NCBI RefSeq assembly: GCF_009914755.1
Contig: NC_060943.1
Length of the DNA: 64,000 nt
Direction: 5' to 3' (one strand)
Source: the human T2T-CHM13v2.0 reference genome, Homo sapiens
How positions within the stretch are numbered: the stretch's first letter is position 1; the number at the start of each line of letters is the position of its first letter. The translations under genes and the position numbers were made by a program. Of the stretch, positions 1-64,000 are shown in pieces. The notes beneath the pieces were generated by a model that saw only the letters and a list, made by a program, of their open reading frames with translations, had not been told where the DNA came from and did not search any database.

Positions 1-559
1 CAAATAAAAGGGGAAAACCAAAGCGTGTGTAACACCTTCCCTGTATGCATGCTTTCTCAGTGGAACCACAGAACTGATAAGGGAAATTTTCTTTTTATGG
101 ACATATTCCAGCTGACAAATTTGATGGGACTGGAATATCCCCATGTGTCACCTTCTGTGAGGTGACAGATCTTTACATGATCATTGACAGCTGCTGACAT
201 CACATAATAAGGCCTTATGAACCTCAGGCAGCACCACCTCTAAAGCAGTCTTGCCACAAAACATCAAACCTGGACCTGATCAAGCATCTGGATTGATTAT
301 GGATATAGATGGACATAGAGAAAATATGGATATGGATATAGAGAAAATGCAGGAGACAGACGAGCAAGGGAAATGTCTCTGTGGGACAAAATCCACAAAA
401 TCCAGATTGTTGGAAACTCTCCAGGACAAAAGATCTAGATTCTTCAAAAACAACAACATTGAGAAAAGAACTGCCAGAAAGAAAAAATACAGAAGGAGAA
501 GATAAATTAAAAGAAACATGAGTTATGCCAGCCAAGTACAATGAATGGATCTGTTTTGG

Positions 560-890
560 ATCCAGGTACAAACAAACTGTGTAAAAATTTTAGAAGCATC
601 CATATGACAGCTGAGAAAATTTGAACACTGACTTAGTGTTTGATGTTATTAAGAAATTTTTAATATTTTAGAGGTGAAAAATTGTATTGTGGGTATAATT
701 TTTTAAAAATTTGATATTTGAAATTTTTTTGTAGATATATATTGAAATATTTATAGATCAAATTGTAAAAATCTGAGGTGGCCATTCATTCGTAATTGTT
801 GAAGCTGGGTGATTAGTACATGGGGGGTTACTATATTAGGCTTTCTACTTTTGTATACATTTGAAATCTATTGTAAAACTATTTTAGAAA
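560..890 (+). mobile_element. Ancient L1 (L1ME-type) 3' UTR remnant
   Basis: Contains aattgttgaagctgggtgattagtacatggggggtt...tttctacttttgtatacatttgaaat, resembling the L1ME3/4 3' terminus; boundaries approximate. Confidence 0.55.
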
Positions 891-2622
891 ATATAAACAA
901 AGTAATCTAATATTCCCCATGTTGGCCTCTGCAAAAATAATATCTCATGTAACTTGGGAAGCTTGGATATTTTTATGCATGGCATAAAAATGACAATGTA
1001 CATCCCTCTCCCCTCAGGACACAGAACACATTTGTGAGTCTTTTCACCCTCATCTCGTTGGAGATTTTATTGGGCAAAGAACCTTCAGTAGGCACGAAAT
1101 TCATTCTCACAAGCAGATGGATACATTATGCTCCATTTATTGCTCATCCTAAATTACAAACATTTCCAGTGAATGGAAAGGAAGATATGATTGAAAAGGA
1201 CTCTATAAAGACAGGATGTTTCTGTACAGTCCTCGTATCTGCTCACCTATTCCAAACTTTCCAGACATTTTACCAGAGGTTTAAGACATTCTCCTGAGGG
1301 TTTGTTGTAGAGGGATTTTTCTTAAATAAAGAGTGCAAGTAGCAAGCAATAGCCCACCCAATTGGAGATAAAAAAAAAAAGAGTGTCAGTTTTCCCCAGT
1401 GTTAAAAAAACAAAAAAGGCATCACCCTGCACATCCCTGGCAATTATACAAGGGGATGTACACAGCCCCCACCTTTCCTGAGTTCAAAAGGAAGGTGGGT
1501 TCTGAAAGAAGAAAAGGAAGAGTAGATCTCTTTGGATCTCTTGACACTCACAGCAAAGGGATTAAGGTATCTGAGTCAACTCTTGAGGCTTCTTTGAATT
1601 CAGGGATGAGGAGAGAATATGGTAAGCTTGACATCAGGTCCCAGAAGTTTTGAGAGAAAAGAACAGATTGCTCTTTGCAAAACAAACCAAGTGGGGTGCA
1701 TGGAGCCCCAGTGAATGGGAAACAGAGAAGTCATCATACCATGAAATGGTCTGAAATGTCAGGTGCACCATCCCTTGTGGGTACCAAATCTGTGCTCCGC
1801 ATAAACTTCTTCACCCAGAGTCAACTGGCAGGGGCAACTGGCTCACCAGGAGACCTAGCTATCCTCTTCTCCAGGCCCTAATTACACCTCCCTGCAACAG
1901 GGACTCTGCCATCTAACAGACAAGGAGGTGATTTGGTTCCCACATGTGGCTTTTTCTGCTGGGTCCCTTGAGGTCCATGGTAACCTTTTCCCCATTCTCC
2001 ATAGGCCACACTTTATCATAAGATTGGAGGCAGAGAACTTCAGCAACCACCCCCTTGCCCTCTGGCCCTGGGGTCAGGGTTACTCAAACAATACCTGCTG
2101 CCCAAACCTGGAGAAGTGTAGATTTTGCCACTGATGGAAGGATAATAGCTATTGTTGATACTTAATCTTGGGGGCCTAGAATTCCCACTGTTTTCACAAC
2201 TCGGAGCTTATTTCTACCAGCCCTGTCAGTGAGGATAAATGGGCATGAATAATGAGCAGACCAGTTTCCCAAAAGCTCAGACAGTCTGCAGGGAACATGT
2301 AATGAGCAGACAGTGCAGTTCATGCCGGGGAGCCCAGGTTTATCCAGGCCTCATCCTCACTACCTTTCTCTACTGATAATTGGACCCAACAGGACCATTC
2401 TGAGTCATTTTTCCCTCTTCATTTATTCTTCAGTTCCACTCAAAAGGTCAGCTTAGGGCATAAGGTCAATTACCTTCTGCAAGGCAATCAGGACAACAGT
2501 TACAGAAAATGATAGCAGCCTTACTCTTCCTGTAGGAATTACCAGCTTGTCAGCCTCCAAGCTCATGGAGACAAAGCATCGAAAAGTTAGATCCAGGTGC
2601 TCACCTATGTGTTCACTTATTC

Positions 2623-2646
2623 TGTGTGTGTGTGTGTGTGTGTGTG
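2623..2646. repeat. (TG)12 microsatellite
   Basis: Read directly from the sequence. Confidence 0.95.
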
Positions 2647-3308
2647 ACATTTGTTGTAAACGAGAGGGCAGGAGTCAGTGACACAGTGGTGCAGAGAATA
2701 ATCATATTCCCTGCCTTCATGGGGCACAGGGCTTGGTGGAGGACAAAGATGTGAATTCAGTAAGTGCCCCAATAAATATTCTCCTACAGTTGAAGAAAGG
2801 TGATATGATGTAATGTGCAACAGAGACTTTTACATGGTGGGGCCCTGGCAGGTCTCTCTGAAGCTGAAACTGGCAGGATGAGCAGGAGTTCACAAGACAG
2901 AGAGGGGTGAATGTGTTTTCCAACCACGTCTTAGCACAAACTGTTCTCTTTGCTGAGAGCTGAAAAAAGACAGTGTGACCAGAGACCATCAGGTAAGGAG
3001 CTGAACATGAGATATGACCTGAACAGGTGGAAGAAGGTGGTGAGAGACAAAGAAAGGAGTACAGTGCAGTAGAGAGGGCACAGAAGCTGATGTCAGGGTG
3101 TCTCAGTTTGGAACCACTGGCAGCCCTGCTCCTCTCCCATGTGGTCCCACCATGGTCTCTAGGGTCTGGGATAAGAGGTTAATGTGTACCTCATACCCTA
3201 AGTAGGGGTGGTCCCTGCACTTTGGCAAAAAGTTAAGGAACTAAAGAGATGGAAATGAAAAAAAAGATAGGATGAAGACTTAGAAGACCAAAGCCCTTGG
3301 ATGTTTTC

Positions 3309-3454
3309 TTTTTTAATTTTTATTTTTTAATTTTTTATCAAGACAAGATCTCACTATGTTGCCCAGGCTGGACTCAACCTTCCAGCCTAAAGCACTCCAC
3401 CCACCTTGGCCTCCCAATGTGCTGGGATTACAACATGAGTCACCATGCCCAGCC
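3309..3454 (-). mobile_element. Alu left monomer (FLAM/AluJ-like)
   Basis: T-rich tail followed by tctcactatgttgcccaggctgg...gctgggattaca...caccatgcccagcc; only one monomer is present. Confidence 0.85.
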
Positions 3455-3719
3455 TCCTGGGATGTTTCTCAACAAAACACTGAACGCCAAGATTGGTTTT
3501 TGTGCCACGTGCCAACTTCACGGAAGCCAGTCTATGAGCTACCAGCTGCACTCAGCAATTCCAGCTCCCCAAGCTTTGGCTCAATTCCCGTAGATGCACC
3601 ACTGCTTGTGGCCTGACTCTTTGCCACCCAAGTGCACTCAGCCTCCGCTGGGGAGTCTGCCAGGCTTGCATGGCTCCTACTACACTTGCTGTGCTGGGAC
3701 CTAAAACAGTTTTTGTGCC

Positions 3720-4155
3720 CCTAGCTTGACTCCACTGTATTTATGGAGGCTTTGACCTCCTCAGTGGCTGCCCTGGGACAGGGAGGCTGGTTAGCACAAT
3801 TAACACAACCTGGTCATGCAAGGCATTGGTAGTCCATAAGGTGAACTTTGACCAGTGAGAGACAGGAAATGGAAAGAAGCCAACAGAAAAATCACCTGGC
3901 CTTCCTCCCCTATGACAGAGTGTTCTGAGCCACAGTGTTTTACATGTCCTCCCTGGAGATGTCCCACATGACTTGAGCAACCAACTGGAGCTCTGGAGAA
4001 ACTGCAGCCATGCTGATAACATATGACCTTGTATTTGCTTTCTCTCCTTCCTGCTTTATTTCCCTATGTCCCTTACTTTGGTTGTTGGGATTGCACCTCC
4101 CAATAAAGCATTAGCATGTCCGCTCTGCTTGGGGCTCTGTTTCCTGGGTTAAGAC
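3720..4155 (+). mobile_element. ERVL solo LTR fragment (LTR16-like)
   Basis: 3' part gggattgcacctcccaataaagcattagcatg...ggctctgtttcctggg resembles the LTR16-family polyA/U5 region; 5' boundary uncertain. Confidence 0.55.
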
Positions 4156-4620
4156 TCTGACTCTTGAATGCTGAGGCAGTGTATTGAGAAGGAGTCCATG
4201 CTGGACTCACACCTGGTGAACAAGAGTGCTGTGGTGCATGAGTGAGTTCTTCCAAAGGTATAAGAAAAGATACTCAGTACCTGTCACCCCGAACTATTCT
4301 TCTGCAGCAAATATGTGTTTAAAGTCAGCAGCCCTTAAACATACTTGAGATCACAGATGAAGCAACATCAGACTAGCTCCCAACATAGAAAAGCACAATA
4401 GGAAAGAAATATTTGGTGCTGAAAAGATTATAGCTATGAGAAAATTAGGCAATCCCTCTGTGAGAACCAGCATGCACTATGGTAAAGGTTGAAAACAGAA
4501 GCGTGGATACAATTGCTTAATAGATATAATAATATGCATAACTGTGTGACAGGCAGTGTACTAACACCCTCATCTTTCATCCCATTTGCTCATCAAAATA
4601 GTAATAAAAAGGCATGCACT

Positions 4621-4920
<300 letters not shown>

Positions 4921-4934
4921 AGGCATGCACTCTT

Positions 4935-5080
4935 ACAAACCCTTATTTTACAGGCAAGAAAACAGGGCCAGAGAAGTTGGGTAACTAGTCCAAGGCCACA
5001 ATAAGAGTAGCAGAGTCAGGCTTGGAGCCCAGGAAGTATTTCTTCAAGTTTCATGCTTCTAACCTGAGTGCTGTACTGCC
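4935..5080 (-). mobile_element. MIR
   Basis: attttacaggcaagaaaacagggccagagaagtt...ccaaggccaca...ggagcccagg matches the antisense MIR core. Confidence 0.7.
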
Positions 5081-5269
5081 TGGTGGAGCTCTCTGCTAAT
5101 CCTAACTTTCAGGCAGAGGTAAGCATTGCTGATATTATATGCCTGTTCCTGAGGGCTAATACCAGGAGGGAGATCAGACTTTTCTGTCTGATCTGTTGCT
5201 TGTCCCTTCCATGAGTCTTGGGATCAGAATCCTGAATTAGAGAGAGATGGACTCTGGCCAAGGTAGGTA

Positions 5270-5621
5270 TGATGGTTTGTATGTGTCCCCCAGAAAGCAC
5301 GTGTTGGAAACTGAATCCCCAACACAACAGTGTCAGGAGGTGGCGCCTAATGAGAGGTGTCTAGGTCATGGAGGCACCACACTCATGAATGGATTAATGT
5401 CCACTATAAAGAACTTGAGGCTGTGAGTTCCATCTGTTGCTGTTTATGTCTTTTGCCCTCTTGCCTTCTGCCACTGGATGATTTAGTGAGAAAGCTGCCA
5501 CCAGATGCAGCCCCTTGATCTTGGACTGCCCAGCCTCTAGAACCACAAGCCAATTAAATTTTTTCTTCATAAATTACCTGGTCTCTTGTATTCTGTTATA
5601 GCAGCACAAACAGTCTAAGAC
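5270..5621 (+). mobile_element. MaLR solo LTR (MSTC/MSTD-like)
   Basis: Starts tgatggtttgtatgtgtccccc, contains catgaatggattaatg and ttggact.cccagcctc.agaac, ends gttatagcagcacaaacagtctaagaca. Confidence 0.85.
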
Positions 5622-6821
5622 AGTAAGACAGTAGGGAAACGAGCTCCAGATGTACTTGAAGCCTCTCGTTCTTATTTTAGGAATTAAAGAGCAATCTCCA
5701 CCAGTTTCCATTAGAAATGCTTCTTCTTCCATATCAAATATTGTGGGATAGCCTGAAACACCTCTCAATACTTCATGACCCTTCTCCAAAATTCAACAGA
5801 TATGATTTCTATGGACTTTACTCACAGGGGCTCCAGTAGAAGAGGAAGAGGCTTGGGTTTAATTGAAGGTGGCCTCAGGCATCAGTGAGGAGCAGCTCCT
5901 TTGGAGACATATCTCCTACAAAGAAAGCATCAGAATTATTATCCTAATATGTGGACATTTGCGGTTCCTTCAGCACCATCGAAATGAAAAGACCATGGGG
6001 AGATGCAGGGAGAGGGCTCTGCACAGCATAGCCAACTTGTCAGGTTGAAGACAGACAACCTCCACGGAGCACGGACTTCAATTAGTTAATTCCCCACCCC
6101 CATTGTCACTTACTAACATGGGATGCTGATTAAAAATTAGATTCTCAGATTATCTGTGAGAAGCTTCACTTATAATTTAAGAACTTTTGCTGTACAACCA
6201 TTGCAAAATAATTACATAAAGATTAATTAGCAAATTCCCAAAGCAGTAGTAAACAGCAAAGTAGTTTAATTAAGACCATTATCTCCAAAATCTGAACGTT
6301 AATAACAGTTGTAGCCCAGAGAGAAATATGAGGCACACTGGCACAGAGTGGGGTAAAGGGAGGATGTCCTTTGACACCAACAGTCGGCCCAAGTCTCCAC
6401 AGCTGCTGTCCTGCTAATTAAACTCCAGAACTCTCTGGCCACTGCATCTTGAGAGGACCTGGGCTCCTCCTATGAGCCTCTGCAGCTATAGCCTTGACAA
6501 ACATGTCATTGTCGGCCTGCCTCCAAGAACAGGCCTTTACCCCTCAGGAGAGAGGGAGGAAGCAGGGGGAGTGAACAAGACTTTCTAGTGGGGAATTCAT
6601 AAAATTTAGAATCGTCAGAAAACATCTGTAACCATGACTCCTGTCTTTCAGAAGACACTGATAAATTTAACCCAACCCCTTAACACAAACTCTGAAGTAA
6701 AAGTTTGGCAAAGGAAGCCAGTGGGAATGAAATGTAACAATAGCAACTATGCAGTCAGCACACACACCGTACGATCTCACACAGTCACCAGATCCTCTCG
6801 AAGCCACACTGCCTTCATTCT

Positions 6822-7156
<335 letters not shown>

Positions 7157-7546
7157 TAAGCCAAAGTCACTCGCTTAGCCTCGCACATGGAGAGCCTTCT
7201 CTTTTCAACTCTAAAGCCCATTTGTTTACCTCGATACCACAGAGATGCCCTTTGGTGGTGCAACATTTAGCCCATTGAAGGTGGAGACTCACCATTGTGT
7301 GAGTCTGGTGTGAGGTATAGCCTAGACTTGACAAAGATTGATTTCTCCAAAGAACCCCTTTGGCAGGGAGATCCCAAATCAGAGAGCCCTTACCCTCACC
7401 CGGGACAGCCAATGTCTGTGCAGCTCCACACGGAGCAACAGCTACTGTGGAGAGGTTGACCTGGACCAATCTAGGACAGGCTGAGGACTGCCCCTCCCCA
7501 GGCCCTTCCATGTGTCAGTTCCTGTCACAGGGGAGGGTGTGGAAGC

Positions 7547-7741
7547 CACCTCTCATCAGAGATCCACATCAGCTCATGCACCTGGCTCTGGTGCTGTCCC
7601 ACCTCAGGATCATTCCACTTTCTGCTGCAGGGCCTTGTCTGATTTCACAAAGACCTCTAGGTCCACACTAAGAGACAGCCCAGAGGTATGGGGTAGGTGT
7701 TTACAATGGAGGTGTTGACAGTCATCCTCATCGTGGAAGCC
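7547..7741 (+). repeat. ~195-bp direct duplicate of 8999-9192
   Basis: Colinear match including atgcacctggctctggtgctgtcccacctc and gacagcccagaggtatggggtaggtgtttacaatggaggtgttgaca; flanked by 13-bp direct repeat gtggaagccacct (7539-7551, 7733-7745). Confidence 0.95.
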
Positions 7742-9159
7742 ACCTTCTGACTCACTGCACCCATCCCAGCCATACCTCCTCATCCAGCGGCTATATGTCG
7801 ATTTGTCTCTCCCCTAATACAAGGCCCTGCCCTCCACCAGCAGAGCCAGACTGTCTGCCTGCAAGCCTGGCTTTTTATTCTGCTGCACTCAGAAATTACG
7901 CAAATCACAACTATTAGTATAACAGCTTCTGCAGAATTCACAAAGAAAAGGGAAAAAAAACACTGTCACAAAATCCCTGTGCTTGGTTAAAAGACCGTTA
8001 ATTTCCCCATTATCCTCACTCACTCTCTTGTTAATATGAGATGTGTGCATCTGAAGCCTGCTTTTCAGTCATATGAACATCTATAAAAGAGACATCAGTC
8101 AGCAGAAACCTCTGGAACTGCAACATGAAAGAGAATGAGGGAAAAGCCCAACTCCAGCTAGGGTGGAGAAGAGAAGAAAGGCGAGATGTGGGAGGTGGCC
8201 CTGGAAGGCCTGGGCGGGGGTCTCTAGAGGAACCTGGGAAGACTCTGGTGTGGGACAAAGCTCCAGATGGACTCTGAGCACTCTCGCTGTCCTGGAGGAC
8301 AGCTGTCTCACTGTTCTGGAGGGCCTCATTCCCCTTCTCATTCATCTCACTCACCATGCTAGAAGCCTCCCAAGGGCAAGAGCTGCACACCTGCACACCT
8401 GCGCCCCATCCCCTCCACAGCCCTGAGCAATGAGCAGGCACAGAGCCAGGGCCCGGGGAGGCCATGGAGAAATTGAGCTCCTTTGCTTGCCATCATTTCA
8501 GAGAGACCACAGTAGTCTTATTCCCTGTGAATGGATTGAGTTTCTTCTATCAATCAGGGTCCCCAAAGGAACAGGTGGCACATGGACATCAGAGGATTCA
8601 ATAACCTGACAATTTGCAAAGATTTCGGCGGAACAGTGACAGCAGAGATGAAGGAGCACATGATCCCAGGTGCTCAGAAGGAGGAAGCTGCCTCGAGAGC
8701 AGGGACTCAGTCAGCCCGAGCAACCCAGCAGGGAGGACGCAGGAGGAATCAAGGCCCTGTCTCCCTCCTCACTCCGTCTGCCTTCCTCCCAAGGGCCCCC
8801 TGGGAGCTGAGGGAGTAGAGGCAAGTTAGCCACCTGGGCCATGCCTCCAGGTCCCCTCCTGAGGCACAGAGCAAGGCAGAAAAGCTTCTGGGCCAGGCTC
8901 TGGCAGCACCAGTTGGATTTCCTCTGTAAGATGAAGACAATGGTCCTGGGAGAGCACAGCTGACCACCTAGCACCCTGGGCCATGTCACCTTCCAGCTCA
9001 CCTCTCATCTGAGGTCCACACCAGCTTATGCACCTGGCTCTGGTGCTGTCCCACCTCGTGATCATTCCACTTTCTGCTGTGAGGCTCTGTCTGATTTCAC
9101 AAGAGAACTCTAGGTCCACAATAAGACAGCCCAGAGGTATGGGGTAGGTGTTTACAATG

Positions 9160-12100
9160 GAGGTGTTGACAATCATTCTCATCGTGCAAGCCTGGGCATT
9201 CAGAGGCATTCATATTAGGCCTAGCCCAGGTGTTCACAGCCATTCTCATCAGGGCCAGCCCAGGTGTCGCTGCTATCCTCACTAGGCCCACCTCAGATGT
9301 TCACAACTGACCTCATTGGGCCCATGCAGGTGTTCATAGCCATCCTCATCAGGACGAGCCCAGGGTTCATAGCTGCCCTCACCGAGGTTTGTTTATATTT
9401 TCATATAACATTGTGAAAAACTGGCTTGGGGCCACTGAGTATAGCTGTGATCACCTGAGTTTGGCCCAATGAGGACAGCTGTGAACACCTGTGCTAGGCC
9501 CAATGAGGACAGCTATGAACATCTGGGCTGGGCCCCAAGACTACAGCTGTGCTTATTGGACCCTGATCTGGTGCTCTTAGCCATCTTCATTGAGACCAGC
9601 CTAGGTGTTCACAGCTTTTCTCATTGGGTCCAGCCCAGTTGTTCATAGCTATTCTCATCAGGGTCAGCCCAGGTATTCACAGCTGGCCATGGAGCTCAGC
9701 CAAGTTGTTCACAGCTGTCCTCATGAGACCCAGCCTGGTGTTTACCACCCCCTCCCTGAGTTCAGCCCAGTTTTTTACATCCATCTTCACTGGGGCCAGC
9801 CCAGGTATTCACAGCTGTCCTCATTGTGCCAAGCCAAGGTATTCACAGCTGTCCTCATGGGGGCCAGGTGAGGTACTCACAGCTGTTCCTTTCAAGGCCA
9901 ACCCAGGTGTTTACTGCTGTCCTCATTGTGTCCAGCCCAGGTGTTCATAACTGTCCTCATGGGGTTCAGGTGAGGTGTTCACAGTGATGCTCTTTGGAGC
10001 CAGCCAAGGTGTTCACAGCCATCCACATTGGCTTCATCCAAGATGTTCATAGCCATCCTTATTGGAGCCAGTGAGTTTGTTCACACCCATGCTAATACGT
10101 GTCAACCAAGGTATTATAGCTACACTCATCTGGGTGAGCCAAGGTGTTCACTGCTATCCTCACTGGGGCCCAGCCCAGGTGTTAATAGTTGTCCTTATGG
10201 GCCCAGCCCAGGAGTTTATATTGGTTCTCATCAGGGCAAGTCCGGGTGTTCAGTGCCATCCTATTGGGCCCTGACCTGGTATTCAGAGCCATCCTCACTA
10301 CTCCAGCCCAGGTATTCACAGTCGTTCTCATCAGGGCCTTGTACGTGTGCTCATAGTTGTCATCATTAGGTGTTTATGGGTAAGTCCAGGTGTTCAGAGC
10401 CATCCTATTAGGCCCAGTTTAGGTGTTCAGAATCATCCTTGTGGTGCCTAGCCTAGAAGTTCCCAGCTGTAATTATCATAGTCAGCCAGGGTTTCCACAG
10501 TCATCCTCATCAGGAACAGCCGTGGTGTTCACATCCATGCTCACTGGGCCTAGTTAAGGTATTAGAACCATCTTAATCATCAGGGCCAGATCAGGTGGTA
10601 ATGGCAGTTCTCTTTAGTGCCAGCCCAGTTATTCATAGCCATTCTCATTGGAACCAGATAATCTGTTCACAAACATTCTCACTGGGGCCAGCCAAATTAT
10701 GATAGCCATCCTCATCAGGGCCAGCTCATCTGTTCACAGCTGTCTTCACCGGGGGCAGCATAGGTGTTCACAGCCATCCTCAATGGGTCCAGCCAAGGTT
10801 TTCACAGCTGTCCTGATTGGGCCCACCCCAGAGGTTCACAGCTGTCATCATAGGACCCAGCAAAGAAGTACACAGCTGTTCTCATTGAGCTCAGCCCAGG
10901 TGGGCCAGTGCCAATTAGTGTGACTATAATACCTTGCCTGGACCCAACTAGCATGGGCAGGAGCAAATTGGCTGACCCCAGTGAGGATGGCTATGAACAT
11001 CTGGGTTGGTGGCAGTGTGGAAAAATATGAATATCTTGGCTGGCCCCAAAGAGAACCACCGTAAACATCTAGACAGGCCAAAATGAGGAAGTTTTGAAGA
11101 CAGCCATGAACTCCTGGGCTGGCTACGATGAGGACAGTTGTGAACAACTGAGCTGGGCCAAATTAGGACAGCTGTAAACACTCATGCTAGGCTCAATGAG
11201 GACAGCAGTGAACACCTATGGTGGCCAATGAGGTCAGATGTGAACAACTGGGTTGGCCCAATAAGGACAACAGTGAACACTTGGCTTATCCGCATGAGGA
11301 CAGCTTGGAACATCCGAGCTGATCTTGATAAGGACTACTGTGAATACATAGACTGAACCCAATAACAACAGCTATTAACACCTTGACTAGTTCCCTATGA
11401 GAACCACTGTGGACACCTGGGCTTGCCCCCAATGAAGATAGCTATGAACACTTGGGCTGACCTCAATGATGACAACTGTGAACACCTTTGCTGGCACTGA
11501 TGAGGACCATTGTGAACATGTTGGCTTGCAGTAATGAGGACAGATATGAACGCCTAGGCTGGACCCAGTGGAAAGAGAAGTGAACACCTAAGCTGACCCA
11601 ACAATGAAAATTGTGAAAAACTGGCTTGGAGCCACTGAGGATAGCTGTGGTCACCTGAGTTTGGCCCAATGAGGACAGCTGTGAACACCTGGGCTAGGCC
11701 CAATGAGGACAGCTATGAACATCTGGGCTGGTCCCCAAGACTACAGCTTTGAACAAATGGGCCGACCTTGATGAAGATGGCTGTGTACACCTGGGGTAGG
11801 CCCAGTGAGGACAGCAATTAACACTTGGGCTTTGCCTGTATGAAGTAAACTGTGAACACTTGTGCTGACTCCAATGAGCCTGGCTGGGAAGACCTGAACT
11901 GGCCCCAATGAGGATGGCTATAATACCTTGGCTGGGCCCAGTGAACATAGATGTGAACACTTAGGCAGGCCCTGATGAGGAGCACTGTGAACACCTAGGC
12001 TGGTCCTAATTAGGAAAACTGGGAACACTTGGGCAGGGCCCAGTGAGAATGGGCTATACTCAGTGATGAAAACTGTGAAGAACTGGCCTGGATCCCGTGA

Positions 12101-13954
12101 GGACGAATATGAACACTTGAGCGTGGACCAGTGAGAAAGGCTTTGAACACCTGGGATGGCCACAATGATGATGGCTGTGAACACCTTGGCTGGCCTCAGC
12201 GAGTGTTGCTATAATAGCTTGGCTGGCCCCAATTAACATGGGTGTGAACAAATAGGCTGGACCTAATGAGGATGGCTGTTAACACCTCAGGTGTCTCAGT
12301 TGAGGATCACTGTGAACACCTGAGCAGGCTCAGATGAAAATAGCTATGAACACCTAGGCTGGTCCTGATGAAGACAGCTAGGAACACCTGGGTGAGGCCC
12401 AGTGAGGATAGCTATTAACACCTGGCTGGCTTTCATGAGGATGGCTGTGAGCACCTGGTCTGGCCACTATTAAACAGTCTCTGGACACCTAAGCTGGGCC
12501 CAATGAGGACAGCTATTAACACCTGGGCTGGCCCAATAATGACCGTTGTGAACACTAACCCAGATAAGGATGGCTATGAAAATTTGGGCTGGCATCTAGG
12601 TAGATGGCTGTGACCTCCCAGGCTGGCCCCAGTGAGGATGGTTCTAATTCTTTAGCTGGCCTAAAAGAGCATGGATGTGAACACCTGGGCTGGTCCTAAT
12701 GAAGACAACTATGAATACCTAGGATAACCCCCAATAAAAACAGCTGGGAACACCTGGGATGGCCTTCATTAGGAAGTCTCCAACACCTGGACTGGGCCTA
12801 ATAGGATGGCTCTGAACACCTGGACTTGCCCTGGTGAGGACCTCTGTAATCACAGTGCTGGGCCCAATGAGGACAACTATTAACACCTGGTCTGAAAACT
12901 GGTGAGGAGTGCTCTGAACACTTAGGCTGAACCTGAGGAGGATGGCTGTAAACACCTGACCTGACCTCAATGAGGATAGCTGTGTAAAACTGGGATTGAC
13001 CTAGTGAGGACAGCTGTGAACACGTAGACTGATCCTACTGGGGACAATGGTGAACATCTAGGCTAAGCCCAATGAAGATAGCTCTGAATACCTGGACATG
13101 GCTCCTATGAGATAAAGTGCAAATGCCTGGGCTTGCCCAATGTGGACAGCTATGAATACCTAGGCTGAGCTCAATTATGAAAGCTGTGAACACATGGGCT
13201 TGGTCCAGTGAGGACAGTGGTGAACACTCAGGCTGGCCCTCATGAGGACAGCTGTGAACACTTTGTCTGGGCCCCATGAGAACAGCAGTGAATACCTGGG
13301 CTGGCCAAAATAAGGTAAAACAACTGAGCTAAACCCAATGAGAATGGCTGTGAACACCTAGGCTAGACACCAAGAAAATAGCTTTGAACACATGAGCTGA
13401 GCTCCATTAGGACACCTGTGAATACTTGGCCTGGCACCAGTGAAAACAGCTATGAACAATTGGGCTAGGCTCAGTGAGGATGGCTATAAACACCTATGCT
13501 GAACTCCATGAGATCAGCTGTGAACACCTGGCTATAATACCTTGGCTGGCCCCAATTAGCATGAGGGTGAACACATTGGCTGGCCCCAAGAAGAATGACT
13601 ATGAACACCTGAACTGGCACCATGTGAATGGCTGTGACCACCTGGGCTGGCACCAATGAAAACAGCTGTGAACAACTGAGCTAGGCCCAATATGAATGGC
13701 TCTGAACACCCAGGCTTGCACAATAAGGATGACTATCAACACCTCCATTAGCCCCAATGAGGATGGCTGTTAACACCTGGGCTGGTTCTGATAAGGACAA
13801 CTGTGAACACCCAGCATGAGCCCAATAAGAACAGTGGTGAACACTTAGGCTAGGCCAAATAAGGTCAGCCGTTAAAACCTGGGCTGGCCACAGCAAGGAT
13901 GGCTGTGAAAACCTGAGCTGGACCCAAAGGAAACACCTATGAAAAACTGGGTTG
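9160..13954. repeat. 34-bp satellite array, left part (mixed orientation)
   Basis: Diverged tandem copies of CCCAGGTGTTCACAGCTGTCCTCATTGGGCCCAG. Orientation + ~9160-9385, - 9410-9550, + 9551-10905, - ~10920-13954. Confidence 0.95.
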
Positions 13955-14290
13955 TGGGGTAGCTGGCAAGATGGCCGAAGAGGAACAATTCCAGTCTGCA
14001 GCTCCCAGTGAGATCGACACAGATGACAGATGATTCCTTCATTTCCAACTGAGGTACCCAGTTCATCTCATTGGTACTCGTTGGACAGTGGGTACAGCCC
14101 ATGGAAGGCAAGCCAAAGCAGGGTGGGGTGTTGCTTCATCTGGGAAGTGCAACGGGTCAGGGGATTTCCCTTTCCTAGCCATGGGAAGCCTTGAGAGACT
14201 GACTGTACCAGGAGGAATGGTGCATTCCGGCCTGGATACTGCACTTTTCCCGCAGTCCTCAAAACCAGCAGACCAGGAGATTCTCTCCTG

Positions 14291-14781
14291 GCTGTTTTCA
14301 TTAGGGGTTATGCTAGGTATTCATAGTTGTCTTCACTGGGACCAGCCCAGGTGTTCACATCCATGCTCTTTTAGGCCAGCTAAAGAATTAGAACCATCCT
14401 CACTGGGGCCAGCCTGGGAGGTCACAGCCATCTACCTAGATGCCAGCCCAAATGTTCATAGCCATCCTTATCTGGGTTAGTGTTCACAACGGTCATTATT
14501 GGGCCAGCCCAGGTGTTAATAGCTGTCCTCATTGGGCCCAGCTTAGGTGTCCAGAGACTGTTTAATAGTGGCCAGACCAGGTGCTCACAGCCATCCTCAT
14601 GAAAGCCAGCCAGGTGTTAATAGCTATCCTCACTGGGCCTCACCCAGGTGTTCCTAGCTGTCTTCATCAGGACCAGCCTAGGTGTTCATAGCTATTTTCA
14701 TCTGAGCCTGCTCAGGTGTTCACAGTGATCCTCAACTGAGACACCTGAGGTGTTAACAGCCATCCTCATTGGGTCCAGCCT
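14291..14781 (+). repeat. Satellite segment inserted in the L1 5'UTR; inverted copy of 12254-12744
   Basis: Reverse complement aligns ungapped to 12254-12744 with 7 mismatches in 491 bp (manual count); L1 5'UTR resumes at gcctggttcagtggg. Confidence 0.95.
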
Positions 14782-15459
14782 GGTTCAGTGGGTTCTACCC
14801 CAACAGAGCTCAACAAGCTAAGATCCACTGGCTTGAAATTCTCACTGCTCCACAGCAGTTTGAGGTCAACCTGGGATGCTTGAGCTTAGTGGGGGGAGGG
14901 GCATCCATCATTGCTGAGGCTTGAGTAGGCGGTTTTACCCTCACAGTGTAAACAAAGCTGCCGGGAAGTTCAAACTGGGCGGAGCCCACTGCAGCTCCCT
15001 GGGACAAAACACCTGTGGGAAGACTGTGGGTACAGCTTCAACCGACTTAAACGTCCCTGCCTGACAGCTCTGAAGAAAGCAGCAGTTCTCCCAGTACAGC
15101 GTTCAAGCTCTGATAAGGGACAGACTGCCTCCTCAAGTGGGTCCCTGACCTCCAATGTGTCCAGACTGGGAGATACCTCCCAGTAGGGGCTGACAGACAC
15201 CTCATACAGGAGCGCTCTAACTGATATCTAGGGGGTGCCCCTCTGGGATGAAGCTTCCAGAGGTAGGAACAGGGAGCAATCTTTGTTCTGCAGCCTCCAC
15301 TGGTGATACCCAGGAAAACAGAGTCTGGAGTGGACCTCTGGCAAACTCCAACAGACCTGCAGCAGAGGGGCCTGACTGTTAGAAGGAAAACTAACAAACA
15401 GAAAGGAATAATATCAACATCAACAACATCAAAGACGAAAGGTAGATAAATCCACGAAG

Positions 15460-16484
15460 ATGACGAGAAACCAACACAAAAAGGCTGAAAATTCCAAAAA
15501 CCAGAACGCCTCTTCTCCTCCAAAGTATCATAACTCCTCACCAGCAAGGGAACAAAACTGGACAAATAATAAGTTTGACGAATTGACAGAAGTAGGCTTC
15601 AGAAGGTGGTTAATAATAAACTCCTTTGAGCTAAAGAAGCATGTTCTAACCCAATGCAAAGAAGCTAAGAACCTGGATAAAAGTTTGGATGAGTTGCTAA
15701 CTAGAATAACCAGCTTACAGAAGAACATAAATGACCTGATGGAGCTGAAAAACACAGCACAAAAACTTCTTGAAGCATACACAAGTATCAGTAGCTGAAC
15801 TGATCAAGTGGAAGAAAGGATATCAGAGATTGAAGATCAACTCAATGAAATAAAGTTAGAAGACAAGATTAGAGAAAAAAGAGTGAAAAGAAATGAACAA
15901 AGACTCCAAGAAATATGGACAATGTGCAAAGACCAAATCTACATTTGATTGGTGCACCTGAAAGTGACGAGGAGAATGGAACCAAGTTGGAAAACACTCT
16001 TCAGGATATTATCCAGGAGAACTTCCTCAACCTAGCAAGGCAGACCAACATTCAAATTCAGGAAATACGGAGAACACCACAAAGATATTCCTCGAAAAGA
16101 GCAGCCCCAAGACACATAATTGTCAGGTTCACCAAGGTTGAAATGAAGAAAAAAATGTTAAAGGCAACCTGAGAGAAAGGTTGAGTTACCCACAAAGGGA
16201 TGCCAATCAGACTAACAGCTGATCTGTTGGCAGAAACCCTACAAGCCAGAAGACAGTGAGGGGAAAATTTTCAACATTCTTAAAGAAAAGAATTTTCAAC
16301 TGAGAATTTCATATCCAGCCAAACTAAGCTCCGTAAGTGAAGGAGAAATAAAATCCTTTCAGACAAGCAAATGCTGAGAGATTTTGTCACCACCAGGCCT
16401 GCCTTACAAGAGCTCCTGAAGGAAGCACTAAACATGGAAAAGAACAACCGGTACCAGCCACTGCAAAAACATACCAAATTGTAA
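15460..16484 (+). pseudogene. L1 ORF1p remnant (stops/frameshifts)
   Basis: ORF-track pieces MTRNQHKKAENSKNQ... and ...ENGTKLENTLQDIIQENF...; broken into fragments. Confidence 0.9.
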
Positions 16485-16547
16485 AAAGCATCAACACTAT
16501 GAAGAAACTTCATCAACTAGTGGGCAAAATAACCAGCTAGCATCATA

Positions 16548-17583
16548 ATGACAGGACCAAATTCACACATAACAATATTAACCTTAAATGTAAATGGGCC
16601 AAATGCCCAAAGACACGGACTGGGAAATTGAATAAAGAGGCAAGACCAATTGGTGTGCCCATCTCACATGCAAAGACACAAATAGGCTCAAAATAAAGGA
16701 ATGGAGGAAGATTTACCAAGAAAATGGAAGGAAAAAAAAATTAAGGGTTGCAATCCTAGTCTCTGATAAAACAGACCGTAAACCAACAAAGATCAAAAAA
16801 TACAAAGAAGGGCATTACATAATGGTAAAGAGATCAATGCAGCAAGAAGAGCTAACTATCCTAAATATATATGCACCCAATACAGGAGCACCCAGATTCA
16901 TAAAGCAAGTTCTTAAAGACCTACAAAAAGCTGGAGAGGATGTGGAGAAATAGGAATACTTTTACACTGTTGGTGGGACTATAAACTAGTTCAACCATTG
17001 TGGAAGTCAGTGTGGCGATTCCTCAGGGATCTAGAACTAGAAATACCATTTGACCCAGCCATCCCATTACTGGGTATATACCCAAAGGACTATAAATCAT
17101 GCTGCTGTAAAGACACATGCACATGTATGTTTATTGCGGCATTATTCACAATAGCAAAGACTTGGAACCAACCCAAATGTCCAACAATTATAGACTGGAT
17201 GAAGAAAATGTGGCACGTATACACCATGGAATACTATGCAGCCATAAAAAATGATGAGTTCATGTCCTTTGTAGGGACATGGATGAAATTGGAAACCATC
17301 ATTCTCAGTAAACTATCGCAAGAACAAAAAACCAAACACCGCATATTCTCACTCATAGGTGGGAATTGAACAATGAGATCACATGGACACAGGAAGGGGA
17401 ACATCACACTCTGGGGACTGTTGTGGGGTGGGGAGAGGGGGGAGGGATAGCATTGGGAGATATACCTAATGCTAGATGACGAGTTAGGGGGTGCAGCACA
17501 CCAGCATGGCACATGTATACATATGTAACTAACCTGCACAATGTGCACATGTACCCTAAAACTTAAAGTATAATAATAAAAAA

Positions 17584-17614
<31 letters not shown>

Positions 17615-20600
17615 AAAAGACCTACAAAGAGACTTAGACGTCTGCAAAATAATAGTGGGAGACTTTTACACCCCACTGTCAATATTGGACATATTAACGA
17701 GACAGAAAATTAGCAAGGATATTCAGGACTTGAACTCAGCTCTGGACCAAGTGGACCTAATAGACATCTGCAGAACTCTCCACTCGAAATCAACAGAATA
17801 TACATTTTTTTCAGCACCAAATCACACTTATTCTAAAATTGACCAAGTAATTGGAAGTAAAACACTCCTCAGCAAATGCAAAAGAATGGAAATCATAACA
17901 GTCTCTCAGACCACAGTGCAATCAAATTAAAACTCAGGATTAAGAAATTCACTCAAAACCACACAACTACATGGAAACTGAACAACCTGCTCCTGAATGA
18001 CTACTGGGTAAATAATGAAATGAAGGCAGAAATAAAGATGTTCTTTGAAACCAATGAGAATAAGACACAACATACCAGAATCTCTGGGACACATTTAAAG
18101 CAGTGTGTGAGGGAAATTTATAGCACTAAATGCCCACAAGAAAAAGCAGGAAAGATCTGAAATTGTCACCCTAACGTCAAAATTAAAAGAAGTAGACAAG
18201 CAAGCGCAAACAATTTCAAAAGCTAGTAGAGGACAAGAAATAACTAAGATCAGAGCAGAACTGAAGGAGATAGATACACGAAAAACCCTTCAAAAAATCA
18301 ACGAATCCAGGAGCTGGTTTTTTGAAAAGATCAACAAAATACAGAGACTGCTAAGCAGACTAATAAAGAAGAAAAGAGAGAAGAATCAAATAGATGCAAT
18401 AAAAAATGATAAATGAGATATCACCACCAATCTGACAAAAATACAAACTACCATCAGAGAATACTATAAACACCTCTATGCGAAAAACTAGAAAATCTAG
18501 AAGAAATGGATAAATTCCTGGACACATACACCCTCCCAAGACTAAACCAGGAAGAAGTAGAATCCCTGAATAGATCAATAACAAGTTCTGAAATTGAGGC
18601 AGTAATTAACAGCCTACCAACCAAAAAAAAGCCCAGGACCAGATGGATTCACAGCCGAATTCTACCAAGGGTACAAAGAGGAGCTAGTACCATTGCTTCT
18701 GAAACTATTCCACACAATAGAAAAAGAAGGAATCCTCCCTAAACTCATTTTATGAGGCCAGCATCATCCTGATACCAAAACCTGGCAGAGATACAACAAA
18801 AATAAAGGAAAATTTCAGGCCCATATCCTTGATGAACATCAATGCGAAAATCCTCAATCAAATATTGGCAAACCCAATTCAGCAGCACATCAAAAAGGTT
18901 ATCCACCATGATCAAGTGGGCTTCATCCCTGGGATACAAAGCTGGTTCAACATATGCAAATCAATAAACGTAATCCATCACATAAACAGAACTAATTACA
19001 AAAACCACATAATTATCTCAATAGATGCAGAAAAGGCCTTTGACAAAATTCAACAGCCCTTCATGCTAAAAACTCTCAATAAACTAGGTATTGATGGAAA
19101 GTATCTCAAAATAATAAGAGCTATTTATGACAAACCTACAGCTAATATCATACTGAATAGGCAAAAACTGGAAGCATTCCCTTTGAAAACTGACACAAGA
19201 CAAGGACGCCCTCTCTCACTTCTCCTTTTCAACATAGTATTGGAATTTCTGGCCAGGGCAGTCAGACAAGAGAAAGAAATAAAGGGTATTCAAACAGGAA
19301 GAGAGGAAGCATATTATCTCTGTTTGCAGATGACATGATTGTATATTTAGAAAACCCCATTGTCTCAGCCCAAATCTCCTTAAGCTGATAAGCAACTTCA
19401 GCAAAGTCTCAGGATACAAAATCAATGTGCAAAAATCACAAACACTCCTATACACAAATAACAGACAAACAGAGAGCCAAATCATGAGTGAATTCCAGTT
19501 CACAATTGCTACAAAGAGAATAAAAAACCTAGGAATACAACTTACAAGGGATGTGAAGGACCTCTTCAAGGAGAACTACAAACCACTGCTCAAGGAAATA
19601 AAAGAGGACACAAACAAATGGAAAATCATTCCATGCTCATGGATAAGAAGAAACAATATCGTGAAAATGTCCATCCTGCCCAAAATAATTTATAGATTTA
19701 ATGCTATCTCCATCAAACTACCATTGACTTTCTTCACAGAATTGGAAAAAAACTACTTTAAACTTCATATGGAACCAAAACAGAGCCCACATAGCTAAGA
19801 CAATTCTAAGCAAAAACAACAAAACTGGAGGCATCATCCTACCTGACTTTATACTACAAGGCTACAGTAACCAAAAGAGCATGGTACTGGTACCAAAACA
19901 GATATATAGACCAATGGAACAAAACAGAGGCCTCAAAAATAACACCACACATCTACAACCATCTGATCTTTGAAAAATCTGACAAAAACAAGCAATGGGG
20001 AAAGAATTCCCTATTTAATAGATGGTGTTGGGAACACTGGAATGCAGAAAGCTGAAACTGGATCCCTTCCTTACACCTTATACAAAAATTTATTCAAGAT
20101 GGATTAAAGACTTAAACATAAAACCTAAAACCATAAAAACCCTCGAAGAAAACCTGGCCAGTACCTTTCAGGACACAGGCATTGGCAAAGCCTTCATGAC
20201 TAAAACACCAAGGGCAATGGCAACTAAAGCCAAAATTGACGAATAGAATCTAATTAAACTAAAGAGCTTCTGCACAGCAAATGAAACTATCATCAGAGTG
20301 AACAGGAAACTTACAGAATGGGAGAAAATTTTTGAAATCTATCCATCTGACAAAGGACTCATATCCAGAATTTACAAATAACTTAAATTTACAAGAAAAA
20401 AAACAAACATCCTCATCAAAAAGTGGGCAAAGGATATGAACAGGCATTTCTCAAAAGAAGACATTTATGCAGCCAACAAACATGAAAAAATGCTCATCAT
20501 CAATGGTCATTAGAGAAATGCAAATCAAAACCACAATGGGATATCATCTTGTGCCAGTTAGAATGGCGATCGTTAAAAAGTCAGGAAACAACAGATGCTG

Positions 20601-21046
20601 GAGAGGATGTGGAGAAATAGGAATGCTTTTACACTGTTAGTGGGAGTGTAAATTAGTTCAACCATTGTGGAAGACAATCTTTGTTGTTCTGCAGCCTCCA
20701 CTGGTGGCCATTCCTCAAGGATCTAGAACTAGAAATACCATTTGACCCAGCCATCCCATTACTGGGTATATACCCAAAGGATTATAACTCATTCTACTGT
20801 AAAGACACATGCACATGTATGTTTATTGCAGCACTGTTCACAATAGCAAAGACTTGAAACCAACCCAAATGCCCATCAATGATAGACTGGATAAAGAAAA
20901 TGTGGCACATATACACTGTGGAATACTATACAGCCATAAAAAGGGTGAGTTCATGTCCTTTGCAGGGACATGGATAAAGCTGGAAACCATCATTCTCAGC
21001 AAACTAACACAAGAACAAAAAACCAAATACTGCAAGTGGGAATTGA
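16548..21046 (+). pseudogene. L1 ORF2p remnant (EN/RT), fragmented and interrupted by a nested L1
   Basis: Fragments such as [23 protein letters not shown] and a frameshifted FADD motif near 19322-19337. Confidence 0.9.
16931..17615 (+). mobile_element. 5'-truncated young L1 (L1PA2-like) nested in ORF2 of the older L1
   Basis: 3'UTR variants attgggagatatacctaatgctagatgacgag and gagatcacatgg; (TAAA)n tail; TSD aaagacctacaaa(a/g)ag at 16915-16930 and 17616-17631. Confidence 0.9.
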
Positions 21047-21246
21047 ACAACAAGAACACATGGACACAGGGAGGGGAACATTATGCACTGAGGCCTGTGG
21101 GGGGGTGGGGGGTGAGGGGAGGGATAGCATTAGGTGAAATACCTAATGTAGATGACAGGTTGATGGGTACAGCACATTCTGCACATGTACCCCAGAACTT
21201 AAAACAAACAAACAAATGAATAAACAAACAAAAAAAAACTGGGTTG

Positions 21247-24200
21247 GACACAAGGAGGATGGCTGAGAACACCTGAGCTGGCCCTGATGAGAATGGATGT
21301 GATCACCTGGGCTGCCCTGATGAGGGTGGCCCTACGATATTGGCTGCACCCATTGAGCATGAATGTGAACACCTAGGTTGTCCCTGACAAGGACCACAGT
21401 GAACACCTAAGCTGCCCCCGATAAGGAAAGCCTGGTCTGGCCCCCATGAGGAAGGCTTTGATCACCTAGGAAAGGCACAATAGGATGGTTGTGAACACCT
21501 GAAGTTGCCCTGAGATGGACCTCTATACAACTATGTTTATAGTCATGAAAACATGTGAACTATAAACATGTGAACTGGGTCAGAGAAGTATCACGGTGAA
21601 CACTTAGGCTGGACCCAGTGAGGAGAGCTATGAACCCCTGGCCTGGCACAATGAGAATGTCTATGAAAACCTGGGCTTTGCCCAGAGAGGACGGCTGTGA
21701 AAACCTGGATTGACCCCTAAGAAGAGGCTTGGAACATGTTGGCTGGCCTGCTTGAAGGCGGCTATGATACCTTGGCCAGCCCTAATTTCCATAGCTGTGA
21801 ACAGGAGGACTGGCCCTGATGAGGATGGCTATGAACATTTGGGATGGTGATAATGTGGATTGTTGTGATGGGCTGAGCTGGCTCAAGTGAGGACCACTGT
21901 GAACACCTGCAAAGGCCCAGATAAGAACAGCTATGAAAACCTGGGATGCTCCCAGTGGAGACAGCTATGAACACCTGGGCTGGGCTGAGTGTGGACAACA
22001 GTGAAGACCTGGGTTAGCTCAGATGAGGACAGCTATGAATACCCTGCCAGGCCCCGATGAGGGTGACCTTAATACCTTGATTGACACCAGTGATCCACAT
22101 TAGGACAGCTGTGAACACTTGTGCTGGACCCAATAACTACATCAGTGAACATTTCTTGGGGCTGGACCAGATGAGGACAATTGTGGACACCTGGGCTGGG
22201 CTCAAAAGAATAACTGTATATTAGGGCTGGGTATAACAAAGACAGCTTTGAACATGTGGGCTGTACCCTATGAGGAGAGCTTTGAACACCTGGACTGACA
22301 CCTATTAGAATAGCTGTGAATACCTCCACTGGGACTAGGTCTCTATATGAACTACTTTGTACACCTGTCCTGGCCCAATGAAAATAGCACTAAACATTTA
22401 CATTGGCCCTCATGAAGAGATCTTTGAACACCTGGGCTTTCTCTGATGATGATGGCTGTGAACACCTGGGCCATCCTCACTGGGCACAGCCAAGTTTTTC
22501 ATAGCTGTCCTAACTGAACCCAGCCTAGGTGTTCACAGCTGTCATCATTGGGTGTAACCTGGGTGTTCACATCTACCCTTATTTGGGCCTAGCCCAGGTA
22601 TTCTAGGTTTCCTCATTGGGCCCAGCACAAACATACACAACTATGGTTGTGGGCCCAGCCCTGGTATTCATAGCCATTGACATCGGGGCCAGCCCAGGTG
22701 TACATGACCATTCTTTCCAGGGCCAGCTAAGGTGTTCATGGCTGTCCTCATGGGGCCAGCCCAGGTGTTCACAGCTGTTCTCATAGGTCCTATCCCAAGT
22801 ATTCACTGCTGTTCTAATGCGGCCTAGTCCAGGTGTTCACTGCTGCCCTCATTGTACCCAGCCCACATGATCACAGATGTCCTAATAGGGCCCAGCCCAG
22901 GTATTCACTCTAAAACCTGGCCAGGGCCCAATGAGGACAGCTGTGTTCATCTAGGCTGGGCCCCATGAAGGCAGCCTGGAACCCCTGGCTTGACCCAGGG
23001 AGGATTGCTGTGAACACCTGGGCTGCCCCAATGAGGGTGGCTATACTATAGGTTGGCTGGCCCCAAAGATCATGGCTGTGAACACATTGGCTGATCCTGA
23101 TGGGGATGGCTATGAACACCTGGGCTCAGCCCAATGAAGATGACGACAAACACCTTGGCTGGCCCCAATGAGAATGACAATGAACAATTTCCTGGGCCAA
23201 AGGAGGACAGCTGTGAACACATGAGGTTGGCCCAATGTGGACAGGAGTGAATACCTGGTTGTCCTAGATGGGGACAGCTGTGAACACCTAGGCTTGCCCA
23301 CATTAGGACAGCTATGAACACCTGGGATGGGCCCAGTGACACTAGCAGTGAATTCCTCAGCTGGATTTGACAAGGATGGTTATCAACACCTGGACTGGCC
23401 CCAACCTAGATGGCTATGAACACCTGGGCATGGCCCAAAAGCTTAACTGAGTACATCTGGCCTGGGCACAATGAGGAAAACTTTGAAACATCTGGGCTGG
23501 TCCCTGTGAGGACAGATTTGAACATTTGGACTTACCCTGATGAGGACAGCTGTGAATACTTTGACTGGCCCTGAAGAGAACAGCCATGAACACCTGGCCT
23601 GGGCCCAAGGAGAACAGCTATGAGAAAACCTGTGACTGGCCAAGAAAGGACCACTGTGAACACCTTGCCTGGTTTCACTGAGGGTGGTATCCTATTTGGG
23701 CTGGCCCCAATTAGCATGAGTGTGAACAAATTGGCTGGCTCCACTAAGAATTGCTATGAACATCTGAGCTGGTGCTAATGTGGACAGCTGTAACCACCTG
23801 GATTGGCCCCACTGAGGACCAAATGTACATTTATCCTTTTGGGCCCAGCCCAAGTGTTCATAGCCACCTAAGCTGAGGCTACCCCAGGTGTTCATAACCA
23901 TCCTCATCAGGTCCAGCCCCTTGAGGTGTTCACTGCTATAGTCATTGGGTCCAGCCCAGGTGTTCATAGCCGTCCTAATGTGGACAGGCCCAGGTGTTCA
24001 CAGCTGTTCTCATCTGGGACAGCCAGGTATTCACTCCTATTCACATTGGGTCAACCTCAAGTGTTTACAGCTGTCCTCTTTGGACCCAGGAAATTGTTCA
24101 TTGCCATTCTCATTGGAGCTTCCCAGATATTCAAAGCCATTCTCATCAAGGCATATCTGGTTTTTAAAGCTGTCTGCATTGGCCCTGACAAAGTATTCAC

Positions 24201-27200
24201 AGCTTTTAAAATATTGGCCAGTGCAGGTGTTCACAGCTGTCCTCATTAGAGCCAGCACAGGTTCTTACAGCCATCCTCATCCGAGCCAGCCCAGGAATTT
24301 TCAGTCCTTCACATGGGGACCCAGTCCAGTGTTTAATAGTTGTCCTCACTGGGCTGAGCCCAGATGTTCACAGCCATCCAAATACTCATTAGGGCAAGTC
24401 CAGATGTTCAGGGCCATCCTATTCGGCCCTGCCCTGGTGTTCAGAGACATCCTCACTGGCCCAGCCCAGGTCTTCACAGTCGTTATCGTAGGGGACTTGT
24501 ACATGTGTTCATAGCTATCATCATTAGGTGTTTATAGTGGTTTTCATCTGGGTGAGTCCAGGTGTTCAGCACTATCCTATTGGGCCCAGTTCAGGTGTTC
24601 AGAACCATCCTCAAGATGGCTACCTTAGGTGTTCCCAGCTATACTTACCATGGCCAGCCTGGGTTTCCACAGTCATCCTTATCAGGAACACCCCTGGTGT
24701 TCACATCCATGCTCACTGGGCCTAGCCAAGGCATTAGTGCCATCTTCATCATTGAGGCCTGACCAGGTATTAGGGCAGTTTATTTTAGTGCCAGCCCAGG
24801 TATTCATAGCGATTCTTATCGGGACCAGCCAATGTGTTTACAGACCTCCTCATTGGGACCAGCCAAATTATTATAGCCACCCTGATCAAGGCCAGCCAAT
24901 TTGTTCACAGCCATTCTTCTCAGGGTCAGCCAACTTGTTTACAGCTGTCCAATGGGCAACCTAGGTGTTCACAGCTGTCCTCATTGTGCCCAGCCAAGAT
25001 TTTTATAGTTGCCCTGATTGGGCCCACCCCAGAAGGTCACAGCTATCATCATAAGACCCAGCTCAGATGTACACAGCTGTTCTCATTGGGCTCAGCCCAG
25101 GTGGGCCAGTGCCAATGAGTGTGACTATAATACCTTACCTGGACCCAATTAGCACGGGCAGGAACAAATTGGCTGATCCCAGTGAGGATGGCTATGAACA
25201 TCTGGGTTGGTGGCAGTGTGGAAAAATATGAATATCTTGGCTGGCCCCAAAGAGAACCACTGTAAACATCTGGGCAGGTCTAGAAGAGGAAAGCTCTGAA
25301 GACAGCCATGAACTCCTGGGCTGGCTATGATGAGGACAGTTGTGAACAACTGAGCTGGACCAAATTAGGACAGCTGTAGACACTCATGCTAGGCTCAGTG
25401 AGGACAGCAGTGAACACCTATGGTGGCCAGTGAGGTCAGATGTGAACACCTGGGCTGGCCCAATAAAGAAAATAATAAACACATAGGCTTGTTCCCATGA
25501 GGGCAGCTTTGAACACCTGAGCTGATCTTGTTGAGGACAACTGTGAACACATAGGCTAAGCCGTATAACGACAGCTATTAACACCTTGACTAGGCCCCTG
25601 TGAGAACCACTGTGCCACTGTGAACACCAGGGCTAGCGCCAATGAGGATGGCTATGAACACTTGGGCTGACCTTGATGATGACAACTGTGAATGGTACCA
25701 ACTTTGCTGGCACTGATGTGGACCACTGAAAACATGTCAGCTTGTAGTGATGACAGATGTGAATGCCTAGGCTGGGCCCATTAAAGAGATCAGTGAACAC
25801 CTAAGCTGACCCAGTGATGAAAGCTTTGAACACTTGGCCTGAGGCCAATCAGGATAGCTGTGATCACCTGAGTGATCGCAATGAGTACAAAGCTGCCCAA
25901 TGAGCACAGCTTTGAACAACTGGGTTGACCTTGATAAGGATGGCTGTGCATACCTGGGCTGGGCCCAGTAAGGCATCAATTAACACCTGGGCTTTGCCTA
26001 TATGAAGACAACTGTGAATACTTGTGCTGGCTCTCATGAGCGTGGCTGGGAACGCCTGAACTGGCTCTGATGAGGACGGCTACAATACCTTGGCTGGGCC
26101 CTGTGAGCATAGATGTGAACACTTGAGCAGGCCCTGATGAGGACCACTGTGAACATCTAGGCTGGCCCTGATTAGGAAAGGTGGAAACACCTGGGCTGGG
26201 CCCAGTGAGGATGACTGTGAACATTTAGGCTGTACCCAATGAGGATAGCTGTGAAGAACTGGCCTGGGTCCCATGAGGACAGGTAAGAATGCCTGGGCTT
26301 GGCCCTGTGAGGACAGCTTTGAACACCTGAGACAGCCCAGATGATGATGGCAGTGAACACCTTGGCTGGTCCCAGTGAGTGTTGCTATAATAGCTTGGCT
26401 ATACCCGATTAGCGTAAGTGGGAACATATAGGCTGGACCCAATGAGGATGGCTATGAACAACTTAGCTAGGCCCAATGAGGATGGCTGTCAACTCCTCAG
26501 CTGGCTCTGATGAGGACCACTGTGAACATTTGGGCAGGCCCAGATGAAAATAGCTATGAACACCTACGCTAGTCCTGATGAAGACAGCTAGGAACACCTG
26601 GGTGAGGCCCAGTGAGGACAGATATGAAACCTGGGCTTGCTCTCATGAGGATGGCTGTGAGCACCTGGTCTGGCCACTATTAAACAGTCTCTGAACACCT
26701 AAGCTGGGCCCAGTAAGGACAGCTATTAACATCTGTGCTGCCCAATGATGACAGCCGTGAACACTAAGCCAGATAAGGATGGCTAGGAACATTTGGGGTG
26801 GCATCAAGGTAGATGGCTGTGACCAGCCAGGCTGGCCCTGATAAGGATGGCTCTAATTCCTTGGCTGGCCCAAATGAGCATAGATGTGAACACCTGGGCT
26901 GGTCCCAATGAAGACAACTGTGAATACCTAGGATAGGCCCGATAAAAACAGCTGGGAACACCTGGGATGGCCTTCATTAGGATGTCTCCAACACCTGGAC
27001 TGGGCCCAATAGGATGGCTCTGAACACCTGGACTTGCCCTGATGGGAACCTCTGTAACCACAGTGCTGGGCCCAATGAGGACAGCTATTAACATCTGGTC
27101 TGAAAACTAGTGAAGAGTGCTCTGAACACTTAGGCTGGACCTGATGAGGATGGCTGTGAACACCTGACCTGACCTCAATGAGGGCAGCCATGTAAAACTC

Positions 27201-27345
27201 GGACTGGCCTAGTGAGTACGGCTGTGAATGCCTGGGCTGATCCTGATGAGGACGACAGTGAACATGTAGGCTAAGCCCCATGAATACAGCTCTGAAAACC
27301 TGGACATTGCTCCTATGAAAATGATTGTGAACTCCCGGGCAGGCC
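21247..27345. repeat. 34-bp satellite array, right part (mixed orientation)
   Basis: Same monomer. Orientation - 21247-22470, + 22471-22909, - 22910-23820, + ~23833-25105, - ~25120-27345. Confidence 0.95.
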
Positions 27346-27559
27346 TCAGTGCCCTGTGGACCTGACTCTGGGGAGACCAAAGTAGCCCTCTGAGACCTGC
27401 ACCCTGTCCCAGAGAGTCCCCGCATCCTCACCTCTGTGCCTTCCCAGTGACCCCCGCACCTCTGCCTGTGTTGCAGATTCCTCTAACATGAAAGAGTCAT
27501 GATGTGGGGATGTCACCCTGGCCCAGAAAGGATACAAATCATGATGCTCTGGAAGATTT

Positions 27560-28850
27560 TATTTAGCAATGTCTTGTATATAGCTGATGTTATATTTGTT
27601 GTTCTTTTATTTGTTGTTTTTATAGTGGCTTTATTTGTTACGTCATTATATTTGTCTTGCTATATTATTTGTTGTCTTCTATATTTGTTTAAAGTTACAT
27701 ATTAAGTAATAGTTATCCCCTTCTAATTGCTTATAGAATATTTTCCTGTGAAATGAAACCCATGATAGGAAATCTCCCTCAGCAGAGCTAGGACTCACTG
27801 AATTAGAAAGCAGTCCCTCCAGTGACTGCCACTCTCTCTCTTATGTCTTCCTAATTTCATCTTAATTGGCCGAAGTACCAGCAAATACACCCTCACTCAT
27901 TGTCTTTACATCAGTGTCCTTCGAGAGATTGTTGTCTGAAATCTGTTCCTTCCTCTGGAAGGGATCCTGGGAACAACCTTCCCCACGGTCTCCACAGTGA
28001 CTTAGCTGTCAGGGCCTTTCCTGCCCCATGGTCAGCACAGCTGGTGTGAGCTTCCTGGCTCACTGGCGCTTTCCCTGAGTGTCTTCAGAATTTTTCTCCA
28101 TTTTTTTCCAGCATAGAGTATTTCTTGCTGAGAGGTGGATGAGAGTCTAATTTTCACTTCTTTGTGTATTACTCACTCTTCTAGTCTAGATGCTTTAAAA
28201 ATGCATTTTGTCTTCAAGTTCAGGAGTTTACTCAAATATCATTTGCTGTTAGCCATTTCACATCAATCCTCAGTATTCTTTTGAAGAAACACTTACAAAA
28301 CATTGTTTTTATTTTCAGAAAAAATTGGAATGATCGTTGTTCATATTTCCTTGTGTCTTTGCTTTGATTGTTCTCGTTCAGGCACCTTAATCATGCATCC
28401 ATTTGGCTACTCTCCCTAAACATTTATAACCTCTTGCTCATTTTCTTTTGAAATATTCTCCTCACTTTAACCTTCTGTTTCTTAGAAGGCAGAAGCTGTC
28501 ATTGTGTTGTCTCTAGTTTACATTTTATAGCTGAAGAGTGTTTCCAATTATTTTTCTTAGTCTTTTTGGAGTTTCATCCATGCATTGCTATATTTCTTTA
28601 ATTCTGATGAATGGTGTCCTTTTGTGTTTGATATTATTTTCTTAATGCCTTTGATCTCATTGTTGAAAAGGCCACAGTCCAGTGGGTGAGTTACATTGAG
28701 GTGGGAACTTTCACATTTTCTAGTGGTTTTACTCTATAAGTATTCATTTTGTCTATTACATGTCTTTGTATGAGAATTGGCATCAATATATTTCTGTTGC
28801 TGATTTTTATATGGATTTTGTCTTCATGAATTTGTAATGAGCATTATAAT
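27560..28850 (-). mobile_element. Very old L1/HAL1-like ORF1-region remnant
   Basis: T-rich strand with gagagtctaattttcacttctttg...aagttcaggagtttactc, resembling antisense old L1 ORF1; weak match. Confidence 0.35.
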
Positions 28851-29716
28851 TCAGAAACCTTTTCCAACCTCATAGAGCTTCTCTCTCTGAAATCTCTGTG
28901 CAGTGCTCACAACTATGACACCGGTTTCCTGGAATTTCCTGCCTCTGTGCTTCTCCCCTTCTGTAACAGGAGCCTCCTCCCTGGTTTCCTCCACTGCACT
29001 CCAATCCTCTCTTTGGAACCTGCAACTGAATATTGCTCCTAAATGGGAAGACTGTCTTGCAAGGGGACAACTGCCACAATATTGCCAAAATGTAAGCTGA
29101 TTCACTTTAAGTGCATATTCACTTTCCAGATCATTTTGTTCTTTTCTGTTATATATCTGAAAACCGGTTTCTTCTCTGACTTATTTTATTTATTTTTATT
29201 TGTCAGTATTTTATTCTTATGATTATCAATTTTTACTTTTTTGTGTATTTAAGATTTTTTGTATTTTGATGTTTATATTTGAGTGATTTTAGACTTAATT
29301 TTCACATGATTTTAGATGTATCTCTTTTCAAAGTGATTTGTTGTTTGCTGTGGGGATTTATCTTTAGGTATTGGGTGGTTGTTATTTATTTTGAATCCAG
29401 TAGATTCCCAGACATGCAGGGTCATGTCTAACTGGGCCACAAACTCTTTCTGCCTCTTGACATTTTCAGGCATAGACAACAGGCTCTTCACAGTGCACTG
29501 TGGATGTCACAAAATCCCCATAAATTGTCCTTAAATTATTGCCCATGTTTTATTAAAAAGTATTATTTAGGAAGTAACCTCTGAAAAGAAAGAACTCTTT
29601 TAATTTTCTTTACTAATATTTAAAAATTTAGTCCACATATAAAAGCATGTCTGTCATATTATGCCCCAAATCCTCTTATTGAGCAATTGGAAAACATATT
29701 CCTAAGCTGAGGCTTA

Positions 29717-29911
29717 CAGTCATTGCTCATTATCTGCAGGGGTTGGTTTCAGGACCCCCACAGATTCCAGCATCTGACAATGCTCAAGTCCCTGGTATAA
29801 AGTGGCACAGCATCTGCATATAAGCCATGCCCGTGCTCCTGTGCACTTGAAATCATCTCAGATCTCTCCTCAACCCCATAGGCAGGAACTGCTATGCAAA
29901 TAGTTGTTATC
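29717..29911 (+). mobile_element. MER2 (Tigger-derived) fragment
   Basis: cagtc...ggttggtttcaggacccc...atgctcaagtccct.gtataaa...gctatgcaaatagttgttat. Confidence 0.75.
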
Positions 29912-29924
29912 CTCTCTGCCAGCC

Positions 29925-30175
29925 CCTACCTCCACCTACCTTGTCTTATGCCTCTCTTCCATGTGACTTTTCCTGAGCTGCATTTTTTAATATGAAATAA
30001 ACCTGTACATATGAGTAGAGTGCTTTTCTGAGTTGTCTGATTCATTCTGGTGAACCTGAGGGAGGTGTTGTGGGAACTCCTGAATTGGTAGTCTGCCAGG
30101 AAGAAGCCTCGGCAGCTAGGCCACCCCATTGGTTGCTGGCATCTAAGTGAGGACAGTGCTGTGGGACCGAGCACA
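29925..30175 (+). mobile_element. MER21-like LTR fragment
   Basis: aataaac...ttttctgagtt...gaacctgagggagg..ttgtgggaac.cc...tggcatctaagtgaggacagt..tgtgggac.gagc. Confidence 0.6.
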
Positions 30176-30184
30176 TAATCATAG

Positions 30185-30668
30185 GCCTGCTGGCCATTTG
30201 TATGTCATTTTTTGAGAAATGTCTCTTCAGGTCATTTGACCATTTTTAAAGAGATTATTTTGTTTTGCTGTTGACTCGAGTTCCTTATATAGTCTGGATA
30301 TTAATTTCTCATTCGATGGATAGTTTGCAAATATTTTCTCCCATTCTATAGGTCATCTCGTCACTCCCTTGATTCTTTGCTGTGCAGAAGTTTGTTAGCT
30401 TGTTTTGGTCCTATTTATGTATTTTTGCTCTTCTCACCTATGGTTTTTTTTAAAAATCTCAGCCCAGACCAATGTCTAGAGGAATTTCTCAATGTTTTCT
30501 TTTAGTAGTGTTATATTTTCAGGTTTTCCATTAAAGTCTCTAATCCATCTGGATTTGCATTTTGCATATAATAAGAGATAGGGGCCCAGTTTTTTCTCTA
30601 CCTTTGAATGTTCAGTTTTCCCCTTATTTATTGAAGAGACTCTTCTTTCTTTAATGTATGTTCCTGGT
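30185..30668 (-). mobile_element. L1 (L1MA/PB-type) ORF2 3' fragment
   Basis: ggccatttgtatgtc.ttttttgagaaatgtct and gatagtttgcaaatattttctcccattct are antisense L1 ORF2. Confidence 0.85.
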
Positions 30669-30875
30669 GCAGGTAGGAACGGAGTGCTAGTAGGAGCTGG
30701 GTGCATGGCTCGAGTAGGAGCAGGAGCAGAGTGCTGGTAGGAGCTGGGTGCACAGCACAGGTAGGAGTTGGGCACGGGTAGGAGTGGGGTGCTGGTAGAA
30801 GGTGGGTGCACGGCATGGGTATGTACGGAGTGCTAGTAGGAGCCGGATGCATGGCATGGGTAGCAGCGGAGTGTC
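30665..30875. repeat. Degenerate G-rich minisatellite (~38-50 bp units)
   Basis: Recurrent gtgct(a/g)gtaggagctgggtgca and gggtaggag motifs, about five units. Confidence 0.75.
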
Positions 30876-31907
30876 ACCGCATGCCTCCCTGGAGGACCTG
30901 TCGGGACTGTGGCCCCAATGGCAGCCTGGCCCTGCCTCAATGGCCTGGGCTCTGAACTGCAGGATCTCACAGGTGGAAGAAACCTTGGAGACCCGCAGCC
31001 CCCAGGGCCATGGTGGCTCCCAACAGGGGAGGGCCACCCAAAGCCCCCTCCCATGGTGCCCTTGCCAAGGAGTCCCTGGATGGGCCTGTTTAGACTCCTT
31101 TGATGATGGGGCCCCCATGACCCCAGGACAGCCCTGACCATCTCTTACTCACTGTTGACCTTCCTTCAGACCAGGAGATGCACAATATTTGCCAATAGGA
31201 ATCTCCCATCTTCCCTTAATTCAACTGTTTCACTGACATCCCACAAGCACCACCCCCCATCAGGTGCCCTTAACCTGTGTCCTCGACCCCATTGACCTTC
31301 AGAAGGCCTCACCCATCCAGTGGCTCCAAGGCAGAACAGGTCTCCCAGAGCCCAGGCCATGGAGCAGAGCCTCCCGTGGCACCAACAGTGGCAGCAGTAC
31401 CTGTGCATGCTCCCATGTCCTGAGCATGGACTCTGGACAGAGCAAGGTCAGGCTGCAAGGCTGTCTTTAGTCAGGGCCTGACCCTAGGACAGTGTGGAAA
31501 CACTGGAATGGTTTCAGAAAGGGATGGACAGCATTGGATTTGAGGTCCTTAAAAGTGACTTTGGGTACTGTGTCGAGAGTGGATGGACTGGCAGGAGTGA
31601 GAGGCTCAGGGCAAGTGAGGAGGCAGCTGAAGAACTCAAGAGGCAGTCAAAGGGGGACTCGAGGGTGGGAGGAACAGGCACATCTGTTCACAGCTGTGCC
31701 TCAGAAGCCCTGTGTTTCACACACTTGCCGATTTCAGAAAGGGCCATCCATCATTCTCATGAAGTGTCTACTCATTCTGAAAGAACTCATCTAGATCTTG
31801 AGTGGCTGCCTGTTCTTTCCCCTTAGAGTTACAATTATCATTTTCATTTACTTCCAACTAATAAATGCAAGTGGCTGATTCTGATGAGACCTGTTTCATT
31901 TCCTGCT

Positions 31908-31977
31908 TGAAAGTCTAGAGCAAGAATACTTAGCTCAGAGACTGAAAGTCTAGAGCAAGAATACTTAGCTCAGAGAC
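31908..31977. repeat. Perfect 35-bp tandem duplication
   Basis: tgaaagtctagagcaagaatacttagctcagagac occurs twice head to tail. Confidence 0.95.
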
Positions 31978-32049
31978 TGATCTGGATGAGGCTGGGGAAG
32001 GAGACCACCAGAGCTTAAACGAAGCCACTAAAAGCAGTAAGAGAAACAA

Positions 32050-34859
<2,810 letters not shown>

Positions 34860-35300
34860 TAACAAAGACTATCTCGTTGACCAAGCTAGAGTCAGCCTCC
34901 TCTAAGTCCTCTTTTTGACTAGGCCACAGCTTTGAGCTCTGCTCTTGGCCCATTTAGTCCAGTTTTAGAAAGAACCCTGCTGAATCCATTTAGCAAACAT
35001 CCTCCACTCTTGGTATCTGATCACTGTCCATATCTGACCAAATGCCAAATTGCTGACCCTCAACATGTTGTCATCATGGCCTGCCTTCAGCAAGAATCCT
35101 GGTGAGTTTTAGCCTTGATGTGTTCTCTTAGGAATTTACCATCCACTGATCCCAGCTCTGCTTCTTGGCTATAAATCTCCACTTGTCCTCACTGTATTCA
35201 GGGTTGAGCTTGATCTCTCTCCCCTACTGCAAAACCACATTGCAGTTGTCTCTTCTGGAGTAGGCTTCCTTGTCATCTTTAAGTGTATGAGTTTTTTTCT
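34860..35300 (+). mobile_element. MER31-like 3' LTR
   Basis: acaaagact.tctc.ttgaccaa.ct..agtcag.ctcctct, ggcctgccttcagcaagaatcctg and ttggctataaat match the recalled MER31 consensus. Confidence 0.75.
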
Positions 35301-35329
35301 TAAAAAAAACAATAGTTAGGGAGGACAGG

Positions 35330-35469
35330 TAGCATTAGGAGATATACCTAATGCTAAATGACGAGTTAATGGGTGCAACACACCAGCATGGCACATGTAT
35401 ACATATGTAACTAACCTGCACATTGTGCACATGTACCCTAAAACTTGAAGTATAATAATAATAAAAAAA
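35330..35469 (+). mobile_element. Short 3'-terminal L1PA3/4-like fragment
   Basis: tagcattaggagatatacctaatgctaaatgacgag...gtaccctaaaactt plus A-rich tail. Confidence 0.9.
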
Positions 35470-35642
35470 GGTTATAAAAACAAAATAAAATTTGCATTTA
35501 GTGTACACAGTCTGATTGCCCTGAAAACTGTCTTTCCTAGTTTGTTCTCCAACCAACATGTGCAATGTGCCTGGGACCATGCCCTCTTATCAAGGGAAAG
35601 GCAGGAGAGAGCTGGCATGAGGGCCATTCAGGATATGAAAGT

Positions 35643-35984
<342 letters not shown>

Positions 35985-36929
35985 TCATGAACGACTCCAG
36001 ACTGGAGTATCAAGGCTGACAAGGCTGGAAAGATTCCCTTGCTGAGTTTTGCAAGATATGCACAGTAACCATATACTAATTTTGAGTTGCAAAATTGAAG
36101 AATTGTTTATATATGTCCTCATCTTACAAGAACACCTGAAGTAGCTCAGTTGTAAGAGATTTAGATTGCAAATCAAAAGGTACTTGGATGGGGCCCAGGT
36201 TCCAGTAGGATGATCACCTTTTTTATATCCAGGTCTCATTTCAGTCATAAGAAGTATTCACAGCAGAGCTTCCCCTGCAGGATGCTCAAGTATATTTGCT
36301 GTGGCAACTGAGGGAACCAAGCCTCAGTCATGTTCCCCAGAGCTTGCCCATGGCATTTACATTTGCAAAAAGTAAATCTCTTGATTTCCTTTCGGTTTCA
36401 GTAGTGTGATTTCCTTTTCAAAAATAATAGCAAGTGATACTAGTTTACATATAAATAGAAACTGTAAAGTTCCTTTGTTTTTACTATTTATCAATATATT
36501 TAATAATTATATATATTTATATAGCCTGAAATAATGCAAACAACTTTAAAGAATTGACACATTTGTTTATATTTTACAGGTAAAAAGATTAAAATTTTGG
36601 CTTATTTGCCTGAAGTCACACTGCTAGTTAAATGACAGAGCTAAAAAATGTTAAATAAGTTGCTAAATGAATGTAATTAATTTGGTTTGTTTGTTTCCTA
36701 AAATATTGATTTAAATGTCTTTATTTAAATTTTAAAATGATAGCATTTGAAAGAGTATAAATAAAATTCTTAAGCCGCAATAGTAAAGAAATTTAGTTAC
36801 AATGCATGAAGTTAGAAGCAATAGCTTTGGATTTGTAAATGTATTCTTGAAGGGTGTCATAAAGAAATATTTTATTCCTATTTTTCCTTTGTTTTGTTGG
36901 AGTAGTTTTCCCCCATCTTTAATGAGGTA

Positions 36930-38310
36930 TAATTGCTTTACCAGTTCGAATAGGTTTTTATAGCCATTGTGGAGTCTTTAGATTTTTCTATGTATATGAT
37001 CATGTCAACTGCAAATAGGGAGAGTTTTTCTTCTTCCTTTTAGATTTAGATACATGCTATTTCTTTTTCTTCTCTTATTGCTCTGGATAGAAGTTCCAAT
37101 ACTATCCTGAATAGAATCAATGAGAGTGGATATCCTTGCCTTGTATGGGATTTTAGAGGAAAGGCCTTCAGCTTTACACCATTGATTATGTTAGCTGTGA
37201 GTTTATCACCTACGGCCTTTGTTGTGTGGGGGATATGTTCCTCCTATACCTATTTTATTGAGAGTTTTTTTTAATCAATAATAGAAGTTGAACTTTGTCA
37301 AATGGTTTTTCTCCATCTGTTGAGATGATCACATGTACTTTTTCCTTGTTTGTGTATTCACCACATTAATTGATTCACATCAGCTGAACTACTCCCATAT
37401 CCCAGAGATATATTTCACTTTGTCATGCTGTATGATCCTTGTAATGTGCTTTTGAATTCAGTCTGGTCATGTCTCATTGAGGATATGTGCATCTATGTTC
37501 ATCAGGGATACTGGCTTGTGGCTTTATTTTCTTGCTCTTTTTCTGGCTTTGGTATCAGTGTGATGCCAGCTGCATCAAATGCATTTGGAAGTGTCCCCTC
37601 TACTTACATGTGCTGGAAGCATTTGATAAGGATTGTTATTATTCTTCTTTGAATGTTTGGTAGAATCCACTCACGAAGCCACCTGGTTCTGGGCTTTTCT
37701 TTTTTGGGAGGTTTTTGTTTGTTTTTTTAAAATATTATTCATTTTTCCATCTTTATTGAGGTATCATTAACAAATAAAAATGTATATGTTTACAGTATAC
37801 AAAGTTATATTTTGATACTCATATTCATCATGAAATGATTTCCCCCAATCAAACTGAGTAACATGTTCTTCACCTCACATACTTATCATTCTTTTTGGGA
37901 TATGGTAAAAACGTTTATGATTTACTCTCTCAGCAAATTTTACACATTCAATACAGTAATATTAACTAGTCACCATGCTGCACCTTTGATCTCCAGAACC
38001 TATTCATCTTGCATAACTGAAACTTGGAACCCTTTTACCAATATCTCCCTATTTTCCTCACCTCTCAGTCCTCGGAAACCATCATTCTACTCTTGGTTTC
38101 TGTAAGTTCAACTTCTTTAGATTCCACATATCCTGCGATTATGCAGAATTTATCTTCTGTGTCTGGCTTGTTTTGTTTAGCATGCCCTCCAGGTTCATTC
38201 ATGTTGTGGCAAATGATAGAGCTTTCTTCTTTTTAAGCCTGAGTAATATCCTATTGAGTATATACAGTGCATTTTCTTTATCTATTCATCCATTGATGGA
38301 TGGACACTTA
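36930..38310 (-). mobile_element. L1MA/MB-type fragments: ORF2 RT piece (~36930-37720) and a 3' end (~37740-38310)
   Basis: Antisense RT motif atgatcatgtcaactgcaaataggga; ctttattgaggtat, atctccagaacctattcatct and ctttagattccacata are typical L1MA 3' end motifs. Confidence 0.8.
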
Positions 38311-38954
38311 GTGAGGGTGGCATGTGGATAGGAGGCGTTCTGCATTTCTCCAGTTAGATCTCAGTCTTTATTGAGCCTGTGTCTCTGAACTTCACATGGG
38401 TTTCTCAGGCTTCTCCCACGAGGTCGCAAAGGATAGCTAAGGTGGACTGGAGCTGGACATTTCCCTCCCCCAACACAGAGGGCTGGAGCTAGCTGAGATC
38501 CAGTCTCACTTTCCCTACCTAGGTCAGTGAGGCTCTGATAAAATCTTAGAAAACTTAGGTTCTGGTTAAGTAGTTTTGCCTGAGGGCAGACTTTGTTAAG
38601 CACAGAGCATTCTGGTAGCATGAGTATTTCCCCCCAGTATTTACTGTGAGAACCTGGTTGAGCTACTGGAGGTCAAAACCACAAAACGATCTCGCTTCCC
38701 CATGACTGAGTGCCCCTGGTGTTTTTAGTTCTCAGGCCAGTCCACAGCCAGCCTCTAGCAGCTTCATTGCAGCTGAAGCTCTCCTGCCCTAGCCTGGCTC
38801 CCACAGAGCTTTCTGCACTTGTGTGTCTTGACTCCCTGCATTCATTTTCCTGTCTCTGTAATTTTGAAAGCAGCAGTCGCCCCATGAATTTAATTATTTT
38901 GTGAATCTATGATGAATAGTTGATTGTTCAGCTTTGTTCTTTTTGTTAACATGG

Positions 38955-39359
38955 TGTATCAGTCCATTTTCATACTGCTATGAATAAATAGTAGTGTGGG
39001 TAATTTATGGGTAATTTATTACTGGGTAATTTATGAAGAAAAAGAGGTTTAATGGACTCACAGTTCATATGACTGGGGAGGCCTCCCAGTCACAGTGGAA
39101 AGCCAAGGAGGAGCAAAGTCATGTCTTAGGTGGTGGCAGGCAAGAGCCTGTGCAGGGGAACTCTCCCTATTTGCCGATGACATGATCATATAGGTAGAAA
39201 AGTGATAGTGAGACTTATTCACTATCACAAGAACAGCACAGGAAAAACTTGCCCCCATGATTCATTTACCTCCCACCAGGTCCCTCCCAAGACATGTGAG
39301 GGTTATGGGAGCTACAATTCAAGATGATATTTGGGTGGGGACACAGACAAACCAGATCA
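38955..39359 (-). mobile_element. THE1 (C/D-like) solo LTR
   Basis: tgtatcagtccattttcatactgctat...ttgggtggggacacagacaaaccagatca; 5-bp TSD catgg at 38950-38954 and 39360-39364. Confidence 0.92.
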
Positions 39360-39409
39360 CATGGAATGGTGACTTCCAAACTCCTTATAGGCAGAACCCC
39401 AGACTGCAG

Positions 39410-40075
39410 GGGTGATGGCAGGAGGCAGTGCATGGTTAGGAAGCTGCACAGTCATCCTGTTCAGAGGAGATCAGGCTCTGGCCAGGTAGAATAGGTGGAG
39501 GGACAGAAGCAGTCAGGTGTGGACATGCTGTGAAGCTACAGAGAGGGGCTCTGCCGATGGAGTGGAGATGAGGTAGAGAGAAGACAGAAGTCAAGAAAAA
39601 CAAAACAGTGGGAACCTGAACACCTGTGGGGATGGAGCTGCTCTCATGGAAGAGGAGGATGAGGGAGGTTGGGCTCAGGGGAGGGGTCTAGAGCTTGGGC
39701 TTGGTGTGTTAGATGTCAACATAGAGATGTTGTGGCAGTGGCTGTGTAGCTATGAATCTAGACTAAATGAAAGAGTGTGGAATGGATAAATACAGAGGTC
39801 ATATCAGTATGGGTGGCATGTAAAGCCAAGGGGCTAGGTGAGACCAGCAAGGGGATGAGTTTCTGAAGAACAAAAGTGACGCAAGAACTCATTCATGAGT
39901 CAAAGCTAATGGTAACAGGTTTGAGAGAAAAATAGAATCCAACAACAGAGAAACAGAAAGGATGGCCAGTGAGATTGGAAAGAAAATAGCCCACTGAACT
40001 GGAAGCTAAGTAGTGGAGGCATTTCAGGGAGAGAGGGATGGACTGTGTCAAATGCGGCCAGTAGAGAAAAGTCAG
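39410..40075 (-). mobile_element. L2 fragment
   Basis: Purine-rich diverged motifs (ggttaggaagctg, gagagaagacagaagtcaag, actgtgtcaaatgc) typical of antisense L2. Confidence 0.55.
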
Positions 40076-40889
40076 AGGGACCTATTTGGGTGATGGGAGT
40101 GTTCTAAAATGGAATTGTGGTGCTTGTTTAATTCTGCAGATTTTGTTTTAAATTAATTGAGTTGGGTGAATTTTAGGACATGCAAATAATAGCTCAATAA
40201 AGTTGTTTCATAAAATATTAGCATATATCAACCCAGATGTTCTACTCCCAGAGAAAATAAAAGCTCATATTGATCAAAAGGACATATGCATATATCTATA
40301 ATATATTCATAATACCCCACATTTGAAAATAAACAAAATGTCCATGAAATATTTTGTGTAATATTTGTCTCAGTAATATAAAATATCATATTACCGAAAC
40401 AAACAGAGTGAACTGCTTATCTACACAAGAACAGATAAGTTTCAAAAACACTTTGAGCAAAGCAGGCAGAGATCAGAAAGCACATTGTAATTGATTCCAT
40501 GACCTTGATGCTGAGGCTCAACTGGGATGTGTTCAGAGCAACCTTCTCCAAGGCTGCGTGAGTCAGGGCGAGTGGACACTGATTGGAAAGGAACTGGGGG
40601 GGATTTCTGTGTTGATACACAGGACTCATACCTTGATAGGGTTGCAGGACGCAGTGGGGGTATAACATTTTAAAGGCTTATTCAAGCTATACACTTAAGA
40701 TTGGCACCTTTCACTATATTTTAATTGTCTGTTGATACACATACAATAAGAAACAGGTAAAGAAGACTGATTACTAGACAGTAAGGAGACAAGCATGTTT
40801 ATTTACTAATCCTCCTTGATGGTGACCATGAAACTGACTAGTATAGGCTGCCTGTTCCTGGTTGATTCCAGGTGGAATGCTGAGGTGTT

Positions 40890-41450
40890 CCCCAGGGTTT
40901 GTTGTGGTGCAGAATCCATGGTTGCGGGGATGGAGGGGCCGGGATCTTCTGTGAAACTTCGTTTGGGGCTGATATTTACGAAATGTGTGAGGTGATATAT
41001 AAGATGCTGCCCAATGGCTTCAGTCCACAACTCACTTTCCAAAGCCATCAGGGGAGACACTGGTCTCATCAGCTTCTTGGTAGGTCTTTTATTTTTGTTC
41101 AGACTTGTTGAATCTGTTAGAAGCTGACTTTATGTAAGACATGAAAAGTGACTCACAAAACACAGGCTGCAGAATGTGAGAAAAAAATCAATTCATTTAG
41201 AAGCTTGGTGTTTTGAAAAAGGAGTATGCAGAGATGGAGGCAGCACTAGAGAATGCCTGGCTAAAGAAGGAGTCTTTAAATATTCCCAGCCTTGCAGATG
41301 CTTACAAAAAGGTGAAGAGTGCCAACTTTGTATCGATGAAGGAATTAACTTCTTTGGTTCGAGAAGTGAAAAAGAAAAGTTCCAAATGCTCTAACCAACG
41401 AAGGCAATGGAGGAGCTACCTAAAATGCTGGAATCCCTAGACAAGGTCAT
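40890..41450 (+). pseudogene. Highly diverged processed pseudogene fragment of the CTAGE/MIA2 (cTAGE5) family, N-terminal portion
   Basis: ATG at 40930 gives MEGPG...LGL (cTAGE5 MEEPG...YLGL); then LLFLFRLVESVRS*LYVRHEK*L (cTAGE5 LFFLWRSFRSVRSRLYVGREKKL); then KEYAEMEAALENAWLKKE..SL...EVKKKSSKCSNQ (cTAGE5 KEYEGYEVESSLKDASFEKE..SL...ELKEEKSKHSEQ). Intronless, with stops and frameshifts. Parent sequence recalled from memory. Confidence 0.8.
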
Positions 41451-41994
41451 GGGAATCAGCCCACAGCAAGGAGCTCTTCCAAGGTGGCCAAGAGTGTGGC
41501 CCTGCTGCTCCCTTCCCTGGGTGTGGGCCTGGGTCTTAAGGGAGCGCTGTTCCCTCCTCTCTACTCAGGCCTCCCAAGCCTCCAGGCTGCCTTCCCCACC
41601 TCGAGTCCATCTGGGGCAGGTGGATCCAGGAGCCCCTCCTGGGCTGGAGTTCCTCCACCTTCACATGCTGACATCACAGCCAGCTCCTTCATGTTCAACT
41701 CCTCCACATCCAAGGAACACGGGGCTTCCTGGCGTGCACCAAGAATGTGAGACTTTCTTAGTCTTCACAGAAAGTTTAGATTCTCTCTCACCAGCAGTGA
41801 AAAAATACTGTATTTAAGATACTATCTTTTACTCAGATTGAAACTTTGTCAAACTACATTTTTCAAGACAATGTTTTGTTAATATTATTTATATTAATCT
41901 TATAAGTGAATAATTTATATTTTATGATATAAATATTTTATTAAAATTTTAAAACAGATGGAATTTAACAACAAAGACTGTTAGTAGTCAATAG

Positions 41995-42602
41995 TGTAAA
42001 AGGAAAATAAAATGTTGGGACCCCAAACTCGCTATGCCAAAAGGGAAAGTTAAACTTGGAAACTGAGTCACACCCAGAAACCATCTTTCCTTTTGTTCCT
42101 AAACATATCTTTCCAGGTTACCTCCCTCACCCTGACCATGTAAATTAGCAACTTATCTTCAGGGATACAGGACAAAAGGAAACTAGAAATATTCCTACCA
42201 CCACCCCAAGACAAAGGCATGTTGATGCTTCCTCTACTCTATGTTTGCTTTATCTCATGTGAGGTGCAGCCTTACCAGTGCCAGGCGAGCACATAATCAG
42301 CTGTTCCTCTACCCCCTCCTTTTCATGGGCAACCTGTGGCTTCAGTGAGAACTAATGAAAGCCTCAAGACAATGAGACCACTTGTCTCATTTTTTCTACT
42401 CTCCCCTTTTTGTCTTCTTTCCTTTCCCTTTGGCCTGCTTTTTCCCCTATAAATATTGAAACCCTCAAAACTCTTTGGAAAAAGTGCAGGCCACAGATTC
42501 CACTGTGGCTTGTGTCTCTTTTTCCCGGGTGCATCCTCAACCTTGGTGAAAAAAACCTCTAAATAGATTGACACCTGTCCCAGACACTCTTTTTGGTTTC
42601 CA
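41995..42602 (+). mobile_element. MER4D-like ERV1 solo LTR
   Basis: tgtaaaaggaaaataaaatgttgggaccccaaactc...TATA cctataaata...ttttggtttcca; 4-bp TSD atag at 41991-41994 and 42603-42606. Confidence 0.85.
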
Positions 42603-43258
42603 ATAGCAGTATTTTTTCCCTAGAGTTGTATTCCTAATGCCCTTAAATCATGAGTAACAGCAACAGTTTTGCCTAGGTATGAATAGTATTCATTGAACAA
42701 AAGAGAAGATAATAGATCTATTTTGGGATGGAGTTAAATGGTACACTGCAAGATAAATCCATATTATTTATTTTTTATATACTCATCTAATAATGGCAAA
42801 ATATTTATTTAAAAAAAACAAAATTGATAAATGATCTGGAGATTGTATTATTTCCCTGCCAGAAAACTGCAGCGAGAGTTTCCTCACTAGGAAGCAATGC
42901 CCCTTGGGCAATGTGGGGAGATGTCCACATCGCTGCCTTGTCCCTTTCTCACTCACCTATGAACCCTCCTCAGGGGACAGATGAGGGGAGTCTCAGTCTC
43001 TCCCACATAATAAACCTGGGATCCCCACAATTAGTATCTGTAGTTACAAATGATGCCCCCACTTTAGACAATGAGCATGAAGTGGGTGTTGTTTTAGTGG
43101 AAGAAGAGCAGCAAGTGATCCTTTGATTAACTGGTGTAGTCACATAAGATAAATGACAAAGCATCCAAAGAAAGCTAATGGCTTCCTCTCAAGAATGAGT
43201 AAAACAAACAAACAAACAAACAAAAACTATGCTTGAGTTGGAGACAAAGCAATGAAGA

Positions 43259-43517
43259 CTAGAAAGCCAGAGCATCATGGGGCCAAAACCATGGCGAGGT
43301 TGTGCAGAGGCATCTTGTCACCATCTCCTTTTCTGCCGCCCTTCTCAGGCGGTCCAGAGGGAAGAGGAAGGTCACCAGGTTGGCCTCCAGGAGAAACAGC
43401 GGCAGGTTGAGTATGCAGCTGTCCTTTGCAAGGTGGTCTGTCTGAAAGAGCAATGCCCTCGGTTAAGGTGAGGTAGAACTTGTCAGTGAAGAGGGGCTTG
43501 GGCTGCTCACGGAAGTA
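43259..43517 (-). pseudogene. Processed BCR-derived fragment (C-terminal RhoGAP domain)
   Basis: Minus strand reads YFREQPKPLFTDKFYLTLTEGIALSD / LAKDSCILNLPLFLLEANLVTFLFPLDRLRRAAEKEMV / KMPLHNLAMV, versus BCR [79 protein letters not shown]. Frameshifted; closer to BCR than to ABR as recalled. Confidence 0.88.
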
Positions 43518-43519
43518 TC

Positions 43520-43690
43520 TATATTAGACAAATCTAAAGAGACATAAAGTTAGAGATTATTACAGGCTGAGAAAAGGAGGGAATACAAAGTTATTGATTT
43601 ATGGGTACAGAGTTTCTTGTTAGGATGATGAAAATGTTTGCAAATGGTGGTGATGGTTGTACAACACTGTAAACATAATTAATGGCTAAT
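43520..43690 (+). mobile_element. L1MB-type 3' UTR fragment
   Basis: atgggtacagagtttc...gatgatgaaaatgtt...ggtggtgatggttgtacaacactgt. Confidence 0.7.
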
Positions 43691-44407
43691 GTTATGTATA
43701 AATTTGAAATACACATTGGCAATTTTAGGAAGCTATACAAAGAGATACTCTCAATGACACTGTGGATAAATCAAGGTTTTATTATAAAAAGTGCTGAAGT
43801 AACAAACAGGAAGGCAGGAAAAATAAAAAGAGAAATAAACAACAACAACAACAAAGAATAGAGAGCAATCACAAAGCAAAAAGTAAAATGCCAGACTTAA
43901 GCCCTGACAAATTAAGAAAGAAATGGGCAGAGTTGATTTTAAAAACCTTAACCCGAGTAGCCTCACTAAGTGAAACTCACTTCAAATATAATAATATAGG
44001 TAGCTTGAAAGGTAAAGGATACAAAAAAGTATATCATGCAAATATTAATCAAAAGAATACAAGAGTGGCTATATTAATATCAGATCATGTAGACATCAGA
44101 TCAATAAAAATCATTATAGACAGAGAGAAACTATATATAATATTGTTTACATAACAATACTATGTATATGTATGTACATATATACATATGTATTATATAT
44201 ACATGGAACACCTCATCTAACAACAGCAAACTACTCATTATTTTCAAGTGCCCACAGAACATATACCAAGATATATCATATATGGATCATAAAACAAACT
44301 TTTCAAAAGTTTAAAAGAGTTGAAATTATACTGAGAGTATCCTCCAACCACAATGGAATTCAACAAGAAGATAACATAAAGGTAAGAGGAAAATCTGCAA
44401 ACACTCA

Positions 44408-44834
44408 GTGTGGCTGTTTCCTCATGTGAAAATGTAACATACAAATGTGACTAGCTTAAAGACTTTGGAATGAGAATATTATTCTGGCTTATCCAGATGG
44501 GCCATAACTATAATCACAGGTGTTCTTATAAGATGGAAAGAGAGAGAATTTTAACCACAGAAATGGAGAAAGCCACATGATGATAGGCACAGAGACTGGA
44601 AGGGTGCAGCCACAAGCCAAGGAATGTGAGCCATCACCTGAAGCTGGCAGAAACAAGGAACGTATTCTCTCTGGAGCTGACAGAAGGAAGCAGCCCTGAT
44701 GATACCTTGATTTTAGCCACATAACACTCAGCTTAAATTCCTGGCCTCCAGAACTGAGAAAAAATAAATTTCTGTTGTTATAAGCAGTTAAATTTGTGAC
44801 AATTTGTTACAGCAGCAAAATAAAGCTATTATAC
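44408..44834 (+). mobile_element. MLT1C/D-like MaLR LTR
   Basis: gcagccacaagccaaggaatg, ctggcctccagaactg...aataaatttctgttgtt, aatttgttacagcagc. Confidence 0.85.
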
Positions 44835-45090
44835 TGTGAATCTAAACACATTCTAAATAATCCCTGGGTCAAAGAGAAAGTCTCAAAGGAAATTTGATAT
44901 TATATTGAACTGAATAAAAATATAATATGTCAAAAATTGTGGGACAGAGCTAAAGAAGTGCCAAAGGGAAAATTTACAGCATAAAATGTACGTATTAGAA
45001 ATTCTCAATTCAATTATCTAAGCTCCTACCTCAAGAGTCTAGAAAAAGAAACTTAAAATAAACCCAATTCAACTAAAAGAAAGGAAATAA

Positions 45091-45688
<598 letters not shown>

Positions 45689-46759
45689 TTAATATAACCA
45701 AAAACTGGTTCTTTGAAAAGATGAATAAAATGGACACATCTTAGCAAGTCTGCTAATGAGAAAAAAGAGAAAATACATCAATTTTCATTATCAGGAATAA
45801 AATGGGATATCACTATAAACCATGCAGAGATCAAAAGGATAATAAATAAATACTGCAATCAACTCTGCACATACAAATTTGACAGCTTAAATATTCACAA
45901 ATAAAAATTCACAAATTCATTGAAAAACATAAACTAACATAACTCAATGTAAAATAAATTGTTTGAATATACTCACAATTATTAAGTAAATTGAATTCCT
46001 ATATTAAAATTATCAAAAAAGCAATCTCCAGGTCCAGATTGTTTCACTGTAGAATTTGGCCAAACATTTAAAGAATAGCACCAATTCTACACAATATCTT
46101 TCAGAAAACAGAAGAGAAGGAAATACTACAATTTATTTCATGAAAATATATTACCCTGATATCAAAACCAGACAAAGTACAAACAAGAAAACTACAGACA
46201 CATAAATGTAGAAACAGAAACCTTTAAGAAAATATTAGCAAATAGTATTCATTGATGTATAAAAACAGTTACACACTATGACCAAGTGAAGTTTATTTCA
46301 GGAATGCAAGGCTGCTTCTATGTTTGAAAATCAATGTAATCTACGACATTAACAGGCTGAAGAAAAAAATCAAACGATTATATCAGTCAATTCAGAAAAA
46401 TCGTTTGACAAAATTCAGCACCCATTCATGAATTTATGAAGAAAACTATCTGAAAAATAGGAATAGGAGAATTTTTAACTTGATAAAATCATCTGTAGAA
46501 AAAAAAAGAAAGCTAAATTACACCTGAGAATGAAAAACTGAATGCTTTCTGCAAAAATTGGGTGTATGGCAAAGATGCCCACTTTTGTCACTCTTATTCC
46601 AATATTGCTAGAAATTCTAGCCAGTATAGGAAGGCAAGGAAAATACTATAAATTAGAAAGAAAGAAACAGACCCTAGTTGCAGATGACATGATCGTGTGA
46701 AAATTCCTGAAACTTTCAAATAATAAGCAAAAAAAACCCCTCCTGAAATAAATGAGTTC

Positions 46760-46807
46760 ATGTGTGTGTGTGTAATGTGTGTGTGTAATGTGTGTGTGTG
46801 TGTGTGT
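46760..46807. repeat. Interrupted (TG)n microsatellite
   Basis: Three TG runs separated by taa. Confidence 0.9.
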
Positions 46808-46815
46808 AATACATA

Positions 46816-48030
46816 TAGTTGGCACTTGGTATCTGTGGGTTCCACATCTGCAGATTCAATCAACCAGAGATAATAAATATTTGAAATAAAAACTAATAAA
46901 AAGAACAATAAAATATAAAATATTATAAATTAAAAACAATATAACAACTATTTATATAAAATTTACATTGTGTTAAGTATTATAAATAATCTAGAAATGA
47001 TTTACAGAATACAGGAGAATGTGTGTAGGTTATATGCAAATACTATGCCCTTTTTAGTTTTAATTTTTTTAATTTTTAATTTTTATGGGTACACAGTAGG
47101 TGTAGATATTTATTAGATACATGAGATGTTTTGATATACTCATGCCATGTGAAATAATCACATCATAGAGAATGGGGTATCCAGCCCCTCGAACATTTAT
47201 CCTTTGTGTTACAATCCAATTACACTCTTTTAGTTATTTTAAAATGTAGAATCAAGTTATCATTGACTATACTCACCCTGTTGTGCTATCACATAGCAGG
47301 TTTTATTCATTCTTTCTAAGTATTTTTTGTACCCATTAACCATACCCACTTTCTTCCTGATCCGCCACTACCCTTCCCATTCTCTGGTAACCATCCTTCT
47401 ACTTTCTATGTCCACGAGTTCAATTGTTTTAATTTTTAGATCCCACAAATAAGTTAGAACATTCAAAGTCTGTCTTTCTGTACCTGGCTGATTTCACTTA
47501 ACGTAATGATCTCCATTTCCATCCATGTTGTTGCAAATGACTGGATCTCATTCTTTTTTATGGCTGAGTATACTCCATTGTATATAAGTACCATATTTTC
47601 TTTATCCATTCATCTCTTGGTGGACACTTAGGTTGCTTCCAAATCTTGGCTATTGTGAACAGTGCTGCAACATACATGGGAGTGCAGACATCTCTTTAAT
47701 ATACTGATTTCCTTTCTTTTGGGTATATATCTAGCAGTAGGATTGCTGAATCATGTGATAGTTCAATTTTTAGTTTTGTGAGGGACTTCCAAACTGTTCT
47801 CATAGTGGTTGTACTGATTTAGATCCCCTTCAACAGTGTAAGAGGGTTCCCTTTTTTCCACATTCTCACCAGCATTTACTATTGCTTATCTTTTGAATAT
47901 AAGCCATTTTAACTGGGTGAGACAATATCTAATACTATGACCTTTTATATAAAGGACTTAAGCATCTGCAGAATGTGGTATTTGTGGGGGTCCTGGAACC
48001 AATCTCTTGTGGAAACTGAGGGATGACTGT
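46816..48030 (-). mobile_element. MER2 split by an L1MA insertion
   Basis: Left half ends gtaggttatatgcaaatactatg at ~47048; right half resumes aatactatgaccttttatataaaggactt and ends gagggatgactgta. Confidence 0.85.
47054..47930 (-). mobile_element. L1MA2/3-like 3' fragment
   Basis: tttttatgggtacacagtaggtgta...gagaatggggtatcc; TSD aatactatg(c/a)ccttt at 47039-47053 and 47931-47945. Confidence 0.88.
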
Positions 48031-48551
48031 ATTGGAAATAACATGCAAGCATTAAAAAATTTTTAAAAGTACAATCACTTAGAAAATAATACAATAGAGT
48101 AAATCTAACAAAACATGTACAGGACTTAAATGTTGAAAACCACATAACACTGATAAAATAATTCAAAGTTCTAAGTAAATAAAAAACCATACTATGTTTA
48201 TGTATTGGAAGATTCAATATAGTAAAGATGTCATTTTTCCCTAAATTGATTCATAGGTTAGAGGTGATTCCTTTTAAATCCCAGCAAGGTTTTTTTTTTT
48301 TGTAGATATAAATAAGATTATCCTAAATGTATACAAAAAGACAAAGGAACTAGAATACCCAAAACCATCCTGAAAAAAAATGAGAGAAATTTGTCTACTC
48401 TATTTCAAGACTTACCTAGTCAAAAAGGACAAGGTAGAGAGATAGACCTGTAGATCAATGGACCAGACAGAGAGCTCGGAAATAGAATCACATAAATATT
48501 CTCAACTGATTTTTACAATGGATGAAGATTGACTTTCAACAAATGGTGCTG

Positions 48552-48994
48552 CTATTCACAATAGCAAAGACTTGGAACCAAGCCAAAAATCCAACAATGA
48601 TAGACTGGATTAAGAAAATGTGGCACATATACCCCATGGAATACTATGCAGCCATAAAAAATGATGAGTTCATGTCCTTTGTAGGGACATGGATGAAGCT
48701 GGAAACCATCATTCTCAGCAAACTATTGCAAGGACAAAAAACCAAACACAGCATGTTCTCACTCATAGGTGGGAATTGAACAATGAGAACACAGGGACAC
48801 AGGAAGGGAAACATCACACACTGGGGCCTGTTATGGGGTGGGGGAAGTGGGGAAGGATAGCATTAGGAGATATACCTAATGTTAAATGACGAGTTAATTG
48901 GTGCAGGACACCAACATGGCACATGTACACATATGTAACCAACCTGCACGTTGTGCATGTGTACCCTAAAACTTAAAGTATATATTTAAAAAAC
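48552..48994 (+). mobile_element. 5'-truncated L1PA4/5-like element
   Basis: ORF2 C-terminus and 3'UTR; 12-bp TSD caaatggtgctg at 48540-48551 and 48995-49006. Confidence 0.92.
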
Positions 48995-49840
48995 CAAATG
49001 GTGCTGAAATAATTACACATTCATAGGCGAAAATCCTTTAGTTTTAGTCTCATACTTTATATATGAATTAACTCCAAATGGATCATGTATTTAAATGTAG
49101 AATACAAAACTATAGAAAAAAAAACCTTCAAGATCTAGGACTAGGCAAAATATTCTTTTGATAGATACCAAAAGCATGATTTGCAAAAAGACCCATTTAT
49201 AAACTGGACTTCACCAAAGCGAAAACCTTTTGCTCTGTGAAAGATCCTGTTAAGCAGATAGAAAAACAAGTTTTAAACTGAGATCATGTATTTTCAAATT
49301 TATGTATGACAAAAGACTGGCATTTAAACTCAACAATAAAAACTCAGTAACAAATCAAACCACCAAATTAGAATATGACCAAACGCATGAAGAGGCATTT
49401 CAACCAAAGAAGGTATACAGAAAGTATAGAGCACATGAAAAGATGTTTGACATTGTTATCCATTAAGAAACACAAATTAAAACCACAATGTGCCATAATT
49501 AAATGCCTATCAGAATAACCAAAATTAAAAATATCCTAATAACCCTATTGCTGGTGGGAACGTAGTATGATAAAGCCACCCCCTGATGAACAGTTTGGGA
49601 GTTTCTGTAAAAATTTGACACATGCAACTACCATACAAACCAGTTACTGCACTCCTCATCATTCATCCTACAGAAGAAATGACTTCTGTTTTCACACACA
49701 TAAATCTATGCTGGAGTGCTTTTAGCAGCTTTATTTGTAATAGCCAAAGCCAGAAAACAACCCATATGTCCTTCAATAGGTGAAAGGGTAAACAAAGTGT
49801 GGTACATCTATACAATGAATACTACTCAACAATAAACATG

Positions 49841-50120
49841 GGTCGGGCACGGTGGCTTATACCTGCAATCCCAACACCAGAAGGCAGAGGCAGGAGGATC
49901 ACTTGAGCCCATGAGTCTGGGACCAGCCTAGGCAACATGGCAAAATCCCATCTCTACCCCCAAAATACTAAGAAATTAGCCACGTGTGGTGGGGCACACC
50001 TGTAGTCCCAGCTACTTGAAAGGCTGAGGTGGGAGGATCTATTGAGCCTGGGAGTTTCTACCACTGCATTCCAGCATGGGTGACAGAGGAGACCCTGTCT
50101 CAAAATAATTAATTAAAAAA
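49841..50120 (+). mobile_element. AluJ
   Basis: ggaggatcacttgagccc J diagnostic; small internal deletions. Confidence 0.88.
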
Positions 50121-52395
50121 ATTTATAACTTAGGAAAACATAATGAATGAGTTATTTACACACCAATAACCCAGAGGAACTGCTGGAGAATTATACTGGT
50201 AAAAAAGCTAACCATCAAAAGCTATATGCTGTACAATTCCATATATGTAACATTCTTTAAAAAAATAACAAAATGAAGAAGCAATTAGTGATTTCCAGAA
50301 GTTAATGAAGGTGTGGAGGTGGGAGGGAAGTGTGTGTGGCTAGAAAGAGCAACATGACTGATTGTTGTGTTGATTTACGATTCTGCATCTTGTAATATCA
50401 ACGCTAATATCCTGGGAGTGCTGTCCTTCTATAGTTTCACAAGGTGTTACCATTGGCAAAAACTGGGTAAATGGTACACAGAATTTCTGTATTATTTCTT
50501 GCACAGTATGTACATCTACAACTATCTCAAAAAATGTTCAATTTGTAAAAAGTAGCTGCAGAATGTACATGACATCCCTAGGTGAAGGTGACCTATTTAT
50601 AATAGCATTACATGTATAAATCCCTAGGAATGGATTTAGTAAGAATATGAAAAAAGTATATAGCTTTATTACTGAATAAAGGGAATTCTGTCCTCGTTAG
50701 GATACTCAGTAGAGTAAATATAAGAAAATTTCCTGAGGTAAACCTAAAAATTCCACCACAAACCCAGTCATAATCATAATATATTTCTTTATGAAACTCT
50801 AGACACTCAATCTTAGGTTTCTTCAAAGGAATAAATGCCCATTAGTAGCCTGAAATACTCTGAGGAAGAAATGAGAAGTGAAACATGGCTGATAGTAAAA
50901 TATAGTGTAAATTTACAGTGATCAAAGAGAACTACATCCTAGTAGGAAGAGACAAGTAAATCAACACAACAAAGTAGTCTCCAGCAATGCACACAGGGAG
51001 ATTTTGTTGACTGTAAAGGTGATCTTACAGGAAAAAGAGGAATGAACAGACTATTTGACAACTTACTGTCTAAGTGGAAAGACAATAAAAGGATAAATGT
51101 CCATCTTACATAAAGTGTTCTCTAAATTAAAAATATAATACATTGGCATAAAATACAACATACTGGTAAATGATACATACAACCAGTTTATAGAAGGAAA
51201 GCAAATAGCCGATAAACATAAAAAGATACCCAACCTCACCAATAATTAAGGAAATATAACTCAAAACAACATTCACTTGTCAGATTGACAAATGCTTAAA
51301 ATATGTAAATACTTAACTATCCAAAATATTAATATCCAGGGTTGGAATAGAAATGATTGAAATGGAGGGGGCGTGCAGCCAAGATGGCAGAATAGGAACA
51401 GCTCCAGTCTACAGCTCCCAGCGTGAGCAACGCAGAAGATGGGTGATTTCTGCATTTCCAACTGAGGTACCCGGTTCATCTCACTGGGGAGTGCCAGACA
51501 GTGGGTGCAGGACAGTGGGTGCAGCGCACCGTGCATGAGCCAAAGCAGGGCAAGGCATCACGTCACCCGGGAAGTGCAAGGGGTCAGGGAATTCCCTTTC
51601 CTAGTCAAAGAAAGGGGTGACAGACGGCACCTGGAAAATTGGGTCACTCCCACCCTAATACTGTGCTTTTCCAATGGGCTTATCAAACGGCACGTCAGGA
51701 GATTATATCCTGCACCTGGCTCCGAGGGTCCTACGTCCATGGAGCCTCGCTCATTGCTAGCACAGCACCCTGAGATCAAACTGCAAGGCAGCAGCGAGGC
51801 TGGGGGAGGGCCCCCCGCCATTGCTCAGGCTTGAGTAGGTAAACAAAGCTGCTGGGAAGCTCGAACTGGGTGGAGCCCATCACAGCTCAAGGAGGCCTGT
51901 CTGCTTCTGTGGCTCCACCTCTGGGGGCAGGGCACAGTCAAACAAAAGACAACAATAACCTCTGCAGACTTAAATGTCCCTGTCTGACAGCTTTGAAGAA
52001 AATAGTGGTTCTCCCAGCATGCAGCTGGAGATCTGAGAACAGGCAGACTGCCTCCTCAAGTGGGTCCCTGACCCCCGAGTAGCCTAACTGGGAGGCACTC
52101 CCCAGTAGGGGTGGACTGACACCTCACACGGCCGGGTACTCCTATGAGACAAAACTTCCAGAGGAACGATCAGGCAGCAGCATTTGCAGTTCACCAATAT
52201 CTGCTGTTCTGCAGCCTCCAACTGCTGATACCCAGGCAAACAGGGTCTGGAGGGGACCTCCAGTAAACTCCAACAGACCTGCAGCTGAGGGTCCTGACTG
52301 TTAGAAGGAAAACTAACAAACACAAAGGACATCCACACCAAAAACCATCTGTACGTCACCATCATCAAAGACCAAAGGTAGATAAAACCACAAAG

Positions 52396-53410
52396 ATGGG
52401 GAAAAAACAGAGCAGAAAAACTGGAAACTCTAAAAATCAGAGTGCCTCTCCTCCTCCAAAGGAACACAGCTCCTCACCAGCAATGCAACAAAGCTGGACG
52501 GAGAATGACTTTGACGAGTTGAGAGAGGAAGGCTTCAGAAGATCAAACTATTCCGAGCTAAAGGAGGAAGTTCGAACCAATCGCAAAGAAGTTAAAAATT
52601 TTCAAAAAATTAGATGAATGGCTAAATAGAATAACCAATGCAGAGAAGTCCTTAAAGAACCTGATGGAGCTGAAAACCATGGCACGAGAACTGTGTGACG
52701 AATGCACAAGCCTCAGTAACCGATGCGATTGACTGGAAGAAAGGGTATAAGGGATGGAAGACAAAATGAATGAAATGAAGCATGAAGAGAAGTTTAGACA
52801 AAAAAGAATAAAAAGAAATGAACAAATCCTCCGAGAAATATGGGACTATGTGAAAAGACCACATCTACATCTAATTGGTGTACCTGAAAATGACGGGGAG
52901 AATGGAACCAAGTTGGAAAACACTCTGCAGGATATTATCCAGGAGAACTTCCCCAATCTAGCAAGGCAGGCCAACATTCAAATTCAGGAAATACAGAGAA
53001 CACCACAAAGATACTCCTGGAGAAGAGCAACTCCAAGACACATATTTGTCAGATTTACCAAAGTTGAAATGAAGGAAAAAATGTTAAGGGCAGCCAGAGA
53101 GAAAAGTCGGGTTACCCACAAAGGGAAGCCCATCAGACTAACAGCTGATCTCTCGGCAGAAACTCTACAAGCCAGAAGAGAGTGGGGGCCAATATTCAAC
53201 ATTCTTAAAGAAAAGAATTTTCAACCCAGAATTTCATATCCAGCCAAACTAAGCTTCATAAGTGAAGGAGAAATAAAATACTTTACAGACAAGCAAATGC
53301 AGAGAGATTTTGTCACCACCAGGCCTGCCCTAAAAGAGCTCTTGAAGGAAGCACTAAACATGGAAAGGAAAAACCGGTACCAGCCACTGCAAAAACATGC
53401 CAAATTGTAA
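52396..53410 (+). pseudogene. L1 ORF1p, frameshifted
   Basis: MGKKQSRKTGNSK... (73 aa) and MEDK...QPLQKHAKL (218 aa) lie in different frames. Confidence 0.92.
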
Positions 53411-53449
53411 AGACCATCAAGGCTAGGAAGAAACTGCATCAACTAATGA

Positions 53450-56989
<3,540 letters not shown>

Positions 56990-57346
56990 ACAATGAGAAC
57001 ACATGGACACAGGAAGGGGAACATCAAACACCGGGGACTGTTGTGGGGTGGGGGAGGGGGGAGGGATAGCATTAGGTGATATACGTAATGCTAAATGACG
57101 AGTTAATGGGTGCAGCACACCAACATGGCACATGTATACATATGTAACAACCCTGCACATTGTGCACATGTACCCTAAAACTTAAAGTATAATAATAATA
57201 AAAAATAAAAAAATAAAAAATAAATAAATAATCAAGGCTTTTACAGAAAAAAAAAAGAAATGTTTGAAATGATTATTGCCAGAAGCACTTGGTGGGAATA
57301 TGAATGGGAACTGCTTTTTTTTTTTTTTTTTATGATAATTTAGTTG

Positions 57347-58222
57347 TGGGATAGGAATAGAACTGGGTTGTTGCAGGAAAATGGAAAAACCCAAACAATA
57401 GCTGAAACAAGAACTAGGCACAAAAACCCACAGGATAACAGAAAACCCAAAATAAGGGAGAGAAAATGTCTAAAGCCCCAGTGAGGGTGACATGTCCATG
57501 ACCCTTCCAGGCAAACCCAAATAAGGGAAAATAGGGGTCAGTAACTGGGGAGTCCATGAAACCCCTCCTTTTCCATAATATTTCATGATTATTTCACTCT
57601 CAAATTAAAGAAACAGGCATAAGATAGGAATGCTGGGTGATCACAGGAGAAGCAGGAAAATATCAAGAAACAATTTTACATAATGTCAAGAAAAGAGCTG
57701 TTAAAATTAGCTATAAGGACAAAGATGAGCCTGGCCTGATAAGATCCTCACAGATAAAATGGGGCCACACTGGCTGAAACAGTCTAGGTCCAACATGGCA
57801 TTGGATTTGACCCATGCCCTACTCCAGACCTAATTATATGCCTATTCCAAAACTAAGTCACACACCCACCACACCATGGTAGATCTGAGCATGGCCATAT
57901 TTCTTATAAAAATGGGTGGCCCTCAAGCCTAAGAAATCTCCACATTTTTCCTAGAAAATCTACTCTTTTCCTAGCAAATCTATTCTATTCTACTTCCTAA
58001 TTAGAAGACACCATAACATTAGATACCCAGACTCTCCTGTGCACAATTCACTCTCCCAAGTATGCCTGCACTCCAACTCTCAAGTGCATACTTTCCCTTT
58101 GCAATAAAAGCTTTTTGCTTTTCCCTTCATTCTGACTCATCCTTGAATTTTTTCTTGCAACAATGTCTACAACCTGGAACACTGGCTGTGGCTGGGAGAC
58201 CTACCTAGGTCCTCCTGCAACA
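57347..58222 (+). mobile_element. ERV1 solo LTR (MER41/MER66-related group)
   Basis: TG...CA ends, polyA signal gcaataaa followed by cattctgactcatccttgaatt, near-TSD gttg/cttg; interrupts an old L1 remnant. Confidence 0.65.
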
Positions 58223-61109
58223 CTTGAATCTATTCAAAATCCAAAATGTGCCTACCCCTTAACTCATCAATTCTCCTTCCAGGGTATAGCTGTAGAATAC
58301 ACTCACACATGTTCACAGAATGACAGACAGGAAGATGATCATTGAATTTAACTTTTGTCTGCAATAGCAAAAAGAAGTAGAAGGAGGAGGAGGAGGAGAA
58401 ATAGGAAACAAAACATAATGTCCTTTAATTATTATACATTATACATTCATGCCATAGAATACCAGTCAATCATTAAAACAAATGGCATAAATACATGTTT
58501 TGGCATGAAAATATTTGATATATAATTATATGCAAAAAATGTTTTACAGAATGATACATGTAGTATGAATACAATTGTTTTAAAAACCCAGTCACAAACT
58601 ACCAGAAATATATTTGTACAAATTTCTATATATTTAGATGTAAATGCACAGAGAATGGACTGGAATTATGGACTTGTTGGCATGTGTTACATACAAAGAG
58701 GGAGGTGGGTGTAGGAGTGGTAAAGAGACCTATTCACATCTGTCCACTTATATTTTTATTGTTTGAATATAGTATCTCCCAAAAAACCTTATGTATTACA
58801 TGTGCAATTGTAGAAATCAATAAATTTTAAAACAAATCTAAACCAACAAGAAGTCGCAGGGCATAAAAGTCTATGGGTTGCCCAAAAAGAACCACATATA
58901 GCCAGGACCCCTAATCATGTCTATTTTTAACTTCTGCATATGATCTTCAAGATAACAGGATGTCAAGGCTGGAGGGGCCTGAAAGATCTCAACAGCTCAG
59001 CAAGGGGATCTTTCGGGATGAGTCACAAGACATGGGTTTGGGGTCGAGGCAGAGAGCAGAGGATAGGATACAGATGGGTACTCCAGAGCCGATCGACATT
59101 TCAACTCACCTCTAATTTTACCTGTGCCTCAAAATGACTCTGCCACCTTCAGTATTCTTAAACCTTCCTAATGTAATATTGAAGAACCCTTCCAAATGCT
59201 GTTTACTTCCAAATAACTCTTCCATACACCCATGGTATAGCCTCTCTACCTGTATCTTGAATGTTCTTTTCCCTGGTCACAGAGAACTTTACGGCCTCCC
59301 TAGCAACCACATAGTAGATATACTTGGAGACAGGCTTCTGATTTCTACAGACTTCAGACTCTTAGAAACAATAAAAGCTCCTTTCAAATTTATTTCTTCC
59401 ATTGTTAAAAAATTTAAAAAGCAAACAAATAAAGCAGAGCCTTCTCTGGATCCCATCCCAGTTTTTGCTCCTCCTCCCCGCCTTCCAATTCTATTACTTT
59501 ATCTTCTTTTCCAGACCAAGCCACTAGGGGGAAAAAATAATAATTCTCTACTTCTCTCTACCCATTCACTGTTTTTTTTTTCTTTTTCCCCAGGCAGACA
59601 ACTGAATTAGGGGATTTATTCTACCCAGGCTATACTCAGCTACAAATGATAGGAGAACCCACCTAGAATGGAGTAGATGCAAGGCACACAGGTGATGATT
59701 TTAGTTCATTGCAAGGTGGGTGTTCTGTCAGATGTGCTCTGGACAATAAAGGATCTGATAATGGAGGTGAAGTATCAGGTGTGTTGGTTGAGTGAGCAAA
59801 TTCCCAGCTAGCAGCACAGTCCCCAGCACTTGAGTCCACATTCCGGCTGCTGTGGCCTCAATGCACTGCTCAAGGTCTGTTTCCTTGAACCCCTGCCTTG
59901 CCTTTCTCCTCTTGTCATTCATTTAGCTTACTTTTCCCTTCCTCTGATTGACCCTCATGGCAAGGAGGTATTAGCCAGAGTGGAATTAGGGCTGGGGGAC
60001 ACCTTTTTGTCTTTAATTCCTGCAAACCTCACTGGCCCACTCATTTGAACTGATCCGTTTTCTCCAACTGCAAAATTGAAAACATTTACTAAAAACATCT
60101 TCCTTAAATATTGTGAATTCCTTACTATTGATCACACTGTCTTCCTTTCTCTTCCCTCATCTCTGACCTTTTTTTCTTATAAAAGTGGTCCCTTAAAAGC
60201 CAAAGTTTCATGTTTCTGTCCTAGAGGTCCCTAGATCTTTGTCTTCCTCATTAAATGATTAATTCAACACAATATTAGTCATCCAGGAGGCACTCATTCA
60301 ATGTCTGTTGAATAAGTGAATAAACATATGATAATTGCCTACACTGATAAGGGTCTGACCACAAAGGGAAAAACCAGCTTTTGTCTTTGGGTGGCCATCC
60401 AAAAATCCATGGCATCAATGCATGGATTTGGGAGAGGGCATATTGGAGGATACAAGAAAGAAGTATAATTTTCATGATATTGTCCTAGCCCTCAAGTCAC
60501 CAGAAAACTAATATGTTTAAGAAAATGTGAACCAGTGCCACTTTGTGCAGTGCTAAGTAGAAATGGACTGAAGTCCAGAAATGAGAAAGCAGACTATATG
60601 GGGCCAAGTCCCCTTAGGGCTTCATGTAGAAGCAACTGGAAAGATGCAGAAGATCCAGACAGGAAGAAAGAGCAACATCCCTTCCTAAAGGAAAGAGTGA
60701 GTGAAGAAATCCTCAAGTTCCTTGTTAGTCTGTGGGCTAAAAACACCAATGAACTTGAAAAACACAATTAGCATTAATATGTGATTTTCAAATATAATTT
60801 CCATGTTCAACTTTCAACTTCAAATATAATTTTACTTGTACCTCCACATAGAAGCTATACATGAGTGGGAGGTCATTTAGTGGGTGTTGGAAACAGAATG
60901 AGGAGGACAGAGGACTTCTTAGACCTAGCAGGGGGACCATGAGACCATCTCATCTCAAAAGACCAGGAGATCCAAGCACTCATAGAATCTAGGCACTGGA
61001 AGAGCCTAATGCATATCCAGCCCATGGTCCCACCAATATCCTTGACAGATTGTGGGGTCGTTCAACCTCACTCAGAACATGACCAATAATGGGGGAGTGA
61101 CTGGAGCAA

Positions 61110-61990
61110 AAAAAAAAAAGAAAAGAAAAGAAAACTTCGGGCCAATATCCTTGATGAACATTGATGCAAAAATTTTCAACAAAATACTAGCAAATTTAAT
61201 CCAGCAGCACATCAAAAAGCTTATTCACCATGATAAAGTAGCCTCTATCTCTGGGATGAAAGGTTGGTTCAACATACACAATTCAATAAATTAGATTCAT
61301 CACGTAAACAGAACTAAAGACAAAAAACATTATTATCTCAATAGATGCAGAAAAGAGTTTTGATAAAATTTAACATCCATTCATGTTTTTAATAAAATAC
61401 CCTCAATTAACTGGCTATTGAGGGAACATACCTCAAAATAGTAAGAGCTATCTATGACAAACCCACAGCCAATTTCATACCGAATGGGCAAGTGTTGGAC
61501 ACATTCCCCTTTGAAAACCAACACAAAGCAAGGATGCTTTCTCTCACCACTCCTATTTAACATACCATTCGAAGTCCTTGCCAGGGCAATAAGGCAAAAG
61601 AAAAAAATAAATGGCATCCAAATAGGAAGAGAGGAAGTCAAACCATCCCTGTTTGCAGACAACATGATCCTATATCCAGAAAAACCCATAGTCTCAGCCT
61701 AAAAGCTTTTTAAACTGATAAACAACTTCAGCAAAACCTCAGGATACAAAATCAGTGTGCAAAAATCACTCACATTCCTATACACCAACAACAGTCAAGC
61801 CAAGAGCCAAATCAAGAACAAACTCACAATCACAACTGCCAAAAAAAGAACAAAATACCTAATGTATAGCTAAGTAGGGAGGTGAAACATCTCTGCAAGG
61901 AGAACTACAAACAACGGCTCAGAGATATCAGAGGTGACACAAATGGAAAACCTTTTCATGCTCATAGATAGAATCAATGTCATTAAATTA
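61110..61990 (+). mobile_element. L1 (L1PB/old L1PA) ORF2 RT fragment
   Basis: [22 protein letters not shown] and LSPLLFNI...[10 protein letters not shown]. Confidence 0.9.
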
Positions 61991-62044
61991 TCATTAAATA
62001 ATAATGATTAAAACCTGAATGGTAAAAAAATTATCATTAAAATA

Positions 62045-62478
62045 AACTTCTCTCTGACTTTCTTACCATAAAAACTGGCCATAAAGAATGATCTGGCCTA
62101 CCTTTTTGGACTGTAGATCAGAAAACCCTCATTCCAGAGAGTATCCTGCCCTATACCCAGAAGGAAGAAATGCTGCTCAGAGAGGCCAAAAAGGATCTAG
62201 AAAGACGGGCTTTTCCGGGTTTCCCCACTATGTCTAGTAGCATTAGATCACATGCTTTCTGTCCAATCATATTTCTACATGGCTTTCCTACTGTGTCGGA
62301 CCTAAGCACAACAGTAGACAATTTTCTTTGTATCTTTGTGTCTTCATTCTGAAGGTCTCAATGTGCACACATTGAATAAATTTGTATGCCTGTTCTCTAA
62401 TTAATCTGCCCTTTGTGAGCTGATTTTTCAGGGAACCTTCAGAGGGCAAAGGGGAACCTATATTCTCTGGTTCCCTAT
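62045..62478 (+). mobile_element. MER39/MER34-like LTR fragment
   Basis: cagagaggccaa, aataaatttgtatgc, gaaccttcagagggcaaagggga near the 3' end. Confidence 0.75.
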
Positions 62479-63719
62479 AAAAGAAGAAGAAGAAGAGAAT
62501 CTTGGAAAGGTAAGACAAGAGCAGCCAAAGCCAGGCAGAATAATGTAAGAAAACCCAGAAGGAGAAAATGCCAGATGCTGAACTAAGGCCAGGTTGCAAG
62601 TTTGCCACTAGAATGGGCAGGAGAAGAATCCTAAGGACCCCTTGGGTTATGGCAGAAGGAGGAAATAGGAGATGCCAAGAAGGGGGTGACCTCCATCCAT
62701 TCCAGGAGCCTAAATATTGAATGCAAGCATGGAGGAAGCCTGAGTCCAGAAAGAAAAGCAGGAGAGGGCCGGATCTGCCTGGAGCTCAGAAAAGGATTCC
62801 TGGGGATGGTGCCACTGCAGACAGGTCTCATGGACTGGGGGGTTGCAGCTTTTACTAATAAAATTTTTAATTGGGGGAAACAAAAGGAAACTTGAGAGAA
62901 GGTGCACATCTTCCCTTCTTCCTGCACATAAGTGACTACCCATGCCTGGCTAAGAGCTTGCAAGCTTAATCAAGATACAATAACCAATGGTCATTATTGG
63001 GTGGGGAAATGAAGGTGCTTGTGGTTATGAACAGCTCCATAAGCATGAATCCAGGAAAGAGTGGCTCTAAGGGATTTGGGCTATAGCCTTATTATCAGAG
63101 CCATTCTTCTCATCTTTAAAATAACCTGGCAGGGCCTTCCAATGATCACATTGTGGCAATGGTAATTCAGCTTTTTCACCTCTGCTGTGATGACCTGTCA
63201 GTTGGTTCATATGAGCTCCAGGAGCATCTAGGGAGCCCAGAAGGTGCTGAGCCATCCAAGGAAGATGAGGTTCAGGTGGAAAGGTCAATGGTGACATTTC
63301 ATTTCAAGAGATCTGAAAGGGATCACTTCCCTTTGACAAATGTCTTTGTATCTCCCCGTGGGCTAGAAGAACCATGATTCATACAAGATCTGAGTCTATG
63401 GAAGTAGAGGAGTTCAGTGAAGAGGGGAGATGGAGCTTTATAAGTTCAGTCTAAACATTATCAAAGAGGGGGATACAAAAATCTCAACTGTGCAGGAATC
63501 AAAGACTAGAGTACACACCCAGCAGCAAGGAAAGCCCTGGAGTCACATGGACCACCTACAGAATGGGGCCACAAGTGATAGGCAAATGGCGAAAGTCAGT
63601 CATGCTAGGTCTTGAAGGGCCCATTGACCTCAGGAATTCAGAAGACGCTCAGCCCTGCCTGTGTGATGGAGCACTGTGATGAAGAAGTGGGCTGGGAGAC
63701 AGGCCATCTGCATGGTAGA

Positions 63720-63880
63720 ACTGGCTGCTCTGCATGAGCTGTGCCAGTGGAAAGTCACATGGCTTCTCTATGCTTCCATGTCTTCCTCTGCATGACAAGA
63801 ATAAGAATATGGGCAGCTTTTAAGGGCTGTAGGAAGTATTCAATAATATAACGTGTGTAATGTGCCTGGCAGGCAGTAAC
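63720..63880 (+). mobile_element. MIR fragment
   Basis: aagtcac...ttctctatgctt...ttcctctg...agggctgtagg...taatgtgcctggc. Confidence 0.55.
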
Positions 63881-64000
63881 TATTTAGTCAAAATTGGGTT
63901 TTATTACTTCTTACTCTATTTATAGCAATCTGAGGAGCAGGGAGAAGTTTTATATGTTCATTTATCCTTCTTTGGAGCAAATTAGTGAAGCTGGCTCCTC

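What the first reader, a model, noticed from the sequence alone, without database searches (positions are those of the whole stretch)
7547..39201. Cluster of at least five local templated insertions, each with its donor a few kb away
Seen (insert <- donor): 7547-7741 <- 8999-9192 (direct); 9410-9548 <- 11610-11748 (direct); 14291-14781 <- 12254-12744 (inverted); 20675-20706 <- 15277-15305 (direct); 39159-39201 <- 36984-37026 (inverted). None has a polyA tail and most show junction microhomology. Their differing divergences suggest different ages. Inference: a long-lived hotspot of break repair by template switching (polymerase theta end joining or MMBIR-like), possibly promoted by fold-back structures of the mixed-orientation satellite; four of the five lie in or beside the array.
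Basis: partly seen in the sequence, partly recalled or inferred. Interest (0 to 1): 0.7.

Follow-up and report, generated by a model that had tools for sequence, protein, structure and literature searches.

The report
Local DNA repair copies around satellite
This gene-free stretch of human chromosome 19 holds several short pieces that match DNA 1-5 kb away and were likely pasted in while breaks were repaired, a known and ordinary kind of scar that is only modestly crowded here, around an old 34-base repeat array.

Summary
All five pairs exist. Four are well supported as local templated insertions: E1 (empty site in a segmental-duplication copy 0.93 Mb away), E2, E3 and E5 (local donor best or joint best genome-wide). 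E4's donor cannot be fixed: 892 other loci match it within 2 mismatches, 7 exactly. They fit the published class of repair-mediated duplications (Pace et al. 2009): donor within 5 kb, microhomology, small deletion, filler or short flanking duplication, no polyA. Divergence of 1.4-9% shows different ages. I found three more, older copies inside the array. The hotspot is only partly supported. One filter kept 6 events in the window against 7 in 280 kb of controls (P=0.02, uncorrected); for 100 bp or more, 5 against 1 (P=0.001). The excess sits at the array, short events are at background, the satellite-free paralog gained as many insertions as this copy (1 v 1), and the window was chosen for this feature. 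Fold-back as cause is not supported: none of the five acceptors lies at an older orientation switch, and E2 itself made two switches. Polymerase theta alone fits the 6-bp hairpin filler of E5, not the 139-491 bp inserts. Known kind, low interest.

The parts
7547..7741 (+). E1 insert, 194 bp net, copy of 8999-9192; 13-bp flanking duplication (7539-7551 and 7733-7745); 5-bp microhomology left, 8/9 right
   Evidence: empty site in paralog; 15/186 differences
8999..9192 (+). E1 donor; spans the join between the segmental duplication and the satellite
1..9143 (+). Part of an old segmental duplication shared with G000:C19:31.474-31.504 Mb, about 10% diverged; ends at the array edge
9145..13954 (.). 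34-bp satellite array, left part, mixed orientation (family not named here)
9156..9266 (-). B0: extra, older inverted copy of 13639-13749 at the array edge
   Evidence: 94/111 v next best 76/111; BLAST score 60 is close to the shuffled-monomer maximum 57
9410..9548 (+). E2 insert, copy of 11610-11748, opposite in orientation to its flanks; about 27-bp filler left (9383-9409), 6-bp microhomology right at the monomer's palindrome
   Evidence: 5/139 differences
11610..11748 (+). E2 donor
12254..12744 (+). E3 donor
13955..21238 (+). Full-length older L1 splitting the array, 13-bp target-site duplication (13942-13954, 21234-21246); host of E3 and E4; L1 identity recalled from sequence
14291..14781 (-). 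E3 insert, inverted satellite copy in the L1 5' UTR; about 1 bp lost, 4-bp microhomology right, none left
   Evidence: 7/491 differences
15277..15305 (+). E4 candidate donor in the same L1's 5' UTR (not proven)
20675..20706 (+). E4 insert, L1 5' UTR sequence in the L1 3' part; 2 bp lost, microhomology 2 and 3 bp; junction unique in the genome
21239..27348 (.). 34-bp satellite array, right part; 23942-27318 is an old direct duplicate of 9787-13110 (11-17% diverged)
22094..22195 (-). E6: extra, older inverted copy of 23883-23984, sharing a 4-bp insertion with it
   Evidence: 85/102 v next best 61/102; flagged 'check', not kept, by the filter
23836..24116 (-). Extra inverted pair with 23165-23441, 395 bp apart, 14% diverged; direction not settled
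36984..37026 (+). E5 donor inside an old L1 fragment
39159..39207 (-). E5 insert in an LTR-type repeat: inverted copy of 36984-37026 plus a 6-bp filler (39202-39207) that completes a 10-bp inverted repeat with 39219-39228; about 20 bp of host missing

Best explanation
The window holds at least four short insertions whose closest match lies 1.3-2.1 kb away, likely made by separate rounds of imperfect break repair over millions of years. Inferred steps: a broken end is resected, primes on a nearby stretch of the same chromosome or its sister through a few matching bases, copies 40-490 bp in either direction, lets go, and rejoins the other end by microhomology, leaving a small deletion, filler or a 13-bp flanking duplication (SDSA-like or MMBIR-like capture closed by microhomology end joining). 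The local excess likely comes from the array itself: breaks inside it find many 70%-alike 34-mers in both orientations (E2, B0, E6, the 23.2/23.8 kb pair), and such copies create orientation switches. The events outside it (E1, E3, E4, E5) are not clearly above the background seen in the controls. Shown: pairs, junctions, empty sites, age spread. Inferred: pathway, role of the array.
For: Empty site for E1; uninterrupted host copies for E3-E5; best donors local for E1 (4 of 4 candidates scored), E2/E3 (8 of 8 scored; other chromosomes 63-69% over long stretches, 70-88% over short pieces) and E5; junction types all occur in Table 1 of PMC2671141; sizes and distances within its range (up to 619 bp, under 5 kb); divergence 1.4, 3.6, 8.1, 9.3% and 14-17% for the extra copies; all five kept events of 100 bp or more have satellite in the donor; E2's right junction falls on the monomer's palindrome and E2 produced two of the seven in-array switches.
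Against: The array effect rests on small counts: controls are 280 kb, of which 100 kb random; the rate for 100 bp or more rests on one event (upper 95% bound 20/Mb, at which hundreds of 64-kb windows would reach five). Sister arrays of about the same total length gave no inversion and one captured piece, so being this satellite is not enough. No primate orthologs could be read. The pathway cannot be told from sequence alone. E4 may come from elsewhere or from the L1's own RNA.
Confidence: 0.55

Rival explanations
1. No local effect: ordinary repair-mediated duplications that fell together by chance, in a window chosen because it had them.
For: Controls hold 7 events in 280 kb, 1.6 per 64 kb; since the segmental duplication this copy and the satellite-free copy each gained one (24.9 kb aligned); outside the array neighbourhood the window has one event, E5; at 3.6/Mb about one 7.3-kb window per genome would hold three long events; PMC2671141 saw no trend to cluster.
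Against: 5 v 1 events of 100 bp or more (P=0.001 uncorrected); four within 7.3 kb expected in 0.008 windows per genome at the point rate, though 6.6 at the upper bound; 7 orientation switches here and none in three sister arrays.
Confidence: 0.3
2. One reading: fold-back structures of the mixed-orientation array cause repeated breaks, making a long-lived hotspot.
For: 5 of 7 switch-centred 301-nt stretches fold far better than shuffles (z -5.3 to -9.8) while 7 of 7 single-orientation stretches of this array do not (z -1.4 to +1.1); only the mixed array shows many events.
Against: None of the five acceptors is at an older switch: E2 is about 1.4 kb from 10901, E1, E3 and E4 are outside satellite, E5 is 12 kb away; the two strongest left-hand hairpins were made by E2 itself; arms are only about 70% alike; one of 4 control stretches (chr5, single orientation) also scored z -6.8; the single-orientation chr10 array donated a 64-bp piece.
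Confidence: 0.1
3. Some inserts came through L1 reverse transcription or from distant copies of the same repeats, not from local DNA repair.
For: E1 has a 13-bp flanking duplication, the size of an L1 target-site duplication; E4 has 7 exact distant matches and its candidate donor is in the same L1; E5 is L1 sequence.
Against: No polyA and no T-rich endonuclease-like site at E1, which has microhomology at both ends; microhomology plus duplication occurs among proximal repair duplications (PMC2671141 Table 1); E4's junction is found once in the genome; E5's local donor is joint best of the genome.
Confidence: 0.05

Closest known systems
Repair-mediated duplications (Pace, Sen, Batzer, Feschotte 2009, PMC2671141; read: parts 1-5 of 8 of the text, and the first 30 of 39 chr19 places in the supplementary table)
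   Same: Non-tandem copy, donor within 5 kb, 50-619 bp, microhomology, deletion, filler or short duplication, no polyA, ages spread through primate evolution.
   Different: Their pipeline excluded repeat-derived donors and inserts under 50 bp and reported no clustering; none of the 9 proximal chr19 acceptors in their table lies here (coordinate conversion recalled, backed by a table row matching the 0.93-Mb paralogy).
Doublets (Thomas et al. 2004; known here only as cited in PMC2671141)
   Same: Short local non-tandem pairs attributed to break repair.
   Different: Described there as short and near-identical; E1-E3 are longer or more diverged.
Polymerase theta templated insertions (PMC7165422; passages read)
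   Same: E5's 6-bp filler is an inverse-repeat, hairpin-primed type; 2-6 bp microhomologies.
   Different: Typical size 3-30 bp and template within about 30 bp; distal templates under 0.1% of repair; E1-E3 are 139-491 bp from over 1.2 kb.
MMBIR-linked templated insertions (PMC8421209; passages read)
   Same: Microhomology-primed template switch and return, found as germline variants.
   Different: That survey covers inverted copies with the template within 100 bp.

Membership tests
Repair-mediated duplication (Pace 2009) | Insertion shown by an empty site or interrupted repeat | tested here: met
   E1 paralog; E3, E4, E5 host copies; E2 only by a phase break
Repair-mediated duplication (Pace 2009) | Donor within 5 kb and more than 50 bp away | tested here: met
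   E1 1258, E2 2062, E3 1547, E5 2133 bp; E4 is 5370 bp, just outside
Repair-mediated duplication (Pace 2009) | At least 50 bp | tested here: met
   E1-E3 yes; E4 and E5 (32, 43 bp) are below this detection limit of the paper
Repair-mediated duplication (Pace 2009) | One identifiable parental copy | tested here: inconclusive
   Met for E1, E2, E3, E5 by best match; not met for E4
Repair-mediated duplication (Pace 2009) | Microhomology, deletion or filler, and no polyA/T tail | tested here: met
Repair-mediated duplication (Pace 2009) | Absence at orthologous primate loci | not testable with these tools
   The genome has no relatives here
Polymerase theta templated insertion | 3-30 bp copied from flanking DNA within about 30 bp | tested here: not met
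   Not met for E1-E4 and E5's main piece; met only for E5's 6-bp filler
Polymerase theta templated insertion | Dependence on POLQ | not testable with these tools
   Fixed historical events
L1-mediated retroposition | PolyA tail, target-site duplication and T-rich endonuclease site | tested here: not met
   No tail in any; only E1 has a flanking duplication, at a non-T-rich site
Fold-back-driven break hotspot | Breakpoints at the centres of pre-existing inverted repeats | tested here: not met
   0 of 5 acceptors
Named human satellites (SATR1/2, HSAT4-6) | Match to the family consensus | not testable with these tools

The most novel reading that the evidence does not exclude
An old, diverged 34-bp array acts as a lasting local source and sink of repair-mediated copies, and these copies are what scrambled its orientation: a ratchet from a single-orientation array (as on chromosomes 5, 10 and 16) to a mixed one, recorded in at least six dated copies of 100 bp or more from about 17% to 1.4% divergence. 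It would be a cluster of a class reported not to cluster.
Probability: 0.3. Interest if true: 0.5.

Novelty: new member of a known kind. Interest (0 to 1): 0.22.

Why it matters
As single events they are ordinary neutral scars in gene-free DNA. If the pile-up holds genome-wide, it would show that repeat-derived donors, which the 2009 survey left out, make repair-mediated duplication cluster at diverged arrays and can explain mixed-orientation satellites. The control also suggests the class is far commoner than the published floor of 0.62 per Mb (3 events of 50 bp or more in 280 kb here), on small numbers.

Tried and rejected
Distant donors: rejected for E1, E2, E3, E5; open for E4. E4 inherited from a source L1: rejected, junction found once at up to 3 mismatches. 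Retroposition: rejected. Chance monomer similarity: rejected for E2, E3 and the 23.2/23.8 kb pair; B0 is marginal by BLAST score against a null only 3.4 kb long but clear by ungapped rank. Template for E2's left filler: none found (best 18/24). Sister arrays as direct outgroup: no colinear match to this array. Right flank 27300-30100: no continuing paralog among 40 of 676 candidates scored. Rfam 7000-40000: no match. The binomial test on orientation switches is discarded: it counted 9 (7 in the array plus 2 from E3), switches come in pairs, and the chr5 and chr16 arrays are 92% identical. The planned 1.2-Mb random background could not be fetched, so the density test is weak. Earlier findings were not open. 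Searches (listings only) showed no paper on this locus or on such clusters at satellites; that is a thin search, and preprint supplements (T2T repeat annotations) that may name the array were not seen.
Full report
Observation. Self-BLAST finds all five pairs. Gap-free divergence: E3 7/491 (1.4%), E2 5/139 (3.6%), E1 15/186 (8.1%), E5 4/43 (9.3%). E3 differs from E1 (Fisher P=6e-5) and E2 from B0 (P=0.001); E3 v E2 and E2 v E1 do not differ significantly (0.15, 0.11).

Setting. Window bases up to 9143 belong to a segmental duplication, about 10% diverged, with G000:C19:31.474-31.504 Mb; the match stops at the array edge. A 34-bp satellite runs 9145-13954 and 21239-27348, split by a full-length L1 with a 13-bp target-site duplication (repeat names are recalled from sequence, not from a library). 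The array has seven internal orientation switches and an old direct duplication, 9787-13110 v 23942-27318. Related arrays lie on chromosomes 5, 10 and 16; the three I fetched are single-orientation, but two of them are 92% identical.

Each event. E1: the paralog has the flanks joined with one copy of a 12-13 bp motif that is doubled around the insert; microhomology is 5 bp left and 8/9 right; the donor includes the array edge, so E1 is younger than both the duplication and B0. E2: an opposite-orientation block with an AT-rich filler left and a 6-bp microhomology at the monomer's palindrome right; the phase of the flanks implies about 20 bp or more lost. E3: inverted satellite in the L1 5' UTR; three of four fetched relatives show the uninterrupted site with the 4-bp microhomology, and the closest implies 1 bp lost. 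E4: junction unique in the genome, 2 bp lost, microhomologies of 2 and 3 bp; 893 loci including itself match within 2 mismatches and 7 others exactly, while the local candidate needs a 3-bp indel, so local origin is plausible but unproven. E5: no other locus within 3 mismatches of the 41-mer; for the 30-bp core the local donor is one of two best among 48 other loci; a 6-bp filler completes a 10-bp inverted repeat with a 7-nt loop, as hairpin-primed synthesis would leave. Extra copies: B0, E6 and the 23165-23441/23836-24116 pair.

Density. One filter (25-1000 bp, at least 80%, 50-6000 bp apart, best other match under 75% of the local score) gave 689 candidate pairs. It kept 6 in the window (E1, E2, E3, E5, B0, the inverted pair; E4 falls below the score and E6 was only flagged) and 7 rows in 280 kb of controls. 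Two control rows are one event, and I added by hand one flagged row (a 64-bp piece beside the chr10 array whose rival match is a paralog), giving 7 events; one of them, 117 bp apart, may be a decayed tandem. Controls were 150 kb of chr19q neighbours, 30 kb around sister arrays and 100 kb from 8 of 24 drawn random places (first 10-20 kb of each; of the first 12 drawn I skipped four, as likely satellite or segmental duplication by recall). None is corrected for window choice. At 3.6/Mb, three long events in 7.3 kb are expected about once per genome and four 0.008 times; at the upper bound 180 and 6.6 times. The paired control goes against a wide hotspot: of 22 gaps of 20 bp or more between the two duplicated copies, one on each side is a non-tandem local copy.

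Fold-back. Five of seven switch-centred stretches fold much better than shuffles, so the capacity exists in silico. But no acceptor among the five lies at an older switch, two of the strong hairpins are products of E2, one single-orientation control also scored z -6.8, and the single-orientation chr10 array donated a piece too. The inserts explain some switches better than the switches explain the inserts.

Mechanism. Shown: insertion, local donor, junction forms, age spread. Inferred: resection, microhomology-primed invasion of a template 1-2 kb away, 40-490 bp of synthesis, release and microhomology joining. PMC2671141 (parts 1-5 of 8 read) describes 824 such human duplications within 5 kb, up to 619 bp, 0.62 per Mb of repeat DNA as a minimum, excluding repeat-derived donors, with no trend to cluster. 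None of the nine proximal chr19 acceptors in its table falls here by my recalled coordinate offset (30 of 39 places seen, which covered the proximal sheet). PMC7165422 (passages) puts polymerase theta insertions at 3-30 bp from nearby flanks, which fits only E5's filler. PMC8421209 (passages) covers templates within 100 bp. PMC11724301 was seen as abstract and outline only.

Verdict. Real features of a known class (about 0.9). A real but array-bound excess is somewhat more likely than not (about 0.6); a fold-back cause is unlikely (0.1). No gene is affected; E5 lies 40 bp before an annotated enhancer, with no evidence of a link. Interest 0.22.

Noticed in passing
window 22470-22908: Reverse-orientation block with no good donor; re-inverting it restores monomer phase on one side and leaves a 12-bp near-duplication on the other, so it looks like an in-place inversion.
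   Followed up: partly
window 16930-17617: A younger L1 3' piece with its own A-rich tail and 13-bp target-site duplication nested in the older L1.
   Followed up: partly
window 9143: The segmental duplication with G000:C19:31.47-31.50 Mb ends exactly at the array, with the inverted copy B0 at the join; B0 may be a junction insertion made with the duplication.
   Followed up: partly
L006 6458-6521 (G000:C19:31476458-31476521): A 64-bp, 98% local copy of 31475332-31475395, absent from the duplicated copy upstream of the window: a background repair duplication.
   Followed up: yes
L021 944-1007: A 64-bp piece of the chr10 array copied 1.3 kb outside it; not found in the fetched chr5 and chr16 flanks.
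   Followed up: partly
window 27377-27527: The array's right flank matches at 78-79% five places 20-45 kb from the sister arrays on chr5 and chr16, hinting at a shared very old origin.
   Followed up: no
window 23821-23832: A perfect 12-bp palindrome at the orientation switch near 23825.
   Followed up: no
window 31908-31980: A perfect 35-bp tandem duplication, likely recent.
   Followed up: no

What the first reader, a model, noticed from the sequence alone, without database searches (positions are those of the whole stretch)
12254..14781. Near-perfect 491-bp inverted repeat: satellite DNA copied into an old L1 5'UTR and apparently kept homogenised
Seen: 14291-14781 interrupts the L1 5'UTR and is the ungapped reverse complement of 12254-12744 (spacer 1546 bp). 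I count 7 mismatches: 5 in the inner ~55 bp, 1 near the outer end, and only 1 in the ~430-bp core. The right junction shares gcct with both donor and L1. The other paralog of this segment (~26430-26950) and neighbouring monomers are far more diverged. Inference: an older insertion whose core was later homogenised by arm-to-arm gene conversion or recurrent inversion, which would make the spacer (containing the L1 5' end and TSS) a flippable cassette.
Basis: partly seen in the sequence, partly recalled or inferred. Interest (0 to 1): 0.85.

Follow-up and report, generated by a model that had tools for sequence, protein, structure and literature searches.

The report
Inverted satellite copy inside old L1
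A 491-base piece of the neighbouring satellite DNA was copied backwards into the start of an old, dead L1 element, creating a real near-perfect inverted repeat of a known, ordinary kind, and one genome cannot tell whether it is simply young or kept alike by copying between its arms.

Summary

The left arm is the donor. It lies inside an older direct paralogy, 9787-13110 ~ 23942-27318, that runs through its inner boundary. The right arm is the copy. In 3 of the 5 other L1 copies compared (L012-L014) the L1 5'UTR is continuous across the site. At most one L1 base is missing, there is no target-site duplication, and GCCT is shared at the right junction.

With the third paralog (26466-26957, 89%) as outgroup, 3 changes lie on the donor and are spread out. 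Three or four lie on the copy, all within 46 nt of the inner junction. The clustering is non-random.

This fits a single young template-switch or repair-synthesis insertion with errors at one junction. It fits about as well an insertion as old as the L1 whose core was homogenised by arm-to-arm conversion. I cannot separate the two with one genome. The spacer is in its ancestral orientation here. It is a known kind of event, and interest is low to moderate.

The parts
12254..12744 (+). Left arm, the donor: 491 nt of a 34-nt-period satellite in its native context
   Evidence: The older paralogy with 24672-27318 runs through it and past its inner boundary at about 90% identity.
14291..14781 (-). 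Right arm, the inverted copy of the left arm, inserted in the L1 5'UTR
   Evidence: 7 mismatches, no gap. L1 homology stops at 14286-14291 and resumes at 14773-14782 in 4 of the 5 other L1 copies (L011-L014; at 14841 in L010). In L012-L014 the two parts abut.
12745..14290 (.). Spacer of 1546 nt: satellite 12745-13941, the L1 target-site duplication, and the first 336 nt of the L1. It is in ancestral orientation in this assembly.
   Evidence: The satellite is collinear with the paralog to 13110. The L1 5' end is collinear with the rest of the L1 and with its target-site duplication.
14291..14338 (-). Inner-junction mismatch cluster: 5 of the 7 arm differences, at right-arm positions 14299, 14303, 14312, 14336 and 14338
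   Evidence: Polarised: 14299, 14312 and 14336 are derived in the copy, 14303 is ambiguous, and 14338 pairs with a change derived in the donor. Clustering P = 0.0056 for any 48-nt window and 0.00026 for a terminal window.
14778..14781 (+). GCCT shared by the satellite donor end and the L1: a 4-nt microhomology at the right junction
   Evidence: alignment of both flanks with L1 copies L010, L012, L013 and L014.
14273..14291 (+). Short quasi-palindrome in the L1 5'UTR (8-bp stem, 3-nt loop) that ends exactly at the left breakpoint
   Evidence: -7.9 kcal/mol, z = -3.6, 1 of 200 shuffles folds as well. Seven of the 8 pairs are L1 sequence, also present in copy L010.
13955..21238 (+). Full-length old L1 with broken reading frames. 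It carries the 491-nt satellite insert and a nested younger L1 3' fragment.
   Evidence: The terminal branch is about 5.2-5.8%.
13942..13954 (+). L1 target-site duplication, left copy (AAAAACTGGGTTG)
   Evidence: Read directly.
21234..21246 (+). L1 target-site duplication, right copy, after the poly-A
26466..26957 (+). Third paralog of the arm segment (88.6-89%), used as outgroup

Best explanation
The right arm is a one-off inverted templated insertion. A nascent or broken 3' end in the L1 5'UTR sat at the foot of a small hairpin. It switched template to the satellite 1.5 kb upstream on the same chromosome and copied 487-491 nt in reverse-complement orientation. It then returned to almost exactly the base it had left, using GCCT. 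One L1 base at most was lost, and there was no target-site duplication. This is FoSTeS/MMBIR-like template switching, or synthesis-dependent break repair.

On this reading the arms are alike mainly because the event is young relative to the L1. The 3-4 copy-only changes next to the inner junction are errors made during the event.

Shown: which arm is donor and which is copy, the clean junctions, the microhomology, and the polarity and clustering of the changes. Inferred: the enzymology, the direction of synthesis, and that the cluster arose at the event.

The confidence of 0.45 is for the whole statement, including 'young, with no long-term homogenisation'. The origin by local inverted templated copying alone I would put near 0.9.
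For: 1. Donor versus copy. The left arm lies in a 2.7-kb direct paralogy (10500-13110 ~ 24672-27318, 82% including indels, 86-93% in ungapped bins) that continues past the inner arm boundary. The right arm is flanked on both sides by L1 sequence that is contiguous in 3 of the 5 other L1 copies compared (L012-L014; L010 and L011 differ downstream of the site).

2. Junctions. L1 ends at 14290 and resumes with GCCT, which is shared with the donor. At most one base is missing, and there is no target-site duplication and no poly-A.

3. The breakpoint abuts an 8-bp-stem hairpin.

4. Polarisation with paralog P. The donor-derived changes at 12264, 12581 and 12697 are spread along the arm. The copy-derived changes at 12699, 12723 and 12736, plus the ambiguous 12732, span 38 nt next to the inner junction. 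There are none in the other ~445 nt. P = 0.016 for 3 changes and 0.0014 for 4.

5. No other donor explains the copy's inner end. Genome-wide, the 65-nt query gives 3 matches: itself, the left arm at 92% and P at 87%. Within the window the next best 46-mer has 14 mismatches against 4 for the left arm.

6. Dating. Without the cluster the arms differ at 3 of 491 sites (0.61%). With it they differ by 1.43%. The L1's own branch is ~5.4%.

7. A second local patch copy exists in the same array: 9407-9551, copied from 11607-11751. So short templated patches recur here.

8. Literature, passages read. Template switching makes inverted copies of nearby sequence. BIR/MMBIR-type replicative repair is described as error-prone with induced point mutations (citing Carvalho 2013, which I could not read).
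Against: - The event is bigger and further from its template than the described short-range classes. The longest template-switch mutation in the 2022 preprint is 318 bp. The MMB-TI search only considers templates within 100 bp.
- The left junction has no clean microhomology: 3 matching bases sit offset by 2 nt.
- Four substitutions in 38 nt is a heavy load for a single synthesis event. I saw no quantitative precedent in the passages I read.
- The cluster has 3 transitions and 1 transversion, which looks like ordinary time-dependent mutation.
- After the event the copy would have gained 0 changes against 3 in the donor (one-sided P = 0.125).
- The inner-edge divergence of 10.4% equals twice the L1 branch, which the rival explains neatly.
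- Polarisation rests on one outgroup that is 11% diverged.
Confidence: 0.45

Rival explanations
1. The inverted copy is old, possibly made when the L1 integrated, for instance by fold-back of the second-strand primer on resected upstream DNA. The core has since been kept alike by arm-to-arm gene conversion, possibly with inversions of the spacer. The inner 48 nt escaped conversion and kept diverging.
For: Mismatches are concentrated at an edge of the homology. The inner 48 nt are 10.4% diverged (95% interval 3.4-24%), which matches twice the L1 terminal branch of ~5.2-5.8%. Overall polarity is balanced, with 3 donor-derived and 3-4 copy-derived changes. The spectrum in the cluster is ordinary. 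Perfect tracts of 316 and 115 nt would support homologous exchange. Arm-to-arm conversion is well documented for large palindromes (abstracts listed).
Against: The point estimate needs the insertion to be as old as the L1 and the inner edge never to have been converted. The outer edge shows no comparable decay: 1 mismatch in 48 nt against 5 (binomial P = 0.22, so this is weak). No conversion tract, swapped variant or inverted spacer can be seen in one genome. The older 145-nt patch in the same array has 7 evenly spread mismatches and no homogenised core.
Confidence: 0.37
2. A free DNA fragment, or a reverse-transcribed satellite transcript, was captured by end joining at a break in the L1. It was not copied in place by template switching.
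For: The left junction has no microhomology and one L1 base is missing, as in end joining.
Against: The donor is only 1.5 kb away on the same chromosome and is the only close match in the genome. Capture of a free fragment does not predict that. There is no poly-A and no target-site duplication. The right junction uses 4 nt of microhomology.
Confidence: 0.07
3. The first or last ~46 nt of the copy were templated by a different donor that is now lost or changed, such as another monomer or another allele of the left arm. The cluster would then be inherited difference rather than error or age.
For: Repeated template switching is a described property of break-induced replication (title and abstract of PMC9701231, listed). 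The array is full of similar monomers.
Against: No present-day sequence matches the copy's inner end better than the left arm, either in the genome (3 matches) or in the window.
Confidence: 0.06
4. Assembly artefact, such as a chimeric or fold-back read.
For: None found. Raw reads cannot be examined here.
Against: The arms differ at 7 sites and are separated by 1546 nt of collinear sequence. Both junctions fall at defined L1 bases, with the L1 otherwise intact. The whole structure of ~2.5 kb fits inside single long reads (general knowledge, not tested).
Confidence: 0.03

Closest known systems
Template-switch mutations and FoSTeS/MMBIR-type templated insertions (Loytynoja & Goldman 2017; Loytynoja 2022 preprint; Osia et al. 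2021)
   Same: A reverse-complement copy of nearby sequence on the same chromosome. The donor is retained. The switch returns to almost the point of departure. There is microhomology at one junction, no target-site duplication, and a new inverted repeat results (passages).
   Different: It is longer (491 nt) and further from its template (1546 nt) than the short-range events catalogued: longest 318 bp, templates within 100 bp. One junction lacks microhomology.
Palindromes and inverted repeats kept alike by arm-to-arm gene conversion (Y and X chromosome palindromes)
   Same: Two inverted arms with a short spacer, very high identity in the core, and differences at an edge (abstracts).
   Different: The arms are 0.5 kb rather than tens of kb or more. 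Conversion is not demonstrated here. There is no gene content. The identity can be explained by youth alone.
Inversions mediated by flanking inverted repeats (NAHR, 'inversion toggling')
   Same: Flanking inverted repeats of 200 nt or more at high identity are the stated substrate. 132 of 183 sequence-resolved balanced inversions have them. Here the arms are 491 nt at 98.6%.
   Different: Only one orientation, the ancestral one, is seen. No population data were available.
L1 twin priming (5' inverted L1 insertions)
   Same: An inverted segment near the 5' end of an L1, and a small size class.
   Different: The inverted segment is satellite, not L1. The L1 itself is collinear and full length, with an intact target-site duplication.

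Membership tests
Local inverted templated insertion (template switch / MMBIR-type) | The insert is the reverse complement of nearby sequence on the same molecule | tested here: met
   491 nt, 7 mismatches, no gap, donor 1546 nt away.
Local inverted templated insertion (template switch / MMBIR-type) | The donor is retained in its native context, and the recipient site is otherwise intact with no target-site duplication or poly-A | tested here: met
   The donor lies inside the older paralogy. The L1 is contiguous across the site in 3 of the 5 other copies compared (L012-L014), with at most 1 base missing.
Local inverted templated insertion (template switch / MMBIR-type) | Microhomology at the switch points | tested here: inconclusive
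   There are 4 nt (GCCT) at the right junction. There is none at the left junction, only 3 matching bases offset by 2 nt.
Local inverted templated insertion (template switch / MMBIR-type) | Size and distance of the catalogued short-range class (tens to a few hundred nt) | tested here: not met
   491 nt copied from 1546 nt away, against a longest event of 318 bp and templates within 100 bp. It works like the class but lies outside its surveyed range.
Local inverted templated insertion (template switch / MMBIR-type) | The ancestral state without the insert is seen in an outgroup or another haplotype | not testable with these tools
   Only this one human genome is held.
Inverted repeat under arm-to-arm gene conversion | Arms are more alike within a species than orthologous arms are between species | not testable with these tools
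   No ape or other human assemblies are available.
Inverted repeat under arm-to-arm gene conversion | Arm identity is higher than the age of the duplication allows | tested here: inconclusive
   The core has 1 mismatch in 432 nt and the inner 48 nt have 5. The L1 branch of ~5.4% sets the maximum age. The age of the insertion itself is unknown.
NAHR-mediated recurrent inversion | Flanking inverted repeats of 200 nt or more at high identity | tested here: met
   (perfect tracts of 316 and 115 nt).
NAHR-mediated recurrent inversion | Both orientations of the spacer are observed | not testable with these tools
   This assembly shows the ancestral orientation only.
L1 twin priming | The inverted segment is L1 sequence at the 5' end of the insertion | tested here: not met
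   The inverted segment is satellite. The L1 is collinear.

The most novel reading that the evidence does not exclude
The inverted copy was made at or near the moment the L1 integrated, about 5% divergence ago. It would be a fold-back template switch during integration or repair. Its 0.44-kb core has since evolved in concert by arm-to-arm conversion while one edge eroded. The 1.5-kb spacer that carries the L1's first 336 nt can then flip by recombination between the arms, and both orientations may be present in human haplotypes.
Probability: 0.3. Interest if true: 0.45.

Novelty: new member of a known kind. Interest (0 to 1): 0.25.

Why it matters
It is a cleanly resolved example of a half-kilobase inverted templated insertion. 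Donor, recipient, both junctions and the polarity of every later change can all be read. It lies above the size range of the catalogued short-range template-switch events.

If ape and pangenome comparisons showed concerted evolution or spacer flipping, it would be a small autosomal, gene-free test case for how short an inverted repeat can be and still be homogenised. No gene is annotated in the window and the L1 is dead, so no functional consequence is expected. A published map counts 627,791 inverted repeat pairs of at least 200 bp and 80% identity in this assembly, so the category itself is commonplace.

Tried and rejected
- **Another donor for the copy's inner end.** I looked genome-wide (3 matches, the left arm best) and by ungapped scans of the window. 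None was found.
- **Twin priming or retrotransposition of the insert.** Rejected: the insert is satellite, with no target-site duplication or poly-A, and the L1 is collinear.
- **Conversion of the left arm by paralog P as the cause of the cluster.** Rejected: the left arm is not unusually P-like in the inner 48 nt (about 6 differences).
- **Finding this pair in a published repeat map.** The one readable supplement of PMC11794170 holds summary statistics only. The strings 30578 and 30580 occur 0 times. Its PDFs and the full pair lists were not readable.
- **Inversion call sets.** I read passages of the main text of the inversion-landscape preprint.
- **Carvalho et al. 2013** is not held. It is cited only through PMC4352052.
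- **Earlier findings of this scan** were not open.
- **Comparing edges.** The inner versus outer edge difference (5 versus 1 mismatch) is not significant (P = 0.22). It cannot decide between the models.

Full report
**1. The observation**

The repeat finder on 11000-16000 reports one outstanding inverted pair: arms 12254-12749 and 14286-14781, 496 nt, 98% complementary. The other 23 inverted pairs are 43-135 nt long and 70-86% complementary. They are the background similarity of a satellite with a 34-nt period.

A base-by-base ungapped comparison gives exactly 7 mismatches between 12254-12744 and the reverse complement of 14291-14781. They lie at 12264, 12581, 12697, 12699, 12723, 12732 and 12736. 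Beyond both ends the match falls to background. blastn agrees: 98.574%, 491 nt, 0 gaps. The spacer is 1546 nt.

Genome-wide, a search with the left arm lists 95 matches. Only three are close:
- the left arm itself;
- the right arm (99%);
- a third paralog at window 26466-26957 (89%).

All the others are 64-81% identical. They lie in this array or in arrays on contigs C5, C10 and C16.

**2. Which arm is the original**

The left arm lies inside an older direct duplication of the array. 10500-13110 matches 24672-27318 at 82% over 2708 columns, and the match extends left to 9787 ~ 23942. In bins without monomer-sized indels the identity is 86-93%. It continues at about 90% straight through the inner arm boundary, from 12745 to about 13086. 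So the left arm is in its native context.

The right arm is not. The sequence on either side of it is L1 5'UTR. 13957-14290 matches other genomic L1 copies at 82-85%, with the matches reaching query positions 320-334 of 334 (40 scored of 4365 candidates). I compared the window with five of these copies.
- L1 homology stops at 14286-14291 in all five. It resumes at 14773-14780 in four (L011-L014) and at 14841 in L010.
- In three copies (L012, L013, L014) the two parts abut, within -4 to +4 nt.
- L011 has about 198 extra bases at that place, and L010 diverges downstream of the site.

**3. The junctions**

Intact copies read, in the words of L010, ...GATTCTCTCCTG-T-GCCTGG...
- The window has L1 up to ...CTCCTG at 14290, then the inverted satellite.
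- L1 resumes with GCCT GGTTCAG.
- GCCT (14778-14781) is also the end of the donor segment, so it is a 4-nt microhomology.
- At most one L1 base is missing.
- There is no target-site duplication and no poly-A around the insert.
- The left junction has no clean microhomology. Three bases (14286-14288) match the donor, but they are separated from the junction by two L1 bases.
- The L1 bases just before the breakpoint form a small hairpin with an 8-bp stem that ends exactly at the junction (z = -3.6; 1 of 200 shuffles folds as well).

**4. The host L1**

It is full length, from 13955 to the poly-A at 21238, and is flanked by a 13-nt target-site duplication at 13942-13954 and 21234-21246.

It carries a nested, younger, 5'-truncated L1 3' end at about 16931-17618. 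Without the two inserts it is about 6.1 kb long. Its reading frames are broken: the longest stop-free stretch is 205 codons.

I estimated its own branch length by the three-point method from pairwise distances to other genomic copies.

| Region | Terminal branch |
|---|---|
| ORF2 | 5.4% |
| Non-CpG sites, all three regions tested | 5.2-5.8% |
| 5'UTR, all sites | 6.9-9.0% |

The copies used were among only 40 scored of 4365 and of 23,809 candidates, so they may not be the nearest relatives.

**5. Polarity of the seven differences**

I used the third paralog P as outgroup.
- At 12264, 12581 and 12697, P agrees with the right arm, so the donor changed. These three are spread along the arm.
- At 12699, 12723 and 12736, P agrees with the left arm, so the copy changed.
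- Position 12732 falls on a gap in P and is ambiguous.

So the 3-4 copy-specific changes span 38 nt next to the inner junction. The remaining ~445 nt of the copy carry none.

The clustering is non-random:

| Test | P |
|---|---|
| 5 of 7 mismatches within any 48-nt window | 0.0056 |
| 5 of 7 mismatches within a terminal 48-nt window | 0.00026 |
| 3 copy-derived changes within 38 nt | 0.016 |
| 4 copy-derived changes within 38 nt | 0.0014 |

No other sequence explains the copy's inner end. The 65-nt query 14286-14350 finds only itself, the left arm (92%) and P (87%) in the genome. Ungapped scans of the window give the left arm at 4 mismatches in 46 and nothing else under 14.

Caveat: the polarity rests on one outgroup that is about 11% diverged.

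**6. Origin (well supported)**

An inverted copy of sequence 1.5 kb away was inserted with almost base-perfect return to the point of departure. It has microhomology at one junction and no transposition hallmarks. This is the footprint of template switching during replication or repair synthesis.

Either of two routes would give the structure:
- A top-strand 3' end at 14290 copied the upstream top strand backwards and returned by GCCT.
- A bottom-strand end primed on the donor by GCCT, and its far end was joined without homology.

I cannot tell which occurred.

From the passages I read, short-range template switches create reverse-complement copies of nearby sequence, with the longest event 318 bp. 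MMBIR-type templated insertions are inverted copies of nearby templates flanked by microhomology, and that search was restricted to templates within 100 bp. This event works like these classes but is larger and more distant than their surveyed ranges.

Twin priming is excluded, because the inverted piece is satellite and the L1 is collinear.

**7. Why the arms are so alike (not resolved)**

*Reading A, young event with junction errors.* Without the cluster the arms differ at 3 of 491 sites (0.61%, interval 0.13-1.79%). With it they differ by 1.43%. Per lineage that is roughly 6-13% of the L1's own branch. At a neutral rate of about 1e-9 per site per year, this would be a few million years. That rate is recalled and comes from no call. 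Replicative repair is described as error-prone with induced point mutations. The primary paper could not be read.

That equals about twice the L1 branch. On this reading the copy would date to about the time the L1 integrated, and that edge would never have been converted.

In favour of B:
- the overall polarity is balanced;
- the substitution spectrum in the cluster is ordinary;
- an edge-decay pattern is what conversion would leave.

Against B:
- the point estimate is at the limit of what the L1's age allows;
- the outer edge shows no comparable decay (1 versus 5 mismatches in 48 nt, P = 0.22, so this is weak);
- the older 145-nt patch in the same array shows no homogenised core.

A rough likelihood comparison of my own, not a tool result, gives no clear winner. 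I put A at about 0.45 and B at about 0.37.

**8. The flippable cassette**

The perfect tracts of 316 and 115 nt and the 491-nt arms meet the criterion used in the inversion literature. Inverted repeats of at least 200 bp flank 132 of 183 sequence-resolved balanced inversions.

In this assembly the spacer is in its ancestral orientation. The satellite is collinear with its paralog, and the L1 5' end is collinear with the rest of the L1 and next to its target-site duplication. Whether any haplotype carries the flipped state cannot be tested here. Because the L1 is long dead and no gene is annotated in the window, a flip would have no evident consequence.

**9. Artefact**

Seven differences between the arms, a 1.5-kb collinear spacer and two base-precise junctions all argue against a fold-back or chimeric-read artefact. 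Reads were not available.

**10. Verdict**

The feature is real. It is a satellite-derived inverted templated insertion into an old L1 5'UTR, and a new member of a known kind. The homogenisation claim is open. It can be decided by ape orthologs and pangenome haplotypes.

Noticed in passing
window 9407-9551 (source 11607-11751): A second short patch copy in the same array. 145 nt are 95.2% identical to a segment 2.2 kb away (7 evenly spread mismatches, no gap). The patch is in (+) orientation inside a (-) oriented satellite block, and it is preceded by about 22 nt of non-satellite filler at 9385-9406. Everything else between these blocks is 64-70% identical. This suggests an older templated patch insertion.
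   Followed up: partly
window 9400-27320: The 34-nt satellite array switches orientation several times: (-) at 9554-10902, (+) at 10903-13941, (+) from 21247, mixed at 22000-24670, and (+) at 24672-27318. A block that includes one switch point is itself duplicated (9787-13110 ~ 23942-27318, 78-82% including indels). The same repeat forms arrays on contigs C5 (three places), C10 and C16 (two places). Its family name was not established here.
   Followed up: partly
window 16931-17618: A younger, 5'-truncated L1 3' end with an A-rich tail is nested in ORF2 of the host L1. It is 91.9% identical to the 3' end of the L1 at 51735-57273. The host's own 3' end is 83% identical to that element.
   Followed up: partly
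window 7547-7741 and 8999-9192: A direct repeat of about 195 nt at 90.3% identity, just left of the satellite array. It was not examined.
   Followed up: no
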